Positions 1 to 36,449 of a DNA stretch of 36,449 bases are shown here, one piece after another (positions within the stretch are counted from its first letter, which is position 1; every line of letters starts with the position of its first letter). The position numbers were made by a program, and so were the translations under genes. The notes beneath the pieces are model-generated. The model saw nothing but the letters and a program-made list of their open reading frames with translations, did no database searches and was not told where the DNA came from. This stretch comes from a virus (Duplodnaviria > Heunggongvirae > Uroviricota > Caudoviricetes). The stretch is from IMG/VR virus record IMGVR_UViG_2541047954_000009; one strand, given 5' to 3'.

Positions 1-483
1 ATGACGAAGAAAAAAGCACATAAACCTGGTTCAGCGACCATCGCGCTTAACAAGCGCGCCCGTCACGAATACTTTATCGAAGAAGAGTTCGAAGCGGGAC
101 TTGCCCTGCAAGGCTGGGAGGTTAAATCCCTGCGCGCAGGAAAAGCCAATATCAGCGACAGCTATGTCCTTCTGCGCGACGGAGAGGCATTTCTGTTTGG
201 CGCTAACATCACGCCAATGGCTGTGGCCTCCACGCATGTGGTGTGCGATCCTACCCGTACCCGCAAGTTACTTCTCAACCAGCGCGAACTGGACTCATTG
301 TACGGTCGCGTCAATCGAGAAGGCTATACCGTAGTGGCGCTCTCCCTGTACTGGAAAAATGCCTGGTGCAAAGTGAAAATCGGCGTCGCCAAAGGTAAGA
401 AACAGCACGATAAACGTTCAGATATCAAAGAACGCGAATGGCAGGTGGATAAAGCGCGTATCATGAAAAATGCCCACCGTTAA
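1..483 (+). CDS. smpB: SsrA-binding protein SmpB (complete, 160 aa)
   Basis: Full-length ORF whose translation ([30 protein letters not shown]...) matches enterobacterial SmpB as remembered; lies immediately upstream of ssrA as in E. coli. Confidence 0.96.
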
Positions 484-649
484 ACCTATATAAGCGATAC
501 TAATCAAATCCTCACCGCGCCTCCCTATCCGGTGGCGCGAATGAACATCTTATCGACTGTCAAATCTGACACAGATGTAGCCATCCCATTGCTTAATCGA
601 AAAAAAATCATACTATGCAGGCGCTAATTCCAGGATGATAACGCCTTTT

Positions 650-690
650 GGGCTAGTCATGCTGCTCATAAATCTGGTATACTTACCGTT
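650..690 (+). promoter_or_regulatory. Probable ssrA promoter (-10-like TATACT at 678-683)
   Basis: TATACT hexamer about 15 nt upstream of the mature tmRNA 5' end (698); the -35 element is not clearly assignable. Confidence 0.35.
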
Positions 691-697
691 ACACATT

Positions 698-1060
698 GGG
701 GCTGATTCTGGATTCGACGGGATTTGCGAAACCCAAGGTGCATGCCGAGGGGCGGTTGGCCTCGTAAAAAGCCGCAAAAAATAGTCGCAAACGACGAAAA
801 CTACGCTTTAGCAGCTTAATAACCTGCTTAGAGCCCTCTCTCCCTAGCCTCCGCTCTTAGGACGGGGATCAAGAGAGGTCAAACCCAAAAGAGATCGCGT
901 GGAAGCCCTGCCTGGGGTTGAAGCGTTAAAACTTAATCAGGCTAGTTTGTTAGTGGCGTGTCCGTCCGCAGCTGGCAAGCGAATGTAAAGACTGACTAAG
1001 CATGTAGTACCGAGGATGTAGGAATTTCGGACGCGGGTTCAACTCCCGCCAGCTCCACCA
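698..1060 (+). ncRNA. ssrA: tmRNA (transfer-messenger RNA), 363 nt
   Basis: Begins GGGGCTGATTCTGGATTCGACGG, contains the tag-coding segment gcaaacgacgaaaactacgctttagcagcttaa (ANDENYALAA stop), and ends with the tRNA-like ...GGTTCAACTCCCGCCAGCTCCACCA; matches E. coli ssrA as remembered. Confidence 0.97.
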
Positions 1061-1061
1061 A
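1016..1061. repeat. attL: 46-bp direct repeat (ssrA 3' end), left prophage junction
   Basis: atgtaggaatttcggacgcgggttcaactcccgccagctccaccaa is repeated exactly at 34745-34790; the flanking bases diverge on both sides. Confidence 0.88.
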
Positions 1062-1070
1062 ATAAATCAA

Positions 1071-1103
1071 GGGGTTACGTGAAAGCGTAGCCCCTTTTTC
1101 TTT
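1071..1103 (+). terminator. Rho-independent terminator after ssrA (phage-supplied side of attL)
   Basis: Stem GGGGTTACG (1071-1079) pairs with CGTAGCCCC (1086-1094) with one G-U pair, followed by TTTTTCTTT. Confidence 0.65.
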
Positions 1104-1183
1104 GGTAGTGGCGGCAAAATGGCGACAGACTTTTGCGTCCATCTTGCCTGTCGCCATCTTGAAATCATGCAAAGAGGTTTCAC

Positions 1184-1666
1184 ATGGAAGAACTTCACTT
1201 TGTTTACATCAATGCAAATGGTCGTATCGGTGTTCACTCTATACAGAGCATCAGTTATAGCGAAAATCATATACAGGGCATTTGTAAGAACACCGATCGA
1301 ATAAAAACCTTCCGAAAAGACCGCATTCTTAAACAGTACGATTCACCAGAACAAGCCATTCAGGAATGCGCGTCATTCCTCCCCGAAAACTACTCACATC
1401 TCACTAAGCAGTCAGGTCCGAAAAAAAATACATTCGATGTGTGTTTCACCGGATTTAAGAAAGCAGATAAAGAAAGATTGGTTGATAAGGCGAATGACCA
1501 AGGATTAACGGTAAGAACCTCTATAACCCAAAGCCTTCAGATGCTCTGTTGCGGTTACAATGCAGGCCCATCAAAAGTATCGGCAGCCAGGATGAAAGGC
1601 ACAATCATCATAGATGAGCCTGGCTTTATACATTTTCTTGAAACGGGTGAGATCCCAGATGAATAA
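1184..1666 (+). CDS. Accessory protein with C-terminal BRCT-like domain and N-terminal WYL-like segment (160 aa)
   Basis: ORF with RBS AAGAGG 6 nt upstream of ATG. C-terminal half (DVCFTGFKKADKERLVDKANDQGLTVRTSITQ...TIIIDEPGFIHFLETGEI) resembles BRCT domains such as the C-terminus of NAD-dependent DNA ligase; the N-terminal motif KTFRKDRIL resembles the WYL-domain signature. Sits between attL and ogr, outside the conserved P2 backbone. Confidence 0.6.
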   Translation: MEELHFVYINANGRIGVHSIQSISYSENHIQGICKNTDRIKTFRKDRILKQYDSPEQAIQECASFLPENYSHLTKQSGPKKNTFDVCFTGFKKADKERLVDKANDQGLTVRTSITQSLQMLCCGYNAGPSKVSAARMKGTIIIDEPGFIHFLETGEIPDE

Positions 1667-1694
1667 AAACCTGCCGTAGCAGGTTCTCTTTCTT
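1662..1694. terminator. Bidirectional hairpin terminator between the BRCT gene and ogr
   Basis: Stem AACCTGC (1668-1674) and GCAGGTT (1679-1685), loop CGTA, flanked by an A-tract on one side and a T-rich tract on the other; convergent genes end on both sides. Confidence 0.55.
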
Positions 1695-1911
1695 AAAAAT
1701 TCATATGCCCCTGACCACCTGGCAATGGATGTGGAGGGGCTGTAGCAATCAATGCAGGTGTCACAATAAACCGGACCACTGTTTCATGGGTAACAAAAGT
1801 GCTCCCGCAGTTAATATTTTGGCACTGGCAGTAACGCTCTTTGGTGCTTTCTGTTACTTGAAAACTGCTCCTTGTGTGCGCCGCATGACCACACTTTGGA
1901 CAATTCATCAT
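1693..1911 (-). CDS. ogr: Late gene transcriptional activator Ogr (zinc finger, about 72 aa)
   Basis: Translation MMNCPKCGHAAHTRSSFQVTESTKERYCQCQNINCGSTF...PHPLPGGQ matches P2 Ogr/186 B family (CxxC...CxxC zinc finger); RBS GGGGG upstream of tandem ATGs at 1911/1908. The longer six-frame ORF start at 1956 is likely not used. Confidence 0.85.
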   Translation of the reverse strand: MMNCPKCGHAAHTRSSFQVTESTKERYCQCQNINCGSTFVTHETVVRFIVTPALIATAPPHPLPGGQGHMNF

Positions 1912-1979
1912 ATCCAGCCCCCTACCTTTGCTATCAGAATCATTGCAATGATACACAAAATACCAATATTGAGAACCAT

Positions 1980-3080
1980 TTATTCTATTTCAAGATCATT
2001 AATCTTCACTTCAAGCTCCAGGCTGGTCGTAAAACCGTTATCCGGGCTGACAGTATGCGTCAGGGTGGTAATAGTCCATTCCGCATCATCTATCGGCTGT
2101 TTAAAGCCACTGACTTTCACTGGCATTTCCGTGTAGAGATCTGCCCGCCCTTCCGCCAGTTGTAGCGAGAATGACGCAACACCGCGTTGCAGGCGTTCCC
2201 ACTGCATTTTCGCCGCTCGTTCGGCGTTGCTCCGGTTGGCATAAGTGCGATTAAGTACCAGCACGTTTTCATCCGTACCCACCAGGTAATCGCCCTGCTT
2301 CGCTTCCGGCTCTTTCTTCTGCTTCTTAGTCCTGCGCTTACGCTTCACCGTGGTGCTTTCTTTCTTCGCGGGTTCGCGGGTATGCAACCAGCTGGCAATT
2401 ACGCCCGTGTAGGCTCCGCGATCTGCCAGGGTAAAGCGGTGACTGTCGCCGTCCTTGCGTGTGATAGTGATCACCGGCAGTGGTTTACCAGTGGCGCTTT
2501 TGCCCTGCCCCTGCCGGATGAATAACAGATTGCCATTTTTCACCGACGCGATGGCACCGTACTGTCGCGCCAGCCGCATCAGAAAACTGCCGTCACTCTC
2601 ATTGGTCTGGTCTATATGATCCACTGGCTTATCCGACAGGTCTTCACCCAGTGCCATCTTCAGCTTGTGCCGTGCGGCTATTTCCTTCACCACTTCCCCG
2701 ACGGTGGTCTTGTGCCACGATTTTTCACGGCGGGTATTCAGCGTTTCCCTAAAATCAGCACTTCGCGCCCGGATAGTCAGGCGATCCGGTGCGCCAGTGT
2801 GTTCAATCTCGTCCACCGTGAATGCCCCTTTCGGGAAAAGCGGCTGCCCCTTCCAGCCCAGCGCCAGCGTGATGACCGCACCACGGCGCGGCAGCACGAT
2901 TTTTCCGTCGGCGTCGTCCAGCTCCAGATCAAGCTGGTCTGCTTCAAAGCCCCGGTTATCCGTCAGCGTCAGACTCATCAGGCGGTTATCCAGCACAGTG
3001 GTGATATCCTTCCCCTCAATACTGATGCTGAATGCGGGAGTTTTGTTGCCTTTGTTAAGCAGTTCAGAGCTGAAATTCAC
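1980..3080 (-). CDS. D: Tail protein D (late control gene D family)
   Basis: 366-aa ORF resembling P2 gpD as remembered; positioned after ogr as in P2; start overlaps the stop of U. Confidence 0.9.
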   Translation of the reverse strand: MNFSSELLNKGNKTPAFSISIEGKDITTVLDNRLMSLTLTDNRGFEADQLDLELDDADGKIVLPRRGAVITLALGWKGQPLFPKGAFTVDEIEHTGAPDRLTIRARSADFRETLNTRREKSWHKTTVGEVVKEIAARHKLKMALGEDLSDKPVDHIDQTNESDGSFLMRLARQYGAIASVKNGNLLFIRQGQGKSATGKPLPVITITRKDGDSHRFTLADRGAYTGVIASWLHTREPAKKESTTVKRKRRTKKQKKEPEAKQGDYLVGTDENVLVLNRTYANRSNAERAAKMQWERLQRGVASFSLQLAEGRADLYTEMPVKVSGFKQPIDDAEWTITTLTHTVSPDNGFTTSLELEVKINDLEIE

Positions 3081-3562
3081 GACAGCAGCCCTCCCACCGT
3101 TTTACTGATATCGCTTAAGGCAGACGTTGCCGTATCCTGCAAATTATTCAGCTGCGAACTGAGATCACCGAACATATCGGACAGGGATTCATCCACCCGT
3201 TTGAGCGACAGGGTGAACTCAATCCGGCGCGGCATACCATCGCGGAAAAACTCCGTTTTAGTCTGATTCAGTCCCTCAATCACATACATGCCGTAAATCG
3301 TGCCGCTGCCTTCAATCAGGGGCCATGCTTTTCCCTGTTCTGCCATCTGCTCCAGAGCCAGCAACGACAGCCTGCCGCCCGTTATCTCCGGCATAAGAAC
3401 ACCAGAAAGCGTCAGCATATCGTTGTCCGGTCCCAGAAACTGCGTGGACGGACGTCGGTTGACCCGGCTGTTTGCCGCATGTCGCCAGCTGCGTTGATAC
3501 TGCAGTTCCTGATACGGCACAGTGCGCAGCATAAACACGTACAATCCCAGCACCATCATCAT
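3077..3562 (-). CDS. U: Tail protein U
   Basis: 161-aa ORF resembling P2 gpU; ATGA-type overlaps with T upstream and D downstream. Confidence 0.85.
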   Translation of the reverse strand: MMMVLGLYVFMLRTVPYQELQYQRSWRHAANSRVNRRPSTQFLGPDNDMLTLSGVLMPEITGGRLSLLALEQMAEQGKAWPLIEGSGTIYGMYVIEGLNQTKTEFFRDGMPRRIEFTLSLKRVDESLSDMFGDLSSQLNNLQDTATSALSDISKTVGGLLS

Positions 3563-6500
3563 GCGTCGTATCCCCCCTGATCGCTGTAGTTACTCCTGGC
3601 TTTTGCCTTCAGCCTGCGTTCACGTTCATCAAGCTGGCGGGCCACCTCCCGCGCAATATCCTGCGCACTTTGTCCTGGCTGCGTCTGGATGATGATCTGC
3701 GTCGGTGCCTCAATCCTGTAAACGGGCGGCACAGTGGCTGCGCGACTCACAATTGCTTCTCCACCTTTCGCGGGAAGTGCCAAAGGGTGCAATGGTGGAA
3801 GCTCTGCTGGCGCGGCAGCAACGCCCATCATTCCGGCAACAACGGCAGCCAGTGCAGCTGTATTTCTCCGGCTGGTCACATTTGCCGGGCCGTTAACAAT
3901 TTCCGGCCCGTTTTCACCGACGATGCCAAACTGCCCACGCGGGATATAGCCGCCGCTGTCATACATCCCCGCAAAGCCATATCCCCATGACGGAAAACCA
4001 CCCGATGGCATCATCACTTTACCGTCTGCATTCACCGTCGCAGGTTGCTGACGCGTCACGCTTTCCGGCAGTTTCGCCTTTGCAGCCTCTTTACTGACAA
4101 TGCCGAGTTTATCCAGCAACCAGGAAACGCCGGATTTCAGGGAGTCCAGCGGATGCATGACCATATTCAGCCCTTCCGCCAGTGCCTCCCCGAATCGTCG
4201 CCCCATTGCCGCTACACTCTGCAGTTCGGCAGAGGTTGACTTAACGGGCGTCAGCAGATCAGTAAACCAGCCCCACAGCGCCTGTACTTTGTCGCCAATC
4301 CACTGGAACACAGGCTTAAGTGGTTCGAATGCAGCACTGATGGGACCTGCCGCCGCTTTGAATCCCTCCACCACGCCACCGAGAAATGCGGTGATGGGTT
4401 GCCAGTATTTCCAGACAACCAGCGCCACGCCTGCCAGTGCAGTAACCACAAGACCTATCGGACTGAGCAGAGCACCTAACAGACCAGATATGGCATACAG
4501 GGCAACGCGTAGCATCGCCAGTGGACCAGATGCCAGTACTCGCAGCACCGCGCCTGCGGCGGTCAGTCCACCGCGCAGTACCGCCAGAGGATTCATAAAC
4601 ATCACAGCAACAGCACGTAAACCGGATAATCCAGAACGCAAAAGTGCAACCGGCGCACCTGCTACAGTTTTCAGGACATTTTCCGTCAGTGATGCCGTGC
4701 GGCGCAAAGACGACAACGGCGCAGTAAGTAAACCCGCAGCATTGCCCGATGAAGCAAGCCCGCGTCGCAGCAGTGCCAGTGGTGCGCCAGCCAGCCAGGA
4801 CAACGCGTTGCTGGTTCGAGTTACTGCTGCCGTAACGGAAGGTAACGTTTTGATACCCAGCACAGAGAATCCCAGACGGATGACTGCCAGCGGCCCCAGC
4901 ACTGCAGCCAGCGCCACCGCTAAGGTGCCGAGGCCTACGGTAACCGCAGCCACAACCGCTGCTACTTTCATCAGTGTGCCCGTCAGTTCCGGGTTAGCTT
5001 CCACCCAGCGGCGCAACGCCCCCGTGACGCTTTTCACCGTGTACAGAATATCCATCAGCGGCTGGCGCAGCGTTTCGCCTAGGCTGCTGAAGGTGTTCTG
5101 CGCTCCGGTTTTGACCAGCAACCACTGAGCAGAAAGTGAGTCTTTGTTGATGTCGGATTCTTTCTGCATGGAACCGAGCGCATCATTGCCCGCAGTCAGT
5201 TTTAGCTGGCGCTGTAGTTCCGGCAGGTTGTTTGCCAGTTTCGCCGCGTCATCGCCAAACTCTTTACCAAACAACATGGTCATGGCAGACAGACGCTTGT
5301 CCTGCGGCAGTGCGTTCACCTTCTCCAGCACACGCTGGATAGTTCCCATTGCATCCTTCGTCATCTGCTTTTCAATCGCTTCAGGATTGAGTTTCAGCAG
5401 ATTCATCCCTTCAAAGAAACTCTTGCTTTGCATGGTGGCAATGGACAATTCACGCACCATCGCGTTTGCTGCACTGGCTGCAACCTCCGGCGCAGCGCCC
5501 AGTGTCAGAAAGGTGGAACCCAGTGCCGCCGCTTTACGATAATCCAGACGATCAGCCACACCGCCCAGACGTTGCATCACATCAATGATGTCCGCCCCTT
5601 TCGACATGGCGTTATCATCCAGATAGTTCAGCGCATCGCCGAGCTGTTCAATATTGCGGGTAGGTATTTTGTAGAGCTGGGCGATTTTCCCCAGACTTTC
5701 TGACAGTTCATCCGCTGGCAGCTCAAAGGCTGTTGCCGCCTTTGCTGCCGTGCTGGCGAAGGCCAGCAGGTCACGTTTCTGGTCTTCCCAGCTGTCGTCA
5801 GGGTTTGCGACGTTCATGCGCGCACCACCTTCAACCAGTGCGGCGAAGTCCACAGCACCGTTTTCCATCGGCAACTGTTCGCTGGCAGCCTTGATGGCAT
5901 CCTGCATTTCATAAAAACGCGCGGTGCGGTTGCCATTATCATCACGCAGACCATTGACCTGCTTTGCCACACCTTTCATGGCATCTTCCATGCTGGTATA
6001 GCTTTTTACTGCCGCCATCACTGGTGCGCCCATTGCCAGCCCTGCAGCCGTGGTGGTGGCTCCGGCACCTGCAATACGATCACGCACCTCCAGCGAACGG
6101 GCATAACTGGCACGTGCTGCATTCATCCTGCGCTGAGCTTCCCCCAGTCGCTTCAGCCGCGCCTCCTGTTTCGAAAGTTCCTGGTTATAACGTGATGTTT
6201 CACGGGCTAAACGGGCAGTTGCTCCCGCATCGTCTTTCGCAGAAATTCCCGCCCGGTACAGCTCTGCACGCACAAGCGCCGTTTGCTTCTGCAAATATTT
6301 TTGTTGTTCTTCCAGGCGTTGGACTGCCAGCGTTTGCCGACCTAAAGCCACAAGGTGCCGTTGTGATGGTTGTTCCATCGCCTCCAGCTCAGAGCTAAGC
6401 AAATTAGCCTTCTGTCTGGCATAGTTCAGCCTGTCGCCTAACTTCTTGTTATCGGCCTGCAGCTTGCGAAATTTTTCCAGGCTGTTACCCGCCTGATTGA

Positions 6501-6636
6501 GTTGCTTTAATGCGTCACGGGAGTTTCTGATTGCGCCAGCCAGCTCTTTCGAACTGGCCTGTGCAGCACGGAATGGGCGGGTGAGTTTGTCAACCGCATT
6601 AAGAATCACCTGCAGGCGCAGGTTATTGTCACTCAT
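3559..6636 (-). CDS. T: Tail tape measure protein T (1025 aa)
   Basis: Very long Ala/Leu-rich ORF with a coiled-coil N-terminus and a Gly/Ala-rich hydrophobic middle, in the tape-measure position between E/E' and U. Confidence 0.92.
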   Translation of the reverse strand: MSDNNLRLQVILNAVDKLTRPFRAAQASSKELAGAIRNSRDALKQLNQAGNSLEKFRKLQADNKKLGDRLNYARQKANLLSSELEAMEQPSQRHLVALGRQTLAVQRLEEQQKYLQKQTALVRAELYRAGISAKDDAGATARLARETSRYNQELSKQEARLKRLGEAQRRMNAARASYARSLEVRDRIAGAGATTTAAGLAMGAPVMAAVKSYTSMEDAMKGVAKQVNGLRDDNGNRTARFYEMQDAIKAASEQLPMENGAVDFAALVEGGARMNVANPDDSWEDQKRDLLAFASTAAKAATAFELPADELSESLGKIAQLYKIPTRNIEQLGDALNYLDDNAMSKGADIIDVMQRLGGVADRLDYRKAAALGSTFLTLGAAPEVAASAANAMVRELSIATMQSKSFFEGMNLLKLNPEAIEKQMTKDAMGTIQRVLEKVNALPQDKRLSAMTMLFGKEFGDDAAKLANNLPELQRQLKLTAGNDALGSMQKESDINKDSLSAQWLLVKTGAQNTFSSLGETLRQPLMDILYTVKSVTGALRRWVEANPELTGTLMKVAAVVAAVTVGLGTLAVALAAVLGPLAVIRLGFSVLGIKTLPSVTAAVTRTSNALSWLAGAPLALLRRGLASSGNAAGLLTAPLSSLRRTASLTENVLKTVAGAPVALLRSGLSGLRAVAVMFMNPLAVLRGGLTAAGAVLRVLASGPLAMLRVALYAISGLLGALLSPIGLVVTALAGVALVVWKYWQPITAFLGGVVEGFKAAAGPISAAFEPLKPVFQWIGDKVQALWGWFTDLLTPVKSTSAELQSVAAMGRRFGEALAEGLNMVMHPLDSLKSGVSWLLDKLGIVSKEAAKAKLPESVTRQQPATVNADGKVMMPSGGFPSWGYGFAGMYDSGGYIPRGQFGIVGENGPEIVNGPANVTSRRNTAALAAVVAGMMGVAAAPAELPPLHPLALPAKGGEAIVSRAATVPPVYRIEAPTQIIIQTQPGQSAQDIAREVARQLDERERRLKAKARSNYSDQGGYDA

Positions 6637-7065
6637 GGCTGGCCCCGCTTCTCTGAATCGCTTTATACCGCCATTCCAGCACTTCGGTCAGCGGCATAAC
6701 GTCAGTAACGGATGGCGGCCAGTGAAAGATGGTGGCGATATCAGCCACCAGATCGTCAACCGTCAGGCTGTCGGTAAACCGGCAAGCACCGACTTCTTCA
6801 ACAAAAAAGTGACAACCTCAACCGACATGGCAGTGAGATCTGCCGGGTCCAGCTCTGCAATTTCCTGTGCAGTCAGTGCCGGACTGGAGATGCGGGGGAT
6901 CACGGTCATCATCGCGTTCACATCCATATCCATAATGGCCTGCAGGCGTGTGCCGCGCAGCGCACCGGACTGCGGTTTACGCAGCACAATTTCGGTAATT
7001 TCTGTTTTACCGCGCATGATGGGAGTATCCAGTTGAATGGTCTTTTCAGTCTGCTTATCGCTCAT
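6629..7065 (-). CDS. Tail assembly chaperone fusion E+E' made by programmed -1 frameshift
   Basis: Slippery heptamer TTTTTTG (minus strand, 6802-6808) lies 13 codons before the E stop; reading the -1 frame from it gives an open extension (FFVEEVGACRFTDSLTVDDLVADIATIFHWPPSVTDVMPLTEVLEWRYKAIQRSGASHE) ending at a TGA overlapping the T start codon. Confidence 0.8.
6763..7065 (-). CDS. E: Tail assembly chaperone E (100 aa)
   Basis: Small ORF directly upstream of T, resembling P2 gpE; contains the frameshift site near its 3' end. Confidence 0.88.
   Translation of the reverse strand: MSDKQTEKTIQLDTPIMRGKTEITEIVLRKPQSGALRGTRLQAIMDMDVNAMMTVIPRISSPALTAQEIAELDPADLTAMSVEVVTFLLKKSVLAGLPTA
6802..6808 (-). 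other. Programmed -1 ribosomal frameshift slippery site (TTTTTTG)
   Basis: Heptamer read directly on the minus strand within the last codons of E; same motif class as P2 E/E' and lambda G/GT. Confidence 0.8.
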
Positions 7066-7119
7066 TTTGTTGTCCTGTAAATTGGGTTCTGGCGCGGCAA
7101 TCCGCGCCGTTCAGATACA

Positions 7120-7635
7120 TCAGAGGCCGAGGGCGTTGCGGTGCGCTTCCATCAGGTCCACACCGTCCACAATTTCCACCATGTTGATAAGGTCCACTTC
7201 ATAAAGCACCTCACCATTGATGGTCAGCTTCGCGTAGCTGTTGGTGCTGGTCACTTTGGTGGTGTTGCTTTCGCCCGTCTTCCACTCGCCGGAATCCACT
7301 TCTTTGTGACGTCCACGCACCACAAGCTCCACGGCCTGCACTTCCCCGGTATCGTCACGCTGGATAGAGCCGGTAAAGCGCAACTGGATGCCATCCACCG
7401 TGGCTTTGCCCATCTGCTTAAACAGCAGCAGTTCAGTACCACCAATGGAAAATTCTGTGTCCAGCGCACTGTCATCAAGCCCCAGATCCACATCCACTGC
7501 CCCCGGCATTCCGCCGCCGCGATACTTCTCATATTTGCGGGTGAATTTCGGCAGCGTCAGCGACTCAACGATCCCCTGCCAGTTGTTCCCGTCATTAAAC
7601 AGGTTCAGGTGTTTTAATTTGCGTGGTAAAGCCAT
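7120..7635 (-). CDS. FII: Tail tube protein FII
   Basis: 171-aa ORF resembling P2 gpFII, directly downstream of the sheath gene. Confidence 0.9.
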   Translation of the reverse strand: MALPRKLKHLNLFNDGNNWQGIVESLTLPKFTRKYEKYRGGGMPGAVDVDLGLDDSALDTEFSIGGTELLLFKQMGKATVDGIQLRFTGSIQRDDTGEVQAVELVVRGRHKEVDSGEWKTGESNTTKVTSTNSYAKLTINGEVLYEVDLINMVEIVDGVDLMEAHRNALGL

Positions 7636-7644
7636 GTTGTCCCC

Positions 7645-8817
7645 TTACGCGCTGACCTGGGTGGCGAAATTCACCAGGTACTGATCGGTGATGCGCTGAC
7701 GCAGCATCAGGTTTTCAAGTGGCGGCACTGGCGTGTAGTCGTAGTCGATGGTGAGTTTTCCGGCTTTCAGCGTGTCTTTGTCGTTCACCGACTCATCCAG
7801 CCAGCAATCACCACCAATGAGATAGCCCTGACTGACCAGGCTGCGCATTTTGGCGCGGATACCCTCGATAATGTCGCGGGCCAGCGACGGATTCAGCGGT
7901 TTATCCACCGCCCACATGTGCGCTTCTGCCATCGTGTCCGTCAGCACCTGCGCCGTGCGGGTGTAGTTTTCGAAGGCAAAGAGCGGGTCATCACTCAGGC
8001 AGCGGGAACCCCAGAAGCGAAAACCGTCTTTGCGGATAAGGGTGGTAACGTCGTTCTGGTTCAGCAGTCCCGCATCGGTTGCCGGGTCCTGCAGATCCCA
8101 GAACACATCAGCAGAAATTCCGGTGACACCGTTCACGCCCACGTTGGACAGGCTTTTGTGCCATCCGGTCTGCTCGTCAATTTTGGCGCGCAGACCAAGC
8201 GCACGGGCGGTGGCATAAGCCGTTGCTTCGGCATTCAGCACCGTGTCCCAGCCAGTAAAGTCGGGCCAGATCAGCATTCCTTCACGCTGGCTGAAGTTTT
8301 CACGGTAAGTGATTGCTTCCTGCACCGTCTTGCAACCATACGCTGACAGGTAAGCAAATCCACGCAGGCTTTGCGCCACGCCCAGCAACTCAGTAGCAAC
8401 GGCTTTATTATCGTGCCCCGGCACGCCGAGGATGCGCGGTTTAACACCGAGCTGTGACTGGGCAGATAACAGGGCTTTCATACCAGTTTTTTTACCTTCA
8501 GCAGTCACTGCGCCGATGATATTGGTCGTGGTTTCGTCTTCCGTTTCACCCTGCGGCACACGCACAACAACGGTCACGGGTTTTGCCTGGTCAGCGATGG
8601 CATCCAGCGAACGGGCCAGCGTGCCGGACTCACCCGCTTTACCGCTGGCAGTCAGCACATCAGTGATCAGTACGGGTTTATTAAGAGGAAACATTTTTGC
8701 ATCGGCATCATCGCCCGTGCAGACCATGCCCACGATGGCGGTGCTCACCGTGGTAATGGATCGGGTGCCTTCGTTGACTTCAACAACGCGCACTCCGTGG
8801 TGGTAATCCTGAGCCAT
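7645..8817 (-). CDS. FI: Contractile tail sheath protein FI
   Basis: 390-aa ORF resembling P2 gpFI. Confidence 0.92.
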
Positions 8818-8892
8818 AAGGCAGTCTCTCCGGTTGTAGAGGGGGTCTGCCTATGTTCTGGTTGATACTCGCAGGGTGCACGCGATGGGGTT

Positions 8893-8910
8893 TGTATGGG
8901 AAATGGCACA
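8893..8910. promoter_or_regulatory. Candidate Ogr-dependent late promoter element (TGT-N12-ACA dyad) upstream of FI
   Basis: TGTATGGGAAATGGCACA, about 85 nt upstream of the FI start codon; P2 late promoters are known to carry a TGT-N12-ACA dyad upstream of the -35 region. Confidence 0.5.
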
Positions 8911-8951
8911 ACGACGGGGTGAAAAAATCCCCGCAGGCGCGGGGCAGGAAT

Positions 8952-9554
8952 TTAAAATTCTGGTAGTTCGGGCCAGGCAATATCAGGAGCAGTGCTGATA
9001 TCTGTTGCCGTCACTGCGTCGATGTAGTCAAGAACAGCATTAAGTTTTACTGTTTCTGCATCAGTTAATTTTCGTCCGGCCCGTAATTTCAGTTGAATCA
9101 AACTAACGGAAGCCATTGCAGTATCAATCAGTGACCGACGCTGTGTTTCTGCCGCTTCTACTGCGGCGCGATGTTGTATTTCAGTATCCGTCACCCATTT
9201 TTCACCATCCCATTTATCATATGGCGTTAACGGGGCGATATTGGTTGTATTTTCAGGGTAATCACCCGGATTTGTGATTTCTTTGGCATCTCCCGTTTCG
9301 GTGCTATAGACAGTTTCACCGCGATGGTCTGGCACATATTCCCATGAGTTTAAATCCGCAGAGCGGCAGATGGCATAACCAGCTTTATATGTTCCTGGTG
9401 CATCTAAACAGGAACATGCCGGAATACCGACACCAACAGCAAGATATTCAGTTGATGTGGAAATATATTCTCGTGTTTCACCATTATAATTATAGACAGT
9501 AATATCCCCCGCCTTCGTGGCAATAAACTCGCCATTTAATACGGCATTATCCAT
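8952..9554 (-). CDS. G: Tail fiber assembly protein (gpG-like)
   Basis: 200-aa ORF immediately downstream of H (1-nt overlap); composition and position typical of P2-family tail fiber assembly proteins. Confidence 0.8.
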   Translation of the reverse strand: MDNAVLNGEFIATKAGDITVYNYNGETREYISTSTEYLAVGVGIPACSCLDAPGTYKAGYAICRSADLNSWEYVPDHRGETVYSTETGDAKEITNPGDYPENTTNIAPLTPYDKWDGEKWVTDTEIQHRAAVEAAETQRRSLIDTAMASVSLIQLKLRAGRKLTDAETVKLNAVLDYIDAVTATDISTAPDIAWPELPEF

Positions 9555-11290
9555 TATGCAGCCCTCACTATATAGTTAAATGCAATATTTCGCGCACGTG
9601 TTTCCGTTGATGTTCTGGCAACACGTGAGGCATCAAAATAATAATTCGCCTGTTTATATGTACCACCTGTCGCAATTGATGCGAGATTTGGTGTCAATGT
9701 TGAAGAGGTAAATGCGCCGACAGTATTATTATTTGGCCCCGTGGTCATATCCAAAAAGCTACCTGTAATATTTTGCAGCGTATCGCTCTGAGCACTCAAT
9801 AACGCTCGCCCACTGTCCACTCCACGCCCGTCATCCCAGCCACGAATAAACTCGCCACGAAGATCTGGTACTTTTCCTGATGGATATGCTGTAGCAAGGC
9901 GGGGGTATTTCACCTTATCAAAGGCAGCACCATTGCATTTCAACCAGCCTGTCGGCGGAGTGGAAGAAGGCCACGGAACAGGGACACCTACAGGTAATGC
10001 TGAACCTTCTCCCAAACCAAGGTACGCGAGAAGACCGGCAACATTCTTTCCACTTAAACTGGTAAGCGTATTGTCCAGTGGTTGTTTGCCCGCCAGCGCA
10101 TTAAGCATTGTCGTGGCAAAGTTCGGATCATTCCCCAGCGCCGCCGCCAGTTCGTTCAGTGTATCCAGTGCCGCAGGAGCAGAGCCCACCATTGCCGCAA
10201 TTGCCGATTTCACAAAAGCCGTGGTGGCAATCTGTGTATTGTTGGTCGACTGTGCCGCTGTAGGTGCTGTTGGTGTTCCGGTGAGTGCCGGACTCGACAG
10301 TGGCGCTTTCAGTGCCAGCGCATTGTTAATGGTGGTACTGAATTTCGGGTCATTATTAATGGCTGCGGCTATTTCTTTCAGCGTGTCCAGCGTGGCGGGC
10401 GCGCCATTAATCAGGGCTTTCTGTGCCGCCTGAACAAACGCCGTAGTGGCAATCTGTGTATTGTTGACCGACTGCGCCGCCGTGGGGGCTGTTGGCGTTC
10501 CGGTGAGTGCCGGACTCGACAACGGTGCTTTTAGTGCCAGCACATTGTTAATGGTGGTACTGAAATTCGGATCATTGTTAATGGCTGCGGCTATTTCTTT
10601 CAGCGTGTCCAGCGTGGCTGGCGCACCATTAATAAGGGCCGTCAGTGCCGCCTGTACAAACGCGGTGGTCGCAACCTGCGTGGTATTATTCCCCGCCGCT
10701 GGCGTTGGCGCTTTGGGGGTTCCGGTAAATGTCGGGCTGGCTTTTTGCGCGTACTGTGAATGTGGGTCCTGTGCAGCAAGATGTTTTGCCATCAGGTCAT
10801 CCACGTACACCTTCAGCTCCAGTACCTTGTCATCCACATACTTGCGGGTTGCCAGCACTACGGCAGGGTCGATTTTCAGGGTGATATTGTCCGTGCTGCT
10901 GGTAATCAGCACCATGCGCACGGTCTGGGTACGCCCGCTGCCTTCAGCCAGTTGCGGCTTATAGCTTTCCGGGCAGTTGCCCACGGCAATCAATGCCCCG
11001 GACTCATCAAACAGGCCCACTTCACGTATCCACCAACCGCCCTCGTTTTCAGGGATCACCTGTTCAGCAATAATCTGGCTACTGTTCTGCGGGTCGATAT
11101 AAAGCATATTCAACGCAGCCCGGCGTTTCTCATTTACCAGTGCCGTCTGCTTTGCGTCCGGCGTTGGTAATGTTCCGCCGCCATCGCCTACCGCCATATG
11201 GGTAATTTTTAACGGCACACCGATCGCGGCGGCGCTGGCAAGTTTCGCCGCGCCAATATCCGTCAGCAGGGTATAAAATTTTGTGCTCAT
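9554..11290 (-). CDS. H: Tail fiber protein H (578 aa) with internal tandem repeats
   Basis: N-terminus (MSTKFYTLLTDIGAAKLASAAAIGVPLKITHMAVGDGGG...) resembles P2 gpH; the central region holds about 2.5 copies of a 74-aa repeat (ALINGAPATLDTLKEIAAAINNDP...TQIATTAFV). Confidence 0.9.
   Translation of the reverse strand: MSTKFYTLLTDIGAAKLASAAAIGVPLKITHMAVGDGGGTLPTPDAKQTALVNEKRRAALNMLYIDPQNSSQIIAEQVIPENEGGWWIREVGLFDESGALIAVGNCPESYKPQLAEGSGRTQTVRMVLITSSTDNITLKIDPAVVLATRKYVDDKVLELKVYVDDLMAKHLAAQDPHSQYAQKASPTFTGTPKAPTPAAGNNTTQVATTAFVQAALTALINGAPATLDTLKEIAAAINNDPNFSTTINNVLALKAPLSSPALTGTPTAPTAAQSVNNTQIATTAFVQAAQKALINGAPATLDTLKEIAAAINNDPKFSTTINNALALKAPLSSPALTGTPTAPTAAQSTNNTQIATTAFVKSAIAAMVGSAPAALDTLNELAAALGNDPNFATTMLNALAGKQPLDNTLTSLSGKNVAGLLAYLGLGEGSALPVGVPVPWPSSTPPTGWLKCNGAAFDKVKYPRLATAYPSGKVPDLRGEFIRGWDDGRGVDSGRALLSAQSDTLQNITGSFLDMTTGPNNNTVGAFTSSTLTPNLASIATGGTYKQANYYFDASRVARTSTETRARNIAFNYIVRAA
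10224..10667. repeat. Two tandem, about 90% identical 222-bp repeat units inside tail fiber gene H (degenerate copies flank them)
   Basis: Unit 1 (10224-10445) and unit 2 (10446-10667) both begin gtggcaatctgtgtattgttg and align along their length. Confidence 0.85.
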
Positions 11291-11892
11291 GGATTCACTC
11301 TCATTGTGTCAATAACATGGACCGCCCCGCCTTCATGCGCGGTGCCACCGGAAATAATCGTTTCGTTGATATACGGATAGATCGTGATTTCTTCGCCAAG
11401 ATAACTGGCTGCCCCCACCCAATGCGGGCCGCTGGTCTGCAGATTGATGGACATGCCGATCATGTGACGGCTACATGGTTTGGCATCGCTTATCAGCCGC
11501 TCAAGTTCCAGATAGGTATCTTCAGTGATGCCCTGGTCCTGCACGCCGATGTCCAGGCGAAACGTGCCCGGTGTCTCTCCGGTCTGCCACCACTCAATAA
11601 TGCGGATCAGAAAGCCGAACGGCTCCACCACCCGCCGCACGGCACTGGTGGTTCCTTTATGCTGATGGATATAAAAAGCATCCTTTACCACCTGGCGCTT
11701 GACGCTTTCCGTCCAGTCCTCGTCCCAGCGATCCACAGAGAACGCCCAGGCGAGATAAGGCAGGAAACTGACCGGACTGGTTGCCGGATTCCACAAGTCA
11801 CGCAGTGACACCTGCAGATCAGAAATCCCGCTACAGGTTTGCGCCAGTCGGCGCTCCAGTGGCGTTGAACCCGGTGGCAGCAGACTATTCAT
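11287..11892 (-). CDS. I: Baseplate assembly protein I
   Basis: 201-aa ORF resembling P2 gpI; ATGA overlap with H. Confidence 0.88.
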   Translation of the reverse strand: MNSLLPPGSTPLERRLAQTCSGISDLQVSLRDLWNPATSPVSFLPYLAWAFSVDRWDEDWTESVKRQVVKDAFYIHQHKGTTSAVRRVVEPFGFLIRIIEWWQTGETPGTFRLDIGVQDQGITEDTYLELERLISDAKPCSRHMIGMSINLQTSGPHWVGAASYLGEEITIYPYINETIISGGTAHEGGAVHVIDTMRVNP

Positions 11893-12793
11893 CCGTTCCC
11901 CCGTTGGTCACGCTCCACTGCGTACATGATGCCGCCTGCGTTTTGTTCAGGACCACGTCCGCCTGCGGGGAAGCCAGTTCCACACGCTGAACACCCTCAA
12001 CATGCAGCGCGGCAAAAATGGCGCTACGGCGAATATCCCGACCAAGCCGCGTCTGACTGGCAATGTACCTCTGCAGGCTGGCTTTTGCCGCTGCCATTAC
12101 CGGCTCTGCTTCCGGTCCCGGATAGAGAAAAATGGTGGCTTCCACGCGGTACGGGATGATTTCCGCGCTGCGAACCGTCAGACGGTCAGCCACCGGGCGG
12201 ACATTCTCACTGTTCAGTGCTTTCTCCACCACATCCAGCAGGTCTTTTTCTGCTGTTCCGTCGCCTTCGCGGCTAAGGACTGTCAGCACCACCTCTGCAG
12301 GTGCCGGACTGGTTGCACTGGCATCCGCCACCCGACCGTCGGCGCTTCGGGCATGAAATTCATAAGCGGCAGTTGGTCCCGCAACTGAAAGCCCCTCAAA
12401 GGCTGCAGGCACACGCAGGCGTAACGCTTCATCGCTTTCCATCACTGCTGCAACGGGCGGCACAGCGTCATTATCAGCAGGCGTCACCGTCAGGCGTTTC
12501 ACGTTGTAGTTGGCAGCGATCTGGTCAAGATCGCCGCCCATCGCGTAAGCCACCATTACCGCCTGCGCGGCTTCGTTAATGCGCTGACGCAGAAGCAACT
12601 CACGGTAAGCGTTCTCCTGCAACAATTTGGTGACGGGTTCAGATTCCAGTTCCAGCGTGCGGATCACTGCTTCCTGCTCATCTTTCGGATGAAGCGCCAC
12701 AAATTCTGCCTTGCGTTCGGCAAGCAGCGTCTCAAAGTCCGGCACATCCACAATCTGCGGCGCAGGCAACTGCGAAAGGTCAATCACTGCCAT
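11885..12793 (-). CDS. J: Baseplate assembly protein J
   Basis: Resembles P2 gpJ from the internal Met (MAVIDLSQLPAPQIVDVPDFETLLAERKA...); the six-frame ORF extends 13 codons further upstream to 12832 but the P2-like N-terminus supports a start at 12793. Confidence 0.85.
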   Translation of the reverse strand: MAVIDLSQLPAPQIVDVPDFETLLAERKAEFVALHPKDEQEAVIRTLELESEPVTKLLQENAYRELLLRQRINEAAQAVMVAYAMGGDLDQIAANYNVKRLTVTPADNDAVPPVAAVMESDEALRLRVPAAFEGLSVAGPTAAYEFHARSADGRVADASATSPAPAEVVLTVLSREGDGTAEKDLLDVVEKALNSENVRPVADRLTVRSAEIIPYRVEATIFLYPGPEAEPVMAAAKASLQRYIASQTRLGRDIRRSAIFAALHVEGVQRVELASPQADVVLNKTQAASCTQWSVTNGGTDE

Positions 12794-13139
12794 TCTCTGC
12801 TCCTGTTGATACGGAAAGGGAAACAGGCACACCGTTATTCCGCCGCCCGGTCAGCTCCACCACCATTGAACCGTCAAAATTGCTGTGGATGGTGATGGAA
12901 TCCAGCGTCAGCCGTGGCTCCCAGCGACTCAGCGCCACATACACTGCCGACATGACCTGCAGGCGTAATGCCGGATTTTGTGGCTGGTCTATCAGTGCCG
13001 ACAGCAGGGAACCATATTCACGACGGGCAATGCGACTACCCTGTGGTGTCAGCAGAATGTCCCGCACCGACTGGCGCAGATGGTCAATATCAGTAATGGC
13101 TTTGCCGCTGGTATTGTTCATCCCGCTATAAAGCGTCAT
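12780..13139 (-). CDS. W: Baseplate wedge protein W (gp25-like)
   Basis: 119-aa ORF resembling P2 gpW; overlaps J start and V stop. Confidence 0.88.
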   Translation of the reverse strand: MTLYSGMNNTSGKAITDIDHLRQSVRDILLTPQGSRIARREYGSLLSALIDQPQNPALRLQVMSAVYVALSRWEPRLTLDSITIHSNFDGSMVVELTGRRNNGVPVSLSVSTGAENGSD

Positions 13140-13714
13140 ACCGGGCCTCCAGTTGTATCGCCGCCTTTCAGGACGCCAGTATGCTGATGCGCATCAACCA
13201 CGATCCCGTTAGAACTCATCGCTCCGCCGCCCTGGGTAACGCCACCATTGATCACCACTTCGCTGTTAATGCGCGTGCGGTCAGCCTCCAGTACAAACTC
13301 ACTGGTTTTCATGGTGATGTTGTCAGCGGCCTCAATGACCATTGATTTGATGCCCCTGACATACCAGCGCCCGGTGGCGGGTTCATATTCAAACCAGCCA
13401 CCGTCAGGATGTTCTGTCACGCAGGCGTCCGCCGACGTCGACGGTGGTGCGAACTGATTCGAATAGACAGCGGGCAGCGCAAAGGCAGTCTCCAGATTGC
13501 CGCCCAGACTCAGCAGCACCACCTGCTCACCTTCTGATGGTTTCCACCATGTGCGGGCATTACCCGCGCGCAGCGTCAGCCAGTTAATCCAGTTAGTTTC
13601 AAGGTCGCCCGTTTTCACCCGGCAAAGCCAGTTTGTCCTGTCCACTTCGGTGACTACCCCAGTGCGGATCAGGTTGGTGATAAGGCGCATGATTTCGGTT
13701 AATTGTGCGTTCAT
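13136..13714 (-). CDS. V: Baseplate spike protein V
   Basis: 192-aa ORF resembling P2 gpV; first gene of the V-W-J-I-H-G block. Confidence 0.88.
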   Translation of the reverse strand: MNAQLTEIMRLITNLIRTGVVTEVDRTNWLCRVKTGDLETNWINWLTLRAGNARTWWKPSEGEQVVLLSLGGNLETAFALPAVYSNQFAPPSTSADACVTEHPDGGWFEYEPATGRWYVRGIKSMVIEAADNITMKTSEFVLEADRTRINSEVVINGGVTQGGGAMSSNGIVVDAHQHTGVLKGGDTTGGPV

Positions 13715-13760
13715 AGGGAAAGGTTGCCATCAGGGGAAGAAAGGCGGCAGTGCTGCAACT

Positions 13761-13778
13761 TGTATCAGTGCTGATACA
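13761..13778. promoter_or_regulatory. Candidate Ogr-dependent late promoter element (perfect TGT-N12-ACA palindrome) upstream of V
   Basis: TGTATCAGTGCTGATACA is a perfect 18-bp palindrome in the short S-V intergenic region. Confidence 0.55.
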
Positions 13779-13782
13779 AAAA

Positions 13783-14229
13783 TCACCCCGCCAGCCATTG
13801 CAGAATCATGTCGCGGGTCATTGCCTCAACATCATCATTTACACCCAGAAGGCGACGCTCTGCGTAACGGACCTCCGGTCCTTTGCGGCTGACGCGATCA
13901 CGTAAGCCGTAGTGATGAACACGGGCAATGCGCTGTACCTTGCCTTCAAACTGCACGCTGGCAGAGTCGGCGCTGGCGGCAGTTTTCAGGTATTTTGTGG
14001 TGCGCAGCTTTGTAAACATCTGACGTTTGATGCGCCCCTTTTTGCTGCGTGCTGTTACCCTGCGCGGCTCATAACTGCTGCCATCAGGATTGCGCTGCAT
14101 CCTGATGTTCTGCTGCTGTGTCCGGCGCAGTTCCTGCGCCAGCTGGCGCATCATGCGGCTTCTTGCGGCTGGCTCCAGATTCGCCAATAATGCACTCAGC
14201 CAGTTGTCCACCTTCTGCAGTTCAGCCAA
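13783..14229 (-). CDS. S: Tail completion protein S
   Basis: 148-aa ORF resembling P2 gpS. Confidence 0.85.
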   Translation of the reverse strand: MAELQKVDNWLSALLANLEPAARSRMMRQLAQELRRTQQQNIRMQRNPDGSSYEPRRVTARSKKGRIKRQMFTKLRTTKYLKTAASADSASVQFEGKVQRIARVHHYGLRDRVSRKGPEVRYAERRLLGVNDDVEAMTRDMILQWLAG

Positions 14230-14674
14230 GTTTCACCGTCCACATTTCTTCAGGTTCATCAGGTTCCGCTACCTCTTCAACGTTCGACACACTGCCGTCA
14301 GTGCTGACTAACACACGCTCCGTCAGTTGCAGGTTAAGGCTGATATCACAGACATCGTTGCGCAGAATATCCACCTCAAAGGTGAATAGCTTTTCCCGTA
14401 ACGCCGGGTTATTGATGGCATCGGGCTGGTTATCCCGCAGCCACAGCAAAACCGGGGCCATCAGCAGATTCTGGTCGCCGCTGAAATCCTCAATCACCAC
14501 GTTCAGGGTGTAGCGGTACTCCCATGACATGGAGCTGGCCCCCGTGGCAACCAGCGAACCGTTATCCACAAACAGATGCAGTTTGTCCGGGTTATTGCGG
14601 ACATAAGGCACCGCTTTATTGAGGGCGTGGCGCAGGGATTGTGGTTTGTTCACTGTTTCGCTCCTGACACGCAA
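14222..14674 (-). CDS. R: Tail completion protein R
   Basis: 150-aa ORF resembling P2 gpR; overlaps S start. Confidence 0.85.
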   Translation of the reverse strand: MRVRSETVNKPQSLRHALNKAVPYVRNNPDKLHLFVDNGSLVATGASSMSWEYRYTLNVVIEDFSGDQNLLMAPVLLWLRDNQPDAINNPALREKLFTFEVDILRNDVCDISLNLQLTERVLVSTDGSVSNVEEVAEPDEPEEMWTVKLG

Positions 14675-14906
14675 TAATCATGTCCACTTTGTCTGCACAG
14701 ACCGCCCAGGCGGCCTCCGTTTCATCCAGCAATGCGTTCAGATCACCGTTAGTGCGCGGCGCTGTCTGATCCAGCCGACACGGCGTCACTCGCGGACAAC
14801 CACTGACGGTAAGCTGCACCTCCGGTGAGTGCCGGACGTTCCCGCAGCCGGATAATGTCAGCAGGCAAAGGAGTATCAGCCCAGCGGCGTAAATCCTCGT
14901 TCTCAC
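14616..14906 (-). CDS. lysC: Outer-membrane spanin lipoprotein LysC (Rz1-like), embedded in the 3' end of lysB in another frame
   Basis: 96-aa ORF with signal peptide and lipobox (LLCLLTLSGCG) followed by a Pro-rich segment; starts inside lysB, typical of embedded Rz/Rz1-type spanin pairs. Confidence 0.75.
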   Translation of the reverse strand: MRTRIYAAGLILLCLLTLSGCGNVRHSPEVQLTVSGCPRVTPCRLDQTAPRTNGDLNALLDETEAAWAVCADKVDMIIACQERNSEQTTIPAPRPQ

Positions 14907-15177
14907 GTTTCAGTTCCTCGATCCGGCGTTGTCGTTGTCTCAGCTGTGCGCTGGTCTGTTCTGCTTCGGCATAGAGCCGCGCCTGCTCCCGGTTATTAGT
15001 TTCAGTCAGAATGGACAGGCTGATAAGCTGGCTGTTGCTCTTTGCCAGTGCCTGACTTTTGCTCTGCAGCTCGTCTGCCTGCGTGCTGATGGTCTGGCTG
15101 GCATCAGCCAGCCGCCACGTCTGCCAGCCCAGCGCCGCCAGTAATAACGCCAGCACAACCAGCAGCAACCGGTTCAT
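14749..15177 (-). CDS. lysB: Inner-membrane spanin LysB (Rz-like)
   Basis: 142-aa ORF with an N-terminal transmembrane helix (LLLVVLALLLAALGW) followed by a charged coiled-coil region (QRQRRIEELKRENEDLRRW). Confidence 0.8.
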   Translation of the reverse strand: MNRLLLVVLALLLAALGWQTWRLADASQTISTQADELQSKSQALAKSNSQLISLSILTETNNREQARLYAEAEQTSAQLRQRQRRIEELKRENEDLRRWADTPLPADIIRLRERPALTGGAAYRQWLSASDAVSAGSDSAAH

Positions 15178-15229
15178 GCTGCTACCTGTTGCGCCATCTG
15201 ATTACGGGTGATCCAGAAGGCAATAACGG

Positions 15230-15559
15230 TCAGTAGATAAGTAGATAAAAGACCAGGGTAATAGCCCACCCCGTCCAGGCGAGACTTACGACAATCAGCA
15301 ATCGCATCACCCAGCTGATAAATACGTTTTCTTTTCGGGTAATGGTCTTCAGCAAAGATGCCCTCAACTCCTGCCAGAGCGAGCCATTCTTAATTAACGC
15401 AGCCAGTGCTACCGGAATTACCGCCCATGTCAGTAAACAGGCTACCCAAACGCCGGACGCTGCCAGTACCGGAAAAATCCCCTGCGGATACACCATTGCT
15501 GCAATTAACAGCGCCATCCATAACATCAGAAACAGCCCGCTGATTAATTTCTTTTTCAT
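15230..15559 (-). CDS. lysA: Lysis-timing membrane protein LysA-like
   Basis: Hydrophobic multi-helix ORF directly after the endolysin. Start chosen at ATG 15559 (MKKKLISGLF..., RBS AGGGAG upstream, overlapping the K stop); the longer six-frame start at 15631 would overlap K by about 70 nt. Confidence 0.6.
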   Translation of the reverse strand: MKKKLISGLFLMLWMALLIAAMVYPQGIFPVLAASGVWVACLLTWAVIPVALAALIKNGSLWQELRASLLKTITRKENVFISWVMRLLIVVSLAWTGWAITLVFYLLIY

Positions 15560-15560
15560 T

Positions 15561-16073
15561 TCAGTTTGCTCCCTGTAAACACCAGGCCATCTCCCGCGCA
15601 CGGCGGTTATCCAGCCCCTGATTAAACACACCTTTCACATAAACCCAGCGCGGTAACTGTCGGCACGCATCCGCCCAGCGCCGCTGATTGAGCAATTTCA
15701 CCAGCGTGGAGCTGCAGGCATTGCTAGTTCCCACGTTGAAGGCAAACGACACCGTAGCGTCATACACCTTCTGTGGTGGCTGTTGCTTCACACACCTTTC
15801 CAGTGCCCGCTCCACACGCAGCACGTTGGAGATCAGCCCTTCTGCTGCCTGTCGTTCCGTGATTGTTTTGCCGGGAATGACGCCCGATGTATTACCAATG
15901 CCGTCGGTCCAGACACCCGCGCTGCACTGATACGGCTGCAGACGACAGCCTTCGTAATCGGCAATCAGTTTCAGCCCTTCCACGGACGTATGAAGCTGCT
16001 GAAAGCCCGGCAGCGTGGCAGCAATAGCCAGCACGGCCCCGACAAGGCAGCGTTTAACGACTGATGGATTCAT
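15561..16073 (-). CDS. K: SAR-type endolysin (T4-lysozyme-like muramidase, gpK position)
   Basis: 170-aa ORF with an N-terminal weakly hydrophobic Gly/Ala-rich signal-anchor-release segment (CLVGAVLAIAATLPG) and a lysozyme-like catalytic region (EGLKLIADYEG...TDGIGNT); the C-terminus resembles phage 21 R-type endolysins as remembered. Confidence 0.85.
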   Translation of the reverse strand: MNPSVVKRCLVGAVLAIAATLPGFQQLHTSVEGLKLIADYEGCRLQPYQCSAGVWTDGIGNTSGVIPGKTITERQAAEGLISNVLRVERALERCVKQQPPQKVYDATVSFAFNVGTSNACSSTLVKLLNQRRWADACRQLPRWVYVKGVFNQGLDNRRAREMAWCLQGAN

Positions 16074-16269
16074 AGTCCTCCCTCGAGATCTGCCCGTCGC
16101 GCAGAAGCTGGTAGGCTTTGTGTTTGTAGTACCAGTTGATAGCCAGCATCAGCACACCAATCATCAGGCCGCCCAGCGTTGAGATATCCTTGATGGACAA
16201 ATCGCCCAGCCAGGCCAGCACGACGGCGATGCAGTACGTGATAAAGGCGCTGATTCGCTCAAGCGTCAT
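16054..16269 (-). CDS. Holin, small two-TM type, partner of the SAR endolysin
   Basis: 71-aa ORF with two hydrophobic helices and a charged C-terminal tail, immediately upstream of and overlapping the endolysin. Confidence 0.7.
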   Translation of the reverse strand: MTLERISAFITYCIAVVLAWLGDLSIKDISTLGGLMIGVLMLAINWYYKHKAYQLLRDGQISREDYESISR

Positions 16270-16272
16270 AAT

Positions 16273-16476
16273 TCAGTCCCATAGCTGGACGGTCTGCACG
16301 GTGGTGGTTGCCGGAATGTCCGGCAGCTCCACCTGCAGCCCGTGAGGTAAAAAGGGGCCGTATTCGGCAAGCCCCGGATTTGCCTTCAGTACCTGCTCCG
16401 TGACACCCTGCGTGCGCCCGTAATGACGCCAGCAAAGCGCGTCCACCGTGTCATACTGATGCGCACGCACTTTCAT
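16273..16476 (-). CDS. X: Tail protein X
   Basis: 67-aa ORF resembling P2 gpX, in the position between L and the lysis genes. Confidence 0.8.
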   Translation of the reverse strand: MKVRAHQYDTVDALCWRHYGRTQGVTEQVLKANPGLAEYGPFLPHGLQVELPDIPATTTVQTVQLWD

Positions 16477-16940
16477 CAGATAAGCTCCACTGTGCAGTGC
16501 GGCGCATCCTGCACCCGGCTGATGGCCCAGCGGGCGTCACGCCACAAATCACCGCTTGCTTCCGCCAGTTCCTCGCCTCGCTTCACACCGGACGCCGTGG
16601 CGTCATAGTCCTGGTATCGTTCGTTGAGCATGGCGCGTGCCCAGCAGTAAACCGCGTTGAAATAGTGCTGAATGCGCTCACTTTTGCCGTCCAACTGTTC
16701 CGCCGGAACCTCAGCCAGCGACGCATACCCCAGCATCTGCTGACGTCTGCGAAACTCATACAGCTCTGCGTTGACCTCCGAAATTGCCGACAGCGCAACC
16801 TGCTTTAAACGCGGCTGCGTCACCGTGCCGTCAGTGCGCATCACACTGCGAAACTCCGACAGGTCCACATCAGGCCAGAACGGCGTATTTCTGATGATTT
16901 CCGCCTGTTCCGGTGCCTGTTCTGGCGCAACAAACTTCAT
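16476..16940 (-). CDS. L: Head completion/stabilisation protein L
   Basis: Resembles P2 gpL; start placed at ATG 16940 (MKFVAPEQ..., RBS AGGAGA 7 nt upstream); the six-frame ORF extends to 17003. Confidence 0.8.
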   Translation of the reverse strand: MKFVAPEQAPEQAEIIRNTPFWPDVDLSEFRSVMRTDGTVTQPRLKQVALSAISEVNAELYEFRRRQQMLGYASLAEVPAEQLDGKSERIQHYFNAVYCWARAMLNERYQDYDATASGVKRGEELAEASGDLWRDARWAISRVQDAPHCTVELI

Positions 16941-17035
16941 GCTGCTTTCTCCTGAAATAAAGGGCGGTGGACGGGGTTTTGATGTGGCAGAGCCTTTCGC
17001 CACCCCGTGCCGCCCGTGCGCGGGGGCACGTTCTG

Positions 17036-17686
17036 TCAGCGGCTGTCATTGCGCAGTCTGCGCTCCAGCTGCTGTTTGTCTTTTTTCACGCCACAGCGGG
17101 GATCGAGCTGTAACGCATGGTTGAGATGATTAAGGGCGGAAGCCGGATTGCTTTCACTCAGGACAGCGCCAATCGCTTTATGCAGACGCGCCCGTGACTG
17201 GTCCGGCATATCCAGATCGTCTGTCAGTTCCAGCGTCTGCAGCAACAGATCAGCATCAAAGCCGATGGCGGCAAGCATTGCGCTCTGCGCTGCGTCTGCC
17301 ATTTCCTCTGCCAGCACGGTCTGCACGTTGCGGTTACCCAGCGGCATCACCCAGCCATGACGCAGGGCATGACGCCCGATCTCCAGCGCCCCGGCATAAT
17401 CTCCAGCATCAATGCGCCACAGCATCACGTACATCAGCACGTCATCCTGCTGTGCGCCTCCGGCAGCCAGGACACCCTCCGCCCAGGCGGCGTACTTCGG
17501 CAGCAGCTCCACTTTGATTTCCGCTTTTTTGACCGTGGACTGAACGCCCTTGAGACGGCGGCGGTCTTCCGCCAGTTGCAGCAGCATCAGGTCATAGCCC
17601 GACGCGTGGCGAACACTGCCGCCCTCGCGGGCGGCCTGTTCAGCCTGAACGCGCAGGCGATGCTGCCGTGCGGGACTCAGGCTCAT
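17036..17686 (-). CDS. M: Terminase small (endonuclease) subunit M
   Basis: 216-aa ORF resembling P2 gpM, between N and L. Confidence 0.85.
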   Translation of the reverse strand: MSLSPARQHRLRVQAEQAAREGGSVRHASGYDLMLLQLAEDRRRLKGVQSTVKKAEIKVELLPKYAAWAEGVLAAGGAQQDDVLMYVMLWRIDAGDYAGALEIGRHALRHGWVMPLGNRNVQTVLAEEMADAAQSAMLAAIGFDADLLLQTLELTDDLDMPDQSRARLHKAIGAVLSESNPASALNHLNHALQLDPRCGVKKDKQQLERRLRNDSR

Positions 17687-17689
17687 GGT

Positions 17690-18745
17690 TTATGCTCCGG
17701 CTTCTGCGGCGGTGCTGAAGTCGCCAATCTGGATGTTTTCCACCAGTGCGGCGCAGCGGTAGTCCTCAACCACATAGGCTTCGTTAACGGATTCAAAGTT
17801 TTCAATCCGGTCACGTTTCGGGTTGTCGATAACTGAACGGCGGCGGGTGTCTTCCTGCCAGTAGATGGACAGGTTATCCAGACGGGTGATCAGCAGCGCA
17901 TTCGGCGGGAAGAACGGCGCACGCACGGCCTGCAGGCCACCCATGCGTTTCTGGCTGATGATCATATCGGCAGCCAGTTTTTCACTGTTTTCCTGCTCTT
18001 TGTTGACCAGCGGGAAATACTTATCAGACAACAGTTCACGACCGCAAATCACCACCAGATCGTCATCGTCCTGGTAGACCACGTCGATAAGCTCATTAAC
18101 GGCATCCATCACCACGGCGTCCAGGTTGGCATATTCGCCACCTTTACCGACTTTCACCGCGCCCGGTGTGGTTTCACCGCCCGTGGTGGTGCTGCCCATG
18201 ACGTGATCCGGTGCATCCTCACGGATTTTCTGCAGCCAGCCTTTATTCACATCCTGCAGCAGCGGGTTTTCGCTACGGTTGGAGGTTTTCGCACGCTTCA
18301 CGCCGTTAAAGCCGATCATGATGCGGTCCAGTGCCTGACGTTTCACGATGGCGTCACGGATACGCACCTGAAAATCCTGAAACTTCGCCCACAGGTCCAG
18401 CTTCGCGTAGGTCAGCACCGTGTCAAAGTTGGTCTGCTCGCATTTATATTCCACATCGACCATCAGCGTCGGATCGACAGGTTCACGCTCTTTCGCGGTG
18501 GTATCAGTGGTTCCGGCAATGGTGCTGCCAACTCCCAACCCCAGCAGCTGACCGGACTGCTCAGTCACTGGCGTGACGTTAATCAGCGTCAGGAAAGCGG
18601 CGGACTGCTGGATCTGGTCTTCCAATGTCTGCTGCACGGACGGCTCTACGGTGAACTTGCTGGACAGTTCTTCAACTGCCACACCGTTCAGGCGCGCCAG
18701 TTGCTGCAGGTAAGCGTTAAAAGCAAAGCGGGTATTCTTCTTCAT
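17690..18745 (-). CDS. N: Major capsid protein N
   Basis: 351-aa ORF resembling P2 gpN. Confidence 0.92.
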   Translation of the reverse strand: MKKNTRFAFNAYLQQLARLNGVAVEELSSKFTVEPSVQQTLEDQIQQSAAFLTLINVTPVTEQSGQLLGLGVGSTIAGTTDTTAKEREPVDPTLMVDVEYKCEQTNFDTVLTYAKLDLWAKFQDFQVRIRDAIVKRQALDRIMIGFNGVKRAKTSNRSENPLLQDVNKGWLQKIREDAPDHVMGSTTTGGETTPGAVKVGKGGEYANLDAVVMDAVNELIDVVYQDDDDLVVICGRELLSDKYFPLVNKEQENSEKLAADMIISQKRMGGLQAVRAPFFPPNALLITRLDNLSIYWQEDTRRRSVIDNPKRDRIENFESVNEAYVVEDYRCAALVENIQIGDFSTAAEAGA

Positions 18746-18761
18746 CAGGTTTTGTGCTCCA

Positions 18762-19595
18762 TCAGCAATTGGTCAGAGTGTCAGCGGGGGCGTTACCGCC
18801 TGTTGCACGCTGGCGGTAGTCCTGGCGGCTGTCTTCTTGGCTCAGCTTGTCCACCAGTTCGTTAAAGGCGGTCTGCTGTGCCTGCAGGGCTGTCTCCAGC
18901 TCAGACAGGCGCTCTTCCTGCTCAGACAGGGATTTTTCGGTGCGCGCACTCAGGTTCTGCTGCTCAGTGGCGACCAGCTCCACGGCCTTATGCACATCAG
19001 AGAACCGGGCGTCATCGGACTGCTCTTTTTTGGTGAACAGCGCCGTGACACGGGCAAACAGGGACGGCTTGTCCTCCTGGATTTCTTCCAGTTCGATCAC
19101 CGTTTCCTCTGCGGCTGTAAAGAGATTGGCGGGATTCTGCTTGCGGTTTGCCAGCGGGTTATGGGCTGCACTGGCGCTGAATGTCAGCATTTCAGTGCCC
19201 AGACTGGCAGGGTCATCAGTGGCAGCCAGGCCGACCAGGTAGGCTTTGCCCGTATCAGCAAACTTCGGGCTGACTTCCATAGAGGTGAATAATTTCTGGC
19301 CTTTTTTCACCAGTTCCACCAGGGACTCCGTTGGCTCAACGTCGGCATACAGCGCCATCTTGCCTGCCAGCGGACCTTCCGTGATTTCTTCAGCAAACAG
19401 CGCCGTCACCTTACCGTAGCGGTTAAAGGTGCTGTCCGGCAGATAAGACTTGATGTGCTCAAGGTTAATCAGCGCGGTATACACCGCCGGGTTGTAGCTG
19501 GCTGCCATCTGTTCCAGCCATTCACGCTGGATTTCGCGTCCGTCGGTGGTGGCACCTTCCACCCCGATGCGAAAACGCTTTGCTTTCACTGTCAT
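18762..19595 (-). CDS. O: Capsid scaffolding protein O
   Basis: 277-aa ORF resembling P2 gpO; first gene of the O-N-M-L-X block, divergent from P. Confidence 0.9.
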   Translation of the reverse strand: MTVKAKRFRIGVEGATTDGREIQREWLEQMAASYNPAVYTALINLEHIKSYLPDSTFNRYGKVTALFAEEITEGPLAGKMALYADVEPTESLVELVKKGQKLFTSMEVSPKFADTGKAYLVGLAATDDPASLGTEMLTFSASAAHNPLANRKQNPANLFTAAEETVIELEEIQEDKPSLFARVTALFTKKEQSDDARFSDVHKAVELVATEQQNLSARTEKSLSEQEERLSELETALQAQQTAFNELVDKLSQEDSRQDYRQRATGGNAPADTLTNC

Positions 19596-19673
19596 GAGCC
19601 GTGCTCCGTTAGAAAAAACTTACTGGAGCCTTATGGTTGCGGTGATGGGGGCAGTGAAACAATGCGCGGTATT

Positions 19674-19691
19674 TGTACCGACAACCACACA
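19674..19691. promoter_or_regulatory. Candidate Ogr-dependent late promoter element (TGT-N12-ACA dyad) in the divergent O/P control region
   Basis: TGTACCGACAACCACACA lies in the 142-bp gap between O (minus) and P (plus), about 87 nt upstream of the O start codon. Confidence 0.5.
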
Positions 19692-19737
19692 AACCGCAGG
19701 CGGGGAAAGCCTTCATTCAAGGTTGTAGGTTTGTGCC

Positions 19738-21504
19738 ATGAACACCACACTGACACCCGCAGATCTCGATCCCCGTCGGCAGGCCATGCTGCTGTACTTT
19801 CAGGGATACCGCGTAGCCCGCATTGCTGAAATGCTGGGCGAGAAAGTTGCAACCGTTCACAGCTGGAAAAAACGCGACAAGTGGGGTGACTATGGGCCGC
19901 TGGATCAGATGCAGCTCACCACCACCGCACGCTACTGCCAGCTCATCATGAAGGAGCACAAAGAAGGGAAAGATTTCAAAGAGATTGACCTGCTGGCGCG
20001 CCAGTCGGAGCGCCACGCGCGGATCGGCAAGTTTAACAATGGCGGCAACGAAGCTGACTTAAACCCTAACGTCGCCAACCGCAACAAAGGCCCGCGCCGT
20101 CAGCCGGAAAAGAATGTCTTCACCGATGAACAGATTGAGAAGCTGGAAGAAATCTTCCATTCCTCCATGTTCAACTACCAGCGCCACTGGTGGGAAGCCG
20201 GAAAAACCAACCGCATCCGCAACCTGCTGAAGTCACGCCAGATCGGCGCGACCTTTTACTTTGCCCGTGAAGCCCTGATTGACGCCCTGCTTACCGGACG
20301 TAACCAGATTTTCCTTTCCGCCAGTAAGGCACAGGCCCACGTCTTTAAGCAGTACATCATCGACTTCGCCAAAGAAGTGGATGTGGAACTGAAAGGCGAT
20401 CCGATGGTGCTTCCTAACGGGGCCACGCTTTACTTCCTCGGCACCAATGCCCGCACGGCTCAGAGTTACCACGGCAACCTGTATCTGGATGAATATTTCT
20501 GGATACCAAAATTCCAGGAGCTGCGCAAAGTAGCTTCCGGTATGGCTATCCACAAAAAATGGCGGCAGACCTATTTTTCCACGCCATCCAGCCTGACACA
20601 CAGTGCTTATCCGTTCTGGTCCGGTGCGCTGTTCAACCGTGGGCGCAACAAAGCTGACAAGGTGGACATCGACCTGTCCCACAGCAATCTGGCCCCCGGC
20701 CTGCTGTGCGCAGACGGGCAATACCGCCAGATAGTCACCGTGGAAGATGCGGTGCGCGGCGGCTGTAACCTGTTCGACCTCGACCAGCTACGCATGGAGT
20801 ACAGCCCGGACGAATACCAGAACCTGCTGATGTGCGAGTTCGTGGACGATCTCGCGTCCGTGTTCCCGCTCAGCGAACTGCAGGCGTGCATGGTGGACAG
20901 TTGGGAAGTCTGGACCGACTTTCATGCACTGGCCCTGCGCCCGTTTGGCTGGCGCGAGGTGTGGATCGGTTATGACCCGGCAAAAGGTACGCAGAACGGC
21001 GACAGTGCCGGATGCGTGGTGGTGGCTCCGCCAGCCGTGCCGGGCGGTAAGTTCCGTATTCTTGAGCGTCACCAGTGGCGCGGGATGGACTTCCGCGCCC
21101 AGGCTGACGCCATCAAAAAACTTACCGAACAGTACAACGTGACTTATATCGGTATCGACTCAACCGGCGTTGGTCACGGGGTTTACGAGAACGTGAAAGC
21201 GTTCTTTCCTGCCGTCCGGGAGTTTGTCTACAACCCCAATGTTAAAAACGCCCTGGTACTCAAGGCCTACGACATTATCAGCCACCGCCGTCTGGAGTTT
21301 GACGCCGGACACACCGACATAGCGCAGTCATTCATAGCAATCCGGCGCGCCACCACCGCGAGCGGCAACCGCCCAACCTATGAAGCCAGCCGCAGCGAAG
21401 AAGCCAGCCACGCCGATCTGGCCTGGGCAACGATGCACGCACTGTTTAACGAACCGCTGCAGGGCGAATCCGCCAATACCAGCAATATTGTGGAGATTTT
21501 TTGA
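19738..21504 (+). CDS. P: Terminase large (ATPase) subunit P (588 aa)
   Basis: Resembles P2 gpP over its full length, including the ATPase core (KSRQIGATFYF...NLYLDEYFW). Confidence 0.93.
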   Translation: MNTTLTPADLDPRRQAMLLYFQGYRVARIAEMLGEKVATVHSWKKRDKWGDYGPLDQMQLTTTARYCQLIMKEHKEGKDFKEIDLLARQSERHARIGKFNNGGNEADLNPNVANRNKGPRRQPEKNVFTDEQIEKLEEIFHSSMFNYQRHWWEAGKTNRIRNLLKSRQIGATFYFAREALIDALLTGRNQIFLSASKAQAHVFKQYIIDFAKEVDVELKGDPMVLPNGATLYFLGTNARTAQSYHGNLYLDEYFWIPKFQELRKVASGMAIHKKWRQTYFSTPSSLTHSAYPFWSGALFNRGRNKADKVDIDLSHSNLAPGLLCADGQYRQIVTVEDAVRGGCNLFDLDQLRMEYSPDEYQNLLMCEFVDDLASVFPLSELQACMVDSWEVWTDFHALALRPFGWREVWIGYDPAKGTQNGDSAGCVVVAPPAVPGGKFRILERHQWRGMDFRAQADAIKKLTEQYNVTYIGIDSTGVGHGVYENVKAFFPAVREFVYNPNVKNALVLKAYDIISHRRLEFDAGHTDIAQSFIAIRRATTASGNRPTYEASRSEEASHADLAWATMHALFNEPLQGESANTSNIVEIF

Positions 21505-22211
21505 TGCCCCCAATCCCAACTAACCTCATGACTATCGCGGGACTTCCGGTGGATAGCTTTTTCTTTGCTTACCAGTATGAGTGGAACACTGGCCCAAAGA
21601 GTAGAAACCGTGTACTCACAAAAATGCGCCAGGCAGGCGCGGATTTCTTTTTTTCCTATGAAGCCCTGAACGATGCACTGCATACCGGGCGTAACCAGAT
21701 TTTCCTCTGCTGCAGCACAGCATCTGCGCAGGCAATCAAAGCCTATGTATCAGCATTCTTAAGCCAGGCCGCAGCTTATACGCACACTGGAAAAATAAAA
21801 TCAGGCAAAAGTCATCTGGAGCTTTCGAATGGTGCAGTAATTTATTTTACCGACCTCCGCAGTCTCACCTCCGCACTCAGTGGAAATGTTTACGTGTCAG
21901 AGTATGCCTGGAGTGAATCACCGAGAAATATGATTGCCATCGCTAAAGGGATTTCTATGCACGCACACCACCACGCCACCTACTACACCACTCCCAGCCC
22001 TAACCCAGAGGCACGGCAGGAATATAAAAAGCTATGCAGAAACAACAGCGTAACCAGCATGGTGTTCACCGCAGATGACGCAGCAGCATCTGGAGCAATG
22101 TTGTTTACTGATAACTGGCTGAACGATATGAAAAAAGAATTATCAGAAGAGGACTGGAAAATGCTGTTTATGTGCGAATGGCCTCTCGCTAGCAAGGAAC
22201 TGGCAGAATGA
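21504..22211 (+). CDS. Terminase ATPase-domain paralog (truncated, degenerate catalytic motifs), inserted between P and Q
   Basis: 235-aa ORF that aligns by eye to gpP residues about 145-385 of the same prophage (FAYQYEWNTGPKSRNRVLTKMRQAGADFFFSYEALNDALHTGRNQIFL versus FNYQRHWWEAGKTNRIRNLLKSRQIGATFYFAREALIDALLTGRNQIFL), with substitutions at the conserved Thr (to Asp) and Walker-B-like Asp (to Ser); start ATG overlaps the P stop (TGATG) and its stop overlaps the Q start (ATGA). Confidence 0.7.
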   Translation: MPPIPTNLMTIAGLPVDSFFFAYQYEWNTGPKSRNRVLTKMRQAGADFFFSYEALNDALHTGRNQIFLCCSTASAQAIKAYVSAFLSQAAAYTHTGKIKSGKSHLELSNGAVIYFTDLRSLTSALSGNVYVSEYAWSESPRNMIAIAKGISMHAHHHATYYTTPSPNPEARQEYKKLCRNNSVTSMVFTADDAAASGAMLFTDNWLNDMKKELSEEDWKMLFMCEWPLASKELAE

Positions 22212-23239
22212 GCAAACGTAAAAACACCAAGCAGGTAACAGTTGGTCACGACACAAAACCAAGCAACGGCCCAACGGCTGAGGCTTTCAGCTTTGGTGAT
22301 CCCATCCCCGTGCTGGACCGCCGCGAACTGCTGGACTATGTGGAATGCGTACAGATGGATCGCTGGTATGAGCCGCCCGTCAGCTTTAATGGACTGGCGC
22401 GCACCTTCCGCGCCGCCGTGCATCACAGTTCCCCGATTGCAGTAAAGTGCAACATTCTGACCAGTACCTATATCCCTCATCCGCTGCTTAGCCAGCAGGC
22501 TTTTTCGCGTTTTGTGCAGGACTATCTGGTATTTGGTAACGCCTACCTGGAGAAACGCACGAACCGCTTTGGTGAAGTTATCGCCCTTGAGCCAGCTTTG
22601 GCAAAATACACCCGGCGCGGATTAGACCTGGATACCTACTGGTTTGTGCAAGACGGTATGACAGCCCAGCCGTATCAGTTCACGAAAGGCAACATTTTTC
22701 ATCTGATGGAACCGGACATCAACCAGGAGATCTACGGCCTGCCAGGTTATCTCTCTGCCATCCCGTCAGCCCTGCTCAACGAGTCCGCCACACTGTTCCG
22801 CCGTAAGTATTACATCAACGGCAGCCATGCAGGTTTCATCATGTACATGACCGATGCCGCACAGAACCAAGAAGATGTGAACAACCTCCGCAACGCAATG
22901 AAAAGCGCCAAAGGGCCAGGCAACTTCCGCAACCTGTTTATGTACTCTCCTAACGGCAAAAAGGACGGGCTTCAGATTATCCCGTTGTCAGAAGTCGCGG
23001 CGAAGGATGAGTTTCTGAATATCAAGAACGTGAGCCGGGACGACATGATGGCGGCACACCGTGTGCCGCCGCAAATGATGGGGATAATGCCTAATAATGT
23101 TGGGGGGTTTGGGGATGTGGAGAAGGCTAGTAAGGTTTTTGTGATAAATGAATTAATTCCTTTGCAAAAACGATTTATGGAAATAAACGCATGGCTCGGG
23201 GAGAAACTTATAGAATTTTCTCCATATGAGCTTAACTAA
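22208..23239 (+). CDS. Q: Portal protein Q
   Basis: 343-aa ORF resembling P2 gpQ (AVHHSSPI, LNESATLFRRKYY, IPLSEVA segments). Confidence 0.93.
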   Translation: MSKRKNTKQVTVGHDTKPSNGPTAEAFSFGDPIPVLDRRELLDYVECVQMDRWYEPPVSFNGLARTFRAAVHHSSPIAVKCNILTSTYIPHPLLSQQAFSRFVQDYLVFGNAYLEKRTNRFGEVIALEPALAKYTRRGLDLDTYWFVQDGMTAQPYQFTKGNIFHLMEPDINQEIYGLPGYLSAIPSALLNESATLFRRKYYINGSHAGFIMYMTDAAQNQEDVNNLRNAMKSAKGPGNFRNLFMYSPNGKKDGLQIIPLSEVAAKDEFLNIKNVSRDDMMAAHRVPPQMMGIMPNNVGGFGDVEKASKVFVINELIPLQKRFMEINAWLGEKLIEFSPYELN

Positions 23240-23288
23240 AATATTAGTTGCCAGTACCGTATTGTTGCTACTGGCAATTGCAATAAAA

Positions 23289-25625
23289 TTACAAATATGT
23301 ATTGCTATGTAGAGATGTGTTTATTCCATCTTCTATCTCAATTTTTGACGAAGCATACTCATCATTCGCACTATCATCAATATCAAACTCATCTTGTAGA
23401 TGAAGTGACTCATTTAACGGTCTATAAAACTCACCCATCATCATTTTGTAATGGGCAGTATGCTCACTACACTCAAATATCTTCTGAAAAACAATTAAAT
23501 ATTTTTGCACAGACTCCGTATCTAAACTCATATAAAGATCATCACCTGCAAAATGAGAACCATCATTAATCCATGACACTAAAGATTTAAATATGATTTT
23601 TTCATCACCATAAAAATGACACTCAAGCTTCCTAATATCAATCCCACCTAATATCTTAAAGTAATTCTCCAAAATCCTTCGCATTGTATTTTGTATAGTA
23701 TTATTATTAATATCTGTTCTTCTCAATTCGCACCAGAGCAAATCATAAGACGTTTTTATTGGGTTTGATTCGCACTTTTCAAGATATGAGACCTTCCCTT
23801 TTTTCCTTACAATCCAAAAAGTCTCCTCTTTCATTGCTTGATTACCGGATCTTTTAGTATTAAAAGTCAACTCTTTATGAAAATAAATATTATGCGTAAG
23901 GAATATAATTTGCTTAATATTTCCTTCATCCTTACGAACATCCTCCATTAAATCTTTAATCAACGAACTTACAATAAACAGAATATCACTATCTAAACTT
24001 GAAATTGGATCATCAAATACTACAACACGATCATCTAAAACACCTGATGCATTATCACTCCCTCTAACAAGGCTATAAAAATACAAAAAAGTGATAAATG
24101 TCTTTTCTCCCTCGCTAAGGGTTGTACGAGCATTATCTCCACTATCTCTCACTATCATATAATGCTTTTTATCTTCGGAGGGTTTTAAGTAAAAATTTTT
24201 GAAGCCATAAGAATCCAGAATCTTGTTAATTTTTGTAATAGTTGGAAGAGTACTGGTTTTATTAGACTCAATTGCCTCAATAGCCGAAGCATTTAACATT
24301 AACTTCTTTTTGTCTTCCTCTAACCCAGATTTAAGTCCTTGTAACTTCCTATTAAATTTATCAGATTCGCTACGGTAAGAAGTTATTTCAGACTTTAACT
24401 CCACCTTTACGATATATGCCCATATCTGATTAGAAAGATTACTAGCCTCTACCTTTCTATTACTGTGTATTTTGTTATTATTATCTATCAATAGATTTGA
24501 ATCATTCAAAAAAGAAATAAAATCATCAACAACTTCACTTAAGTCACTAAAATGAACTGATTCACTTAAAAAATTGCGTTTATTTTTTGCCAATTCAAAA
24601 TTCTTGTTTAATTCAGATAATACTATCTTAGCCTTATCCTCAAATACTTCATAATTTATGAATGGAGATTTAATCGCCCTTATATCATCTATCGCCTGCA
24701 AGATATTATTAAGTTGATGTTCATATTGTAAAACCAATGCATCGATTTCTCTTTTTTTTAACTCATATGTTTTATCAAAATATGATGATAGATTATAAAA
24801 TATATTATCATTTACATCCTGCTGGCAAAATGGGCACTTGGGATTAGATTTACTGAAATATGTTAAACCTTCCTTAACCCAATCACTGTTATTGAGCATT
24901 GTAATTAAGTCTGAAACACTAACGTCTTTTTTCCCTAGAATACGCTCACTCCAAATCTCCCTACTCAAAATATCATCTATCCTATTGAAGGATGGAATTG
25001 TAATTGATACATGTGATGTCAATTCAGTAGAAAAAACAATTTTTGCTTTCTCAATTAGCTCTGCTATTGAGCAAACTTCTGATGTGTTATTTTCATACTC
25101 AGCCAACACTCTAGCTTTAAATTTTTCACTACTATTCCTTAATCCCTCAAAAGCCTTTGAGAACACATTATCATGTTTTACTTTTTGCTTCCAACATGAA
25201 TCTTTAAAAGATTTTTCATGGTCTTCGATTTGTTTAACAACGCCTAATATATTATCACCACCATCTATTAGCTTTTCCTTTGCTATAATAGATTCTATTA
25301 GCTTATTTTTTTCTTCTTCAAGAGATATTAGTTTCTCTTCATCCTCCTTAAGATCGCTACCAAGGGTAAATACACCTTTAATTTTATCTTGACTAAAATT
25401 TCTTTCAACAAAATCTTTATTATATACGTAGCTTATTAAAGATATATTATTTTTCCATTTAATCGGACATGTTGGATATTGTTCAGGGTCATTAATAATT
25501 TTACTTATAGTTGTTTTACCTGCACCATTAGCTCCATATAAATAGTTAAATTTAGAAAGCCCATGTAAAAGCTGAGTAGGGCCATTATATGAGCCTACTT
25601 TGTCAATAACTACCTCTTCAATCAT
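23289..25625 (-). CDS. ABC-type P-loop ATPase of the PrrC/RloC-like AAA_13 kind (778 aa); candidate anti-phage/abortive-infection protein
   Basis: Walker A YGANGAGKTT (aa 30-39, nt 25509-25535), CPFC zinc-hook-like motif (aa 264-267, nt 24825-24836) in a Lys/Glu-rich coiled-coil-like insert, ABC signature-like LSEGEK (aa 503-508), Walker B VVVFDDP (aa 534-540, nt 24006-24026), H-loop THN (aa 577-579), and a C-terminal region with RRILENYF and SH. Markedly AT-rich, between Q and the cos site. Confidence 0.75.
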   Translation of the reverse strand: MIEEVVIDKVGSYNGPTQLLHGLSKFNYLYGANGAGKTTISKIINDPEQYPTCPIKWKNNISLISYVYNKDFVERNFSQDKIKGVFTLGSDLKEDEEKLISLEEEKNKLIESIIAKEKLIDGGDNILGVVKQIEDHEKSFKDSCWKQKVKHDNVFSKAFEGLRNSSEKFKARVLAEYENNTSEVCSIAELIEKAKIVFSTELTSHVSITIPSFNRIDDILSREIWSERILGKKDVSVSDLITMLNNSDWVKEGLTYFSKSNPKCPFCQQDVNDNIFYNLSSYFDKTYELKKREIDALVLQYEHQLNNILQAIDDIRAIKSPFINYEVFEDKAKIVLSELNKNFELAKNKRNFLSESVHFSDLSEVVDDFISFLNDSNLLIDNNNKIHSNRKVEASNLSNQIWAYIVKVELKSEITSYRSESDKFNRKLQGLKSGLEEDKKKLMLNASAIEAIESNKTSTLPTITKINKILDSYGFKNFYLKPSEDKKHYMIVRDSGDNARTTLSEGEKTFITFLYFYSLVRGSDNASGVLDDRVVVFDDPISSLDSDILFIVSSLIKDLMEDVRKDEGNIKQIIFLTHNIYFHKELTFNTKRSGNQAMKEETFWIVRKKGKVSYLEKCESNPIKTSYDLLWCELRRTDINNNTIQNTMRRILENYFKILGGIDIRKLECHFYGDEKIIFKSLVSWINDGSHFAGDDLYMSLDTESVQKYLIVFQKIFECSEHTAHYKMMMGEFYRPLNESLHLQDEFDIDDSANDEYASSKIEIEDGINTSLHSNTYL

Positions 25626-25758
25626 CCTCTAATCCTCAAAAAACAGATTAATCCTATCAAATCAATGATAATAGAAGACATTACTTACCTAATTACAAGG
25701 TGATCATTTATACAGCTGTGAATAAATCAGGCTAATCATCTATTTGTCATAACGCGCG

Positions 25759-25777
25759 CTCGTATCCCCGCCACGCC
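25759..25777 (-). other. Candidate cos site (cohesive-end region)
   Basis: Minus-strand GGCGTGGCGGGGATACGAG matches the first 13 nt of the 19-nt cohesive-end sequence I recall for 186 (GGCGTGGCGGGGAAAGCAT) and is close to that of P2. Confidence 0.5.
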
Positions 25778-25820
25778 TGCCCGCTTTATGTAGTGGTTTT
25801 CATGCACCTGCATGATCTAC

Positions 25821-25846
25821 GCAAAAGCCCGCCAGTTCTGGCGGGC
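25821..25846 (-). terminator. Rho-independent terminator downstream of the dinI-like gene
   Basis: GC-rich hairpin GCCCGCCAG/CTGGCGGGC followed on the minus strand by CTTTTGC. Confidence 0.55.
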
Positions 25847-25981
25847 CTTAGCAAAAACGATCCTCAAACGATCATGCGATCTCATGCGGCATAGACATGC
25901 ACTACAGAGCTAACGCCTCGCAAGGGCTCGTTGTTCAACCTTGCTGACGCCAGAAGCAAGTTCAGACGCCAGCAACGTTTC

Positions 25982-26215
25982 TTAATGCAGCCAGCTGTCG
26001 TCTTCCCACACCTTCTGCATAATTTTCATCACTTGTTTTCTTTCTTCGTCCAGTTGCAGTCCGGTTAGTTCCACACCGTTAGAGCTACCTTTGCGAATGC
26101 GAATTACCGTTTTGGGATACAGGGGGCGCAGATTGCGGTAAAGCTCGGATTCAAGGGCGTCCAGGGTAGACTGGCTAATCTTCTGCTCTTTATCGATCAT
26201 TATTTCAATGCGCAT
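25982..26215 (-). CDS. dinI: DinI-like protein (77 aa)
   Basis: MRIEIMIDKEQKISQSTLDALESELYRNLRPLYPKTVIRIRKG...QKVWEDDSWL resembles the DinI family; start at ATG 26215 with RBS GAGGTGA, not the longer ORF start at 26287. Confidence 0.8.
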   Translation of the reverse strand: MRIEIMIDKEQKISQSTLDALESELYRNLRPLYPKTVIRIRKGSSNGVELTGLQLDEERKQVMKIMQKVWEDDSWLH

Positions 26216-26225
26216 AAAAGTCACC

Positions 26226-26414
26226 TCAGCTGATGACATCCATTGAGCGGTTGTATTCGTGGGTTCTGATTTTTGCCATGAGTTCATCAGTCAATTCAGA
26301 AACCCACTGCAGAGCCAGCCCCTTCTCTTCATCACTACACTCACTAGCCGCTACAAGCTTAAGAAAAAAATCAATGCGCTGGAGCTTCAAAGACTCCAAA
26401 AAATAGTCCTGCAT
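26226..26414 (-). CDS. Small SOS-controlled protein, putative Tum-like antirepressor (62 aa)
   Basis: ORF starting MQDYFLESLKLQRIDFFLK with a strong RBS (AGGAGG) and a LexA box about 40 bp upstream; position relative to dinI, A and cos matches the 186 tum locus as remembered. The six-frame ORF start at 26516 lies upstream of the promoter and is rejected. Confidence 0.5.
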   Translation of the reverse strand: MQDYFLESLKLQRIDFFLKLVAASECSDEEKGLALQWVSELTDELMAKIRTHEYNRSMDVIS

Positions 26415-26455
26415 CTTTCCTCCTATGACACCACACGCAATACTGTATGCATAAC

Positions 26456-26475
26456 CACTGTTTATATTTACAGTA
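26456..26475. promoter_or_regulatory. LexA (SOS) box overlapping a sigma70-like promoter for the tum-like/dinI-like operon
   Basis: CACTGTTTATATTTACAGTA fits CTGT-N8-ACAG (consensus TACTGTATATATATACAGTA); on the minus strand a TTTACA -35-like hexamer lies just upstream and a TATACT -10-like hexamer overlaps the box. Confidence 0.8.
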
Positions 26476-26567
26476 TATAATAATCTTACTGATGTAAAAC
26501 GTTTTTTTACGTTCATCAGCCTGATATGCCTGGTATTATTAAGAGCACGAATTGTTAACCCGCGTAA

Positions 26568-28982
26568 TTAATACAGGTTCCGCCACTGATCATCTTCCTG
26601 CAAACGCTGGTTCCGATAGAAGATACGCAGGCCTGCTCCTGACGGAATACTGCCTCCGCGAAGGAGTAAATCGACCTCTTTCTCGCTGCCATCAAATCCT
26701 CTGGACTTCAGCTCATACACGAGCTGCAGTCGCTGATGGTCTGTAATTCGCTGTTTGTAGTCTTTACGCCGTTTCGGTTTCACCAGGCGTAACCTTGCTG
26801 CCAGTTCCCGGCGCTCTTTTTTGCTCATACTGTGCAGGTAATCGTGCAACTCCTTGTCATCCATGCTGGTAATGTCCGTTCTGGGGTCCCCATCAGCTGA
26901 TTTATCTTTCTCCTGTTGGTTCAAATTTTCAGCAAGGGGACAGTTATTGCCACGAGTCCAAGGGGCGCAAGCGCCCTGGTCGGCTGCCGCCTCCTGAACG
27001 TCAACGGCCTTACGAACCATTTTCCACTTCACGGCATGAGTGCAGATTTTGCCCTCTGCAATGGGTGACCAGATGCCATAAATACGAATGCCGTGATCGC
27101 CATAGGCGGTCGGCTCTTCGTTGATTTCATAAGCGGTTCTGATGAGGTGATATTTGCGGGGGACCAGTACGCCGCCCTGCTTCATGATGTAGGTGGCAAA
27201 ACAACCAGCATCAGCTGCAGCCAGAATGGCATCAAGGCGCGGGTTATCCAGTACCGGCGCACCTGCTTTTTTGTCACCCTGTTGCCTTGCCGCCTGACCA
27301 GCCAGCAATCGCAGTTCACGGTAAGCCTGACGCCCCGGAATGCCAAAGAAGCGGAATTGCTGAACACGATGCAGAGACGCCCAGGCATTAACGTATTCAG
27401 CGTTATCACGCAGAGATTTACCCGTTTCCTTGCTGATCTCGCCAGCCAGACCACGCCCGTCAATGTTCTTACTGATGTATTTCGCGATGTAGCTAGTCGG
27501 CGTTCCTTTGCGCGGGTTTATCAGCTCAGACTTAAAGCGTGGCCCCGTGTTATTACCCAGCTCCTCGCGGTCTTCACGAATGGCAAACTTACGCAACAAA
27601 GCAGTAATGGTGCGGCGATCTTTTTTGCGCATAAAACACAACAGGTGCCAGTGAACTGTACCGTCATGATGCGGCTCAGCCACCCGCACGCCATACCAGC
27701 GCAATCCGGCTTTGTGCATCGCCTTACGAAATGCAGCAAACATGCCGACCAGATAATCACTGCTTTGTCTTACCGTCGTATTTGTCCAGGTCGGGTTGGG
27801 CCTGCCGTTATTTAGCGTGGAATGGAAACGTGACGGACAGGTGATGGTGTAGAAAACGGCGCAGTCACCGCGCATTTCCGCGATAAGCTCCAGACCTTTA
27901 ACACAGGCCATCATCTCATTGCGGCGATGCGCAGGGTTGCTGCTGCTGGCGTTTACCACATCCTCCATGTCCAGCGTGTCGCCGTCTTCGTTCACCAGTT
28001 CATGAGAACGGAAAAACTCCAGCGACTTACGGCGCTGCTCACGTTTATGCATCACGGCTTCATAGCTGACATAGGGAGATGCTTTTTTGCTGACCAGGCA
28101 AACAGCACGCAACTGCTCTTCCCGCCATTCGCAACGCATCTTCCATAATTTCCGGTACCACCAATCGGCGCACAACATACGCGCCAGCGAACCCGGAATG
28201 AGTTCATAGGGCACGGGTTTACGGCGGTTTCTTTTCCGGCGGAGTTGCTCAAACGCAGGCGGTATGACATCCAGTCGCAGGGTTTCTGCTGCCACCTTTT
28301 CCCATGTCTTGCGGATTTCTTCTGGCTTAACGTCATCGGTGGCATACAAATCGCCACAAGCTGCATCAAGGCACATGCTCATATGCGCAGCAACAAGGGT
28401 GGACAGGCGTTTCACCTGATCCTGACTCATTTCAGGCAGAATCAGCAGGCCGTCCAGCCCTTCATGGCTTGCCATAAAGCGAAAAGAAGTGGATAGCTGA
28501 CTGTCGCGTACATGCTCCAGCCGTTCCAGACATGGCTTAATCGTCTCACGCAAATAGCGGGAATAAGCCTTTGGCCTGCCAAGGCTGCTGAAGTATTCAA
28601 TACGTTGCATCAGCGGCCTGCTGATATGGGAAGGCTGGGCGTTAACGTCTGCCAGAATGACCATGTCCGGGTTAAAACGCTGCTGCTCATGCGCCAACTT
28701 TGCCCGGCTAATGAGCTTATCCTGCTCCATTTCGCGCTGGACAGGATCACGGGATTCATTAAAGAAATAACGCTCCCAAACCTGATCACTCAGTGCCTCG
28801 CGGCGCAGTTGTTCCTGCTCGTTATCGGCAGCGTACAGAGTGATCAGGTTTGAAAGCGCAGAAACCGGCGCAACTTCCGCCGGGTCCAGATAAGGGTTAA
28901 TAGCCTTTTTCGGGCTGTTCCATGAGAATGCTGCGGCGGCCTCGTTAAAGCCGCTGCAGTTGTTCATATCAGCATGGCTCAT
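26568..28982 (-). CDS. A: Replication initiation protein A (rolling-circle endonuclease, 804 aa)
   Basis: Long ORF resembling the P2/186 gpA replication protein family as remembered; located in the early region upstream of the cos-proximal genes. Confidence 0.88.
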
Positions 28983-29836
28983 GCACGCACTCCGTACACG
29001 GCAGAACTATCCACGCCACGCGAAGGATCAAATCCCACCCAGCAGCGCGCCCCAGAAACAGCGATGATTTCTGTTGCAGATTTACTCTCGCCAGCCGACA
29101 CGCCGATGCTGCGTTTTGCCTTGATGTAGTGGTGAGTGAAATTTCGATACAGCGAACGGATCAGGGATGTGTCACTGTTAGAAACAATGACTGGATGACC
29201 TTCTGATGATCGATATTCAAGAACAGATGCCAGGTGATACTGGTCATCTTCAGTGAAGCCGTCAGTGTGATAGCCGGAAAACGTACCGTCATAAGGCGGA
29301 TCGCAATACACCACATCCCCCACCTGCAGCATCGCCAGCGTTTCATCAAAGCTGGCGCAGATAAACGTTGCTCGCTGGGCTTTCTCTGCAAATGCGCGAA
29401 TTTCTTTTTCAGGGAAATACGGATTTTTATAATTACCGTATGGAATGTTGAAATGCCCGCTCTTGTTATAACGACATAACCCACGGTAACCATGACGATT
29501 GAGATACAGGAAATATACCGCTTTCATGAAATCAGTAATTTCAGTGGAGTAATTAAACTCCTGCCTTATGTTGTAATAAGCCAACTCCCTGTTTGCTTCC
29601 TCAAATAAAGCTCTGGCACGAGATATAAACGCCTCGCAATCAGCAGCAACCTTTTTATAGAGGTTGATTAAATCAGGATTAATATCCGCAACAAGATAGC
29701 TGGGGTAATCCGTCTCCATCATCACAGCACAGGAACCCGCGAAAGGTTCAACCAGTCGCGGGCCAGCAGGAAGATGTTTTTTCAGTTCGGACATAATGGC
29801 AGTTTTATTACCCGCCCATTTCAGGATGGTACTCAT
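28979..29836 (-). CDS. dam: DNA adenine methyltransferase (Dam-like N6-adenine MTase)
   Basis: Resembles Dam from [15 protein letters not shown]...; contains the DPPY catalytic motif and AdoMet-binding FAGSCAV; start at ATG 29836 (RBS AGGAGG), not the upstream ORF start at 29908. Confidence 0.85.
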
Positions 29837-30135
29837 ACAGCACCTCCTGCAATAACATATCCTAAAGCTTCTAATGGGGTTAATGGGCGAATTGATAGCA
29901 TCACCCATTGTTCTGAAACTGCCATGACGTCATTAACCGGAAGCACATGAGAGATAACAGCGGCCCATTCCCTACCCGTAAATACGCCATGCTTCCATTC
30001 GCAAAGAGAAAGAACATCACCAACTTTATAGCCACGATCGTCTTTACGAAGTTCAGCCGTCTTTTGACCTGCAACCACAGCGTTGAAATACTTAGGTGCA
30101 ATTTTTAATTGATGGATACGCACTGCCCTTGTCAT
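29833..30135 (-). CDS. Small phage protein of the DUF3850/ASCH-like kind
   Basis: 100-aa ORF from [40 protein letters not shown]...; this pattern recurs next to dam in P2-like prophages as remembered. Confidence 0.55.
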
Positions 30136-30359
30136 ACAGCACCTCCGTTGTAATGTTTGCCTTTCAGCTCTGCGATTTCCTGGCAGGTAATGCAAAGCTG
30201 CACTCCCGGAATGGCGCGGCGTCGTGCTGGCGGAATTGGCGCTTCACATTCAATACAAAGCACGCGAGACACGCCCGGTGTTTTGGCACGGGCAGCACGA
30301 ATATGACGCTGGCGTTCTTCTTCAACGCGCTGCTGTACGAGATCCATTGCATCAGCCAT
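30132..30359 (-). CDS. TraR/DksA-family C4 zinc-finger protein
   Basis: 75-aa ORF with [26 protein letters not shown] (CxxC-N17-CxxC), like P2 orf82-type proteins. Confidence 0.75.
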
Positions 30360-30598
30360 TAGTGGATCTCCTGCGCTTCGTTCTGGATTGCTTCAGCAGT
30401 TACACGCAGCAGTTCTGCCGCTTCGACGTGGTTTAGCTGGCGGGATGTGATATGACACGCCAGGCTATCAAGGCGAGCTGCCATTGCTTCAGCCCTTGCC
30501 CGACGTTCTTCCAGACGAGCCTCTGTCAGTAAAATATTAAGCCCTGCGTCATCCGGTCCGGTTTTAGTCGTGAGGATTTCAATATTACGCATAATCAA
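30359..30598 (-). CDS. Hypothetical early-region protein (79 aa)
   Basis: ORF in an operon-like array with ATGA overlap to the downstream zinc-finger gene; no recognisable motif. Confidence 0.5.
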   Translation of the reverse strand: MIMRNIEILTTKTGPDDAGLNILLTEARLEERRARAEAMAARLDSLACHITSRQLNHVEAAELLRVTAEAIQNEAQEIH

Positions 30599-30659
30599 TT
30601 CTCCTGAATTTAGATAAAGGGATGCCCGGCGGGTTTACGCCATTAATTTCATTAGTTGG

Positions 30660-31001
30660 TTAATTCGGCATGGTTAGCCGTCTGGGAAATAAGCTCACCA
30701 CTGCACGAAAATGATTCATTGCTTTAATCAGCTCCCGCTTTTCGTCAGTGGTCAGCTCATTAATGCTGATGCTATGACGTTCAGCTGGAATTTTTGCCAT
30801 AAAGAATATGGCAGCCAGTGCCCGTTTATTTTGTTCATTATTGATATCCCGTGGATCACGCATATCTTTAATAAACCGCTCAAGCTCTGACTCAATATTC
30901 AGGCCAAATACTTTCGCCCTTAACTCCGCAATGTGATTAAGTCCATTCAGGCGTTCACCGGGGCTTAATGGAACAGTCGCCGCAGCGCCATTAATTGCCA
31001 T
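30660..31001 (-). CDS. Hypothetical early-region protein (113 aa)
   Basis: ORF in the 186-type early operon between the cII-proximal genes and A; no recognisable motif. Confidence 0.5.
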   Translation of the reverse strand: MAINGAAATVPLSPGERLNGLNHIAELRAKVFGLNIESELERFIKDMRDPRDINNEQNKRALAAIFFMAKIPAERHSISINELTTDEKRELIKAMNHFRAVVSLFPRRLTMPN

Positions 31002-31023
31002 AATTCATATCCCCAAAACGCAA

Positions 31024-31248
31024 CTATCGTTCTTTGTTCTTACGGTAACGTTCAAGAGGAGATACATTTTTTCGTATCGCCTCTTTAACCTGCTCTCCCC
31101 GTAAAAACGTCCCATCCCTTAGCGTGAAAAAGTAACTGCCATCGCCCGACAACGACGGATAACAACAGAGCAAATCATCTTCAGGTACTGAATAACTCTC
31201 CCCTCTGTAACGAAACTGATAAACCACTTCACTTTCCGCTGCATACAT
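31024..31248 (-). CDS. Hypothetical early-region protein (74 aa)
   Basis: ORF with RBS GGAG 9 nt upstream of the ATG; acidic, soluble-looking sequence. Confidence 0.5.
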   Translation of the reverse strand: MYAAESEVVYQFRYRGESYSVPEDDLLCCYPSLSGDGSYFFTLRDGTFLRGEQVKEAIRKNVSPLERYRKNKER

Positions 31249-31415
31249 TTTGACTTTCTCCGTTTCCTCGTGGTCAATTCAGACAGCAATTCATATTGTG
31301 AATGACATGGATGCCAGCGTTTACCATCCTCACCCATGATCCAGCCGTGACCGTAGTGCATTGCCGGGCTTTGTTTTACCAGCAGCGATGCAAATGATGG
31401 TTCTTTCGTCAGCAT
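31119..31415 (-). CDS. Small early-region protein (about 98 aa) overlapping the next gene out of frame
   Basis: ATG at 31415 with RBS GAGGTG just after the cII stop; the frame stays open to 31119 and so overlaps the 31024-31248 gene by about 130 nt in another frame. Extent uncertain. Confidence 0.35.
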   Translation of the reverse strand: MLTKEPSFASLLVKQSPAMHYGHGWIMGEDGKRWHPCHSQYELLSELTTRKRRKSKCMQRKVKWFISFVTEGRVIQYLKMICSVVIRRCRAMAVTFSR

Positions 31416-31422
31416 AAGCACC

Positions 31423-31932
31423 TCACAGCAAACCGAATGAAGCACCGAGGCCAGTCACGGTATCAACTGCACTCACCATCGCAGGATTAGCCTGTAAACG
31501 GGCCTGCAATGAAACAGCCGCCAGCGCCATCAGTCGTGTTACAGAGTTAATGCTGCTGATAGCATCACGACGACCGGCACTAGTTTTTACATCACCAGAT
31601 ACCGCACCTGCTGCAACACGCCCGATCTCTGCAGTTGCGCTCATGACGTAATGCGGCAGTTTCTCTTTTGCCACCTCATTAATCGGTACACATGGCAGAC
31701 AATGAATCTGTGCCAGAAAACCATCTACCAGCGTTGAATCTTCAGTCAGATCGGTAAGCAGCCAGATTTCTGGTGCGGTTAATAAATGAGGCTGAGCTGG
31801 GTTCAGCTTGTTCCGCAGAATCTGCACATTCATGCCTGCACGTTCTGCCAGTTGCACCAGGTTGTGACGCAGTGCAAAAGCCCTACAGGCTTCATCGAAA
31901 TGCGGATGTTTGGAAATCTTGTAATCAAACAT
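31423..31932 (-). CDS. cII: CII-like lysogeny-establishment transcriptional activator (169 aa)
   Basis: Resembles 186 CII as remembered ([24 protein letters not shown]...[16 protein letters not shown]...), same length and position after the apl-like gene. Confidence 0.8.
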
Positions 31933-31964
31933 GGTGCCCCCTTAGAAAGTTCCCATAATTGAAC

Positions 31965-32207
31965 TTACTTACCAACAATGACGCGGAAGTTGGAATGACC
32001 GAGGGATTCACGGACCTGATCAGTTTTGTACATCAGATAACGAAGGCTTACGCGGCCTTTATTTTTTTCTTTCTTGACCATGTACTTAGCAAGTTGACCA
32101 TGGTGAATTTTTTGGTAAACAGAGCCACGGGAAATGCCCTCCCACTCTGCGAACTCTGCAGGCGTAGCCATCTCTTTTGGTACACGAATTGAAATATCAG
32201 TACTCAT
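31965..32207 (-). CDS. Apl/Cox-like excisionase and lytic-promoter regulator (HTH)
   Basis: 80-aa ORF, first gene of the rightward early operon, divergent from cI; contains an HTH-like segment (FAEWEGISRGSVYQKIHHGQL). Confidence 0.6.
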   Translation of the reverse strand: MSTDISIRVPKEMATPAEFAEWEGISRGSVYQKIHHGQLAKYMVKKEKNKGRVSLRYLMYKTDQVRESLGHSNFRVIVGK

Positions 32208-32253
32208 AGTGCAGTATCTCTTACTTTGTGTGCGTGTTAGTTCGTTTTAGCTC

Positions 32254-32309
32254 GTCTCTTTAACTCTCACATCAAGAGACACGAAGACATTACGATCTTG
32301 ATTCAAGAT
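32254..32309. promoter_or_regulatory. cI/apl divergent switch region with two inverted repeats (candidate operators)
   Basis: GTCTCTT-N13-AAGAGAC (32254-32280) and the 15-bp palindrome ATCTTGA-T-TCAAGAT (32295-32309), in the 121-bp gap between the divergent apl-like and cI genes. Confidence 0.45.
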
Positions 32310-32328
32310 TGTCAAATGGAGATTACCA

Positions 32329-32961
32329 ATGTTAAACATCAGAATGGGTTCCGATACGGGAGGTAAGGCAGCTATTGAGAGGCTGCTTGAGGCTTATGGA
32401 TTCACAACTAAGCAGGCATTAAGCGAGCACCTGAATGTCTCAAAAAGTACTATGGCAAACAGAGTGTTACGTGACAGTTTTCCTGCTGACTGGATAATTC
32501 AGTGTGCACTAGAAACCGGTGTTTCGTTACTTTGGTTAGCCACTGGACAGGGAAGCATGAAAGAAGGATACGAGCCTGAGAAAAGATCTCATAACGAGAA
32601 CAAACAAGCAATTAAACCGTTATCCAAACTCATAACTCCATCTATTCCTAAAGGAACCTTGGAAAATGGACAACTCAGTATTGATGAAGAGATTTTCCTA
32701 GACCACAGCATATTACCTGCAGATTATGAAGAATCGATGTTCTTAGAAACCCCTACTGATTGTTATCTCATCGATAAATCAGTTAAACAAGTCAGCAATG
32801 GATTCTGGCTTATCAATATTGATGGAATGATTATTATTGCAAAAATCATGCGGATTCCCGGCAATAAGATTGTAGTAAATCAAGATGAAGCGTCTTTCGA
32901 GTGCTCTGCTGATGATGTGGAAGTTATTGGGCGTGCAGTCAAAGTAATAAAGAGTATCTAA
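32329..32961 (+). CDS. cI: CI-like immunity repressor (210 aa)
   Basis: ORF with an N-terminal HTH-like region (TTKQALSEHLNVSKSTMANRV), divergent from the apl-like gene and directly followed by int as in 186; RBS GGAG 7 nt upstream. Confidence 0.75.
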   Translation: MLNIRMGSDTGGKAAIERLLEAYGFTTKQALSEHLNVSKSTMANRVLRDSFPADWIIQCALETGVSLLWLATGQGSMKEGYEPEKRSHNENKQAIKPLSKLITPSIPKGTLENGQLSIDEEIFLDHSILPADYEESMFLETPTDCYLIDKSVKQVSNGFWLINIDGMIIIAKIMRIPGNKIVVNQDEASFECSADDVEVIGRAVKVIKSI

Positions 32962-32963
32962 AC

Positions 32964-33980
32964 ATGACTGTCAGAAAACAGCCAAACGGTAAATGGTTGT
33001 GCGAGTGCTATCCCAATGGACGCAATGGCAAGCGCGTGCGTAAGCAATTTGCTACGAAAGGCGAAGCCATTGCTTTTGAAAGCTTCACAATGGAAGAAGT
33101 GAACAAAAAACCATGGCTGGGGGAAAAGGAAGATCGGCGACACCTATCAGAATTAATTGAGCAGTGGTATTCCCTGTATGGTCAAACACTCGCAGACCCC
33201 AAGCGCCTCATAGCGAAACTTAGAATTATCTGTAATGGTCTAGGCGATCCCATCGCTTCAGAACTGACAGCCGGTGACTTTACGAAATACCGCGAAGCAC
33301 GGTTAAAAGGTGAAGTACGAAATGAAGATGGCACGTTTATGTCGCCCGTTAAGCCCCGCACGGTAAACCTTGAACAGCGCAATCTATCATCTGTTTTTGG
33401 TACACTGAAAAAGCTGGGCCACTGGTCAGCCCCCAACCCGCTTGCTGGGCTGCCAACATTTAAAATTGCTGAGAGTGAATTGGCGTTCCTGACCCCGGAA
33501 GAAATTAAACGTCTGCTGGATGCCTGCGCCGATTCTCAAAGCTCCAGCCTGCTTTTGATTGCAAAAATATGCCTGGCCACCGGCGCACGCTGGAGCGAAG
33601 CCGAAAACCTGCAGAGTCATCAGGTATCAAAATACCGTATCACTTATACCAAGACCAAAGGCAAGAAAAACCGAACTGTGCCTATTTCTAAGGATTTATA
33701 TGAAGAACTGCCTAAGAATAGGGGGAAGTTATTCACCCCATGCAGAAAAGCCTTTGAGCGTGCAGTAAAGCGGGCTGGTATCGATCTGCCAGAGGGTCAA
33801 TGTACTCACGTTCTGCGTCATACATTCGCTAGCCATTTTATGATGAATGGTGGAAACATATTGGTTTTGCGGGATATCCTAGGACATTCAGATATAAAAA
33901 TGACCATGGTCTATGCACACTTCGCCCCAGACCATTTAGAAGATGCCGTAACTAAAAATCCTTTATTTAATTTGAGGTAA
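32964..33980 (+). CDS. int: Tyrosine site-specific integrase (P2/186 Int family)
   Basis: 338-aa ORF with the C-terminal catalytic region of tyrosine recombinases (ATGARWSEAENL...HVLRHTFASHFMMNGGNILVLRDILGHSDIKMTMVYAH); adjacent to the att site. Confidence 0.93.
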   Translation: MTVRKQPNGKWLCECYPNGRNGKRVRKQFATKGEAIAFESFTMEEVNKKPWLGEKEDRRHLSELIEQWYSLYGQTLADPKRLIAKLRIICNGLGDPIASELTAGDFTKYREARLKGEVRNEDGTFMSPVKPRTVNLEQRNLSSVFGTLKKLGHWSAPNPLAGLPTFKIAESELAFLTPEEIKRLLDACADSQSSSLLLIAKICLATGARWSEAENLQSHQVSKYRITYTKTKGKKNRTVPISKDLYEELPKNRGKLFTPCRKAFERAVKRAGIDLPEGQCTHVLRHTFASHFMMNGGNILVLRDILGHSDIKMTMVYAHFAPDHLEDAVTKNPLFNLR

Positions 33981-33990
33981 GTAGTAATTT

Positions 33991-34659
33991 ATGAATAGCG
34001 AACTAGAGTTACTTATAAAAATATTATTCCCTTCCCTATCTGCCATTATATCCTTATTAGGGCTTAAAACAGGGTGGACTTATAAAAAAGACAAACTATT
34101 CACATCACGTAAAAACATTAGCGAATTTTCATATCAAATGTATAAAAGCAGTGAAGATCCGACCTTCAAAAAACTGGCGGAAGATTACGGCATTGCTGCA
34201 TTAACCAAAGATAACACATTGACAAAAAAACAAAGATTAATATTACTCAACACAACAAACCCCGTTAGCGATATAGATGATTATTCCAAATGTCAAAGTC
34301 TAATTTCCATTACCACCCATAAAGAAATATTCGCATGGAATAAAAAAAGATATAAATACAGCATATATAGAAAATTAATAAAAATTATAACAACTCTAAT
34401 TTACTTCATGGGCAGTCTCGTCGTAGCACTTCCTTTCAGTTATTCTGTTGTAGTAAGTGCTAAGATGATGGAGAAGATAAACCATCTAACTACTTGGCAA
34501 TACTTTGGTTTAAGCAGCTATTTTGTGGTATCGGGAGTAGCAATATGCTTTATCTGCCTAGATAAGCTCTCCAAGATTAAGATCGCCGAGAGATTAATCG
34601 TTTCAAATAGGCGTTTAGGCGACAAATGCAGTGGCGGCACTTTGGCGGCAGAAAGTTAA
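33991..34659 (+). CDS. AT-rich accessory membrane protein (222 aa) between int and attR
   Basis: ORF with an N-terminal hydrophobic segment (LLIKILFPSLSAIISLLGL) and two C-terminal hydrophobic helices (ITTLIYFMGSLVVALPFSYSVVV; FGLSSYFVVSGVAICFICL); AT-rich with a weak RBS; no recognisable family. Confidence 0.55.
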   Translation: MNSELELLIKILFPSLSAIISLLGLKTGWTYKKDKLFTSRKNISEFSYQMYKSSEDPTFKKLAEDYGIAALTKDNTLTKKQRLILLNTTNPVSDIDDYSKCQSLISITTHKEIFAWNKKRYKYSIYRKLIKIITTLIYFMGSLVVALPFSYSVVVSAKMMEKINHLTTWQYFGLSSYFVVSGVAICFICLDKLSKIKIAERLIVSNRRLGDKCSGGTLAAES

Positions 34660-34744
34660 AAACCCATAAAACGGACAGACACCGCATAAATCTAACCAAC
34701 TGAAAATCAAAGCAAATCATTGTTTTTACAGACATTGAAATGCT

Positions 34745-34790
34745 ATGTAGGAATTTCGGACGCGGGTTCAACTCCCGCCAGCTCCACCAA
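34745..34790. repeat. attR: 46-bp direct repeat of the ssrA 3' end, right prophage junction
   Basis: Exact copy of 1016-1061; the sequences on either side diverge. Confidence 0.88.
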
Positions 34791-34917
34791 TCATGATTGG
34801 ACGGTGTAAGGACTACACCAACAAAAACAGGAAGTTATAAGTCTCAGCAGGACACCGACCAGACGGTGAGGAGACAAAAAAGGATACGCAACGGAGTCGC
34901 GACTCCCTATGACATTA

Positions 34918-34942
34918 AAGCCCGCTGATGCGGGCTTTTTTA
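34918..34942 (+). terminator. Rho-independent terminator in chromosomal DNA downstream of attR
   Basis: Stem AGCCCGC/GCGGGCT with loop TGAT, followed by TTTTTTATT. Confidence 0.6.
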
Positions 34943-35372
34943 TTGGTCCTGACCCGCCCTGAATAGAATTCATCCAATTACAGTCCAGACATATACAGTA
35001 TCCCTCAGCTCAGTATCAGCTTCTCGACAAATGGTCACTGTTATTTACCCGTTGCCAGAAAGAGAATAATTTGCCCCCATAGCCAGCCTTCCTGGAATCT
35101 GTATATTCATTAATATTGTTATCGATTCCATCAAGTAACATAGGTTGGATGCGATTGATCTTACTCACATTAGTCGACACGGAACTCAGTAAGTTGAACT
35201 CTGAAAAAGCAGTTTAAATAGCATTTAAACAAATGCCACCAGTTCGAAAAAGAGTATAAGCACACTTAATATATTGTTTTAATTATTCATTTCCTTTCAA
35301 CCCAATTCTTATCCCTCACATTATTTGTTATTAATTTGTTGTTTTTGATCACAATAAGAAAACAATATGTAA

Positions 35373-36449
<1,077 letters not shown>

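Follow-up and report, generated by a model that had tools for sequence, protein, structure and literature searches.

The 36,449-nt stretch of viral DNA analyzed here (IMG/VR record IMGVR_UViG_2541047954_000009; below, the window) carries a 33.7-kb insert in the tmRNA gene ssrA, which raises the question of what kind of element this is and whether it is still a working phage. A sequence-only reading had taken it for an apparently intact hybrid prophage with P2-type late genes and a 186-type early region. Our comparison indicates that the insert is probably the complete genome of a temperate phage of the Peduoviridae, belonging to the 186/Fels-2 lineage with Cartapus (Elveevirus) as nearest relative, in the 3' end of Escherichia coli ssrA.

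The 46-nt sequence ATGTAGGAATTTCGGACGCGGGTTCAACTCCCGCCAGCTCCACCAA brackets the element as an exact direct repeat and is the sole long-range exact repeat in the window; a chance match of this length would be effectively impossible. Joining positions 461 to 1061 of the window to positions 34791 to 35500 gave a sequence of 1,311 nt that is carried uninterrupted and at 100% identity by E. coli Nissle 1917, ABU 83972, and clone D, among others. This bears out the earlier placement of the prophage in ssrA, with precise junctions at 46-bp repeats. Comparison with strains lacking an insert at ssrA had been proposed as a check, and the empty smpB-ssrA-glaH site is indeed present in 709 of the 5,426 complete E. 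coli genomes. The chromosomal flanks match B2-type E. coli strains. As is typical of integration into tRNA or tmRNA genes, attL and attR are copies of the ssrA 3' end, the gene is intact, and the empty site can be recovered. Fels-2 and SopEPhi also integrate in ssrA (PMC3448106). Integrase arm-type repeats flank the core on both sides, and those of the P' arm resemble the 186 consensus YAYCGCCAYTY. As read from these junctions, the tyrosine integrase recombined attP, containing 46 bp of ssrA 3' sequence between arm-type sites, with attB, leaving a rebuilt tmRNA gene followed by a phage-borne terminator.

Pfam searches and gene-order comparison revealed all genes on the hallmark list of the Peduoviridae (gpL, gpM, gpN, gpO, gpP, gpQ, and gpT; PMC13100340) in P2 order, with full-length matches to Phage_GPL, Phage_term_smal, Phage_cap_P2, Phage_GPO, Terminase_5/6N/6C, Phage_portal, and PhageMin_Tail. 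Further family traits are a contractile-tail module (sheath, tube, and gpD), an Ogr_Delta protein, TGT-N12-ACA sites, an E/E' −1 frameshift, and a 19-nt cos. Every core gene for head, tail, lysis, replication, regulation, and integration is full length. No frameshift, stop, or truncation was detectable in the core genes, and no IS element, deletion, or pseudogene was found among the essential ones; dN/dS values of core genes relative to Cartapus are mostly below 0.15. The P2-family morphogenesis and lysis genes are thus all present without frameshifts or stops, as had been claimed, and the reported stop/start overlaps at gene junctions are visible in the ORF coordinates at D/U, U/T, I/H, J/I, V/W, R/S, P/paralogue/Q, and A/dam. 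The lysogeny switch (CI, Apl, and CII), integrase, replication gene (gpA), and cos site were likewise recovered. Beyond that reading, we found several non-core cargo genes, an extra terminase-like ORF, and a fil gene with an altered C terminus.

A P4-like satellite or a decayed remnant could mimic a prophage at such a tRNA-like integration site, which is used also by satellites and islands such as CP4-57, but nothing else speaks for this. With 33.7 kb holding complete gene sets for head, tail, lysis, terminase, and replication, and with psu, sid, and delta absent, the gene content already refutes this reading, and its probability is vanishingly small.

For the complete phage genome, the late control and packaging sites are also in place. 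All three late intergenic regions contain a TGT-N12-ACA dyad (three of the eight in the window), and Ogr/B would activate four late operons through these sites. Cartapus and RE-2010 have the identical cos core, with a conserved right flank and homology ending about 10 nt to the left; at this site, the terminase (M and P) would cut the DNA, filling P2-type capsids.

Features of the prophage and its integration site (positions in the window)
Feature	Position	Strand	Remarks
ssrA (tmRNA)	698–1060	+	rebuilt by attL copy; ARAGORN; Rfam RF00023, 295.8 bits, full model
attL core	1016–1061	+	46 bp, ssrA 3' end; exact direct repeat
Terminator-like hairpin	1069–1096	+	phage-borne, directly after rebuilt ssrA
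P' arm	1107–1158		arm-type repeats GTGGCGGCA and ATGGCGACA plus inverted copy
BRCT-like cargo gene	1184–1666	+	160 aa; phrog_2561; adjoins ogr; 98% identical to Cartapus LF82_783
ogr/B late-gene activator	1693–1911	-	72 aa; Ogr_Delta zinc finger
gpD, tail/baseplate hub	1980–3080	-	full length
gpU, tail protein	3077–3562	-	
gpT, tape measure	3559–6636	-	1025 aa, Cartapus length
E+E'	6629–7065	-	145-aa product from open −1 frame; slippery TTTTTTG at 6802–6808
gpE	6763–7065	-	
gpFII, tail tube	7120–7635	-	
gpFI, tail sheath	7645–8817	-	
TGT-N12-ACA dyad	8893–8910		Ogr/B-type site upstream of FI
gpG, tail fiber assembly	8952–9554	-	Caudo_TAP
gpH, tail fiber	9554–11290	-	Phage_tail_fib N-terminal domain, Collar domain; in-frame 222-nt tandem duplication at 10202–10645
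Baseplate genes, together	11287–13714	-	
I	11287–11892	-	
J	11885–12793	-	
W	12780–13139	-	
V	13136–13714	-	
TGT-N12-ACA dyad	13761–13778		upstream of V
S, tail completion	13783–14229	-	
R, tail completion	14222–14674	-	
Lysis cassette, whole	14616–16269	-	
LysC/Rz1	14616–14906	-	
LysB/Rz	14749–15177	-	
LysA-like membrane protein	15230–15559	-	
Lysozyme K	15561–16073	-	
Holin Y	16054–16269	-	
X	16273–16476	-	
L, head completion	16476–16940	-	
M, small terminase	17036–17686	-	
N, major capsid	17690–18745	-	
O, scaffold/protease	18762–19595	-	
TGT-N12-ACA dyad	19674–19691		divergent O/P promoter region
gpP, large terminase	19738–21504	+	588 aa
Terminase ATPase-domain paralogue	21501–22211	+	236 aa; stand-alone, translationally coupled between P and Q
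gpQ, portal	22208–23239	+	
RloC/PrrC-like cargo gene	23289–25625	-	778 aa; AAA_13/PADLOC PDC-S06; cos-proximal hotspot; GC 0.31–0.36
cos region	25753–25960	-	19-nt core GGCGTGGCGGGGATACGAG at 25759–25777
DinI-like protein	25982–26215	-	77 aa; counterpart of the 186 Tum C-terminal half, 41% identical
First gene of SOS operon	26226–26414	-	62 aa; phrog_698; candidate antirepressor half of split tum
LexA box	26458–26473		CTGTTTATATTTACAG; sole CTGT-N8-ACAG in window; upstream of 62-aa and DinI-like ORFs
gpA, replication initiator	26568–28982	-	Phage_GPA; HUH-like HWHLL and YIAKY motifs
Early accessory genes, together	28979–31415	-	
Dam methylase	28979–29836	-	
DUF3850	29833–30135	-	
DksA-like	30132–30359	-	
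DUF2732	30359–30592	-	
DUF5347	30660–31001	-	
74-aa ORF	31024–31248	-	
Fil variant	31119–31415	-	
CII	31423–31932	-	Phage_CP76
Apl/Cox-like excisionase and repressor	31965–32207	-	
CI repressor	32329–32961	+	Phage_CI_repr, Phage_CI_C
Tyrosine integrase	32964–33980	+	Cartapus/RE-2010 comparison, Pfam
Predicted membrane protein	33991–34659	+	222 aa; phrog_21256; int-att hotspot cargo
P arm	34630–34651		arm-type repeats GTGGCGGCA and TTGGCGGCA, within 3' end of 222-aa ORF
attR core	34745–34790	+	46 bp; exact direct repeat

The early region was found to carry a regulatory module of the 186/Fels-2 type, comprising CI with both repressor domains, Apl, a CP76-type CII, and a Fil protein with a variant C terminus, and, downstream of gene A, a LexA-controlled tum/DinI operon that is split as in Fels-2 and PSP3. 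No early-region protein gave a tblastn match to C, Cox, or B of P2, and the assignment of this region to the 186 type was thus upheld. The C terminus of Fil has been replaced, and the fil gene of a near-identical prophage is called a pseudogene by PGAP; fil is non-essential in 186. At the LexA box, no promoter came up in a simple sigma-70 scan. No similarity was detectable between the 62-aa product of the SOS operon and the N-terminal half of 186 Tum, and its candidate role as antirepressor, one half of a split tum, is suggested by synteny and by PSP3 data as cited in a secondary source. By analogy with 186, Fels-2, and PSP3, CI would maintain lysogeny until SOS damage lifts LexA repression at the box; the 62-aa antirepressor and its DinI-like partner would then be expressed and inactivate CI, and Apl together with Int would excise the genome. 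Rolling-circle replication would be started by gpA.

The view that the element is a P2 × 186 hybrid did not stand. As a recent recombinant, it would have received its late genes from a P2-type phage and its early genes from a 186-type phage, consistent with early CI, Apl, CII, Fil, and Tum/DinI having homologues in 186 only and with late genes falling in Pfam "P2 family" models. Modular exchange within the lineage does occur, as the early region is much nearer to RE-2010 (protein identity of 95 to 100%, dS of ~0.1) than the late region (68 to 97%, dS of 0.5 to 1.7). However, P2 is not a clearly better match to the late genes than 186 is: for 17 late proteins, identities to 186 and P2, at about 40 to 69%, are about equal (FI, 69 and 68%; N, 59 and 59%; P, 63 and 63%; Q, 62 and 62%). 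In addition, the holin and endolysin have no match in either phage, and the conserved terminase-domain paralogue between P and Q has a counterpart in an extra terminase-like ORF of 186 but not in P2. This architecture is an ancestral trait of 186, Fels-2, and PSP3 and is shared by 186 and the whole Fels-2 group (PMC3448106); P2-like late genes next to a CI/Apl/CII/Tum early region are the normal arrangement of this lineage. Cartapus is a uniformly close match over the entire genome, and the prophage is therefore a member of the Cartapus lineage and not a P2 × 186 recombinant, a reading that we regard as very improbable.

Cartapus (Elveevirus cartapus, NC_070909) is a prophage at ssrA-glaH of E. 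coli LF82 and has the same integration site and gene order. Identities of core proteins are mostly 97 to 100% (gpP, 100% over its full length by tblastn; Apl, 100%; CII, 99%; gpA, 98%; CI, 97%), with lower values for Int (95%), Q (91%), T (89%), LysB (85%), and S (84%); the corresponding identities to RE-2010 are 85 to 99%. Values of dS are about 0.07 to 0.25 across late and early genes, with int, Q, and S more diverged (0.5 to 0.7). Cartapus also shares the BRCT-like moron and an identical P' arm. The terminase-domain paralogue, the LysA-like gene, DUF3850, and the 74-aa ORF are present here but not in Cartapus, whereas an invertase with an alternative fiber segment and an S-V cargo gene are present only there; the tail fiber tip and chaperone differ. 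Collinear blocks of 88 to 98% identity cover about 80% of the prophage, and about 6 kb consists of non-homologous modules. Measured against the ICTV thresholds for genome-wide nucleotide identity over the full length (~70% for a genus and 95% for a species), the prophage likely belongs to the same genus as Cartapus, and its membership in the same species is borderline, as judged from the collinear-block identities.

Differences from relatives fall at known cargo hotspots, i.e., between the portal gene and cos, between int and att, and at the BRCT-like moron. Between Q and cos, an RloC-like gene takes the place of DUF4145 in Cartapus, and between int and att, the 222-aa membrane protein that of a RES-like protein. 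RloC/PrrC-like anticodon nucleases are defined by an ABC/Rad50-like ATPase head, a coiled-coil insert bearing a CxxC zinc hook, and, at the C terminus, a nuclease domain that has an Arg/Glu/His triad. The 778-aa protein matches AAA_13 over its full length (E = 5e-164), PDC-S06 (E = 3e-266), and, weakly, PrrC (5e-11). When it was aligned with an RloC-annotated gene of a Streptococcus prophage, there was conservation of Walker A, CPFCQQ, LSEGE, Walker B, and LTHN as well as of R649, E653 (D in Javan105), and H725; no relative was found in the PDB. It is a candidate RloC/PrrC-like nuclease. LF82_783 is a moron expressed in the Cartapus lysogen (PMC9928086). The RloC-like ATPase, the int-side membrane protein, the BRCT-like moron, and Dam probably serve the host in the lysogen, and the cargo likely acts in defense against other phages.

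It is plausible from gene content and sites that the prophage is functional, inducible, and infectious: all cis sites sought were found, namely, cos, the integrase arm sites, the E/E' frameshift site, the three late-promoter dyads, and the LexA box. Indirect evidence also comes from the signs of purifying selection and from Cartapus, which does yield encapsidated DNA at a low level. It might instead be intact in appearance but functionally cryptic, chromosomally fixed and kept for its cargo (defense) genes and Dam, with excision, packaging, or infection failing through subtle missense changes or host incompatibility. Cartapus itself yielded very low titers of encapsidated DNA (~3 × 10^5 genomes/mL), no plaques, and no virions (myovirus particles) by TEM (PMC9928086), and several modules differ from Cartapus, namely, the tail fiber tip and chaperone, the altered fil, and the additional LysA-like gene and terminase-like ORF. 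These variant modules, however, recur intact in other prophages, and the full-length core genes with their low dN/dS, the undisrupted essential genes, and the intact cis sites also argue against a cryptic element, which we consider unlikely.

Among other known systems, Salmonella Fels-2 and RE-2010 (Felsduovirus) share ssrA integration, the 186-type switch, the split LexA-controlled tum, and the cos core; RE-2010 lacks the terminase paralogue, carries other cargo (AIPR and, following int, a protein of 401 aa), and has an att repeat of 84 bp. The predicted ssrA prophage Escherichia phage 500465-1 (Wadgaonvirus, NC_049342) is 94% identical in DNA over 98% of the late region and shares the LysA-like gene, and its terminase-like ORF between P and Q is shorter; its record includes host flanks, an IS-disrupted gpA, an invertase segment, and TIR cargo. 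The architecture of 186 (Eganvirus) is alike, with P2-like late operons, ogr/B, att, int, cI, apl, cII, fil, and further genes, then A, LexA-controlled tum, and cos, and with similar arm-type sites, but protein identity is only 30 to 69%, and 186 integrates at tRNA-Ile, has a fused Tum, and carries other lysis and early accessory genes. P2 (Peduovirus) has a homologous set of late genes in homologous order (protein identity of 38 to 68%) and shares the TGT-N12-ACA late promoters, the E/E' frameshift, 12 of the first 13 nt of the cos core, and a hotspot for cargo close to cos. P2 differs in its C/Cox/B early region, lacks CII, Fil, and Tum, and is non-inducible, and its old and tin genes are on the opposite side of cos from the cargo here, which sits between Q and cos. 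Against this background, the element is ordinary save for a few swapped-in cargo genes, and the prophage is an additional representative of the well-known P2/186 family rather than a new kind.

ARAGORN and Rfam agreed on a full-length tmRNA gene near the left end of the window, and a scan of the whole window gave no other Rfam match. A repeat search revealed a single exact 46-nt direct repeat, the left copy of which is the 3' end of ssrA. When the sequence up to and including the first copy was joined to the sequence right of the second, the resulting 1311 nt were found, 100% identical and uninterrupted, in Escherichia coli Nissle 1917 and ABU 83972, and the same match was obtained in clone D i2/i14 and many UPEC strains. 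The corresponding empty smpB-ssrA-glaH arrangement is present in 709 of 5426 complete E. coli genomes. The junctions of the ssrA prophage are therefore exact, as the sequence-only reading had proposed, and the host is an E. coli with phylogroup-B2-type flanks. The prophage with one core (the repeat unit) measures 33,729 bp, and the sequence shows a site-specific insertion in ssrA that kept the tmRNA. A phage-borne, terminator-like hairpin directly follows the attL core of the rebuilt ssrA and displaces the native downstream sequence. In the complete E. coli RefSeq set, this exact prophage was absent; the best match to its right 15.4 kb was in strain MINF_1D (92% coverage, 97% identity). Coordinates of all features are compiled in the table.

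Features of the window and loci of the terminase-paralogue family
Feature	Coordinates	Strand	Remark
tmRNA gene (ssrA)	698-1060	+	full length
Direct repeat, left copy	1016-1061		46 nt
Terminator-like hairpin	1069-1096	+	phage-borne
BRCT-like gene	1184-1666	+	160 aa, ogr-attL cargo
E/E' frameshift site	6802-6808		TTTTTTG
G-FI site	8817-8952		empty
Tandem duplication in H	10202-10645		222-nt unit
S-V site	13714-13783		empty
S	13783-14229		
Terminase-ATPase paralogue	21501-22211	+	236 aa
Q	22208-23239		
RloC-like gene	23289-25625	-	778 aa, Q-cos cargo
cos core	25759-25777	-	GGCGTGGCGGGGATACGAG, 19 nt
Alignment to 186 and P2 cos regions	25765-25843		
LexA box	26458-26473		CTGT-N8-ACAG
Region of the 258-bp insertion	31001-31445		
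int	32964-33980		
Membrane protein gene	33991-34659	+	222 aa, int-attR cargo
Int arm-type repeats	34630-34651		two repeats
Direct repeat, right copy	34745-34790		46 nt
Paralogue-family locus L008	4001-4708		
Paralogue-family locus L009	4001-4708		
Paralogue-family locus L003	1215-1961		

Comparison with GenBank phages by megablast matched the late region to the prophage-derived records 500465-1 (an Escherichia phage) and Klebsiella Kp48xx (91 to 98% coverage, 94 to 96% identity), and the early region to Salmonella phage RE-2010 and Escherichia phage Cartapus (94 to 96% identity). Protein by protein (tblastn), the closest relative overall was Cartapus, which resides at ssrA-glaH in E. coli LF82 as a prophage. 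Identities reached 100% for gpP, FII and Apl, 99% for N, FI and CII, 98% for L, M, O, D and A, 97% for CI and 95% for Int, with further divergence in Q (91%), T (89%), LysB (85%) and S (84%); protein lengths were equal or differed by only one or two codons. Full-length Pfam matches covered every P2 hallmark family plus sheath, tube, gpD, Ogr/Delta and gpA, as well as the CII, CI, integrase, lysozyme, holin, LysC, tail-fibre and fibre-chaperone families.

No core gene was split or truncated in the ORF map, and the typical stop/start overlaps were seen. E/E' retains its programmed -1 frameshift site, and an open -1 frame there yields a 145-aa product that ends at the start of T. The tail-fibre protein H comprises 578 aa, 76 aa more than in 500465-1 (502 aa); nearly all of this excess is due to an in-frame 222-nt (74-aa) tandem duplication whose copies are 88% identical. 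H retains its N-terminal and Collar domains and is followed by a Caudo_TAP chaperone gene. Nei-Gojobori analysis against Cartapus gave dN/dS values below 0.15 in 21 of 28 genes and higher values in T, S, Y, X, cI and lysB, the last of which overlaps lysC. The sole structurally altered gene is fil, which is non-essential: a 258-bp insertion, seen in neither RE-2010 nor Cartapus and carrying a 74-aa ORF (phrog_4312), substitutes its last codons and creates a 98-aa Fil variant. PGAP called fil a pseudogene in a near-identical prophage, yet the longer form has an end-to-end match in a 98-aa PHROG family. The sequence shows a complete, conserved set of genes and cis-acting sites, which bears out the earlier description of the element as intact looking; on gene content, we rejected both a satellite and a remnant.

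The early region is of the 186 type, as had been noted, and has no counterpart in P2. The accompanying claim of a hybrid that joins this region to P2-type late genes predicts late proteins closer to P2 than to coliphage 186. Identities to 186 and P2, respectively, were 57 and 54% for D, 69 and 68% for FI, 63 and 65% for J, 59 and 59% for N, 63 and 63% for P, and 62 and 62% for Q, while holin and lysozyme had a match in neither phage. In addition, the ORF intervening between P and Q is also found in 186 (NP_052250, "similar to Orf12") and is absent from P2. With late proteins equidistant from both phages and no bias toward P2, a P2 × 186 hybrid was rejected. P2-like late operons combined with this early region are common to 186, Fels-2, PSP3 and relatives (PMC3448106), and this shared architecture makes the element a normal lineage member. 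Its sequence places it in the 186/Fels-2/Cartapus lineage. Modular exchange is visible at a finer scale only: the early region is near RE-2010 (dS about 0.1) whereas the late region is far from it (dS 0.5 to 1.7), and both are near Cartapus. Furthermore, int, Q and S showed dS values of 0.5 to 0.7 against Cartapus, compared with about 0.1 to 0.2 in their neighbours, which suggests local recombination beside cargo hotspots.

By analogy with P2, cos would lie in the 50-bp gap that follows Q, but it was absent there; homology placed it 2.5 kb beyond this gap, past a cargo gene, where the 186 and P2 cos regions align. In the window, Cartapus and RE-2010, the core is identical or almost so, as are some 150 bp toward gene A; toward Q, homology stops after about 10 nt. 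Of the eight TGT-N12-ACA dyads in the window, one lies in each of the three short late intergenic regions (O/P, V and FI). In the reconstructed attP, the core is flanked on either side by the repeats GTGGCGGCA, TTGGCGGCA and ATGGCGACA; Cartapus shares these arm repeats, and they are similar to the 186 Int arm consensus. A LexA box occurs once in the window, just upstream of a two-gene operon. Its second gene encodes a 77-aa DinI-family protein with 41% identity to residues 71 to 145 of 186 Tum. The first encodes 62 aa (phrog_698) and did not align to the N terminus of 186 Tum. In Fels-2 and PSP3, tum is reported to be split in the same way, the upstream half being the antirepressor (PMC3121763); synteny and this literature suggest the 62-aa ORF as the putative antirepressor. 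A sigma-70 consensus scan found no promoter at the LexA box; in the cI-apl spacer, it gave no more than a weak candidate.

Breakpoints relative to Cartapus coincide with modules that vary in this lineage. The gene between Q and cos has a low GC content (0.31 to 0.36), and its 778-aa product matches AAA_13 over its full length, the PADLOC candidate system PDC-S06 and, weakly, PrrC. Its identity to Streptococcus prophage genes that carry an RloC annotation is 26%, and it shares with them Walker A, a hook-like CPFCQQ motif, the ABC signature, Walker B and the H-loop, along with conserved residues R649, E/D653 and H725; a PDB sequence search gave no match. E. coli MINF_1D has a 99.5% identical copy at the corresponding position. 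The cos-proximal hotspot between gpA and gpQ has been amply described; in P2, old and tin lie across cos from the position used here. The reported minor hotspot between int and attR holds a gene for a predicted membrane protein, whose 3' end contains two Int arm-type repeats. This protein matches a PHROG family without assigned function over its full length (phrog_21256) and gave no match in Pfam, PADLOC or, by tblastn, GenBank phages. Neither the cargo proteins nor the terminase paralogue matched NCBIfam. The BRCT-like protein between ogr and attL shares 98% identity with a Cartapus moron whose expression in the LF82 lysogen is reported to be 15-fold above background (PMC9928086), and it weakly matches PADLOC PDC-S48. 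Annotations of it vary between "DNA ligase" and "exonuclease". Other accessory genes encode Dam, DUF3850 and a LysA-like membrane protein. Two sites are empty here, in contrast to relatives: S-V holds a gene in Cartapus and RE-2010, and G-FI holds an invertase with an alternative-fibre segment, or fun(Z). By analogy with characterised relatives, the cargo would have defence functions.

The same relatives suggest a life cycle in which CI would maintain lysogeny, a LexA-controlled antirepressor would trigger induction, and Apl and Int would excise the prophage. Rolling-circle replication by gpA, Ogr-dependent late transcription and packaging at cos would follow. For Cartapus itself, the only sign detected was encapsidated DNA at a low level (3.3x10^5 genomes/mL), with no plaques and no visible particles (PMC9928086).

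The ORF between the terminase gene P and the portal gene Q overlaps the P stop and the Q start and is translationally coupled to both. Its product matches the ATPase domain (Terminase_6N) only, without the N-terminal gpP-like domain and the C-terminal nuclease, and aligns to gpP residues 142 to 368 at 32% identity. A database search found a family of 235- to 241-aa proteins in E. coli, Salmonella, Citrobacter, Klebsiella, Leclercia and Phytobacter, and both divergent members looked up have the P-paralogue-Q order with the same overlaps. Length and synteny are conserved across divergent Enterobacteriaceae P2-like prophages, and dN/dS is about 0.23. The adenine-binding YQ motif, an RQxGA motif, the catalytic Glu and the TPS coupling motif are conserved; in all members but that of 186, a change of GAT to GAD in the Walker-A-like motif is paired with one of LDE to (V/A)SE in Walker B. 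A literature search on the paralogue returned nothing. We tentatively consider it possible, if rather doubtful, that it is a selected, functional accessory part of the packaging operon whose role has yet to be described. Modulation of the packaging motor could be one such role; another could be in conflicts aimed at terminase, for example with satellites or with host sensors of terminase.

P2-like phages of the Fels-2/Cartapus type in ssrA have ample precedent in both Salmonella and E. coli, and surveys of thousands of genomes have catalogued their cargo hotspots; as a prophage, the element carries little weight. Its practical value is that of a clean, precisely delimited example with a known empty site and mapped cos, att arms, LexA box and late promoters, carrying one candidate single-gene defence (an RloC-like AAA_13 ATPase) beside cos and two uncharacterised att-adjacent cargo genes. 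The one item that could repay experiment is the conserved P-Q paralogue, which has a more distant counterpart of 248 aa in the same position in 186 (also 32% identity) and is lacking in Cartapus, RE-2010 and P2, which do not require it.

Follow-up and report, generated by a model that had tools for sequence, protein, structure and literature searches.

WYL domains are understood as single-stranded DNA (ssDNA)-sensing inputs of transcription factors that activate defense or DNA damage regulons, and bacterial BRCT domains are, to our knowledge, known almost only as the tails of LigA and of a DnaQ-like exonuclease. The repressor-linked exclusion genes of prophages include rexAB of lambda, glo of Vibrio phage K139, and old, tin, and fun of P2, and prophage genes that are co-transcribed with the repressor (lambda rexAB, K139 glo) classically encode exclusion functions. 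The WYL domains of DriD, PafBC, and CapW bind ssDNA via the flanks of strand 3 and an arginine of the β4-β5 loop (PMC11662680, PMC6789036); this loop is essential in PafBC and supplies the ssDNA-contacting arginine in CapW (PMC6789036, PMC11662680). The isolated BRCT domain of RFC1 has a preference for DNA ends that carry a 5'-phosphate together with a 3' ssDNA overhang, which it binds with a Kd of ~10 nM (PMC9293009). Fusions of WYL and BRCT domains were listed by Makarova et al. in 2014 (PMC4012209).

Here, we analyzed such a fusion gene in a stretch of 36,449 nt, hereafter the window. Its product lacks any catalytic domain and consists of a WYL-type Sm-like barrel, a flexible linker, and a single BRCT domain of the LigA/RFC1 type. 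It is thus a variant of the known WYL sensors in which BRCT replaces the usual DNA-binding and WCX domains. Unlike the wHTH-WYL-WCX regulators (CapW, BrxR, DriD, and PafBC), it carries neither a winged helix nor WCX and has BRCT as its output module; the barrel begins at residue 3, and no HTH or WCX family was matched in the protein. It can therefore not be a transcription factor of the CapW/BrxR/DriD/PafBC kind. With the BRCT domains of LigA and RFC1 it shares the fold and the T-G...K/R...K pocket positions, which in RFC1 form the groove for 5'-phosphate and DNA binding, but its BRCT is mildly acidic and joined to a WYL barrel instead of a ligase or clamp-loader core. The gene resembles rexAB, glo, and old/tin/fun in being accessory, in lying in or near the lysogenic operon, in varying between related phages, and in its low GC content, although no sequence or fold relationship connects its product to theirs.

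The ssrA-integrated prophage and its accessory gene

The window starts with smpB (1-483), followed by the tmRNA gene ssrA, at whose 3' end a prophage of ~33.7 kb is integrated between two att repeats. The main features are as follows.

698-1060, plus strand: host gene ssrA (tmRNA; ARAGORN, tag ANDENYALAA), its 3' end being the prophage attachment site
1016-1061, no strand: attL core, a 46-bp exact direct repeat of attR (local alignment of both prophage ends)
1069-1096, plus strand: hairpin, phage-supplied intrinsic ssrA terminator (12-bp stem with 6 GC pairs, then a T-run)
1109-1127, plus strand: two tandem TGGCGRCA repeats, 11 bp apart (starts 1109 and 1120), candidate P'-arm Int arm-type sites
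1115-1161, no strand: inverted repeat (14-nt arms, 13/14 complementary, 19-nt spacer; from the sequence)
1173-1177, plus strand: ribosome-binding site AGAGG, 6 nt 5' of the ATG (read from the sequence)
1184-1666, plus strand: WYL-BRCT gene, 160 aa plus stop codon, ATG start (ORF call, PHROG and homologue matches, AlphaFold model)
1668-1685, no strand: hairpin between the convergent WYL-BRCT and ogr genes (7-bp stem, 4 GC pairs)
1693-1911, minus strand: ogr/delta late-gene activator, the first conserved P2-family gene (Pfam Ogr_Delta, 9e-21)
32329-34659, plus strand: lysogeny operon at the opposite prophage end (cI, int, and a 222-aa membrane ORF)
32329-32961, plus strand: cI, 186-type repressor (Phage_CI_repr and Phage_CI_C)
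32964-33980, plus strand: int, lysogeny operon
33991-34659, plus strand: 222-aa membrane ORF (orf222), lysogeny operon
34745-34790, no strand: attR core (local alignment of both prophage ends)

The att core is common to Fels-2, SopEPhi, and RE2010, and the junction region is 97.5 to 98.2% identical to the Escherichia phages Cartapus and 500465-1. The left end of the prophage carries ogr and tail genes of the P2 family. At the other end, cI, int, and orf222 share the strand of the WYL-BRCT gene and become its neighbors across attP once the phage is circular, in the order cI - int - orf222 - attP - WYL-BRCT gene. The prophage also carries a DinI-like (Tum-type) gene, from which we infer that its induction is controlled by DNA damage.

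An earlier sequence-only reading had placed a 160-aa gene with its own ribosome-binding site between the att repeat and ogr, and the comparison of loci bears this out. A purine-rich block occupies the place of AGAGG in the aligned homologous loci, and in an alignment with six other genera conservation starts exactly at the ATG, the preceding 60 nt being divergent. Both hairpins that the same reading had described as terminators flanking the gene also exist, but the upstream one, which is conserved in other genera, is the ssrA terminator brought in by the phage; it separates ssrA from the WYL-BRCT gene and is not a feature of the latter. The downstream hairpin, with a T-run on the complementary strand as read from the sequence, probably ends transcription from both sides. 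A simple scan of the plus strand between 1000 and 1184 found no sigma-70-like promoter, and nothing promoter-like was conserved upstream of the ATG in the alignment of seven genera.

The inverted repeat noted immediately upstream of the gene proved real, although its spacer is one nucleotide shorter than the 20 nt first given. Its cores are GGCGACAG (1121-1128) and CTGTCGCC (1148-1155), with 19 nt between them. The left arm coincides with the second unit of the tandem TGGCGRCA pair, and the right arm is a third, inverted copy, TGGCGACA (1149-1156). An identical tandem pair is found on the P arm at 34632-34650 (starts 34632 and 34643). In the window, TGGCGRCA has 14 matches compared to 4.05 expected, a number reached in 0 of 100 shuffles, and 5 of the 14 copies are within the att arms. 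The left block was conserved in all seven of the seven genera compared, while the right arm of the inverted repeat was without conservation in four of the six other genera aligned. Repeats on both attP arms are the usual signature of integrase arm-type sites; because TGGCGRCA occurs on both, the inverted repeat is best read as part of attP, that is, as arm-type repeats and putative Int sites. We rejected it as an operator of the WYL-BRCT gene, given that the left block is a tandem direct repeat with a second occurrence on the opposite att arm, while the right arm is unconserved.

The cargo status proposed for the gene, outside the conserved P2 set, agrees with what is found at the same place in other E. 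coli prophages, where the interval between ssrA and ogr holds a 237-aa ORF, or a retron-type reverse transcriptase (RT) with a small ORF. It also agrees with the base composition: the GC content of the gene is 0.41 compared to 0.51 for the prophage, and other cargo of the prophage is similarly low. The att-ogr interval is a variable cargo site, and ORF 1184-1666 is a true accessory (moron) gene carried by a P2-family prophage of the Fels-2/186-like type.

A WYL-type barrel joined to a BRCT domain

The product is divided as follows.

1184-1345, plus strand: WYL-type Sm-like five-stranded barrel, residues 1-54 (fold, and Pfam matches in relatives)
1346-1435, plus strand: two short helices (residues 55-73), then a flexible linker (residues 74-84) (AlphaFold model)
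1436-1663, plus strand: BRCT domain of the LigA/RFC1 type, residues 85-160 (profile and fold)

The predicted N-terminal domain is a five-stranded Sm-like barrel whose fold is closest to solved WYL domains. Pfam WYL (PF13280) gave no match to the window protein even at E ≤ 10, and matched 11 of 30 homologous N-domains, the best at 2.6e-4; the relative P0155 scored 28.5 bits against a cut-off of 21.8 and matched the PADLOC WYL model at 3.7e-9. Searches of the PDB returned noise only for the N-domain profile (streptokinase, E = 0.34) and no match for the WYL segment of P0155. Since this detection from sequence failed, the WYL assignment is based on the Pfam matches in relatives together with the fold, and these uphold the WYL resemblance first noticed in the KTFRKDRIL motif. 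The motif (K41-T-F-R-K-D-R-I-L49, residues 41-49, nt 1304-1330) lies on the β4-β5 loop, where the stretch T42-F43-R44-K45-D46-R47 is the most conserved of the N-domain. Among 38 sequences, T42 was present in 38, F43 in 37, R44 in 33, and R47 in 32; the most divergent members of the alignment have other residues at R44 and R47. Strand 3 carries the triplet H-I-Q ([HY]-[ILF]-Q across the family) instead of W-Y-L, and the arginines on either side of it are unconserved.

The linker is modeled by AlphaFold with low confidence, with a pLDDT of 67 for residues 71-80, and the full model has a pTM of 0.51 despite a pLDDT of 91. The C-terminal domain that follows shows the BRCT order β-α-β-α-β-β-α within the BRCT range of about 75 to 95 residues. 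In PF00533, the window protein reached 18.1 bits compared to a gathering cut-off of 21.3 (E = 0.0033); the same Pfam family is precomputed for family members including P0025, P0032, and P0037, and P0122 and P0124 score 46 to 54 bits. The best profile matches of the family in the PDB were RFC1 (4e-5) and LigA (1e-4), and a fold search of BFVD returned mainly ligase BRCT tails, along with a few small BRCT or WYL proteins. These profile matches and the fold support the BRCT domain that had been suspected in the C-terminal half, so that the BRCT and the WYL assignments are both supported.

The BRCT domain also displays the phosphate-pocket pattern, i.e., T/S-G at the β1-α1 turn, a basic residue in α1, and a lysine in α2. 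T89, G90, and K131 were invariant in 38 of 38 sequences, as was K93, and K96 was lysine in 36 and arginine in 2. In the alignment, T89, G90, K96, and K131 correspond to T166, G167, R174, and K209 of yeast Rfc1. By these putative pocket residues the domain would belong to the phosphate-binding RFC1/LigA-type subclass. A conserved ETGEIP[DE] tail follows it.

Family distribution and genomic context

The two-domain combination had been thought unusual, and this did not hold. The protein matches PHROG 2561 over its full length (1.6e-76, residues 1-159 on profile positions 2-167 of 167), and an exhaustive profile search found 184 clusters (at 50% identity) with E < 1e-30 in which the two-domain module is present. 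The same search gave 2589 such clusters at E ≤ 0.001, many of which probably match via BRCT only. With the fusion noted before, as cited above, the family is already catalogued, as PHROG 2561 and as the NCBI "BRCT domain-containing protein" of Enterobacterales prophages, and the window protein is a member; the label "DNA ligase" that goes with it is unsupported. In the literature, we found no functional study or experiment on any family member, and the "BRCT" of an integron-defense preprint turned out to be a false match to "Brc".

Proteins of Citrobacter, Klebsiella, Erwinia, Tatumella, and Plesiomonas are 69 to 71% identical to the window protein, and full-length homologues of 155 to 175 aa extend down to 31% identity. 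Some relatives have predicted membrane anchors, duplicated modules, or extra domains of no recognized type. When such fused relatives were scanned with Pfam and PADLOC, no recognizable effector was found, only more copies of WYL or BRCT, predicted membrane segments, and regions without an assignment. Some relatives have a "DGYAAGW" partner domain of ~200 aa, either as a fusion or next to the gene. In a gammaproteobacterial metagenome-assembled genome (MAG), one of the extra domains is a separate gene directly 3' of the WYL-BRCT gene (30% identity, 4e-18), which suggests an optional partner.

The arrangement ssrA-att-WYL-BRCT gene-ogr was present in 170 of 5426 complete E. coli genomes (~3%). 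In the phage collection, a protein search found the gene in 28 records. Most are 31 to 39 kb long, and the hosts are Escherichia, Yersinia, Vibrio, Burkholderia, Mannheimia, and Pseudomonas; the family assigned to Mannheimia phage PHL101 and Vibrio phage PV94 is Peduoviridae. Across genera, the gene recurs at two positions, always on the strand of cI and int: directly 3' of the repressor, or just across attP. The former was seen in prophages of Yersinia ruckeri, Pectobacterium, Xenorhabdus, and Serratia, as well as in PV94 and in PHL101, whose copy begins 3 nt behind the CI gene. Considering the circular order across attP, the repressor-adjacent and att-adjacent positions fall within one lysogeny-side region.

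We scanned the context using one genome per species, which gave 49 loci, 42 of them with a called target ORF. A co-directional CI/LexA-type repressor (186-type CI, or HTH with S24 peptidase) was located upstream in 17 of the 42, and in 14 of these 17 it was the nearest ORF, with a gap of ≤ 115 nt. Six further loci had the att-gene-ogr layout. In five of them (Erwinia, Klebsiella, Plesiomonas, Tatumella, and Citrobacter), the WYL-BRCT gene follows the tmRNA gene in the same orientation at a distance of ~125 nt; in the sixth, from another Citrobacter, the contig runs out immediately before the gene. Pantoea At-9b, which has an extra YcaO gene, carries it 178 nt behind tRNA-Met. Downstream neighbors vary and include integrase, ogr/gpD, AbiTii, KAP NTPase, and GmrSD-like genes. 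The family is thus found mainly in temperate phages, on the repressor/integrase strand, in a region that is active in lysogens.

An obligate two-gene system with the 222-aa membrane ORF was discarded, as this ORF was found in 29 E. coli genomes compared to at least 170 for the WYL-BRCT locus; it is at most an occasional neighbor of WYL-BRCT genes. Homologues of the ORF, at 35 to 38% identity, were also observed directly 3' of WYL-BRCT genes in Rahnella and Acerihabitans.

Possible roles of the protein in lysogens

We tentatively favor, at somewhat less than even confidence, a role of the protein in superinfection exclusion, in which it would be expressed by the lysogen and would sense ssDNA and 5'-phosphate DNA structures without being an enzyme. 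It would be made in lysogens: gene copies directly after cI would be co-transcribed with it, while in the window expression could arise from read-through of the ssrA terminator or from a weak promoter missed by the simple scan, and in the excised form read-through from the cI-int transcript may be a further source. The protein would act as a DNA-structure sensor or adaptor that binds short single-stranded nucleic acid via the conserved β4-β5 loop (TFRKDR) of its WYL barrel and a terminal 5'-phosphate in the BRCT pocket (T89, G90, K96, and K131). Together, the two domains might recognize the 5'-phosphate junctions of single- and double-stranded DNA of an incoming phage, such as cohesive ends, nicks, gaps, and replication intermediates. 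By occupying structures needed by LigA or by repair or recombination proteins, the protein could block circularization or replication of the superinfecting phage, and this would provide an exclusion or defense function to the benefit of the lysogen.

Exclusion is in line with the classical role of repressor-linked accessory genes and with neighborhoods that are rich in defense genes. In its favor are the conserved positions of pocket and loop, the ligands known for RFC1 BRCT and for WYL domains, the linkage to repressor or att, the variable, defense-rich surroundings, the low GC content, and the relatives with predicted membrane anchors, whereas the lack of an effector or enzymatic domain in the protein, and of a sigma-70 promoter in the scan between the ssrA terminator and the ATG, speaks against it. 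No established defense family was matched, the sole PADLOC match being to the BRCT tail of the candidate system PDC-S48, with which the protein has the C-terminal BRCT in common (7e-7, residues 83-153 on positions 335-406 of 411); membership in PDC-S48 was rejected, as 72 of the 411 profile positions are matched and the other ~330 are without counterpart. Against ssDNA binding count the missing W-Y-L triplet, the substitution of R44 and R47 in distant family members, and the missing WCX domain, with which the regulators build part of their ssDNA crevice. The near-neutral charge of the protein and the mild acidity of its BRCT (pI 5.3; family median 5.6) are unusual for a non-specific DNA binder, so that a protein or phospho-ligand partner would fit equally well.

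Such a partner is central to another explanation, in which the WYL barrel would sense ssDNA arising from damage and the BRCT domain would dock on a host or phage protein, adjusting induction, spontaneous or SOS-driven, or the stability of the prophage. Candidate partners would be LigA, the clamp, RecA/RecFOR substrates, Int, and the repressor. In the papers considered here, the characterized WYL sensors with a known ligand (DriD, PafBC, and CapW) do respond to ssDNA from DNA damage, the linkage to the repressor is tight, with a gap often of only 4 to 60 nt, a protein partner would match a BRCT that is acidic but retains its phosphate pocket, and the DinI-like (Tum-type) gene places induction under damage control. 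We nevertheless consider such tuning of lysogeny rather unlikely. Two unrelated types of repressor (186-type CI, and HTH with S24 peptidase) are found next to the gene, and in the window int, another ORF, and attP separate it from cI, both of which speak against a dedicated pairing with the repressor. Relatives are also located outside recognizable prophage immunity regions, beside restriction and Abi genes. Less probable still is that the protein serves the DNA transactions of its own phage, by protecting or aligning 5'-phosphorylated cohesive ends, by aiding circularization by LigA, or as an accessory factor at attP in integration or excision. Although NAD-dependent ligases and RFC1 have the BRCT domains nearest to this one, the split ligases of T5-like phages bear BRCT on the B subunit (9hu3_B), and in Peduoviridae the gene always adjoins int or attP, it lies outside the conserved P2 set, occurs in ~170 of 5426 E. 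coli genomes, and gives way to other cargo at the same site in P2-like prophages. It is also placed in the lysogenic operon and not in the early or late lytic operons, and in non-P2 contexts a repressor but not an integrase precedes it.

That the protein is a DNA ligase or exonuclease, as it is named in phage records and PHROGs, can be practically dismissed. The names "DNA ligase" (PHROG 2561, NC_049342, and ORF34 of PHL101) and "putative exonuclease protein" (phage Cartapus) go along with weak NCBIfam matches to LigA and a DEDDh exonuclease, but these matches are limited to the C-terminal BRCT tails of enzyme models of 331 to 669 positions and fall far below the cut-offs. For LigA, only positions 549-650 of 652 in TIGR00575 were matched, with 16.9 bits against a cut-off of 444, and for the DEDDh exonuclease NF004719, only profile positions 229-307 of 331, with 24.3 bits against 389. 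Adenylation, OB, zinc-finger, HhH, and DEDD domains are all absent from the 160-aa protein. Both names are wrong for this family and derive only from BRCT tails.

Within superinfection exclusion, our preferred role, a more specific version can be drawn, which we regard as improbable as it stands. In it, the gene would encode an effector-less, single-gene prophage immunity factor that caps the 5'-phosphorylated single-/double-stranded ends (cohesive ends, nicks, and gaps) of incoming phages, and in the lineages integrating into ssrA or tRNA genes, the promoter-less gene would be turned on by the integration event, which puts it directly behind a host RNA gene with very strong transcription, through terminator read-through.

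Whichever role applies, the "DNA ligase" and "exonuclease" labels that are spreading in phage annotations need correction. The free-standing WYL-BRCT protein, whose gene numerous unrelated temperate phages keep beside the repressor, would be a compact and easily testable case of a prophage reading DNA structure with neither an enzyme nor a DNA-binding regulator domain. If the protein excludes phages, it would add a new minimal mechanism to the defenses of prophages; if it tunes induction, it would provide a new link between ssDNA sensing and the lysogeny decision.

Cargo and repeats at the attachment site

The interval between att and ogr, which in this prophage holds the WYL-BRCT gene, carried alternative or additional genes in two comparison genomes:

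L011 (E. coli MS20649, NZ_CP082087.1), 1719-2432: 237-aa hypothetical protein
L007 (Pantoea sp. At-9b), 6843-8345: YcaO-domain gene (417 aa) and 68-aa ORF

The 237-aa protein represents a third alternative cargo of the ssrA/att-ogr interval, and no match to it was found in Pfam or PADLOC. In Pantoea sp. At-9b, the YcaO-domain gene and the 68-aa ORF lie between the WYL-BRCT homologue and ogr, as additions to that homologue, and could together be a small RiPP-like cassette that the prophage carries as cargo.

Repeats of the motif TGGCGRCA were also observed around the att core:

1109-1156 and 34632-34650: TGGCGRCA repeats, in tandem pairs flanking the att core

The paired copies have a spacing of 11 bp, and one inverted copy is present in addition. 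The repeats probably represent integrase arm-type sites, and the left block was kept even in the Pantoea prophage, which is integrated at tRNA-Met.

Genes and domains linked to WYL-BRCT

Two features were associated with WYL-BRCT genes in other genomes:

L025, 5502-6095 (also in proteins P0148 and P0176): domain of approximately 200 aa with the motif DGYAAGW...DIKLTP
33991-34659, + strand: 222-aa ORF, after int and just before attR

The DGYAAGW-type domain forms a C-terminal fusion on WYL-BRCT in some proteins. A gammaproteobacterial MAG has it as a gene of its own, directly after a WYL-BRCT gene (30% identity, 4e-18). The pattern suggests that WYL-BRCT is linked by gene fusion to a putative partner.

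The 222-aa ORF has a GC content of 0.35 and encodes about three hydrophobic segments; searches against Pfam and PADLOC families gave no match. In both Rahnella rivi (L019) and Acerihabitans (L021), a homologue with 35-38% identity was located directly 3' of a WYL-BRCT gene. Since only 29 E. coli genomes carry the ORF, it was ruled out as an obligate partner of WYL-BRCT.

Genes in the prophage interior

Three genes on the minus strand were considered:

23289-25625, - strand: AAA_13 ATPase gene, 778 aa (Pfam, 4.6e-164)
25982-26287, - strand: DinI-like-domain protein, 101 aa (1.3e-22)
28979-29908, - strand: 309-aa ORF with a DPPY motif, adjoining the replication gene

Judged by its sequence, the 309-aa ORF looks like a putative Dam-type DNA adenine methyltransferase. 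The 101-aa protein is presumably similar to the Tum-type antirepressor known from 186-like phages, from which SOS-dependent induction of the prophage would follow. The AAA_13 ATPase was matched over its full length by the PADLOC candidate defence gene PDC-S06 (3e-266), with weaker similarity to LmuB, PrrC, and AriA, and its gene has a very low GC content (0.31). The position of the ATPase gene, with the portal gene on one side and the replication region on the other, makes it a second cargo gene of the prophage, separate from WYL-BRCT.

Follow-up and report, generated by a model that had tools for sequence, protein, structure and literature searches.

Based on comparisons of sequence and predicted structure, we propose that the open reading frame between the terminase gene P and the portal gene Q, here called X, is an accessory late gene encoding a nucleotide-binding mimic of the terminase large subunit (TerL), which would tune packaging by binding instead of driving it. 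We put the probability of this reading as a whole at about 40%. Its parts differ in strength: X is almost certainly no longer a DNA-packaging motor, and its product probably binds nucleotide while neither translocating nor cutting DNA. The window, that is the whole stretch of 36,449 nucleotides of viral DNA that was analysed, carries the genes in the order P–X–Q (Table 1).

Table 1. Genes, junctions and active-site boxes of the P–X–Q region, in window coordinates
Feature	Position	Strand	Remarks
gpP, terminase large subunit, 588 aa	19738..21504	+	Pfam Terminase_5, Terminase_6N, Terminase_6C
P/X junction	21492..21506	+	TGATG, preceded within the end of P by GGAG, a putative ribosome-binding site
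X, 235 aa, stand-alone paralog of the TerL ATPase domain; GAD/SE subtype of the 186-W family	21504..22211	+	
FAYQYEW, Gln24 box	21564..21584	+	Gln24 falls on the YQ box that precedes Walker A in TerLs
KMRQAGAD, Walker-A-like (gpP KSRQIGAT)	21621..21644	+	Lys40, Arg42, Gln43 and Gly45 kept; Thr to Asp47
NVYVSE, Walker-B-like (gpP NLYLDE)	21885..21902	+	Asp to Ser132; catalytic Glu133 kept
YTTPS	21984..21998	+	Counterpart of the TerL C (coupling) motif FSTPS
X/Q junction	22194..22211	+	AAGGA, putative ribosome-binding site within the end of X, then ATGA
gpQ portal, 343 aa	22208..23239	+	Pfam Phage_portal

X is joined to both neighbours by overlapping codons. The TGA of P (21502-21504) shares a base with the ATG of X (21504-21506), and the ATG of Q (22208-22210) overlaps the TGA of X (22209-22211); the positions of GGAG (21492-21495) and AAGGA (22194-22198) fit ribosome-binding sites. 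The TGATG of the P/X junction is kept in 10 of 10 related loci examined, and in phage P2 the same TGATG joins P straight to Q. No promoter-like (sigma-70-like) site was found in the P–X–Q region between 19500 and 23400. We infer from this layout that X is made from the P–Q late mRNA by stop/start coupling; because it would be translated in this way, it should appear together with the terminase and the portal, and its expression appears confined to the lytic cycle. X is not flanked by a promoter and a terminator of its own, as a moron would be, and instead overlaps its neighbours on both sides. Its GC content (GC3 in brackets) is 0.479 (0.508), compared with 0.568 (0.705) for P and 0.508 (0.608) for Q, and this lower GC is its sole moron-like trait.

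The product of X corresponds to the ATPase domain of the resident terminase. In a BLASTP comparison residues 18-226 of X align with gpP 142-368 at 32% identity (E=7e-30), far beyond chance, and X scores 62.8 bits against Pfam Terminase_6N, for which the cut-off is 22. gpP comprises an HTH domain (Terminase_5), an ATPase and an RNaseH-like nuclease; at an identical E. coli locus PGAP labels it 'terminase ATPase subunit family protein'. X begins at the equivalent of gpP ~125-142 and ends at that of gpP 368, and a Pfam search gave no counterpart in X of the Terminase_5 HTH (gpP 11-68) or of the Terminase_6C nuclease (gpP 410-571). The AF2 model of X (pLDDT 80) points to a TerL ATPase fold, with TM scores in Foldseek of 0.70-0.71 to the ATPase domain of T4 gp17 and of 0.6-0.7 to TerL structures overall. 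Set beside P2 gpP and the structures of the T4 gp17 N-terminal domain (PDB 2O0H/2O0J), P74-26, D6E, Sf6 and HK97, X shares with the TerL ATPase domain this fold, the Gln24 box, the P-loop Lys/Arg/Gln/Gly, the catalytic Glu and the C-motif, whereas it lacks the HTH/TerS-binding N-domain, the nuclease domain, the Ser/Thr that ends a functional Walker A and the hhhhDE of Walker B, so that both canonical Mg2+ ligands are changed. The original prediction, made from the letters alone, thus stands in most of its descriptive parts: an extra 235-aa ORF coupled on both sides, homologous to the ATPase core of gpP, without the terminal regions of gpP, with the two Walker substitutions and AT-richer than its neighbours.

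The same prediction had taken the arrangement as unusual, starting from the premise that P and Q are adjacent in P2-type phages. The premise is right for P2 and wrong for 186 and others, in which a P-like ORF lies between the two genes. The record for coliphage 186 lists a 'W protein; similar to Orf12' (AAC34147 / NP_052250, CDS 1215..1961, 248 aa), which, like X, is a stand-alone ORF with overlapping stop/start codons in the late operon, between the homologs of P (Orf12) and Q (Orf2). Orthologs of W occur in PSP3 (gp2), EtG, Midge, SW9, SI22 and BIS20, and the whole 186/PSP3 group shares the layout. W and X both match PHROG 3746-type profiles, phrog_3746 matching X at E=1.3e-85, and a profile search recovers the short family; like X, W has also lost, as judged by eye in the alignment, the TerL-invariant SAS..Q and TN..Q positions. 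186 W is the named founder of the X family. The two proteins are 34% identical globally and differ at the active site: W retains both canonical boxes, KSRQIGAT and VYLDEF, and a lid insert of ~30 residues with equivalents of D326, R330 and G342, whereas X has GAD and SE and a shortened lid. The protein of Yersinia phage vB_YenM_201.16 is intermediate, with GAD, GE and a long lid. X agrees with PHROG 3746 in size, homology and P–Q location and departs from it in the canonical Walker A and B; since it lacks the GAT/DE of 186 W and Midge and has GAD/SE instead, it represents a distinct subtype. The family is split into a canonical subtype and one with re-wired active-site residues.

How much of an ATPase is left in X? 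The nucleotide pocket is its best-conserved part, and the term 'degenerate', as first applied to it, is too strong. Gln24, Arg36, Lys40, Arg42, Gln43, Gly45, Asp47, Glu133, Thr159 and Ser165 are invariant in the X clade; Gln24, conserved in 100% of the clade and in 96% of TerLs, is, by analogy with the TerL literature, the putative adenine-contacting Gln. The changes at the two Mg2+ ligands (Walker-A Thr to Asp; Walker-B Asp to Ser, Pro, Ala or Gly) appear to be coupled. None of 71 short proteins has both a Walker-A Asp and a Walker-B Asp, and all 51 full-length TerLs combine a Walker-A Ser/Thr with a Walker-B Asp. Mutual exclusion of this kind is expected of a compensated pair, and Mg2+ binding and hydrolysis could survive the Asp/Ser exchange. 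X and 186 W might in that case be a second, active ATPase serving head assembly or packaging, in which the Mg2+ carboxylate has moved from Walker B to Walker A. The invariance of Lys40, Arg42, Gln43, Gly45, Glu133 and Gln24 is consistent with such activity, as are the fully canonical Walker A and B of 186 W, Midge and P0070 at the same genome position, and the 186 record names the homolog after a genetically defined gene. If W is the head gene known from conditional-lethal mutants, that would favour an essential role, but a W amber mutation could also have a polar effect on the portal gene coupled to it.

We nevertheless regard an active auxiliary ATPase as distinctly unlikely. X shows no constraint at some 25 positions whose conservation in the 51 full-length P2-type TerLs is 86-100%. 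The TerL-invariant positions lost in X include, in gpP numbering, S194, A195, S196, Q199, L218, G220, T236, N237, Q242, D251, Y291, W294, G296, D326, R330 and G342, and the losses at SAS..Q and TN..Q extend to 186 W. Several short lineages, among them P0204 (locus L021) and P0094 (L019) at the same P|Q position, have lost both the Walker-A Lys and the catalytic Glu. Motor activity is unlikely because of these two observations, which agrees with the early view that X is probably not a working terminase. In addition, relatives that naturally lack W or X are viable, and single changes at either Mg ligand of T4 gp17 reportedly abolish packaging.

The opposite extreme, in which X is either a partial copy of P that is decaying or an artefact of annotation made of the Q N-terminus or the P C-terminus, would account for its homology to P and its lower GC, and copies of X and Q are frame-broken in one phage record (500465-1). 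Against this, dN/dS for X is 0.20-0.40 and not about 1 (0.01-0.08 for P), indicating selection that is purifying but relaxed. Family members keep a constant length of 225-250 aa and their own invariant residues, the changed ones included, down to 35% identity, and the P|X|Q order with overlapping codons is held at about 35-41% identity (context checked in loci L004, L006 and L007). In a crude NJ tree the short GAD proteins form one clade apart from full-length TerLs, and the canonical short proteins lie nearer to the TerLs. X shares only 32% identity with its own P, and in every locus it forms an ORF of its own, with separate start and stop codons. These comparisons refute decay and artefact alike, leaving them a negligible likelihood, and X is a real gene under selection and presumably functional. 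Both the decaying duplication and the mis-annotated end of Q or P, raised with the original prediction, are accordingly set aside. A recent duplication of the resident P is excluded by the 32% identity and the separate clade, and wrongly set boundaries of P or Q by the separate ORF.

A survey of related prophages for its presence or absence, an approach already named with the prediction, found X in 21 of 1,228 E. coli genomes that have this P type. The family spans many Enterobacterales phages, several Yersinia phages included, and its members occur in the isolated phages 186, PSP3, EtG, Midge, vB_YenM_201.16 and MLG42. One locus without X (L024) has a P 99.1% identical, and phage MHG54, which has no W, is 98.8% identical to 186 in P and 96.5% in Q. 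Because X is missing from natural relatives that form plaques and have near-identical P and Q, it appears to be accessory and naturally dispensable. Its gain or loss seems to involve the start of the portal gene as well: X-lacking prophages match Q only from nucleotide 67-79 and X-bearing ones from nucleotide 1, and 186 and MHG54 differ in the same way at the 5' end of Q, as if Q codons 1 to 22-26 moved with X as a single cassette. A portal allele specially adapted to X is excluded: in their Q cores the prophages with X are intermingled with those without it (the Q core of the window is 93.7% identical to X-lacking alleles and 91.8% to other X-bearing alleles), and P is 99% identical with or without X. 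Matches in E. coli labelled 'terminase large subunit domain-containing protein', at 11% coverage, are degraded remnants of P and not diverged forms of X.

What could such a protein do for the phage? We suggest that X acts by binding, as a look-alike taking the place that the TerL ATPase domain would normally occupy, and that this place most likely lies in the phage's own packaging machinery, at the portal/procapsid vertex or the gpP ring. Satellites redirect packaging by mimicking or binding parts of the terminase, as do the SaPI small-terminase variants and Ppi and the PICI protein Rpp. The shared principle would be that packaging is tuned or disturbed through a terminase look-alike or binder; those proteins target the small subunit and are satellite-encoded, whereas X is a copy of the large-subunit ATPase encoded by a helper-type phage. 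Searches of the literature on 186 gene W, phage MLG42 and P2-like truncated terminases, and on terminase paralogs and satellites, gave no functional description. Two observations count against the packaging reading. X diverges fast while P remains 99% identical, which is not as predicted for a tight X–P complex, and the GAD/SE sister clade sits after gene A, an early operon and an odd place for a packaging gene.

These post-A paralogs (P0093 and P0109, from other P2-like phages; loci L022, L023, L031 and L032) resemble X in size, in their GAD and S/P-E signature and in clade (crude NJ tree), and are 30-40% identical to it. Unlike X, they belong to the early operon, where they overlap or abut the end of the replication gene A within the A–Q variable region, and in these phages P borders directly on Q. 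One might see all short GAD/SE proteins, late or post-A, as pseudo-terminases, that is nucleotide-binding TerL mimics in which the Asp/Ser exchange locks the pocket in a bound, non-hydrolysing state; they might then shield the real terminase from Avs-type immunity or gate access to the portal. We consider this unlikely.

A related explanation, which we find rather doubtful, is that X is an anti-defence decoy, mimicking the ATPase face of TerL to absorb or blunt terminase-sensing immunity, for instance the STAND NTPases Avs1-3, and so protecting gpP. Avs1-3 recognise the terminase fold via direct binding (10.64898/2026.01.04.697583). A decoy would be in keeping with the patchy distribution of X, its GC below that of its neighbours, a protein evolving several-fold faster than P and Q, and two alternative genomic positions, one of them in the A–Q hotspot with early expression; moreover, what is conserved in X is precisely the nucleotide pocket conserved throughout TerLs. 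The model of X also matches the Avs3-bound terminase chain 8dgc_E, but only because this chain is a TerL. On the other hand, a TerL-like domain might trigger such sensors and not blunt them. X belongs to no known anti-defence family: neither PADLOC nor NCBIfam gave a match for X or for the post-A paralog (P0093 in PADLOC), and the P2/P4 hotspot paper includes no terminase-like cassette in its supplements. The hotspot neighbours of X carriers vary (AAA_13, TIR, DEAD helicase, DarT/macro, or none), and X is associated with no particular cargo. Our literature search found no paper on terminase decoys.

The accessory distribution and fast evolution of X would equally suit a weapon against competitors, a dominant-negative terminase fragment that poisons P4-like satellites or co-resident or superinfecting phages. 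P4 uses the terminase and capsids of its helper (PMC9122126). Because P4 and its helper share gpP, gpM, the portal and cos, and X lacks a DNA-recognition domain, X would hardly be able to tell a satellite from self; and because X would be expressed in the lytic cycle only, it is not expected to serve as a prophage-expressed exclusion gene. We therefore hold this explanation to be very unlikely.

Few phage proteins are as conserved or as well studied as TerLs, which bacterial immune sensors target directly. A conserved family of stand-alone copies of their ATPase domain has been on record since the classical phage 186 was sequenced; what is added here is its wide spread in Enterobacterales, its two subtypes and two operon positions, and its natural dispensability. 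If its members are motor regulators or terminase decoys, they would represent a new layer of control or counter-defence and provide a natural ATPase pocket with exchanged Mg2+ ligands. If X is a minor accessory only, the gain is correct annotation, since databases now label such short proteins 'terminase large subunit'.

As a minor observation, a terminator-like hairpin lies inside X, which we do not take to be functional; the scan found 8 sites of this kind where 4.2 +/- 1.9 were expected, and the T-run of the hairpin is not conserved in other alleles.

The observation that a terminase look-alike, X, is encoded between gpP, the large terminase subunit (TerL), and the portal gpQ is real as a whole. 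X matches gpP residues 142-368 at 32% identity (E=7e-30), which establishes the proposed homology to the ATPase core, and Pfam Terminase_6N recognizes it at 62.8 bits (cut-off 22). The closest fold to an AlphaFold model of X (pLDDT 80, pTM 0.81; 33 homologs) is the T4 gp17 ATPase domain (TM 0.70), followed by other TerL ATPase domains. As had been described, the HTH (Terminase_5) and nuclease (Terminase_6C) domains of gpP have no counterpart in X, the Walker boxes are substituted (KSRQIGAT to KMRQAGAD, LYLDEY to VYVSEY) and X is AT-richer than P, with a GC of 0.479 (GC3 0.51) versus 0.568 (0.71). Despite the low overall protein identity, the DNA encoding the Walker A box and the next helix and strand is 75-84% identical to P genes of >1,000 E. 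coli genomes.

The original prediction erred in regarding an extra gene between P and Q as unusual. X is a diverged representative of a family that was annotated decades ago in coliphage 186, whose GenBank record carries a ‘W protein; similar to Orf12’. Like X, 186 W lies between the P homolog (Orf12) and the Q homolog (Orf2), with the same overlapping junctions. A tblastn search of 50,697 phage records with X hit 420 P2-like records at 441 places, 21 more places than records; among the matches listed, every two-place record, including 186, has a second TerL-like ORF. Near homologs of W occur in PSP3, EtG, Midge, SW9, SI22 and BIS20, remoter ones in Yersinia phages vB_YenM_201.16 and 56.17, and X-type copies in Yersinia phage MLG42, which forms plaques, and in Escherichia phage 500465-1. 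In the last, X is shortened and the portal is split, either through frameshifts in sequencing or because the record comes from a defective prophage. The label ‘W’ is inconsistent: in the 186 records the gene W tag is on the portal as well as on the P-like ORF, the latter being called ‘W protein’, and the MHG54 record names the portal ‘W gene’. The family is phrog_3746 in PHROGs, with ‘terminase large subunit’ as its sole name, and PGAP calls X a ‘terminase large subunit domain-containing protein’; we found no functional assignment in searchable papers. X is an unexplained terminase look-alike, and a tractable one, in classical model phages. Four points are new: an Asp/Ser re-wiring that extends across the family, catalytic residues lost repeatedly in sister lineages, a second genomic position and a presence/absence polymorphism in nature that shows the gene to be dispensable.

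The window represents a P2-family prophage of E. coli; over the X ORF it is 100% identical to E. coli 23CRST035. X shares overlapping codons with both neighbors, its start and that of Q are preceded at 8-10 nt by GGAG and AAGGA, respectively, and a scan of 19500-23400 for sigma-70-like sites found none; we therefore regard X as a cistron within the P-Q late operon. For the X homolog of several E. coli genomes PGAP chooses start ATGs that lie 24-45 nt inside the gene, yet all of these genomes keep the coupled ATG that overlaps the stop of P. A GC-rich hairpin (GCGCC-AGGCA-GGCGC) in the Walker-A codons, followed by GGATTTCTTTTTTT, resembles a sense-strand terminator lying within the operon ahead of the portal gene. 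Other alleles (GADWFF) do not keep the T-run, and the terminator scan total was little above chance.

Coordinates of features in the window and in comparison loci (L-numbers)
Feature	Sequence	Position	Strand	Detail
L, M, N, O homologs	window	16476-19595	minus	
gpP	window	19738-21504	plus	588 aa
P stop/X start	window	21502-21506		TGATG, one base in common
X	window	21504-22211	plus	235 aa
Hairpin	window	21625-21654		
P-like DNA stretch	window	21627-21717		X nt 124-214
X stop/Q start	window	22208-22211		ATGA, three-base overlap
gpQ portal	window	22208-23239	plus	
Portal start	window	22208-22285		
Portal start	L024, without X	4767-4840		
Portal start	L025 (186)			
Portal start	L030 (MHG54)			
AAA_13 ATPase	window	23289-25625	minus	778 aa, Pfam 4.6e-164
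Post-A paralog	L022	6001-6750		early operon
Post-A paralog	L023	6001-6738		early operon
Post-A paralog	L031 and L032	4001-4663		early operon
W protein CDS	186	1215..1961		
Gene W label	186 (L025/L026)	196-1961		
‘W gene’ (portal)	MHG54 (L030)	4526-5572		
X homolog and portal	500465-1 (L002, NC_049342)	5001-6758		X homolog 176 aa; portal as two CDSs
PGAP internal start	L009	3025		
PGAP internal start	L010	3046		
PGAP internal start	L012	3025		

Is X a decaying duplication, as once considered? A search of 5.8 billion proteins retrieved 60 family members (61 matches, one a tail-fibre protein) from Escherichia, Salmonella, Citrobacter, Klebsiella, Leclercia, Phytobacter, Pantoea, Yersinia and Buttiauxella, with identity down to 35%; nearly all full-length members measure 225-241 aa. 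Dozens more short stand-alone proteins, 220-290 aa long, are among the 510 relatives that a profile search recovered from 1.84 billion representatives. Divergence is much faster in X than in its neighbors: relative to the window, P, X and Q are 91%, 41% and 75% identical in a Klebsiella locus (L007) and 99%, 77% and 86% in an E. coli locus (L011). Nei-Gojobori dN/dS values over the same genome pairs are 0.20-0.40 for X, 0.01-0.08 for P and 0.01-0.14 for Q, so X is under purifying selection, several-fold more relaxed than that on P and Q. Decay is excluded by these values and by the steady length and P|X|Q position down to 35% identity; X is a gene family, not debris. The remotest members checked (Yersinia, Pantoea, Klebsiella) retain the gene order and the overlapping codons. 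Because of this strict coupling over deep divergence, and of the 186 gene name, we rank first a role for X as modulator of its own packaging machinery.

What does the active site imply? In the clade sharing the GAD Walker-A-like ending, Gln24, Arg36, Lys40, Arg42, Gln43, Gly45, Asp47, Glu133, Thr159 and Ser165 are invariant or near-invariant. Full-length TerLs combine Ser/Thr with Asp in 51/51 cases. Walker-A Asp never occurs with Walker-B Asp (0/71), its partner being Ser, Pro, Ala, Gly or Leu, a pattern that looks like a coupled exchange of two Mg2+ ligands. Approximately 25 positions vary freely in this clade although full-length P2-type TerLs conserve them at 86-100%; they include S194, A195, S196, Q199, L218, G220, T236, N237, Q242, D251, Y291, W294, G296, D326, R330, G342, D370 and F376. 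Other short proteins in that position, such as P0204 (L021, where it follows a TerL) and P0094 (L019), no longer have the Walker-A Lys or the catalytic Glu. Some short proteins, namely 186 W, Midge and P0070 (L016), are fully canonical; vB_YenM_201.16 is intermediate, with GAD, GE and a long lid. A few ‘short canonical’ metagenome entries may be truncated TerLs. A crude NJ tree places the GAD proteins in a single clade apart from TerLs, with the canonical short proteins nearer the latter. Judged by these residues, the X active site is re-wired rather than eroded and its motor signature is gone. X keeps the TerL fold and the nucleotide-pocket residues; it has neither nuclease nor HTH and has lost many residues that are invariant in TerLs. 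It is predicted to bind nucleotide, is probably unable to act as a terminase and would work by filling a site where the TerL ATPase domain normally belongs. An active auxiliary ATPase ranks third among the roles considered. Action against satellites or competitors is less likely, as terminase, portal and cos are the same for P4, and X lacks a DNA-recognition domain.

X is present in 21 of the 1,228 complete E. coli genomes with the same P type. One prophage without it (L024) has a P 99.1% identical, and the plaque-forming vB_YpM_MHG54, which has no W, shares 98.8% (P) and 96.5% (Q) identity with 186. Near-identical P/Q phages thus do without X/W, which is probably not needed for P2-type head filling. 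Matches to the window Q begin at nt 67-79 in X-lacking prophages and at nt 1 in X-bearing ones; the indel cassette therefore comprises X and the first 22-26 Q codons. The Q N-terminus of MHG54 differs from that of 186 in the same manner. A special Q allele paired with X is ruled out, as the remaining Q is closer to X-lacking copies (93.7%) than to another X-bearing copy (91.8%). In Fels-2-like and 186-like lineages alike, these codons switch allele with the paralog (MSKRK... with it, MG.K... without), which may be functional or a mere recombination boundary. In P2 the corresponding part of gpQ is removed on maturation.

A sister group of short GAD/SE proteins (SE being the Walker-B-like box) is found directly downstream of replication gene A, in the same orientation, in all four informative contexts examined. 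In the two loci with gene calls, the start overlaps the ORF before it, which is gene A in L022 and a 77-aa ORF after A in L023. These paralogs lie in the variable A-Q region beside cos, and P and Q are adjacent in all four loci. Operon position suggests that at both sites expression occurs in the lytic cycle and not from the repressed prophage. The A-Q region is a defence hotspot of E. coli P2-like prophages (PMC9122126); no terminase-like cassette is listed in that paper or its supplements. A copy in this hotspot and early operon favors our second-ranked alternative, an anti-defence terminase decoy, as do the patchy distribution, fast evolution and low GC of X, a conserved part that is exactly the universal TerL pocket, and the recognition of the terminase fold by Avs1-3 through direct binding (10.64898/2026.01.04.697583). 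In the window, the same hotspot, between portal Q and the DinI-like and A genes, holds an AAA_13 ATPase that matches the PADLOC candidate defence family PDC-S06 (3.2e-266) and has a GC of ~0.30 versus ~0.55 for the prophage.

Follow-up and report, generated by a model that had tools for sequence, protein, structure and literature searches.

A single-gene RloC-family cargo beside cos in a P2-like Escherichia coli prophage

RloC proteins were defined by Davidov and Kaufmann through ABC ATPase motifs, a coiled-coil insert with a CXXC motif and the motif Arg-X3-Glu-X36-52-His, in which the His is often preceded by Ser (PMC2610378). ATP together with linear DNA activates the RloC nuclease, as do double-strand-break inducers in vivo (PMC3458546, PMC3874168), and the rationale offered for RloC is that phage tRNA-repair enzymes are expected to be unable to reverse the loss of the wobble nucleotide (PMC2610378). 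The proteins of Geobacillus kaustophilus (GkaRloC) and Acinetobacter baylyi ADP1 (AbaRloC, ACIAD0152) are single polypeptides of about 750-800 aa that stand alone, with no linked restriction-modification locus. PrrC of E. coli, linked to EcoprrI, has an ABC ATPase with a DDP-type Walker B and a C-terminal Arg/Glu/His nuclease, but it is about 400 aa long, lacks the coiled-coil/CxxC insert, is always found within a type Ic hsd locus and responds to the Stp peptide of phage T4. P2 itself carries Old beside cos, a single-gene abortive system combining an ABC ATPase with a nuclease, which has been reported to cut tRNA anticodon arms and to respond to DNA defects (PMC12445682; bioRxiv 10.64898/2026.07.10.737580). 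A defence hotspot between gpA and gpQ of P2-like phages was described by Rousset et al. in 2022 (PMC9122126). There, a single AAA_13 gene noted as 'RloC-like' is system 5, the fifth commonest with 420 occurrences (PMC9122126, Table S5B); no AAA_13 system was among those that Rousset et al. tested (PMC9122126). Prophage-borne ABC-HEPN proteins in E. coli had already been noted by Anantharaman et al. in 2013. The RloC family, the P2 gpA-gpQ hotspot and RloC-like AAA_13 cargo within it are all already known.

The window analysed here, a stretch of 36,449 nucleotides, derives from a P2-like (186-type) E. coli prophage integrated at ssrA. A first-pass annotation had placed a 778-aa ORF on the opposite strand between the end of Q (23239) and cos, and the ORF is present as described, in the following arrangement.

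22208..23239, plus strand: portal gene Q, the conserved left-hand limit of the slot (ORF; 'phage portal protein' in NZ_LR890198)
23248..23277, no strand assigned: inverted repeat TTGCCAGTA-12 nt-TACTGGCAA between the stop codons of Q and the RloC-like gene, which converge here (read from the sequence)
23289..25625, minus strand: RloC-like gene, 778 aa, ATG start, stop codon at 23289-23291 (ORF list)
25694..25715, minus strand: block CTGTATAAATGATCACCTTGTA, 68-89 nt ahead of the ATG, 21/22 nt kept in an Enterobacter relative (alignment)
25759..25777, minus strand: cos cohesive-end core GGCGTGGCGGGGATACGAG (minus-strand reading), right-hand limit of the cargo slot (alignment to P2 cosL)

The cos site was placed by eye and by alignment to P2 cosL: over the first 14 positions, GGCGTGGCGGGGATACGAG matches GGCGAGGCGGGGAAAGCAC of P2 at 13/14. 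The 19-mer of P2 cos was not found anywhere in the window at up to three mismatches, since the cohesive end diverges in its 3' half. Gene A spans 26568-28982, and the RloC-like gene thus lies between A and Q. A DinI-like gene, coding for an SOS modulator, is located just beyond cos. In phage P2, the interval from cosL to the Q stop measures 167 bp and has the terminator tQ as its sole content, so the P2 backbone is essentially empty at this slot, as the first reading had it. The inverted repeat is a possible bidirectional terminator; with a 12-nt loop it escaped our terminator scan, since the scan accepts loops of 3-8 nt only. The block upstream of the ATG is a candidate promoter region. A sigma-70 scan from the ATG to cos found no site above threshold, and the count of sigma-70 sites inside the AT-rich ORF equals the shuffle expectation. 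Neither restriction-modification nor hsd genes were found in the window, the neighbours of the RloC-like gene being phage genes, and the locus contains no SbcD/Mre11-like neighbour and no antitoxin-like partner.

The earlier impression of an AT-rich gene in a GC-rich prophage is borne out by a GC content of 30.6% for the ORF compared to 52.1% for the remainder of the window. In 500-nt windows from 23501 to 25500, GC content is 0.29-0.32, whereas it reaches 0.51-0.59 in the adjacent late genes. In a profile search, Pfam AAA_13 matched the 778-aa protein with E 4.6e-164 over profile positions 2-713 of 713; a match of this strength across the whole profile means that the ORF and its motifs are no chance occurrence. 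The PADLOC PDC-S06 model PDLC04890 aligned end to end (E 3.2e-266, 883.6 bits; protein aa 1-733 with 1-725 of 732 model positions), which places the protein within the PDC-S06 candidate family. The PADLOC PrrC model gave a weaker match (E 5e-11, aa 459-700), and together with the AAA_13 result this upholds the proposed PrrC/RloC-like ABC ATPase. Homologues at 42-45% identity carry the JGI name 'wobble nucleotide-excising tRNase'. An NCBIfam search with the protein returned nothing above family cutoff, a PDB sequence search gave zero matches, and public records label it just 'AAA family ATPase'. We conclude that the ORF is an intact, single, horizontally acquired member of the RloC family.

All of the motifs that had been quoted for the protein (Walker A, CPFC, LSEGE, Walker B, THN, RRILE and SH) are present. 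Those of the ATPase and its insert are located as follows.

25512..25535, minus strand: Walker A GANGAGKT, aa 31-38, including K37 (sequence)
24261..25352, minus strand: helical coiled-coil-like insert, aa 92-455 (364 aa), between the ATPase lobes (AF2 model)
24825..24836, minus strand: CPFC, aa 264-267, candidate zinc hook, close to the insert midpoint (273)
24105..24119, minus strand: ABC signature LSEGE, aa 503-507
23991..24026, minus strand: Walker B and D-loop VVVFDDPISSLD, aa 534-545 (sequence)
23889..23897, minus strand: H-loop/switch THN, aa 577-579, including H578

Conservation was scored over 104 family representatives, 33-62% identical, and over 70 closer homologues. The key residues of the ATPase, the CxxC and the nuclease are invariant in the 70 homologues and either invariant or at least 90% conserved in the 104 representatives. 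Invariant among the latter are G31, N33, G36 and K37 of Walker A, L503, S504, G506 and E507 of the signature, D538, D539, P540, S543 and D545 of the Walker B/D-loop, and H578 and N579 of the H-loop. The ABC motifs by which RloC is recognised are represented by K37, LSEGE, DD538-539, the D-loop SSLD (aa 542-545) and H578. When matched by published residue position, K37 corresponds to GkaRloC K44, whose mutation abolished nuclease activation (PMC3458546), and DD538-539 is the counterpart of GkaRloC D572.

In the AF2 model, the insert is made of long helices almost throughout. Its heptad periodicity is 0.381 versus 0.282 +/- 0.023 for shuffled sequence (z about 4), with the signal peaking at aa 272-350 and 392-455. 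A coiled-coil insert with a central CxxC distinguishes RloC from PrrC, and aa 92-455 with CPFC provide both; the position of CPFC corresponds to GkaRloC C288/C291 by published residue position. C264, P265 and C267 are invariant in proteins ranging from 24% to 100% identity, while cysteines C53 and C144 are not: C53 is absent from the Javan105 and Lachnospiraceae proteins, C144 from the ENT4 and Rousset system 5 proteins, and CPxC is kept in each of these. The lack of conservation of C53 and C144 ruled out a four-cysteine intramolecular zinc site (C53, C144, C264, C267). CPFC is a candidate zinc hook that may be apical as in Rad50; AF2 confidence around the CxxC is low (pLDDT 45-58), compared to a mean pLDDT of 79 for the 778-aa protein. 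The best PDB fold match of the predicted structure was Rad50 (E 9e-8), with further matches to SMC heads, Lamassu LmuB, retron PtuA and AriA, and the predicted ATPase head appears most Rad50-like. Structure prediction thereby recovered the Rad50-like architecture suggested at the first reading, with a Rad50-like head, the helical insert and the central CxxC. Rad50/SbcC and LmuB are the closest folds for the head and coiled coil, and Rad50 also has a CxxC zinc hook. However, neither has a fused nuclease, their partners Mre11/SbcD and LmuA being separate proteins, and the window protein resembles Rad50/SbcC in fold only, since it has an extra C-terminal domain.

The features of this C-terminal part are the following.

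23421..23768, minus strand: all-helical C-terminal domain, aa 620-735, predicted anticodon nuclease (AF2; PrrC model to aa 700)
23667..23681, minus strand: RRILE, with R649 and E653 of the predicted catalytic triad (RloC motif Arg-X3-Glu-X36-52-His)
23553..23558, minus strand: S690-H691, predicted catalytic His after Ser, 37 residues past E653
23292..23420, minus strand: acidic disordered tail, aa 736-778 (43 aa) (pLDDT <50; composition)

AF2 folds the C-terminal domain into seven helices (pLDDT 72-88). The Arg/Glu/His arrangement of PrrC and RloC, noticed at the outset, takes the form R649-x3-E653-x37-S690-H691, which falls within the published RloC spacing and constitutes the nuclease motif of the family. 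R649 is the same in all 104 representatives, and E653, S690 and H691 each reach at least 90% conservation there; S690 and H691 are invariant in the 70 closer homologues. R649/E653/H691 are collinear with GkaRloC R692/E696/H737 by published residue positions, and the R-x3-E...S-H residues are the catalytic ones in G. kaustophilus RloC. Solved structures include no significant fold relative of the domain, and no structure was found in the PDB for any PrrC/RloC nuclease domain. HEPN nuclease domains are four-helix up-down bundles with an Rx4-6H active-site motif; no Arg occurs 4-6 residues before H691, and hence the canonical motif is missing at that site. We infer from homology that this predicted domain is of the anticodon-nuclease type and would cleave tRNA. 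The tail that follows consists of 26% D/E and 2% K/R. It is present in P0007, shortened in P0017 and missing from homologues at about 43% identity, and it is specific to the enterobacterial P2-borne clade.

Among 5,426 complete E. coli genomes, the RloC-like gene occurs in 21 and its flanks in about 1,290. Since about 98% of the E. coli prophages with the same flanks, as well as phage P2, are without the gene, it is not a component of morphogenesis, an alternative that had been raised alongside the original proposal. Otherwise near-identical prophages differ by its presence or absence. In Enterobacter P2-like prophages, homologues at 62-64% identity occupy the same slot, and a further homologue, 51% identical, adjoins cos in a P4-like satellite. 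The same cos core is found directly upstream of the homologous gene at loci L001-L004, L007 and L012-L014 and at the P4-like L010. Elsewhere the slot holds other cargo: Klebsiella phage 4LV2017 has a retron there, and p13P477T-2 has a pseudogene of 558 aa. Deposited phage genomes yielded 9 records with relatives, all below 30% identity, which leaves prophages as the only known carriers of the clade. The RloC-like gene is variable anti-phage-type cargo of the cos-adjacent hotspot, and the cos region is the known variable defence hotspot that the first-pass annotation took it to be (PMC9122126). That annotation had also seen no partner gene, and none is conserved across the relatives' loci compared. 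Between P and Q lies a terminase-ATPase-like ORF of 236 aa that likewise occurs in 21 E. coli genomes, but it and the RloC-like gene are found together only in 2 (AP045805 and LR890198), and in the Enterobacter relatives P lies directly beside Q with no such ORF between them. A partner role for the 236-aa ORF was rejected, since it seldom co-occurs.

The likeness of the window protein to GkaRloC and AbaRloC was drawn from published motif positions and homologue names. It shares with them its size, its single polypeptide and its stand-alone gene. Unlike these proteins, its clade is enterobacterial, is borne by P2 and P4 elements beside cos and carries the 43-aa acidic tail. PrrC has the ATPase, Walker B type and nuclease residues in common with the window protein but is about half its size, and neither the hsd linkage nor the Stp trigger applies to the window gene; the 778-aa protein is a PrrC homologue, not a PrrC. 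Rousset system 5 and the AAA_13 protein of Enterobacter phage ENT4 belong to the same family, are likewise encoded by single genes in the gpA-gpQ hotspot and share CPFCQ, R-x3-E and S-H with the window protein, although they are just 24-25% identical to it. ENT4 has its gene on the A side of cos and the prophage analysed here on the Q side. Phage protein Javan105, labelled RloC, is 25% identical and has no S-H at the aligned position, which indicates that the RloC label spans heterogeneous proteins. PDC-S06 is a computational, single-gene phage defence candidate with no stated mechanism, and an E. coli PDC-S06 protein has been named solely as a likely true positive (bioRxiv 2025.01.08.631966). 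P2 Old is similar in organisation and position but has a Toprim effector, lacks a coiled-coil insert and in P2 is found to the A side of cos.

We consider it likely that the gene is RloC-family cargo of the cos-adjacent hotspot whose product is a DNA-end-triggered, wobble-excising tRNase that aborts infection. That the 778-aa protein cleaves tRNA, is triggered by DNA ends and protects against phage we infer by homology only; our literature search turned up no experimental work on either the protein or its clade. By analogy with GkaRloC and A. baylyi RloC, the protein would be present at a low level in the lysogen, where its own ATPase/zinc-hook switch would keep it inactive. DNA ends would arise once another phage superinfects, either through degradation of host DNA or through linear replication or packaging intermediates. 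The ATPase heads would bind these ends, and a single round of ATP hydrolysis would free the nuclease, which would then cut tRNA anticodon loops with RloC-type excision of the wobble nucleotide. Translation would halt and the infection abort, so that the lysogen population and the prophage would be protected.

An RloC-type ATPase-nuclease could also have a trigger or target unlike those of the Geobacillus and Acinetobacter enzymes. The trigger might be a phage protein, the loss of a type I restriction enzyme in trans or terminase/cos products of P2 or P4, and the target might be mRNA, rRNA or another set of tRNAs. The clade is distant from the characterised proteins, the nearest JGI-named RloC-type tRNases being those at 42-45% identity; its acidic tail could be regulatory or a DNA mimic; and in P2-like and P4-like elements the gene is without exception an immediate neighbour of cos. 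The related defence ABC ATPases PARIS AriA and PrrC respond to phage proteins and not to DNA (PMC9122126), and the substrates that RloC prefers vary by orthologue and differ in vitro and in vivo (PMC2610378, PMC3874168). However, every residue required for the RloC switch and nuclease is conserved, the window is without restriction-modification genes and the sequence gives no pointer to a specific alternative trigger, and we regard a different trigger or target as unlikely. We judge it quite unlikely that the enterobacterial clade, placed immediately downstream of cos and bearing the acidic tail, is a functionally distinct form of RloC specialised for P2/P4 conflicts. If it were, the tail could, for example, silence the enzyme, and a rival phage or satellite that packages from cos could trigger it by its terminase activity or its DNA ends, so that the protein would arbitrate helper-satellite or P2-P2 competition instead of sensing double-strand breaks in general.

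A stress or addiction function for the prophage or its host as the main benefit, in place of phage exclusion, with the protein acting as a translation brake that responds to DNA damage and modulates persistence or induction of the prophage, or imposing a cost when the element is lost, would fit the activation of the indigenous A. baylyi RloC by a double-strand-break inducer without phage, and both persistence and thwarted lytic prophage development have been discussed as RloC roles (PMC3874168). The DinI-like gene across cos would also be compatible with such a function. The other occupants of the slot, however, are validated or typical anti-phage systems (old/tin, retrons), the patchy distribution is typical of defence cargo and there is no antitoxin-like partner, all of which makes this function very unlikely. 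That the protein is instead a Rad50/SbcC-like DNA-processing or packaging accessory of the phage, with no nuclease toxin, is suggested by the Rad50 and SMC heads among its top fold matches and by its proximity to cos and the packaging genes. It is extremely improbable given the absence of the gene from P2 and most same-flank prophages, the lack of an Mre11/SbcD-type partner, the additional C-terminal domain with the PrrC/RloC triad, which Rad50 and SbcC do not have, and a GC content foreign to the phage backbone.

The first-pass annotation overrated the novelty of the locus, since Rousset system 5, the PADLOC PDC-S06 model and the study of Anantharaman et al. (2013) all came earlier. With the arrangement catalogued in 2022, the finding is correct but ordinary, and the bare label in the public records can be sharpened. 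Our literature search found no plaque assay in which a P2- or P4-hotspot gene of the RloC type had been tested, and a native-host test system for RloC was called missing by the original authors (PMC3458546). As an RloC native to an E. coli prophage, the protein would be a convenient model for the idea of a DNA-end-sensing, repair-defying tRNase in its native host.

Between portal gene Q and the cos site, the window carries an uninterrupted gene for a protein resembling RloC, a DNA-break-sensing ABC ATPase fused to a tRNA-cutting nuclease. The interval contains the following features:

23248-23277: inverted repeat of 9 bp, in the gap between Q and the ORF
23289-25625, minus strand: RloC-like ORF, 778 codons
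25759-25777: cos core, reverse complement GGCGTGGCGGGGATACGAG

Q ends at 23239 and is convergent with the ORF across a gap of 49 nt. The reverse complement of the cos core is identical to P2 cosL (GGCGAGGCGGGGAAAGCAC) at 13 of the first 14 positions, and the location between Q and cos proposed in the first-pass annotation was borne out. In P2, cosL and the Q stop are only 167 bp apart, with the terminator tQ alone between them; old and tin lie on the opposite side of cos. The ORF has a GC content of 30.6% compared to 52.1% in the rest of the window, confirming that an AT-rich gene sits in a GC-rich prophage; in 500-nt windows, GC is 0.29–0.32 inside the ORF and 0.51–0.59 in the flanking late genes. 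Upstream of the ATG, the E. coli and Enterobacter elements share a 22-nt block at 21 of 22 nt; no candidate passed in a promoter scan of this stretch.

Davidov and Kaufmann (PMC2610378) defined RloC by three features: ABC ATPase motifs like those of PrrC, a coiled-coil insert with CXXC at its centre, and a C-proximal Arg-X3-Glu-X36-52-His in which the His is often preceded by Ser. All three were found in the ORF protein, and the motifs quoted for it earlier all lie where they had been placed. Its layout, from the sequence and from an AF2 model, is:

aa 1-90: N-lobe (AF2)
K37, LSEGE 503-507, DD 538-539, SSLD 542-545, H578: ABC ATPase motifs (sequence)
aa 92-455: insert, nearly all helical, with low confidence around CxxC (AF2); CPFC at aa 264-267 (sequence)
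aa 460-600: C-lobe (AF2)
aa 626-733: C-terminal domain of seven helices (AF2)
R649-x3-E653-x37-S690-H691: nuclease motif (sequence)
aa 740-778: disordered acidic tail (AF2)

The key residues are collinear with the mutationally validated K44, C288/C291, D572, R692, E696 and H737 of GkaRloC, the Geobacillus kaustophilus enzyme, and none of them varies in 70 homologues with identities as low as 41%. Among 104 cluster representatives with 33–62% identity to the ORF protein, K37, C264-P-x-C267, L503, S504, G506, E507, D538-D539-P540, H578 and R649 are invariant, and E653, S690 and H691 are at least 90% conserved. The family comprises 1,119 representative clusters at E up to 1e-30, the best 150 of which are all collinear over residues 1–731. 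The earlier assignment to PrrC/RloC-like ABC ATPases was supported by Pfam AAA_13 (profile positions 2–713 of 713, residues 10–718, E 4.6e-164) and by the PADLOC PrrC model (residues 459–700, E 5e-11); the PADLOC candidate family PDC-S06 matched end to end (E 3.2e-266). An NCBIfam search gave nothing over cutoffs and a PDB sequence search matched no chain. The protein is named only 'AAA family ATPase' in public records, and several homologues at 42–45% identity carry the JGI name 'wobble nucleotide-excising tRNase'.

A protein of Streptococcus phage Javan105 (locus L016, 2923-5184; listed alongside locus L018, 1423-3705) is annotated as 'translation-disabling ACNase RloC'. It has just 25% identity to the window protein, and its alignment shows R-x3-D, no Ser-His at the position of S690-H691 and a 17-aa insertion in the C-domain. 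The active sites of database-labelled RloC proteins may therefore differ.

The full-length AF2 model had a mean pLDDT of 79, and its top PDB fold matches were Rad50 (7zr1_C, E 9e-8), SMC heads, Lamassu LmuB, retron PtuA and AriA. Heptad periodicity of the insert was 0.381 against 0.282 +/- 0.023 for shuffles, chiefly owing to the C-terminal arm. The helices, heptad signal and Rad50-like fold support the proposed coiled coil; around its candidate zinc hook, the CxxC, the model has low confidence. An intramolecular four-cysteine site made of the CxxC and two further conserved cysteines, C53 and C144, was rejected, as C53 and C144 do not co-vary with CxxC in distant relatives. CPxC itself is invariant across relatives from 24% to 100% identity. 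This conservation pattern fits a putative hook pairing two CxxC motifs between chains, and we infer an apical position for the CxxC. The acidic C-terminal tail (aa 736–778, window 23292-23420; 26% D/E, 2% K/R) is common to homologues at 62–67% identity and shorter in the P4-borne clade; members of the wider family, at about 43% identity, have none. The tail may serve in autoinhibition or mimic DNA.

The RloC-like gene is cargo. Of 5,426 complete E. coli genomes, 1,291 have the flanks of the 23000-26600 region, but only 21 have most of the region itself. Queried alone, the ORF was intact in 21 E. coli genomes (98–99.9% nucleotide identity, single-copy, chromosomal), truncated in 2 more and represented by a version of about 70% identity in 3. 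Deposited phage genomes have the flanks alone in common with this region and yielded no close homologue, the 9 records matched all being below 30% amino-acid identity. In Enterobacter P2-like prophages, homologues with 62–64% identity are found in precisely this slot, in the order cos, about 135 bp, gene, 54 bp, convergent portal gene. In a P4-like satellite (L010, 1030-3569; also L011), a 51% identical homologue, P0017, lies directly downstream of cos, between psu and int. P0017 has 114 cluster members in E. coli and Serratia and the same orientation to cos as in P2-like prophages. This arrangement is consistent with helper–satellite cargo exchange through cos, their only shared sequence.

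We compared window 25626-25981 with six other loci (L002-L004, L017, L019, L020). Other E. coli prophages that carry the RloC-like gene have a second, independent cargo slot across cos, on the A side, filled by a DUF2971 gene, by two hypothetical genes, or by a ComF-family gene together with one hypothetical gene. The P2 hotspot, the cos-adjacent gpA–gpQ defence locus, therefore has two sub-slots with cos between them. On the A side, P2 has old/tin and ENT4 an AAA_13 gene; the window has only a DinI-like and a 62-aa gene there. On the Q side, the window has the RloC-like gene, Klebsiella phage 4LV2017 a retron St85 system beside its portal gene, and p13P477T-2 a frameshifted 558-aa pseudogene.

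No conserved partner of the RloC-like gene was found, in line with the earlier view of a single-gene system. The sole candidate was:

21501-22211, plus strand: extra ORF of 236 aa, between terminase gene P and portal gene Q

It was rejected, since the two genes share 2 genomes while each occurs in 21. P and Q are directly adjacent in P2 and the Enterobacter relatives. The 236-aa product (Pfam Terminase_6N, E 5e-17; PHROG 3746, E 1e-85; no PADLOC match) is a stand-alone terminase ATPase domain without the nuclease domain, 32% identical to P residues 142–368. Its alleles, 76% to 100% identical, occur in 21 of 5,426 E. coli genomes independently of the RloC-like gene. Conceivably, it is a terminase decoy or a factor interfering with satellites or rival phages.

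The surrounding element is a P2-like (186-type) prophage, its layout confirmed by the annotation of a near-identical prophage in E. coli MINF_1D. At the left end of the window lies:

698-1060, plus strand: ssrA tmRNA gene (Rfam 295.8 bits; tag ANDENYALAA)

The prophage begins (ogr side) directly after ssrA, which is therefore its likely integration site; it contains no tRNA genes. By the MINF_1D annotation, a DNA adenine methylase gene (about 28979-29836, minus strand) lies directly upstream of replication gene A. The two prophages diverge most in the tail-fibre/invertible-segment region (8818-10450; 85–91% identity with gaps). MINF_1D has a 1.2-kb insertion that separates the virion morphogenesis gene from baseplate gene V and carries a DUF5677 gene on the opposite strand; the window (about 13704-13880) lacks it, so the lineage varies at this position too. 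At the prophage end, the integrase is immediately followed by an AT-rich 222-aa ORF (33991-34659, plus strand; about 32% GC), where MINF_1D has different sequence. Hydrophobic stretches in its product suggest a membrane protein. Searches of Pfam and PADLOC gave it no family, and it may be a further accessory (moron) gene.

Rousset et al. (2022) described the gpA–gpQ locus as a hotspot of defence genes, in which 18,150 loci showed 1,650 gene arrangements. In Table S5B of that study, system 5 is a lone AAA_13 gene, annotated 'RloC-like' and counted 420 times; the table of tested systems includes no AAA_13 system. Over the first 400 residues, the window protein and the system 5 representative share only 25% identity, and so the window protein belongs to a different clade of the same family. 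However, a PADLOC model is already fitted to this clade. ABC-HEPN proteins encoded by E. coli prophages were pointed out by Anantharaman et al. (2013), and Klaiman et al. (2012) mentioned an 'E. coli APECO1 RloC'. Because of these precedents, the finding is already known in kind. The literature searched contains no plaque assay, tRNA assay or structure for any P2/P4-borne RloC-like protein. We judge the initial reading, a PrrC/RloC-like defence candidate beside cos, to be correct: the gene is real, correctly interpreted and ordinary. It is probably an RloC-family, tRNA-targeting, abortive-infection cargo gene.

The architecture, conservation and mobility of the gene are directly observed, and its putative mechanism is transferred from characterised enzymes. 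Going by its title, work by Bitton et al. in 2015 reportedly concerns activation of the repair-defying RloC nuclease by T4-induced DNA breaks. The GkaRloC nuclease is silent until ATP is hydrolysed with linear, not circular, DNA; mutations in the hook uncouple the nuclease and make it hyperactive, and the wild type is inhibited by Zn (PMC2610378, PMC3458546). The indigenous RloC of A. baylyi is activated by a double-strand-break inducer and cleaves tRNA-Glu and tRNA-Gln without needing the host restriction system (PMC3874168). A functional parallel to the proposed role is Old, the ABC-ATPase nuclease that P2 itself carries at the same hotspot and that is reported to cut tRNA anticodon arms (PMC12445682; bioRxiv 10.64898/2026.07.10.737580). 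By analogy, the prophage would most likely provide its lysogen with a latent, DNA-end-sensing tRNase, which would halt translation when DNA is broken by a superinfecting phage.

Follow-up and report, generated by a model that had tools for sequence, protein, structure and literature searches.

How is a P2/186-like prophage released from lysogeny when its repressor bears no recognizable self-cleavage domain? The question is raised by a short module on the minus strand of the window, by which we mean the whole 36,449-nt stretch of DNA that was analyzed. This stretch represents a segment of the E. coli chromosome with a complete-looking P2/186-like (Peduoviridae) prophage beside ssrA, and its landmarks are as follows:

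1-483: smpB, host-side landmark
698-1060: tmRNA (ssrA), host-side landmark, Rfam match
ogr, tail and head genes, terminase gpP and portal gpQ: prophage landmarks
28982..26568, minus strand: replication gene A (gpA), Pfam Phage_GPA at 3e-127
Dam-like methylase and Apl-like ORF: prophage landmarks
31932..31423: CII, prophage landmark
32329..32961, plus strand: CI immunity repressor, 186-type
32964..33980: integrase, prophage landmark
from 35472: csiD, host gene

Read along the minus strand, the module consists of the following elements:

26493..26498, minus strand: -35 hexamer TTTACA, equivalent to that of the 186 promoter p95
26456..26475, minus strand: LexA box TACTGTAAATATAAACAGTG (plus-strand reading CACTGTTTATATTTACAGTA)
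26441..26448, minus strand: isolated LexA half-site ATACAGTA, 7 nt downstream of the full box
26226..26414, minus strand: tumA, 62-aa antirepressor homologue
25982..26215, minus strand: tumB, 77-aa DinI-family protein
25937..25979, minus strand: stable hairpin directly after tumB, without a U-tract
25820..25849, minus strand: canonical intrinsic terminator, GC stem followed by UUUU

We are highly confident that this module serves as the SOS operon of a Peduoviridae prophage of the Fels-2/186 type, integrated beside ssrA, and that it works in the following way. In the lysogen, host LexA would occupy the box that overlaps the -10 element and keep the operon silent. Upon DNA damage, RecA-stimulated self-cleavage of LexA would free the promoter, and tumA and tumB would be transcribed together. 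TumA would then bind the 186-type CI and prevent it from occupying its operators, allowing the early lytic promoter to fire and induction to proceed without cleavage of CI. TumB would be an accessory, the switch itself working without it. As a split tumA/tumB SOS operon of the kind standard in Fels-2-type prophages, the module is already known. The preliminary description had proposed induction logic of the 186 type, in which LexA controls a Tum antirepressor while CI stays uncleaved. The box, the homology to Tum, the type of CI and the genetics of a related prophage in E. coli HS support this logic, but the fused Tum of 186 is here split into tumA and tumB. LexA-dependent induction and the requirement for the 62-aa ORF were demonstrated for the near-identical HS element, and SOS control of tum for 186, and by analogy both would extend to the window. 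We infer direct binding of TumA to CI in the Fels-2-type subtype, its contact with the CI N-terminal domain, and the role of TumB.

CI repressor and TumA

The CI protein carries the Pfam domains Phage_CI_repr and Phage_CI_C and matches the 186 CI structures 2FJR and 2FKD. No Peptidase_S24 match was found in it at E<=0.01; its C-terminal domain is Phage_CI_C, which sets it apart from lambda-type self-cleaving repressors. It had been noted earlier that CI shows no LexA-like autocleavage motif, and the domain assignment agrees with this. Since CI has 186-type domains, lacks S24 and matches 2FJR and 2FKD, the 186-type logic was assigned to the window. In 186 itself, as established by Lamont 1989 and Shearwin 1998, p95 is repressed by LexA and Tum is made after DNA damage, whereupon Tum binds CI reversibly and blocks operator binding, CI remaining uncleaved. 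186 also resembles the window in having its module directly after gene A, in carrying a 186-type CI, Apl and CII, and in having same-strand cargo downstream.

The candidate antirepressor gene, tumA, has a strong ribosome binding site, as had been stated (AGGAGG, 26424..26419, 4 nt before the ATG), and ends in TGA (26228..26226). Its product shares 98% identity with both E. coli HS tum and Fels-2 STM2728, a single residue (T51S) separating it from the HS protein. Between the window and phage SopEPhi, 19 codon changes in tumA are synonymous and 7 are non-synonymous, the pattern expected of a real coding gene. The same ORF can be read as 96 aa from a start at 26516, but we rejected this reading, as its start would lie upstream of the promoter and the conserved N-terminus of the family is MQD at 26414. 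The AlphaFold2 model of TumA is a two-helix hairpin (H2-23 and H28-61; pLDDT, 88), and a search of the TumA profile against solved structures gave no match.

An alignment of the 62-aa protein with the N-terminal region of 186 Tum had been suggested as a check. BLASTP returned no alignment between the two, but homology was found by three other routes. First, an ungapped Smith-Waterman alignment of TumA residues 7-41 with 186 Tum scored 57, while shuffled sequences scored 21.4 +/- 4.0 (z ~8.8) and 0 of 2000 reached 57. Second, hhalign of a 28-member TumA family profile with 186 Tum residues 5-44 gave a probability of 94.5% and E=7.6e-8 over 40 columns. Third, residues 7-44 of 186 Tum match phrog_698, the PHROG to which TumA itself belongs, at 2.7e-5. 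Judged by these sequence comparisons, TumA and the N-terminal part of 186 Tum are remote homologues.

The family was followed across 19 loci encoding TumA homologues, which comprise 13 distinct proteins with identities down to 12%. A LexA box, defined as CTG-N10-CAG with <=4 mismatches and located no more than 130 nt before the tumA start, is present in all 19. The tumA gene lies directly after gene A in 15 of the 19, that is, wherever the flank reaches gene A; the contigs of the remaining loci (L020, L024, L025 and L031) end short of it. This synteny is seen in 186, PSP3, Fels-2, HS, L015-L019, L021-L023, L026-L030 and L032, and in the window too the tumA start at 26414 follows gpA on the same strand. 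Wherever the flanks reach CI, the CI that accompanies TumA is of the 186 type. The family motif is M.D...E..LQRI.L..RLVA...CS..DKELAL.W..ELT.EL. TumA found no match in Pfam, NCBIfam or PADLOC, and it is labeled "hypothetical protein" in RefSeq records and "unknown function" in PHROGs. Much of the residual value of the locus therefore lies in this annotation gap, TumA being functionally unnamed in RefSeq, PHROGs, Pfam, NCBIfam and PADLOC. It can be narrowed by a simple rule: where gene A is followed by a LexA box and a protein of ~60 aa of the form M.D..(F/L)E..LQRI...RLVA...C...DKELAL.W..EL, the protein can be annotated as a TumA antirepressor. What is new here is modest, namely, the 19/19 LexA boxes, the optional DinI gene, the tracking of the CI N-terminal domain by TumA and the TumA annotation gap.

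We infer that CI is the target of TumA, and the two proteins were compared across phages. Phages with a 98-100% identical TumA have CIs that share only 40-97% identity with the window CI. Identity to the window CI is 60% in Fels-2, 44% in HS, 52% in Kp4845-2, 40% in 4LV2017 and 96.7% in Salmonella phage RE2010; it is 43% in ST11-OXA48phi15.3, whose CI has a duplicated N-terminal domain. Given the 60% identity to the Fels-2 CI, the immunity of the two prophages is probably different. The divergence is uneven along the protein, the HS and window CIs being 68% identical in the N-terminal domain and 31% in the C-terminal domain. Within the group sharing the same TumA, which spans at least six CI types, the N-terminal domain is 57-81% and the C-terminal domain 27-58% identical. 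A near-constant TumA paired with divergent CIs means either that a conserved surface of CI is recognized or that some of the pairs are mismatched.

Pairwise identity of TumA was correlated with that of the CI N-terminal domain (Spearman, 0.67; Mantel p ~0.001) in a sample of 14 phages that are phylogenetically non-independent, include three entries with one TumA sequence and have L029, L030 and L032 as outliers. Among the 9 phages with long flanks, the value was 0.56 (p ~0.02). TumA identity was uncorrelated with that of the CI C-terminal domain (0.06), gpA (0.12) or CII (0.25). This co-variation hints at contact between TumA and a conserved face of the CI DNA-binding domain, a lead and not a result; such a contact would agree with the blocking of operator binding by Tum. 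A literature search found no paper defining the CI domain bound by Tum, and we offer the co-variation as a modest new point, a testable hint at where the antirepressor may bind.

These comparisons also bear on whether TumA could bring about induction without binding CI, for example, through Apl, CII or a host factor. Direct binding of CI is known only for the fused 186 Tum, whose N-terminal part is ~20% identical to the window TumA. One TumA sequence accompanies CIs that are only 40-60% identical to each other, and the study of the HS prophage, the Phollow study, says of the targets only that they are "pro-lysogenic regulators" (PMC11195241). An indirect route is at odds, however, with the homology of TumA to a protein that binds CI and blocks its operator binding (Shearwin 1998), with the strict co-occurrence of TumA and 186-type CI, and with an identity of TumA that co-varies with that of the N-terminal domain of CI but with that of neither CII nor gpA. 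We consider such a route improbable, and binding of TumA to CI is the reading that we retain.

A broader proposal built on the same sequence data is that TumA may be a generalist antirepressor, recognizing a conserved face of the CI N-terminal (HTH) domain and not an immunity-specific surface. We put this forward tentatively, as a proposal somewhat likelier to fail than to hold. If it were true, heteroimmune P2-like prophages residing in one cell would be cross-inducible.

Roles of tumA and tumB

The preliminary description had placed a DinI-like gene in tandem after the 62-aa ORF, and this arrangement was confirmed. The tumB start lies 10 nt past the tumA stop codon, and its SD, GAGGTGA, overlaps that stop codon. 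TumB belongs to the Pfam DinI family (PF06183; E=6.6e-23, 81.3 bits against a cut-off of 24.2) and matches PDB 1GHH, E. coli DinI, at 2.7e-6. The match to E. coli DinI covers the full length at ~30% identity, including the C-terminal acidic W..E/D..W helix, and the score falls below the NCBIfam DinI equivalog cut-off (42.7 versus 111 bits). Unlike E. coli DinI, TumB is phage-borne and co-transcribed with an antirepressor. It is identical (100%) to Fels-2 STM2726.1, and it shares 78% identity with PSP3 TumB and 41% with 186 Tum over residues 71-145 of the latter.

Both the N-terminal antirepressor region and the DinI-like region of 186 Tum thus have homologues in the window. Their arrangement differs: Tum of 186 is a single polypeptide of 146 aa, with internal starts nested within it, whereas the window has two genes separated by a 10-nt gap. 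In place of a fused Tum of ~146 aa, we found a TGA stop, and the DinI-like ORF has an SD and an ATG of its own. The unfused ORFs, adjacent and co-oriented behind one LexA box, place the module in the split tumA/tumB subtype. PSP3 and Fels-2 have the same two-gene architecture behind a LexA box, even though PSP3 TumA is only 22% identical to the window TumA.

The split has been described before. The PSP3 record annotates tumA (60 aa) as "similar to 5' end 186 tum; UV induction of prophage" and tumB as "similar to dinI and 3' end of 186 tum." In the Fels-2 record, STM2728 (62 aa) precedes a gene of the DinI family, whose similarity to PSP3 TumB is noted there. According to Lemire et al. 2011, tum is split in Fels-2 and PSP3 and the antirepressor is the product of the upstream gene; a 2002 paper and a personal communication from G. 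Christie are cited for the split. They also cite Bunny, Liu and Roth 2002 for Fels-2 and the lethality of lexA-null mutations. PMC3448106, on the regulatory genes of P2-like phages, makes no mention of tum, SOS or LexA.

Genetics on the HS element bear on which of the two genes is the inducer. In the "P2" prophage of E. coli HS, an in-frame deletion of tum abolished both mitomycin C lysis and virion foci (PMC11195241). The halves of the deletion primers, GTGGTGTCATAGGAGGAAAGATG-TGA and ATG-TGAGGTGACTTTTATGCGCATTG, match the window exactly at 26412-26434 and 26206-26228. The HS deletion thus took out precisely the tumA ORF and did not touch tumB. The HS prophage and the window are identical in the promoter, the LexA box and the deletion junctions. 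The HS prophage differs in carrying other cargo and in being integrated near rcdA/ybjL, versus ssrA here.

It could be argued that TumB is nevertheless the inducer, acting, for instance, on RecA or CI, and that the 62-aa ORF is a leader peptide or an accessory. A DinI-like part does belong to the 186 Tum polypeptide, and the annotation adds that this part is also translated on its own, as a product that "modulates SOS induction"; between the window and PSP3, TumB is better conserved than TumA (78% versus 22%). The HS deletion speaks against this reading, since it fused the start and stop of the 62-aa ORF, spared the tumB SD and ORF, and still abolished induction. The PSP3 annotation and the Christie communication likewise assign the antirepressor activity to the upstream gene, and many phages have a LexA box and TumA with no DinI gene. 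An inducing role for TumB is, in our estimate, a shade less probable even than induction by TumA through a target other than CI.

The distribution of the DinI gene was as follows. It comes after tumA in the Fels-2 type, L021, L022, L030, L031 and PSP3 and is fused to it in 186. It is absent after tumA in ESSI2_ev040, L015-L019, L023-L024, L026-L029 and L032. In L020 and L025, a short ORF without a Pfam match lies downstream of tumA. None of the 66 representatives of the TumA family has a C-terminal DinI fusion. The conserved core is the LexA box with TumA, and the DinI gene is optional.

With TumA as the inducer, TumB probably acts on RecA filaments and so tunes the SOS signal. The earlier idea that it could dampen the host SOS response derives from its membership in the DinI family and from the 186 annotation of a truncated DinI-like product as an SOS modulator, and it may hold as a prediction from family membership. 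In the Gifsy prophages, non-polar dinI deletions had no significant effect on induction (Lemire et al. 2011), which leaves the role of TumB uncertain. As described there, the operons of the Gifsy antirepressors GfoA and GftA (with dinI and irsA) are alike in being LexA-repressed, in combining an antirepressor with a DinI homologue and in leaving the repressor uncleaved. Unlike the window module, they have dinI first, belong to lambdoid phages and act on another repressor family; this comparison was made by description.

LexA box and SOS promoter

The LexA box has 3 mismatches to the 20-nt palindromic consensus TACTGTATATATATACAGTA, with CTG-N10-CAG intact. It is the sole such site in the 36.4-kb window, and 0 of 100 shuffles gave one. 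Its first six bases, 26475..26470, form the -10 element TACTGT, so that the left arm of the box coincides with the -10 of a promoter reading TTTACA-17 nt-TACTGT. The claim that a LexA box overlaps a sigma70-like promoter directly upstream of the 62-aa ORF thus stands, with the details that the box lies on the minus strand and is unique in the window. A generic sigma-70 promoter scan of positions 25600-26700 called no site and missed the TTTACA-TACTGT promoter because its -10 matches only 3 of 6 consensus positions. The promoter, including its -35 hexamer, was instead read from the sequence by eye and by analogy with the annotated p95 of 186. That promoter is of like design (TTCACA, 18 nt, TACTGT), with its -10 forming the left arm of the 186 LexA box TACTGTATGTTTATACAGTA.

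The promoter and the box are identical in E. coli HS and Fels-2. In SopEPhi, 21 of 86 upstream nucleotides differ from the window, yet the box shows only one change, which falls in the spacer. Downstream of the full box, the half-site ATACAGTA is fully kept in HS and SopEPhi, and its Fels-2 counterpart is GTACAGTA. In the MAFFT alignment, this half-site is paired with the right arm of the LexA boxes of 186 and PSP3. The CTG that would form its left arm is lacking in the window, which has GTG at that place.

In HS, lexA(Ind-) separately abolished mitomycin C lysis and virion foci (PMC11195241). The induction tests that the preliminary description had proposed thus already exist for a 98%-identical orthologue with an identical promoter and box. 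That the palindrome is a chance or decayed site, with the operon constitutive or served by read-through from gene A, is hardly credible: the three consensus mismatches and the promoter left uncalled by the generic scan are outweighed by the shuffles, by a box kept while its flanks diverge, by its presence in 19/19 TumA loci and by the block to induction that lexA(Ind-) imposes in HS, where the box is identical. It is very probable that the SOS response can induce the prophage by the 186/Fels-2 route, and DNA-damaging antibiotics should mobilize it.

Distribution and operon end

A 768-bp block around the module is 100% identical in E. coli strains Ecol_542 and MINF_1D and is present in 1144 of 5426 complete E. 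coli genomes. Escherichia and Klebsiella phages match this block at 95-99.7% identity, and 13 records of Salmonella phages match the module DNA. The 62-aa protein is found in Salmonella phages Fels-2, RE2010, SEN8 and SopEPhi at 88.7-98.4% identity. An Rfam scan gave no match inside the module, ssrA being detected elsewhere in the window.

A hairpin terminator had been reported after the operon and is indeed present; two hairpins were found, and both lie outside the interval 25982-26475. The one directly after tumB folds with -23.5 kcal/mol (z=-4.0). The canonical terminator at 25849..25820, missed by a terminator scan, folds with -24.8 kcal/mol, and 0 of 200 shuffles folded as well. It falls within the 768-bp block, which is common to phages with different downstream cargo, and it is likely the end of the SOS operon. 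A 6-bp hairpin called by the scan over the tumA stop and the tumB SD (26237..26220) was weak, within chance expectation, and was discarded.

Downstream of the module and co-oriented with tum, the window carries a PDC-S06 AAA_13 protein (anti-phage) as cargo. The corresponding cargo of 186 is orf97, which the 186 record annotates within the p95 operon. By analogy, the PDC-S06 cargo may receive SOS-dependent read-through.

Elements around the probably LexA-controlled tumA/tumB operon

Two further elements were found in the probable SOS operon that encodes the 62-aa antirepressor homologue TumA and the DinI-family protein TumB:

26441-26448, minus strand: isolated LexA half-site ATACAGTA, 7 nt downstream of the full LexA box
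26220-26237, minus strand: 6-bp hairpin GTCATC-AGCTGA-GGTGAC followed by TTTTAT, covering the stop codon of tumA and the Shine-Dalgarno sequence of tumB

The half-site is unchanged in the E. coli HS prophage and SopEPhi and reads GTACAGTA in Fels-2; in the alignment it falls opposite the right arm of the LexA boxes of 186 and PSP3. Where its left arm would be expected, GTG stands in place of CTG. The half-site may be left over from an ancestral position of the box, or it may be a second, weak site. The hairpin is no more than chance expectation for the region; it could couple translation of tumB to that of tumA. Among the compared phages, some 186-type CI immunity repressors (286 to 292 aa), namely those of PSP3 and Klebsiella phage ST11-OXA48phi15.3, have an N-terminal HTH domain that is duplicated in tandem. 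The Klebsiella phage has this doubled-HTH CI, yet its TumA is 100% identical to that of the window.

A variable cargo slot downstream of tumB

Directly 3' of tumB lies a variable cargo slot, occupied here by a gene in the same orientation as tumB:

23289-25625, minus strand: 778-aa AAA_13 ATPase (Pfam AAA_13, 4.6e-164)

In PADLOC, the protein hits the candidate defence family PDC-S06 with 3e-266 and has weak similarity to PrrC and LmuB. In 186, the same slot is filled by orf97, which the annotation of the 186 record places between the partial terminator t95a and t95b, the terminator of the transcript from the SOS promoter p95. The slots of other loci contain a putAbiC gene, a restriction-modification pair, an AAA_15/21 gene, GAPS4 or a Hypoth_Ymh gene. 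A promoter scan of the interval between the terminator and the start of the PDC-S06 gene found no consensus promoter, so it is possible that this gene receives SOS read-through.

A terminase-like ORF between gpP and gpQ

An extra ORF separates the genes for the terminase gpP (19738-21504) and the portal gpQ (22208-23239):

21501-22211, plus strand: 236-aa terminase-like ORF

It overlaps gpP by 4 nt at one end and gpQ by 4 nt at the other. Matches to Pfam Terminase_6N (4.8e-17) and phrog_3746 (1.2e-85), together with 32% identity to gpP residues 142-368, identify it as a paralogue of the ATPase domain of the terminase that stands alone as a separate protein. Read by eye, RQIGAT and LYLDEY of gpP, which we take to be Walker A and Walker B, are replaced by RQAGAD and VYVSEY; because these presumed motifs are altered, its ATPase is possibly dead. 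The ORF is rare, being carried at ~80% identity by only three phage records (Yersinia vB_YpM_MLG42 and two of Escherichia phage 500465-1). P abuts Q in Fels-2, HS, Cartapus and the Klebsiella phages. A packaging decoy or anti-satellite role is conceivable.

Integration site

The ogr end of the prophage is flanked by two genes:

1-483, plus strand: smpB
698-1060, plus strand: ssrA (tmRNA), 295.8 bits

The window prophage therefore adjoins ssrA, whereas the integration site of the related prophage in E. coli HS lies near rcdA/ybjL.

What the first reader, a model, noticed from the sequence alone, without database searches (positions are those of the whole stretch)
33991..34659. AT-rich membrane protein inserted between integrase and attR
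A 222-aa ORF with one N-terminal and two C-terminal predicted transmembrane helices follows int directly. Its codon usage is very AT-rich (many AAA/ATA/TTA codons), unlike the prophage backbone. Small membrane proteins at prophage ends are often superinfection-exclusion or abortive-infection factors. Together with the BRCT gene at the other junction, it suggests that both flanks of the att site act as cargo slots.
Basis: inference. Interest (0 to 1): 0.55.

Follow-up and report, generated by a model that had tools for sequence, protein, structure and literature searches.

The report
Uncharacterised membrane cargo gene beside prophage integrase
A real, AT-rich gene for a three-helix inner-membrane protein of unknown family sits in a swappable slot between the integrase and the attachment site of a 186/P2-like E. 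coli prophage, where related phages carry known anti-phage genes, so it is a good but untested candidate for a new single-gene phage-defence or exclusion protein.

Summary
ORF 33991-34659 (+, 222 aa) starts 10 nt after int. It ends inside the conserved attP arm, 85 nt before the 46-nt ssrA att core. Its GC is 34.5% against 50.8% for the prophage, and it has three hydrophobic helices.

It is a real gene. About 55 representative homologues keep its length and architecture, AlphaFold confidence is high, and all 14 E. coli copies examined are intact.

It matches no Pfam, NCBIfam, PADLOC or PDB entry. Its only family match is a PHROG of unknown function, and its fold has no structural relative.

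Related 186-like prophages fill the same int-att interval with nothing, with GapS1, with an anti-phage dCTP deaminase, or with other unknown genes. A 2026 paper already lists this interval as a minor P2 defence hotspot. Diverged homologues (67%, 52%, 51%) occupy the same slot. Others stand alone in chromosomes, and one opens an operon beside a BrxR regulator and a Rosmer system.

The best reading is a lysogen-expressed, single-gene membrane defence or exclusion factor. Its conserved about 100-aa domain is predicted to face the cytoplasm. The function is inferred, not shown. This is a new candidate of a known kind, of moderate interest.

The parts
33991..34659 (+). ORF222, the cargo gene: 222 aa, 34.5% GC. 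It encodes a predicted N-out/C-in inner-membrane protein with three TM helices.
   Evidence: Family of about 55 representative homologues. Full-length match to phrog_21256, function unknown.
34003..34068 (+). TM helix 1 (about aa 5-26). The N-terminus has no K/R. The helix is followed by a K/R-rich stretch (6 K/R in aa 26-45).
   Evidence: Hydropathy and charge counts. AlphaFold helix 2-54.
34069..34374 (+). Conserved soluble domain (about aa 27-128), predicted cytoplasmic. Motifs: SEF, YG(I/Y)AALT.D..LT..QR..LL and W..(K/R)RY...YR. This is the best conserved part of the family.
34375..34569 (+). TM hairpin: TM2 (about aa 129-157), a short and poorly conserved periplasmic loop (158-170), and TM3 (about aa 171-193).
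33974..33977 (+). GAGG, a possible ribosome-binding site 13 nt upstream of the ATG, directly before the int stop codon (33978-33980). The gene is tightly coupled to int.
   Evidence: Read from the sequence. Int-ORF gaps of 1-14 nt are kept in diverged homologues.
32964..33980 (+). Tyrosine integrase of a P2/186-like phage.
   Evidence: Pfam Int_N and Phage_integrase; phrog_1.
32329..32961 (+). 186-type CI repressor, the first gene of the presumed cI-int-ORF222 lysogenic transcript.
   Evidence: Pfam Phage_CI_repr and Phage_CI_C. No +-strand promoter-like or terminator-like site between 32838 and 34916.
34632..34744 (+). Conserved attP arm, about 80% identical to SEN8, Cartapus, RE2010 and Klebsiella phages. 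It starts with the tandem TGGCGGCA (34632-34639) and TGGCGGCA (34643-34650), which are likely Int arm-type sites. The last 9 codons and the stop codon of ORF222 lie inside it.
   Evidence: That the tandem repeats bind Int is inference.
34745..34790 (+). attR core: a 46-nt copy of the 3' end of ssrA.
1016..1061 (+). attL core, within the intact tmRNA gene (698-1060).

Best explanation
ORF222 is a horizontally acquired, single-gene cargo ('moron') in the int-attP slot of a 186-like (Peduoviridae) prophage integrated in E. coli ssrA.

Shown:
- It lies inside the prophage.
- It replaces nothing essential, because relatives have the slot empty or filled with other genes.
- It belongs to a small uncharacterised protein family.
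- It encodes a protein with three predicted membrane helices.

Inferred:
- The topology is N-out/C-in, and the conserved about 100-aa helical domain faces the cytoplasm.
- It is transcribed with cI and int from the lysogenic promoter, so it is made in the lysogen.
- It protects the lysogen against other phages at the inner membrane.

The mechanism I consider most likely is abortive-infection-like. The cytoplasmic domain senses a phage-derived cue. The TM1 helix plus the TM2/TM3 hairpin then self-associates to leak or depolarise the membrane.

A block of genome entry (classical superinfection exclusion) is the close second. The overall anti-phage role is more probable than either specific mechanism.
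For: Location and swapping:
- The 46-nt att repeat brackets the element.
- SEN8 has int directly followed by the attP arm.
- Cartapus carries a 401-aa gene in the slot, and a Klebsiella phage carries a 516-aa GapS1-family protein.
- E. coli prophages whose int is 83-92% identical at nucleotide level carry 309-, 412-, 418- and 408-aa unknown genes, GapS1, or an anti-phage dCTP deaminase. For all of these except the 412-aa case (L037, no exact att match) the att core lies downstream of the gene.
- PMC13586616 reports int-att as a minor P2 defence hotspot holding 3% of P2 systems. In that paper six of eight P4 hotspot loci containing only genes of unknown function protected against phages.

Long association with the slot: homologues at 67% (Siccibacter), 52% (P0015), 51% (L024) and 49% identity (L025, behind a second cargo gene) all follow cI-int.

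Autonomy: homologues stand alone in the chromosomes of Klebsiella quasipneumoniae and an Orbaceae bacterium.

Defence neighbourhood: the distant homologue P0052 is the first gene of a four-gene operon next to a BrxR-family regulator and a Rosmer pair. The pair is RmrT (208 bits) plus an HTH-M78 protein. A neighbouring gene set including an AAA_22 ATPase suggests, by inference, a Tn7-like transposon.

Expression logic: the gap after int is 10 nt, and no promoter-like or terminator-like site lies between cI and the ORF's end.

Topology and conservation:
- K/R counts are 0 at the N-terminus, 6 after TM1, 8 before TM2, 2 in the loop and 7 in the C-tail.
- The cytoplasmic core is the best conserved region and the periplasmic loop the least.

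The same prophage carries a PADLOC PDC-S06 gene in the canonical gpA-gpQ hotspot.
Against: There is no homology to any known defence, exclusion or abortive-infection family in Pfam, NCBIfam (June 2026), PADLOC or PHROGs.

No structural relative was found in the PDB or BFVD.

No expression or phenotype data exist, and no paper mentions the protein.

Guilt by location is statistical only. In the cited paper 15-32% of P2 genes of unknown function scored as defensive by machine learning.

Some homologues sit in contexts that do not point to defence: a metabolic neighbourhood in Klebsiella, next to rpsI/rplM in the Orbaceae bacterium, next to DUF6708, and next to a DtrJ-like conjugation gene.

The gene is rare, present in 29 of 5426 complete E. 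coli genomes.
Confidence: 0.55

Rival explanations
1. Classical superinfection exclusion. The protein sits in the inner membrane and blocks genome delivery of incoming phages. It could do so by plugging or masking the inner-membrane entry route or a host channel protein, without killing the cell.
For: It is a small prophage-encoded inner-membrane protein, probably expressed with the repressor. That matches the general design of P22 SieA, T4 Imm and HK97 gp15 (my own knowledge of those proteins). It lies in a defence and exclusion hotspot.
Against: Only about 4 N-terminal residues and a 13-residue, poorly conserved, gap-prone loop would face the periplasm. The conserved part is cytoplasmic. No homology to any annotated exclusion PHROG. 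Stand-alone chromosomal homologues, and one inside a four-gene operon, are unusual for phage-specific exclusion proteins.
Confidence: 0.2
2. A membrane fitness factor that is not anti-phage. One example is an orphan immunity protein against a membrane-targeting bacteriocin or contact-dependent (T6SS/CDI) toxin. Another is a modulator of a host envelope protein.
For: Small polytopic membrane proteins that occur as orphans in chromosomes and mobile elements are typical of immunity genes (my own knowledge). The homologue P0035 sits beside a DUF6708 protein. DUF6708 appears only in two T6SS papers in the library. The Klebsiella and Orbaceae homologues are isolated genes.
Against: No toxin gene is adjacent in the window or in any prophage copy. 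No match to colicin, T6SS or other immunity families in Pfam or NCBIfam; the one T6SS-named hit has E=0.89 over the TM region. The conserved surface is cytoplasmic, whereas pore-former immunity acts within the membrane. The slot's known occupants are anti-phage genes.
Confidence: 0.15
3. A phage-benefiting function in the phage's own life cycle, such as lysis timing (holin-like), control of integration or excision, or lysogeny maintenance. Alternatively it is neutral hitch-hiking DNA with no function.
For: The three-TM N-out/C-in topology resembles class I holins (my own knowledge). The gene is tightly coupled to int. It is rare in E. coli.
Against: Most related phages lack the gene and are viable; SEN8 and Cartapus are isolated phages. 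It lies outside the late genes and, at 222 aa with a 100-aa soluble domain, is twice the size of a holin. The family is conserved down to about 23% identity with fixed architecture. The alleles are intact with pN/pS of about 0.3, which argues against junk. Homologues exist outside phages.
Confidence: 0.1

Closest known systems
Cargo of the integrase-att defence hotspot of P2-like prophages (PMC13586616, 2026). Examples found here in the same slot are GapS1 (GAPS1, bioRxiv 10.1101/2023.03.28.534373) and an anti-phage dCTP deaminase.
   Same: Same position: directly after int and before the attP arm. It is a single gene, differs between otherwise similar prophages, and is AT-rich relative to the backbone.
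   Different: There is no sequence or fold relation to GapS1, the dCTP deaminase or any listed defence protein. It is a small membrane protein rather than a soluble enzyme. No phenotype is known.
Prophage superinfection-exclusion membrane proteins (P22 SieA, T4 Imm, HK97 gp15).
   Same: A small inner-membrane protein encoded by a temperate phage, likely expressed in the lysogen.
   Different: No homology in PHROGs or Pfam. The bulk and the conserved part are cytoplasmic. Family members also occur outside phages.
Membrane effectors of abortive-infection systems (SLATT and 2TM/4TM effectors of CBASS and retrons, RexB, Kiwa KwaA).
   Same: A TM hairpin plus a soluble cytoplasmic module. A distant homologue is the first gene of a multigene operon in a defence island.
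   Different: No Pfam SLATT or PADLOC effector match. Single hits in 1 of 45 members are at chance level. In the prophage it acts alone, with no partner sensor gene.
phrog_21256
   Same: Full-length match, 509 bits, residues 1-222 of 222. The protein is a member of this PHROG.
   Different: The PHROG has no annotated function, so membership adds nothing about what the protein does.

Membership tests
P2/186-like int-att hotspot cargo | The gene lies inside the element, between the integrase gene and the att core. | tested here: met
   int ends at 33980, the ORF spans 33991-34659, and the att core is at 34745-34790.
P2/186-like int-att hotspot cargo | The interval is variable among related prophages with conserved flanks. 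| tested here: met
   The slot is empty in SEN8 and holds six or more unrelated occupants in Cartapus, a Klebsiella phage and E. coli prophages. The int 3' end and the attP arm are conserved.
P2/186-like int-att hotspot cargo | Known defence genes occur in the same interval. | tested here: met
   GapS1 is present (NCBIfam 393 bits, cut-off 320; also the RefSeq annotation). An anti-phage dCTP deaminase lies upstream of the att core in locus L038.
Anti-phage defence or exclusion protein (functional class) | Reduces infection by at least one phage when expressed. | not testable with these tools
   This needs plaque, adsorption and DNA-entry assays.
Anti-phage defence or exclusion protein (functional class) | Sequence membership in a catalogued defence family. 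| tested here: not met
   In PADLOC v2 the best hit is 1TM-TIR at E=0.015, found in 1 of 45 family members. NCBIfam 2026 gives no hit below E=0.5.
Superinfection-exclusion proteins (SieA, Imm, gp15 type) | Homology to an annotated exclusion family. | tested here: not met
   Only phrog_21256 (unknown function) matches. Other PHROG hits have E>0.06.
Superinfection-exclusion proteins (SieA, Imm, gp15 type) | Inner-membrane location and expression from the prophage. | tested here: inconclusive
   Three TM helices are predicted. Co-transcription with cI-int is inferred from the absence of promoter and terminator signals. No expression data exist.
SLATT and 2TM abortive-infection effectors | Match to the SLATT Pfam families or to PADLOC effector models. 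| tested here: not met
   None of the 45 members hits a SLATT family at E<=0.01. One member hits a 4TM effector model at E=0.0064, and one hits RTasSLATT at E=0.11.
Class I holin | About 100 aa, three closely spaced TM helices, encoded in the lysis cassette. | tested here: not met
   The protein is 222 aa with a 100-aa soluble domain between TM1 and TM2. The gene sits beside int rather than among the late genes.
Winged-helix DNA-binding domain (considered for aa 57-116) | Structural match to wHTH proteins. | tested here: not met
phrog_21256 | Full-length profile match. | tested here: met
   E=2e-153, residues 1-222 aligned to profile positions 1-222.

The most novel reading that the evidence does not exclude
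ORF222 would found a new family of membrane-anchored anti-phage proteins with a cytoplasmic sensor domain of a fold not seen before. The family would work alone when carried as prophage cargo or as a chromosomal orphan. In a diverged form it would serve as the membrane component of an unannotated, BrxR-associated four-gene system (202/519/275/1723 aa) in a defence-rich locus that may be a Tn7-like transposon.
Probability: 0.4. Interest if true: 0.6.

Novelty: new member of a known kind. Interest (0 to 1): 0.4.

Why it matters
If the protein protects against phages, it adds a compact 222-aa single-gene membrane-based defence or exclusion family that no current catalogue recognises.

It would also support treating the int-att interval of P2/186-like prophages as a practical place to mine single-gene systems. 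Half of the slot occupants seen here are unannotated.

The family's cytoplasmic domain has no structural relative, so its trigger or target would be new information.

If it has no phenotype, the result is still useful as a caution about guilt by location in minor hotspots.

Tried and rejected
- tblastn of the protein against 50,697 phage records and 72,556 plasmids found no match. The gene is known only from prophages in bacterial assemblies and IMG/VR contigs.
- The PADLOC '1TM-TIR' lead (E=0.015, covering most of both sequences) was rejected. Only 1 of 45 family members hits it.
- The afdb50 fold library was not available.
- The search for related loci could not use the diverse alignment A2. 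With A1 the single genome scan returned only one truncated Buttiauxella copy.
- A profile search of the word-indexed protein database added little.
- The depositors' 'RES domain' label for the Cartapus slot gene was not reproduced by Pfam, NCBIfam or PADLOC at E<1e-3.
- Rfam found no RNA family in the interval.
- Literature searches for the RefSeq accessions and for the PHROG identifier found nothing.

Full report
**Setting.** The window holds a complete 186-like (P2-related, Peduoviridae) prophage inserted in the E. coli tmRNA gene.
- ARAGORN and Rfam find ssrA at 698-1060.
- A perfect 46-nt direct repeat of its 3' end lies at 1016-1061 and 34745-34790. These are attL and attR.
- Beyond attR the host gene glaH begins at 35472.
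- At the right end of the prophage three genes run on the + strand: a 186-type CI repressor (32329-32961), a tyrosine integrase (32964-33980) and the ORF in question (33991-34659).

- The ORF has 222 codons, starts 10 nt after the int stop, and ends 85 nt before the att core.
- Its GC content is 34.5%. Int has 46.4%, the prophage 50.8% and glaH 54.9%.
- Hydropathy gives three hydrophobic stretches, at about residues 5-26, 129-157 and 171-193.
- Lys and Arg cluster after TM1 (6), before TM2 (8) and after TM3 (7). The N-terminus has none and the TM2-TM3 loop two. By the positive-inside rule, which is established knowledge, this predicts an N-out/C-in protein whose 100-residue middle domain is cytoplasmic.
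- AlphaFold with a 45-sequence alignment gives mean pLDDT 89.6 and helices at the same places.

**It is a real gene.**
- The word-indexed protein search found 14 clusters, at 44-100% identity to the query.
- The exhaustive search of 1.84 billion representatives found 55 at E<=1e-3 and 27 at E<=1e-10, nearly all 200-230 aa.
- The 45-sequence alignment keeps the architecture and a set of motifs in the soluble domain: SEF, YG(I/Y)AALT.D..LT..QR..LL and W..(K/R)RY...YR. L77, R82, W116, Y138 and A199 are near-invariant.
- The cytoplasmic core (residues 56-128) is the most conserved region. The periplasmic loop is the least conserved.
- Fourteen E. coli and viral-contig copies are all intact. Five synonymous and six non-synonymous variable sites give pN/pS of about 0.32; the numbers are small.

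**What it is not.**
- No Pfam, NCBIfam (June 2026) or PADLOC family matches the protein or its relatives.
- The only family hit is phrog_21256, full length, with no annotated function.
- A weak PADLOC hit to '1TM-TIR' (E=0.015) occurs in one of 45 members, so I treat it as chance.
- No paper in the library mentions the RefSeq accessions or the PHROG.

**The slot.**
- The stretch 34632-34790 is about 80% identical to the attP region of SEN8, Cartapus, RE2010, SopEPhi and Klebsiella phages.
- The aligned sequences show that conservation starts at a tandem TGGCGGCA...TGGCGGCA (34632-34650). I take these to be Int arm-type sites, which is inference. The last nine codons and the stop of ORF222 lie inside this arm.
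- Conservation on the other side ends at the int stop codon.
- Between these two fixed points:
  - SEN8 has nothing.
  - Cartapus has a 401-aa gene.
  - Klebsiella phage ST437-OXA245phi4.1 has a 516-aa GapS1-family protein, at 393 bits against a cut-off of 320.
- An integrase of this type occurs in 199 of 5426 complete E. coli genomes.
- Six sampled prophages with int 83-92% identical at nucleotide level carry in the slot:
  - genes of 309, 412, 418 and 408 aa with no annotation;
  - a GapS1 family protein;
  - an anti-phage dCTP deaminase on the opposite strand.
  The att core lies downstream of the gene in five of the six. L037, with the 412-aa gene, gave no exact att match.
- ORF222 itself is in 29 genomes. 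In the four contexts examined it follows cI-int at ssrA. The 32 integrase copies at 95% identity or more are about as many as the 29 ORF222 carriers. I did not check that they are the same genomes.
- That survey also reports that six of eight P4 hotspot loci containing only genes of unknown function protected against phages when tested.
- GAPS1 is an experimentally described single-protein anti-phage system (bioRxiv 10.1101/2023.03.28.534373).

**The family elsewhere.** Diverged homologues occupy the same slot:
- 67% identity in Siccibacter colletis, followed by a large protein with a cytidine/dCMP deaminase domain on the opposite strand;
- 52% in a metagenomic contig;
- 51% in viral contig L024;
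- 49% in L025, where a second 387-aa cargo gene sits between int and the homologue.

Int-to-ORF gaps of 1-14 nt are kept throughout.

Other homologues are not in phages:
- a 48% relative with hundreds of member sequences is an isolated gene among metabolic genes in Klebsiella quasipneumoniae;
- a 41% relative stands alone near rpsI/rplM in an Orbaceae genome;
- one lies next to a DtrJ-like conjugation gene, and one next to a DUF6708 protein.

The 27% relative P0052 has the most informative context.
- It is the first gene of a tight four-gene operon (202, 519, 275 and 1723 aa). None of the three partner proteins has a Pfam, NCBIfam or PADLOC match, and the two searched against PDB sequences (519 and 1723 aa) gave no hit.
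- The operon is transcribed divergently from a BrxR-family regulator.
- It lies beside a Rosmer pair: RmrT at 208 bits plus an HTH-M78 protein.
- Neighbouring genes including an AAA_22 ATPase suggest a Tn7-like element; that is my inference.

**How it most likely works.**

Shown: it is a swappable, AT-rich, single-gene insert in a slot that holds anti-phage genes in relatives. It encodes a conserved protein with three predicted membrane helices.

Inferred:
- The conserved domain faces the cytoplasm.
- No sigma-70-like promoter or intrinsic terminator is predicted on the + strand between 32838 and 34916. In phage 186 the lysogenic promoter drives cI and int (established knowledge). The gene is therefore probably made in the lysogen as the third gene of that transcript.
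- An anti-phage role follows from location and from the defence neighbourhood of a distant relative.

On mechanism:
- I favour an abortive-infection-like action, in which the cytoplasmic domain senses a phage cue and the helices disturb the membrane. Conservation is concentrated on the cytoplasmic side and almost nothing is exposed to the periplasm.
- A block of DNA entry remains a close rival.
- A non-phage function, such as orphan immunity to a membrane-targeting toxin, cannot be excluded.
- A role in the phage's own cycle is unlikely. Isolated relatives lack the gene, and homologues exist outside phages.

**Verdict.** The exclusion or abortive-infection label is plausible but untested. The protein family is uncharacterised and has no detectable relatives by sequence or fold. 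It is a reasonable candidate for experimental testing rather than a surprise: a new member of a known kind, of moderate interest.

Noticed in passing
window 23289-25625 (- strand): A 777-aa P-loop protein in a 29-32% GC island lies between the portal gene (22208-23239) and the gpA replication gene (26568-28982). This is the canonical P2 defence hotspot. It matches the PADLOC candidate system PDC-S06 at 880 bits, with weaker PrrC and LmuB similarity.
   Followed up: partly
It is 98% identical to Cartapus CARTA_32, annotated as 'putative exonuclease'. Its C-terminal 70 residues hit PADLOC PDC-S48 (E=7e-7). It has no Pfam hit at E<1e-3. Cartapus therefore shares this flank but not the int-att cargo.
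   Followed up: partly
window 21501-22211 (+ strand): A 236-aa ORF is wedged between the large terminase gene (19738-21504) and the portal gene. It resembles an internal part of the terminase: a 96-nt repeat at 20236-20331 and 21627-21722 is 74% identical. It may be a partial duplication or a second terminase-like gene.
   Followed up: no
window 10202-10645: Two tandem copies of a 222-nt unit, 88% identical to each other. The gene that contains them was not examined.
   Followed up: no
L034 8001-16193 (Logan SRR30681683 contig): A four-gene operon (202, 519, 275 and 1723 aa) begins with a distant ORF222 homologue. The three partner proteins have no Pfam, NCBIfam or PADLOC match, and the 519- and 1723-aa proteins have no PDB sequence match. 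The operon lies next to a BrxR-family regulator and a Rosmer (RmrT plus HTH-M78) pair, in what may be a Tn7-like element (an AAA_22 ATPase is nearby). It may be an undescribed defence system.
   Followed up: partly
L025 6124-7287: A second cargo gene of 387 aa, with a hydrophobic C-terminal part and no family match, lies between int and the ORF222 homologue in a different P2-like viral contig. The slot can therefore hold stacked genes.
   Followed up: partly
L036, L037, L039, L041 (E. coli prophages), int-att slot: Four different unannotated proteins of 309-418 aa occupy the same slot. None has an NCBIfam match. They were not scanned against Pfam or PADLOC. They are further untested hotspot candidates.
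   Followed up: partly
window 34791-35471; loci L002, L003, L004: In the window, attR is followed by about 680 bp of non-coding, partly AT-rich DNA with a strong terminator-like hairpin at 34917-34938, and then glaH. In other strains the same attR is followed by another integrase-bearing island or by ypjA. ssrA therefore carries tandem arrays of elements in some strains.
   Followed up: no
L001 (strain H22): The 25-nt att-core pattern found in the other E. coli loci gave no exact match in this locus, although its ORF222 is 99.9% identical to the window's. The cause was not examined.
   Followed up: no
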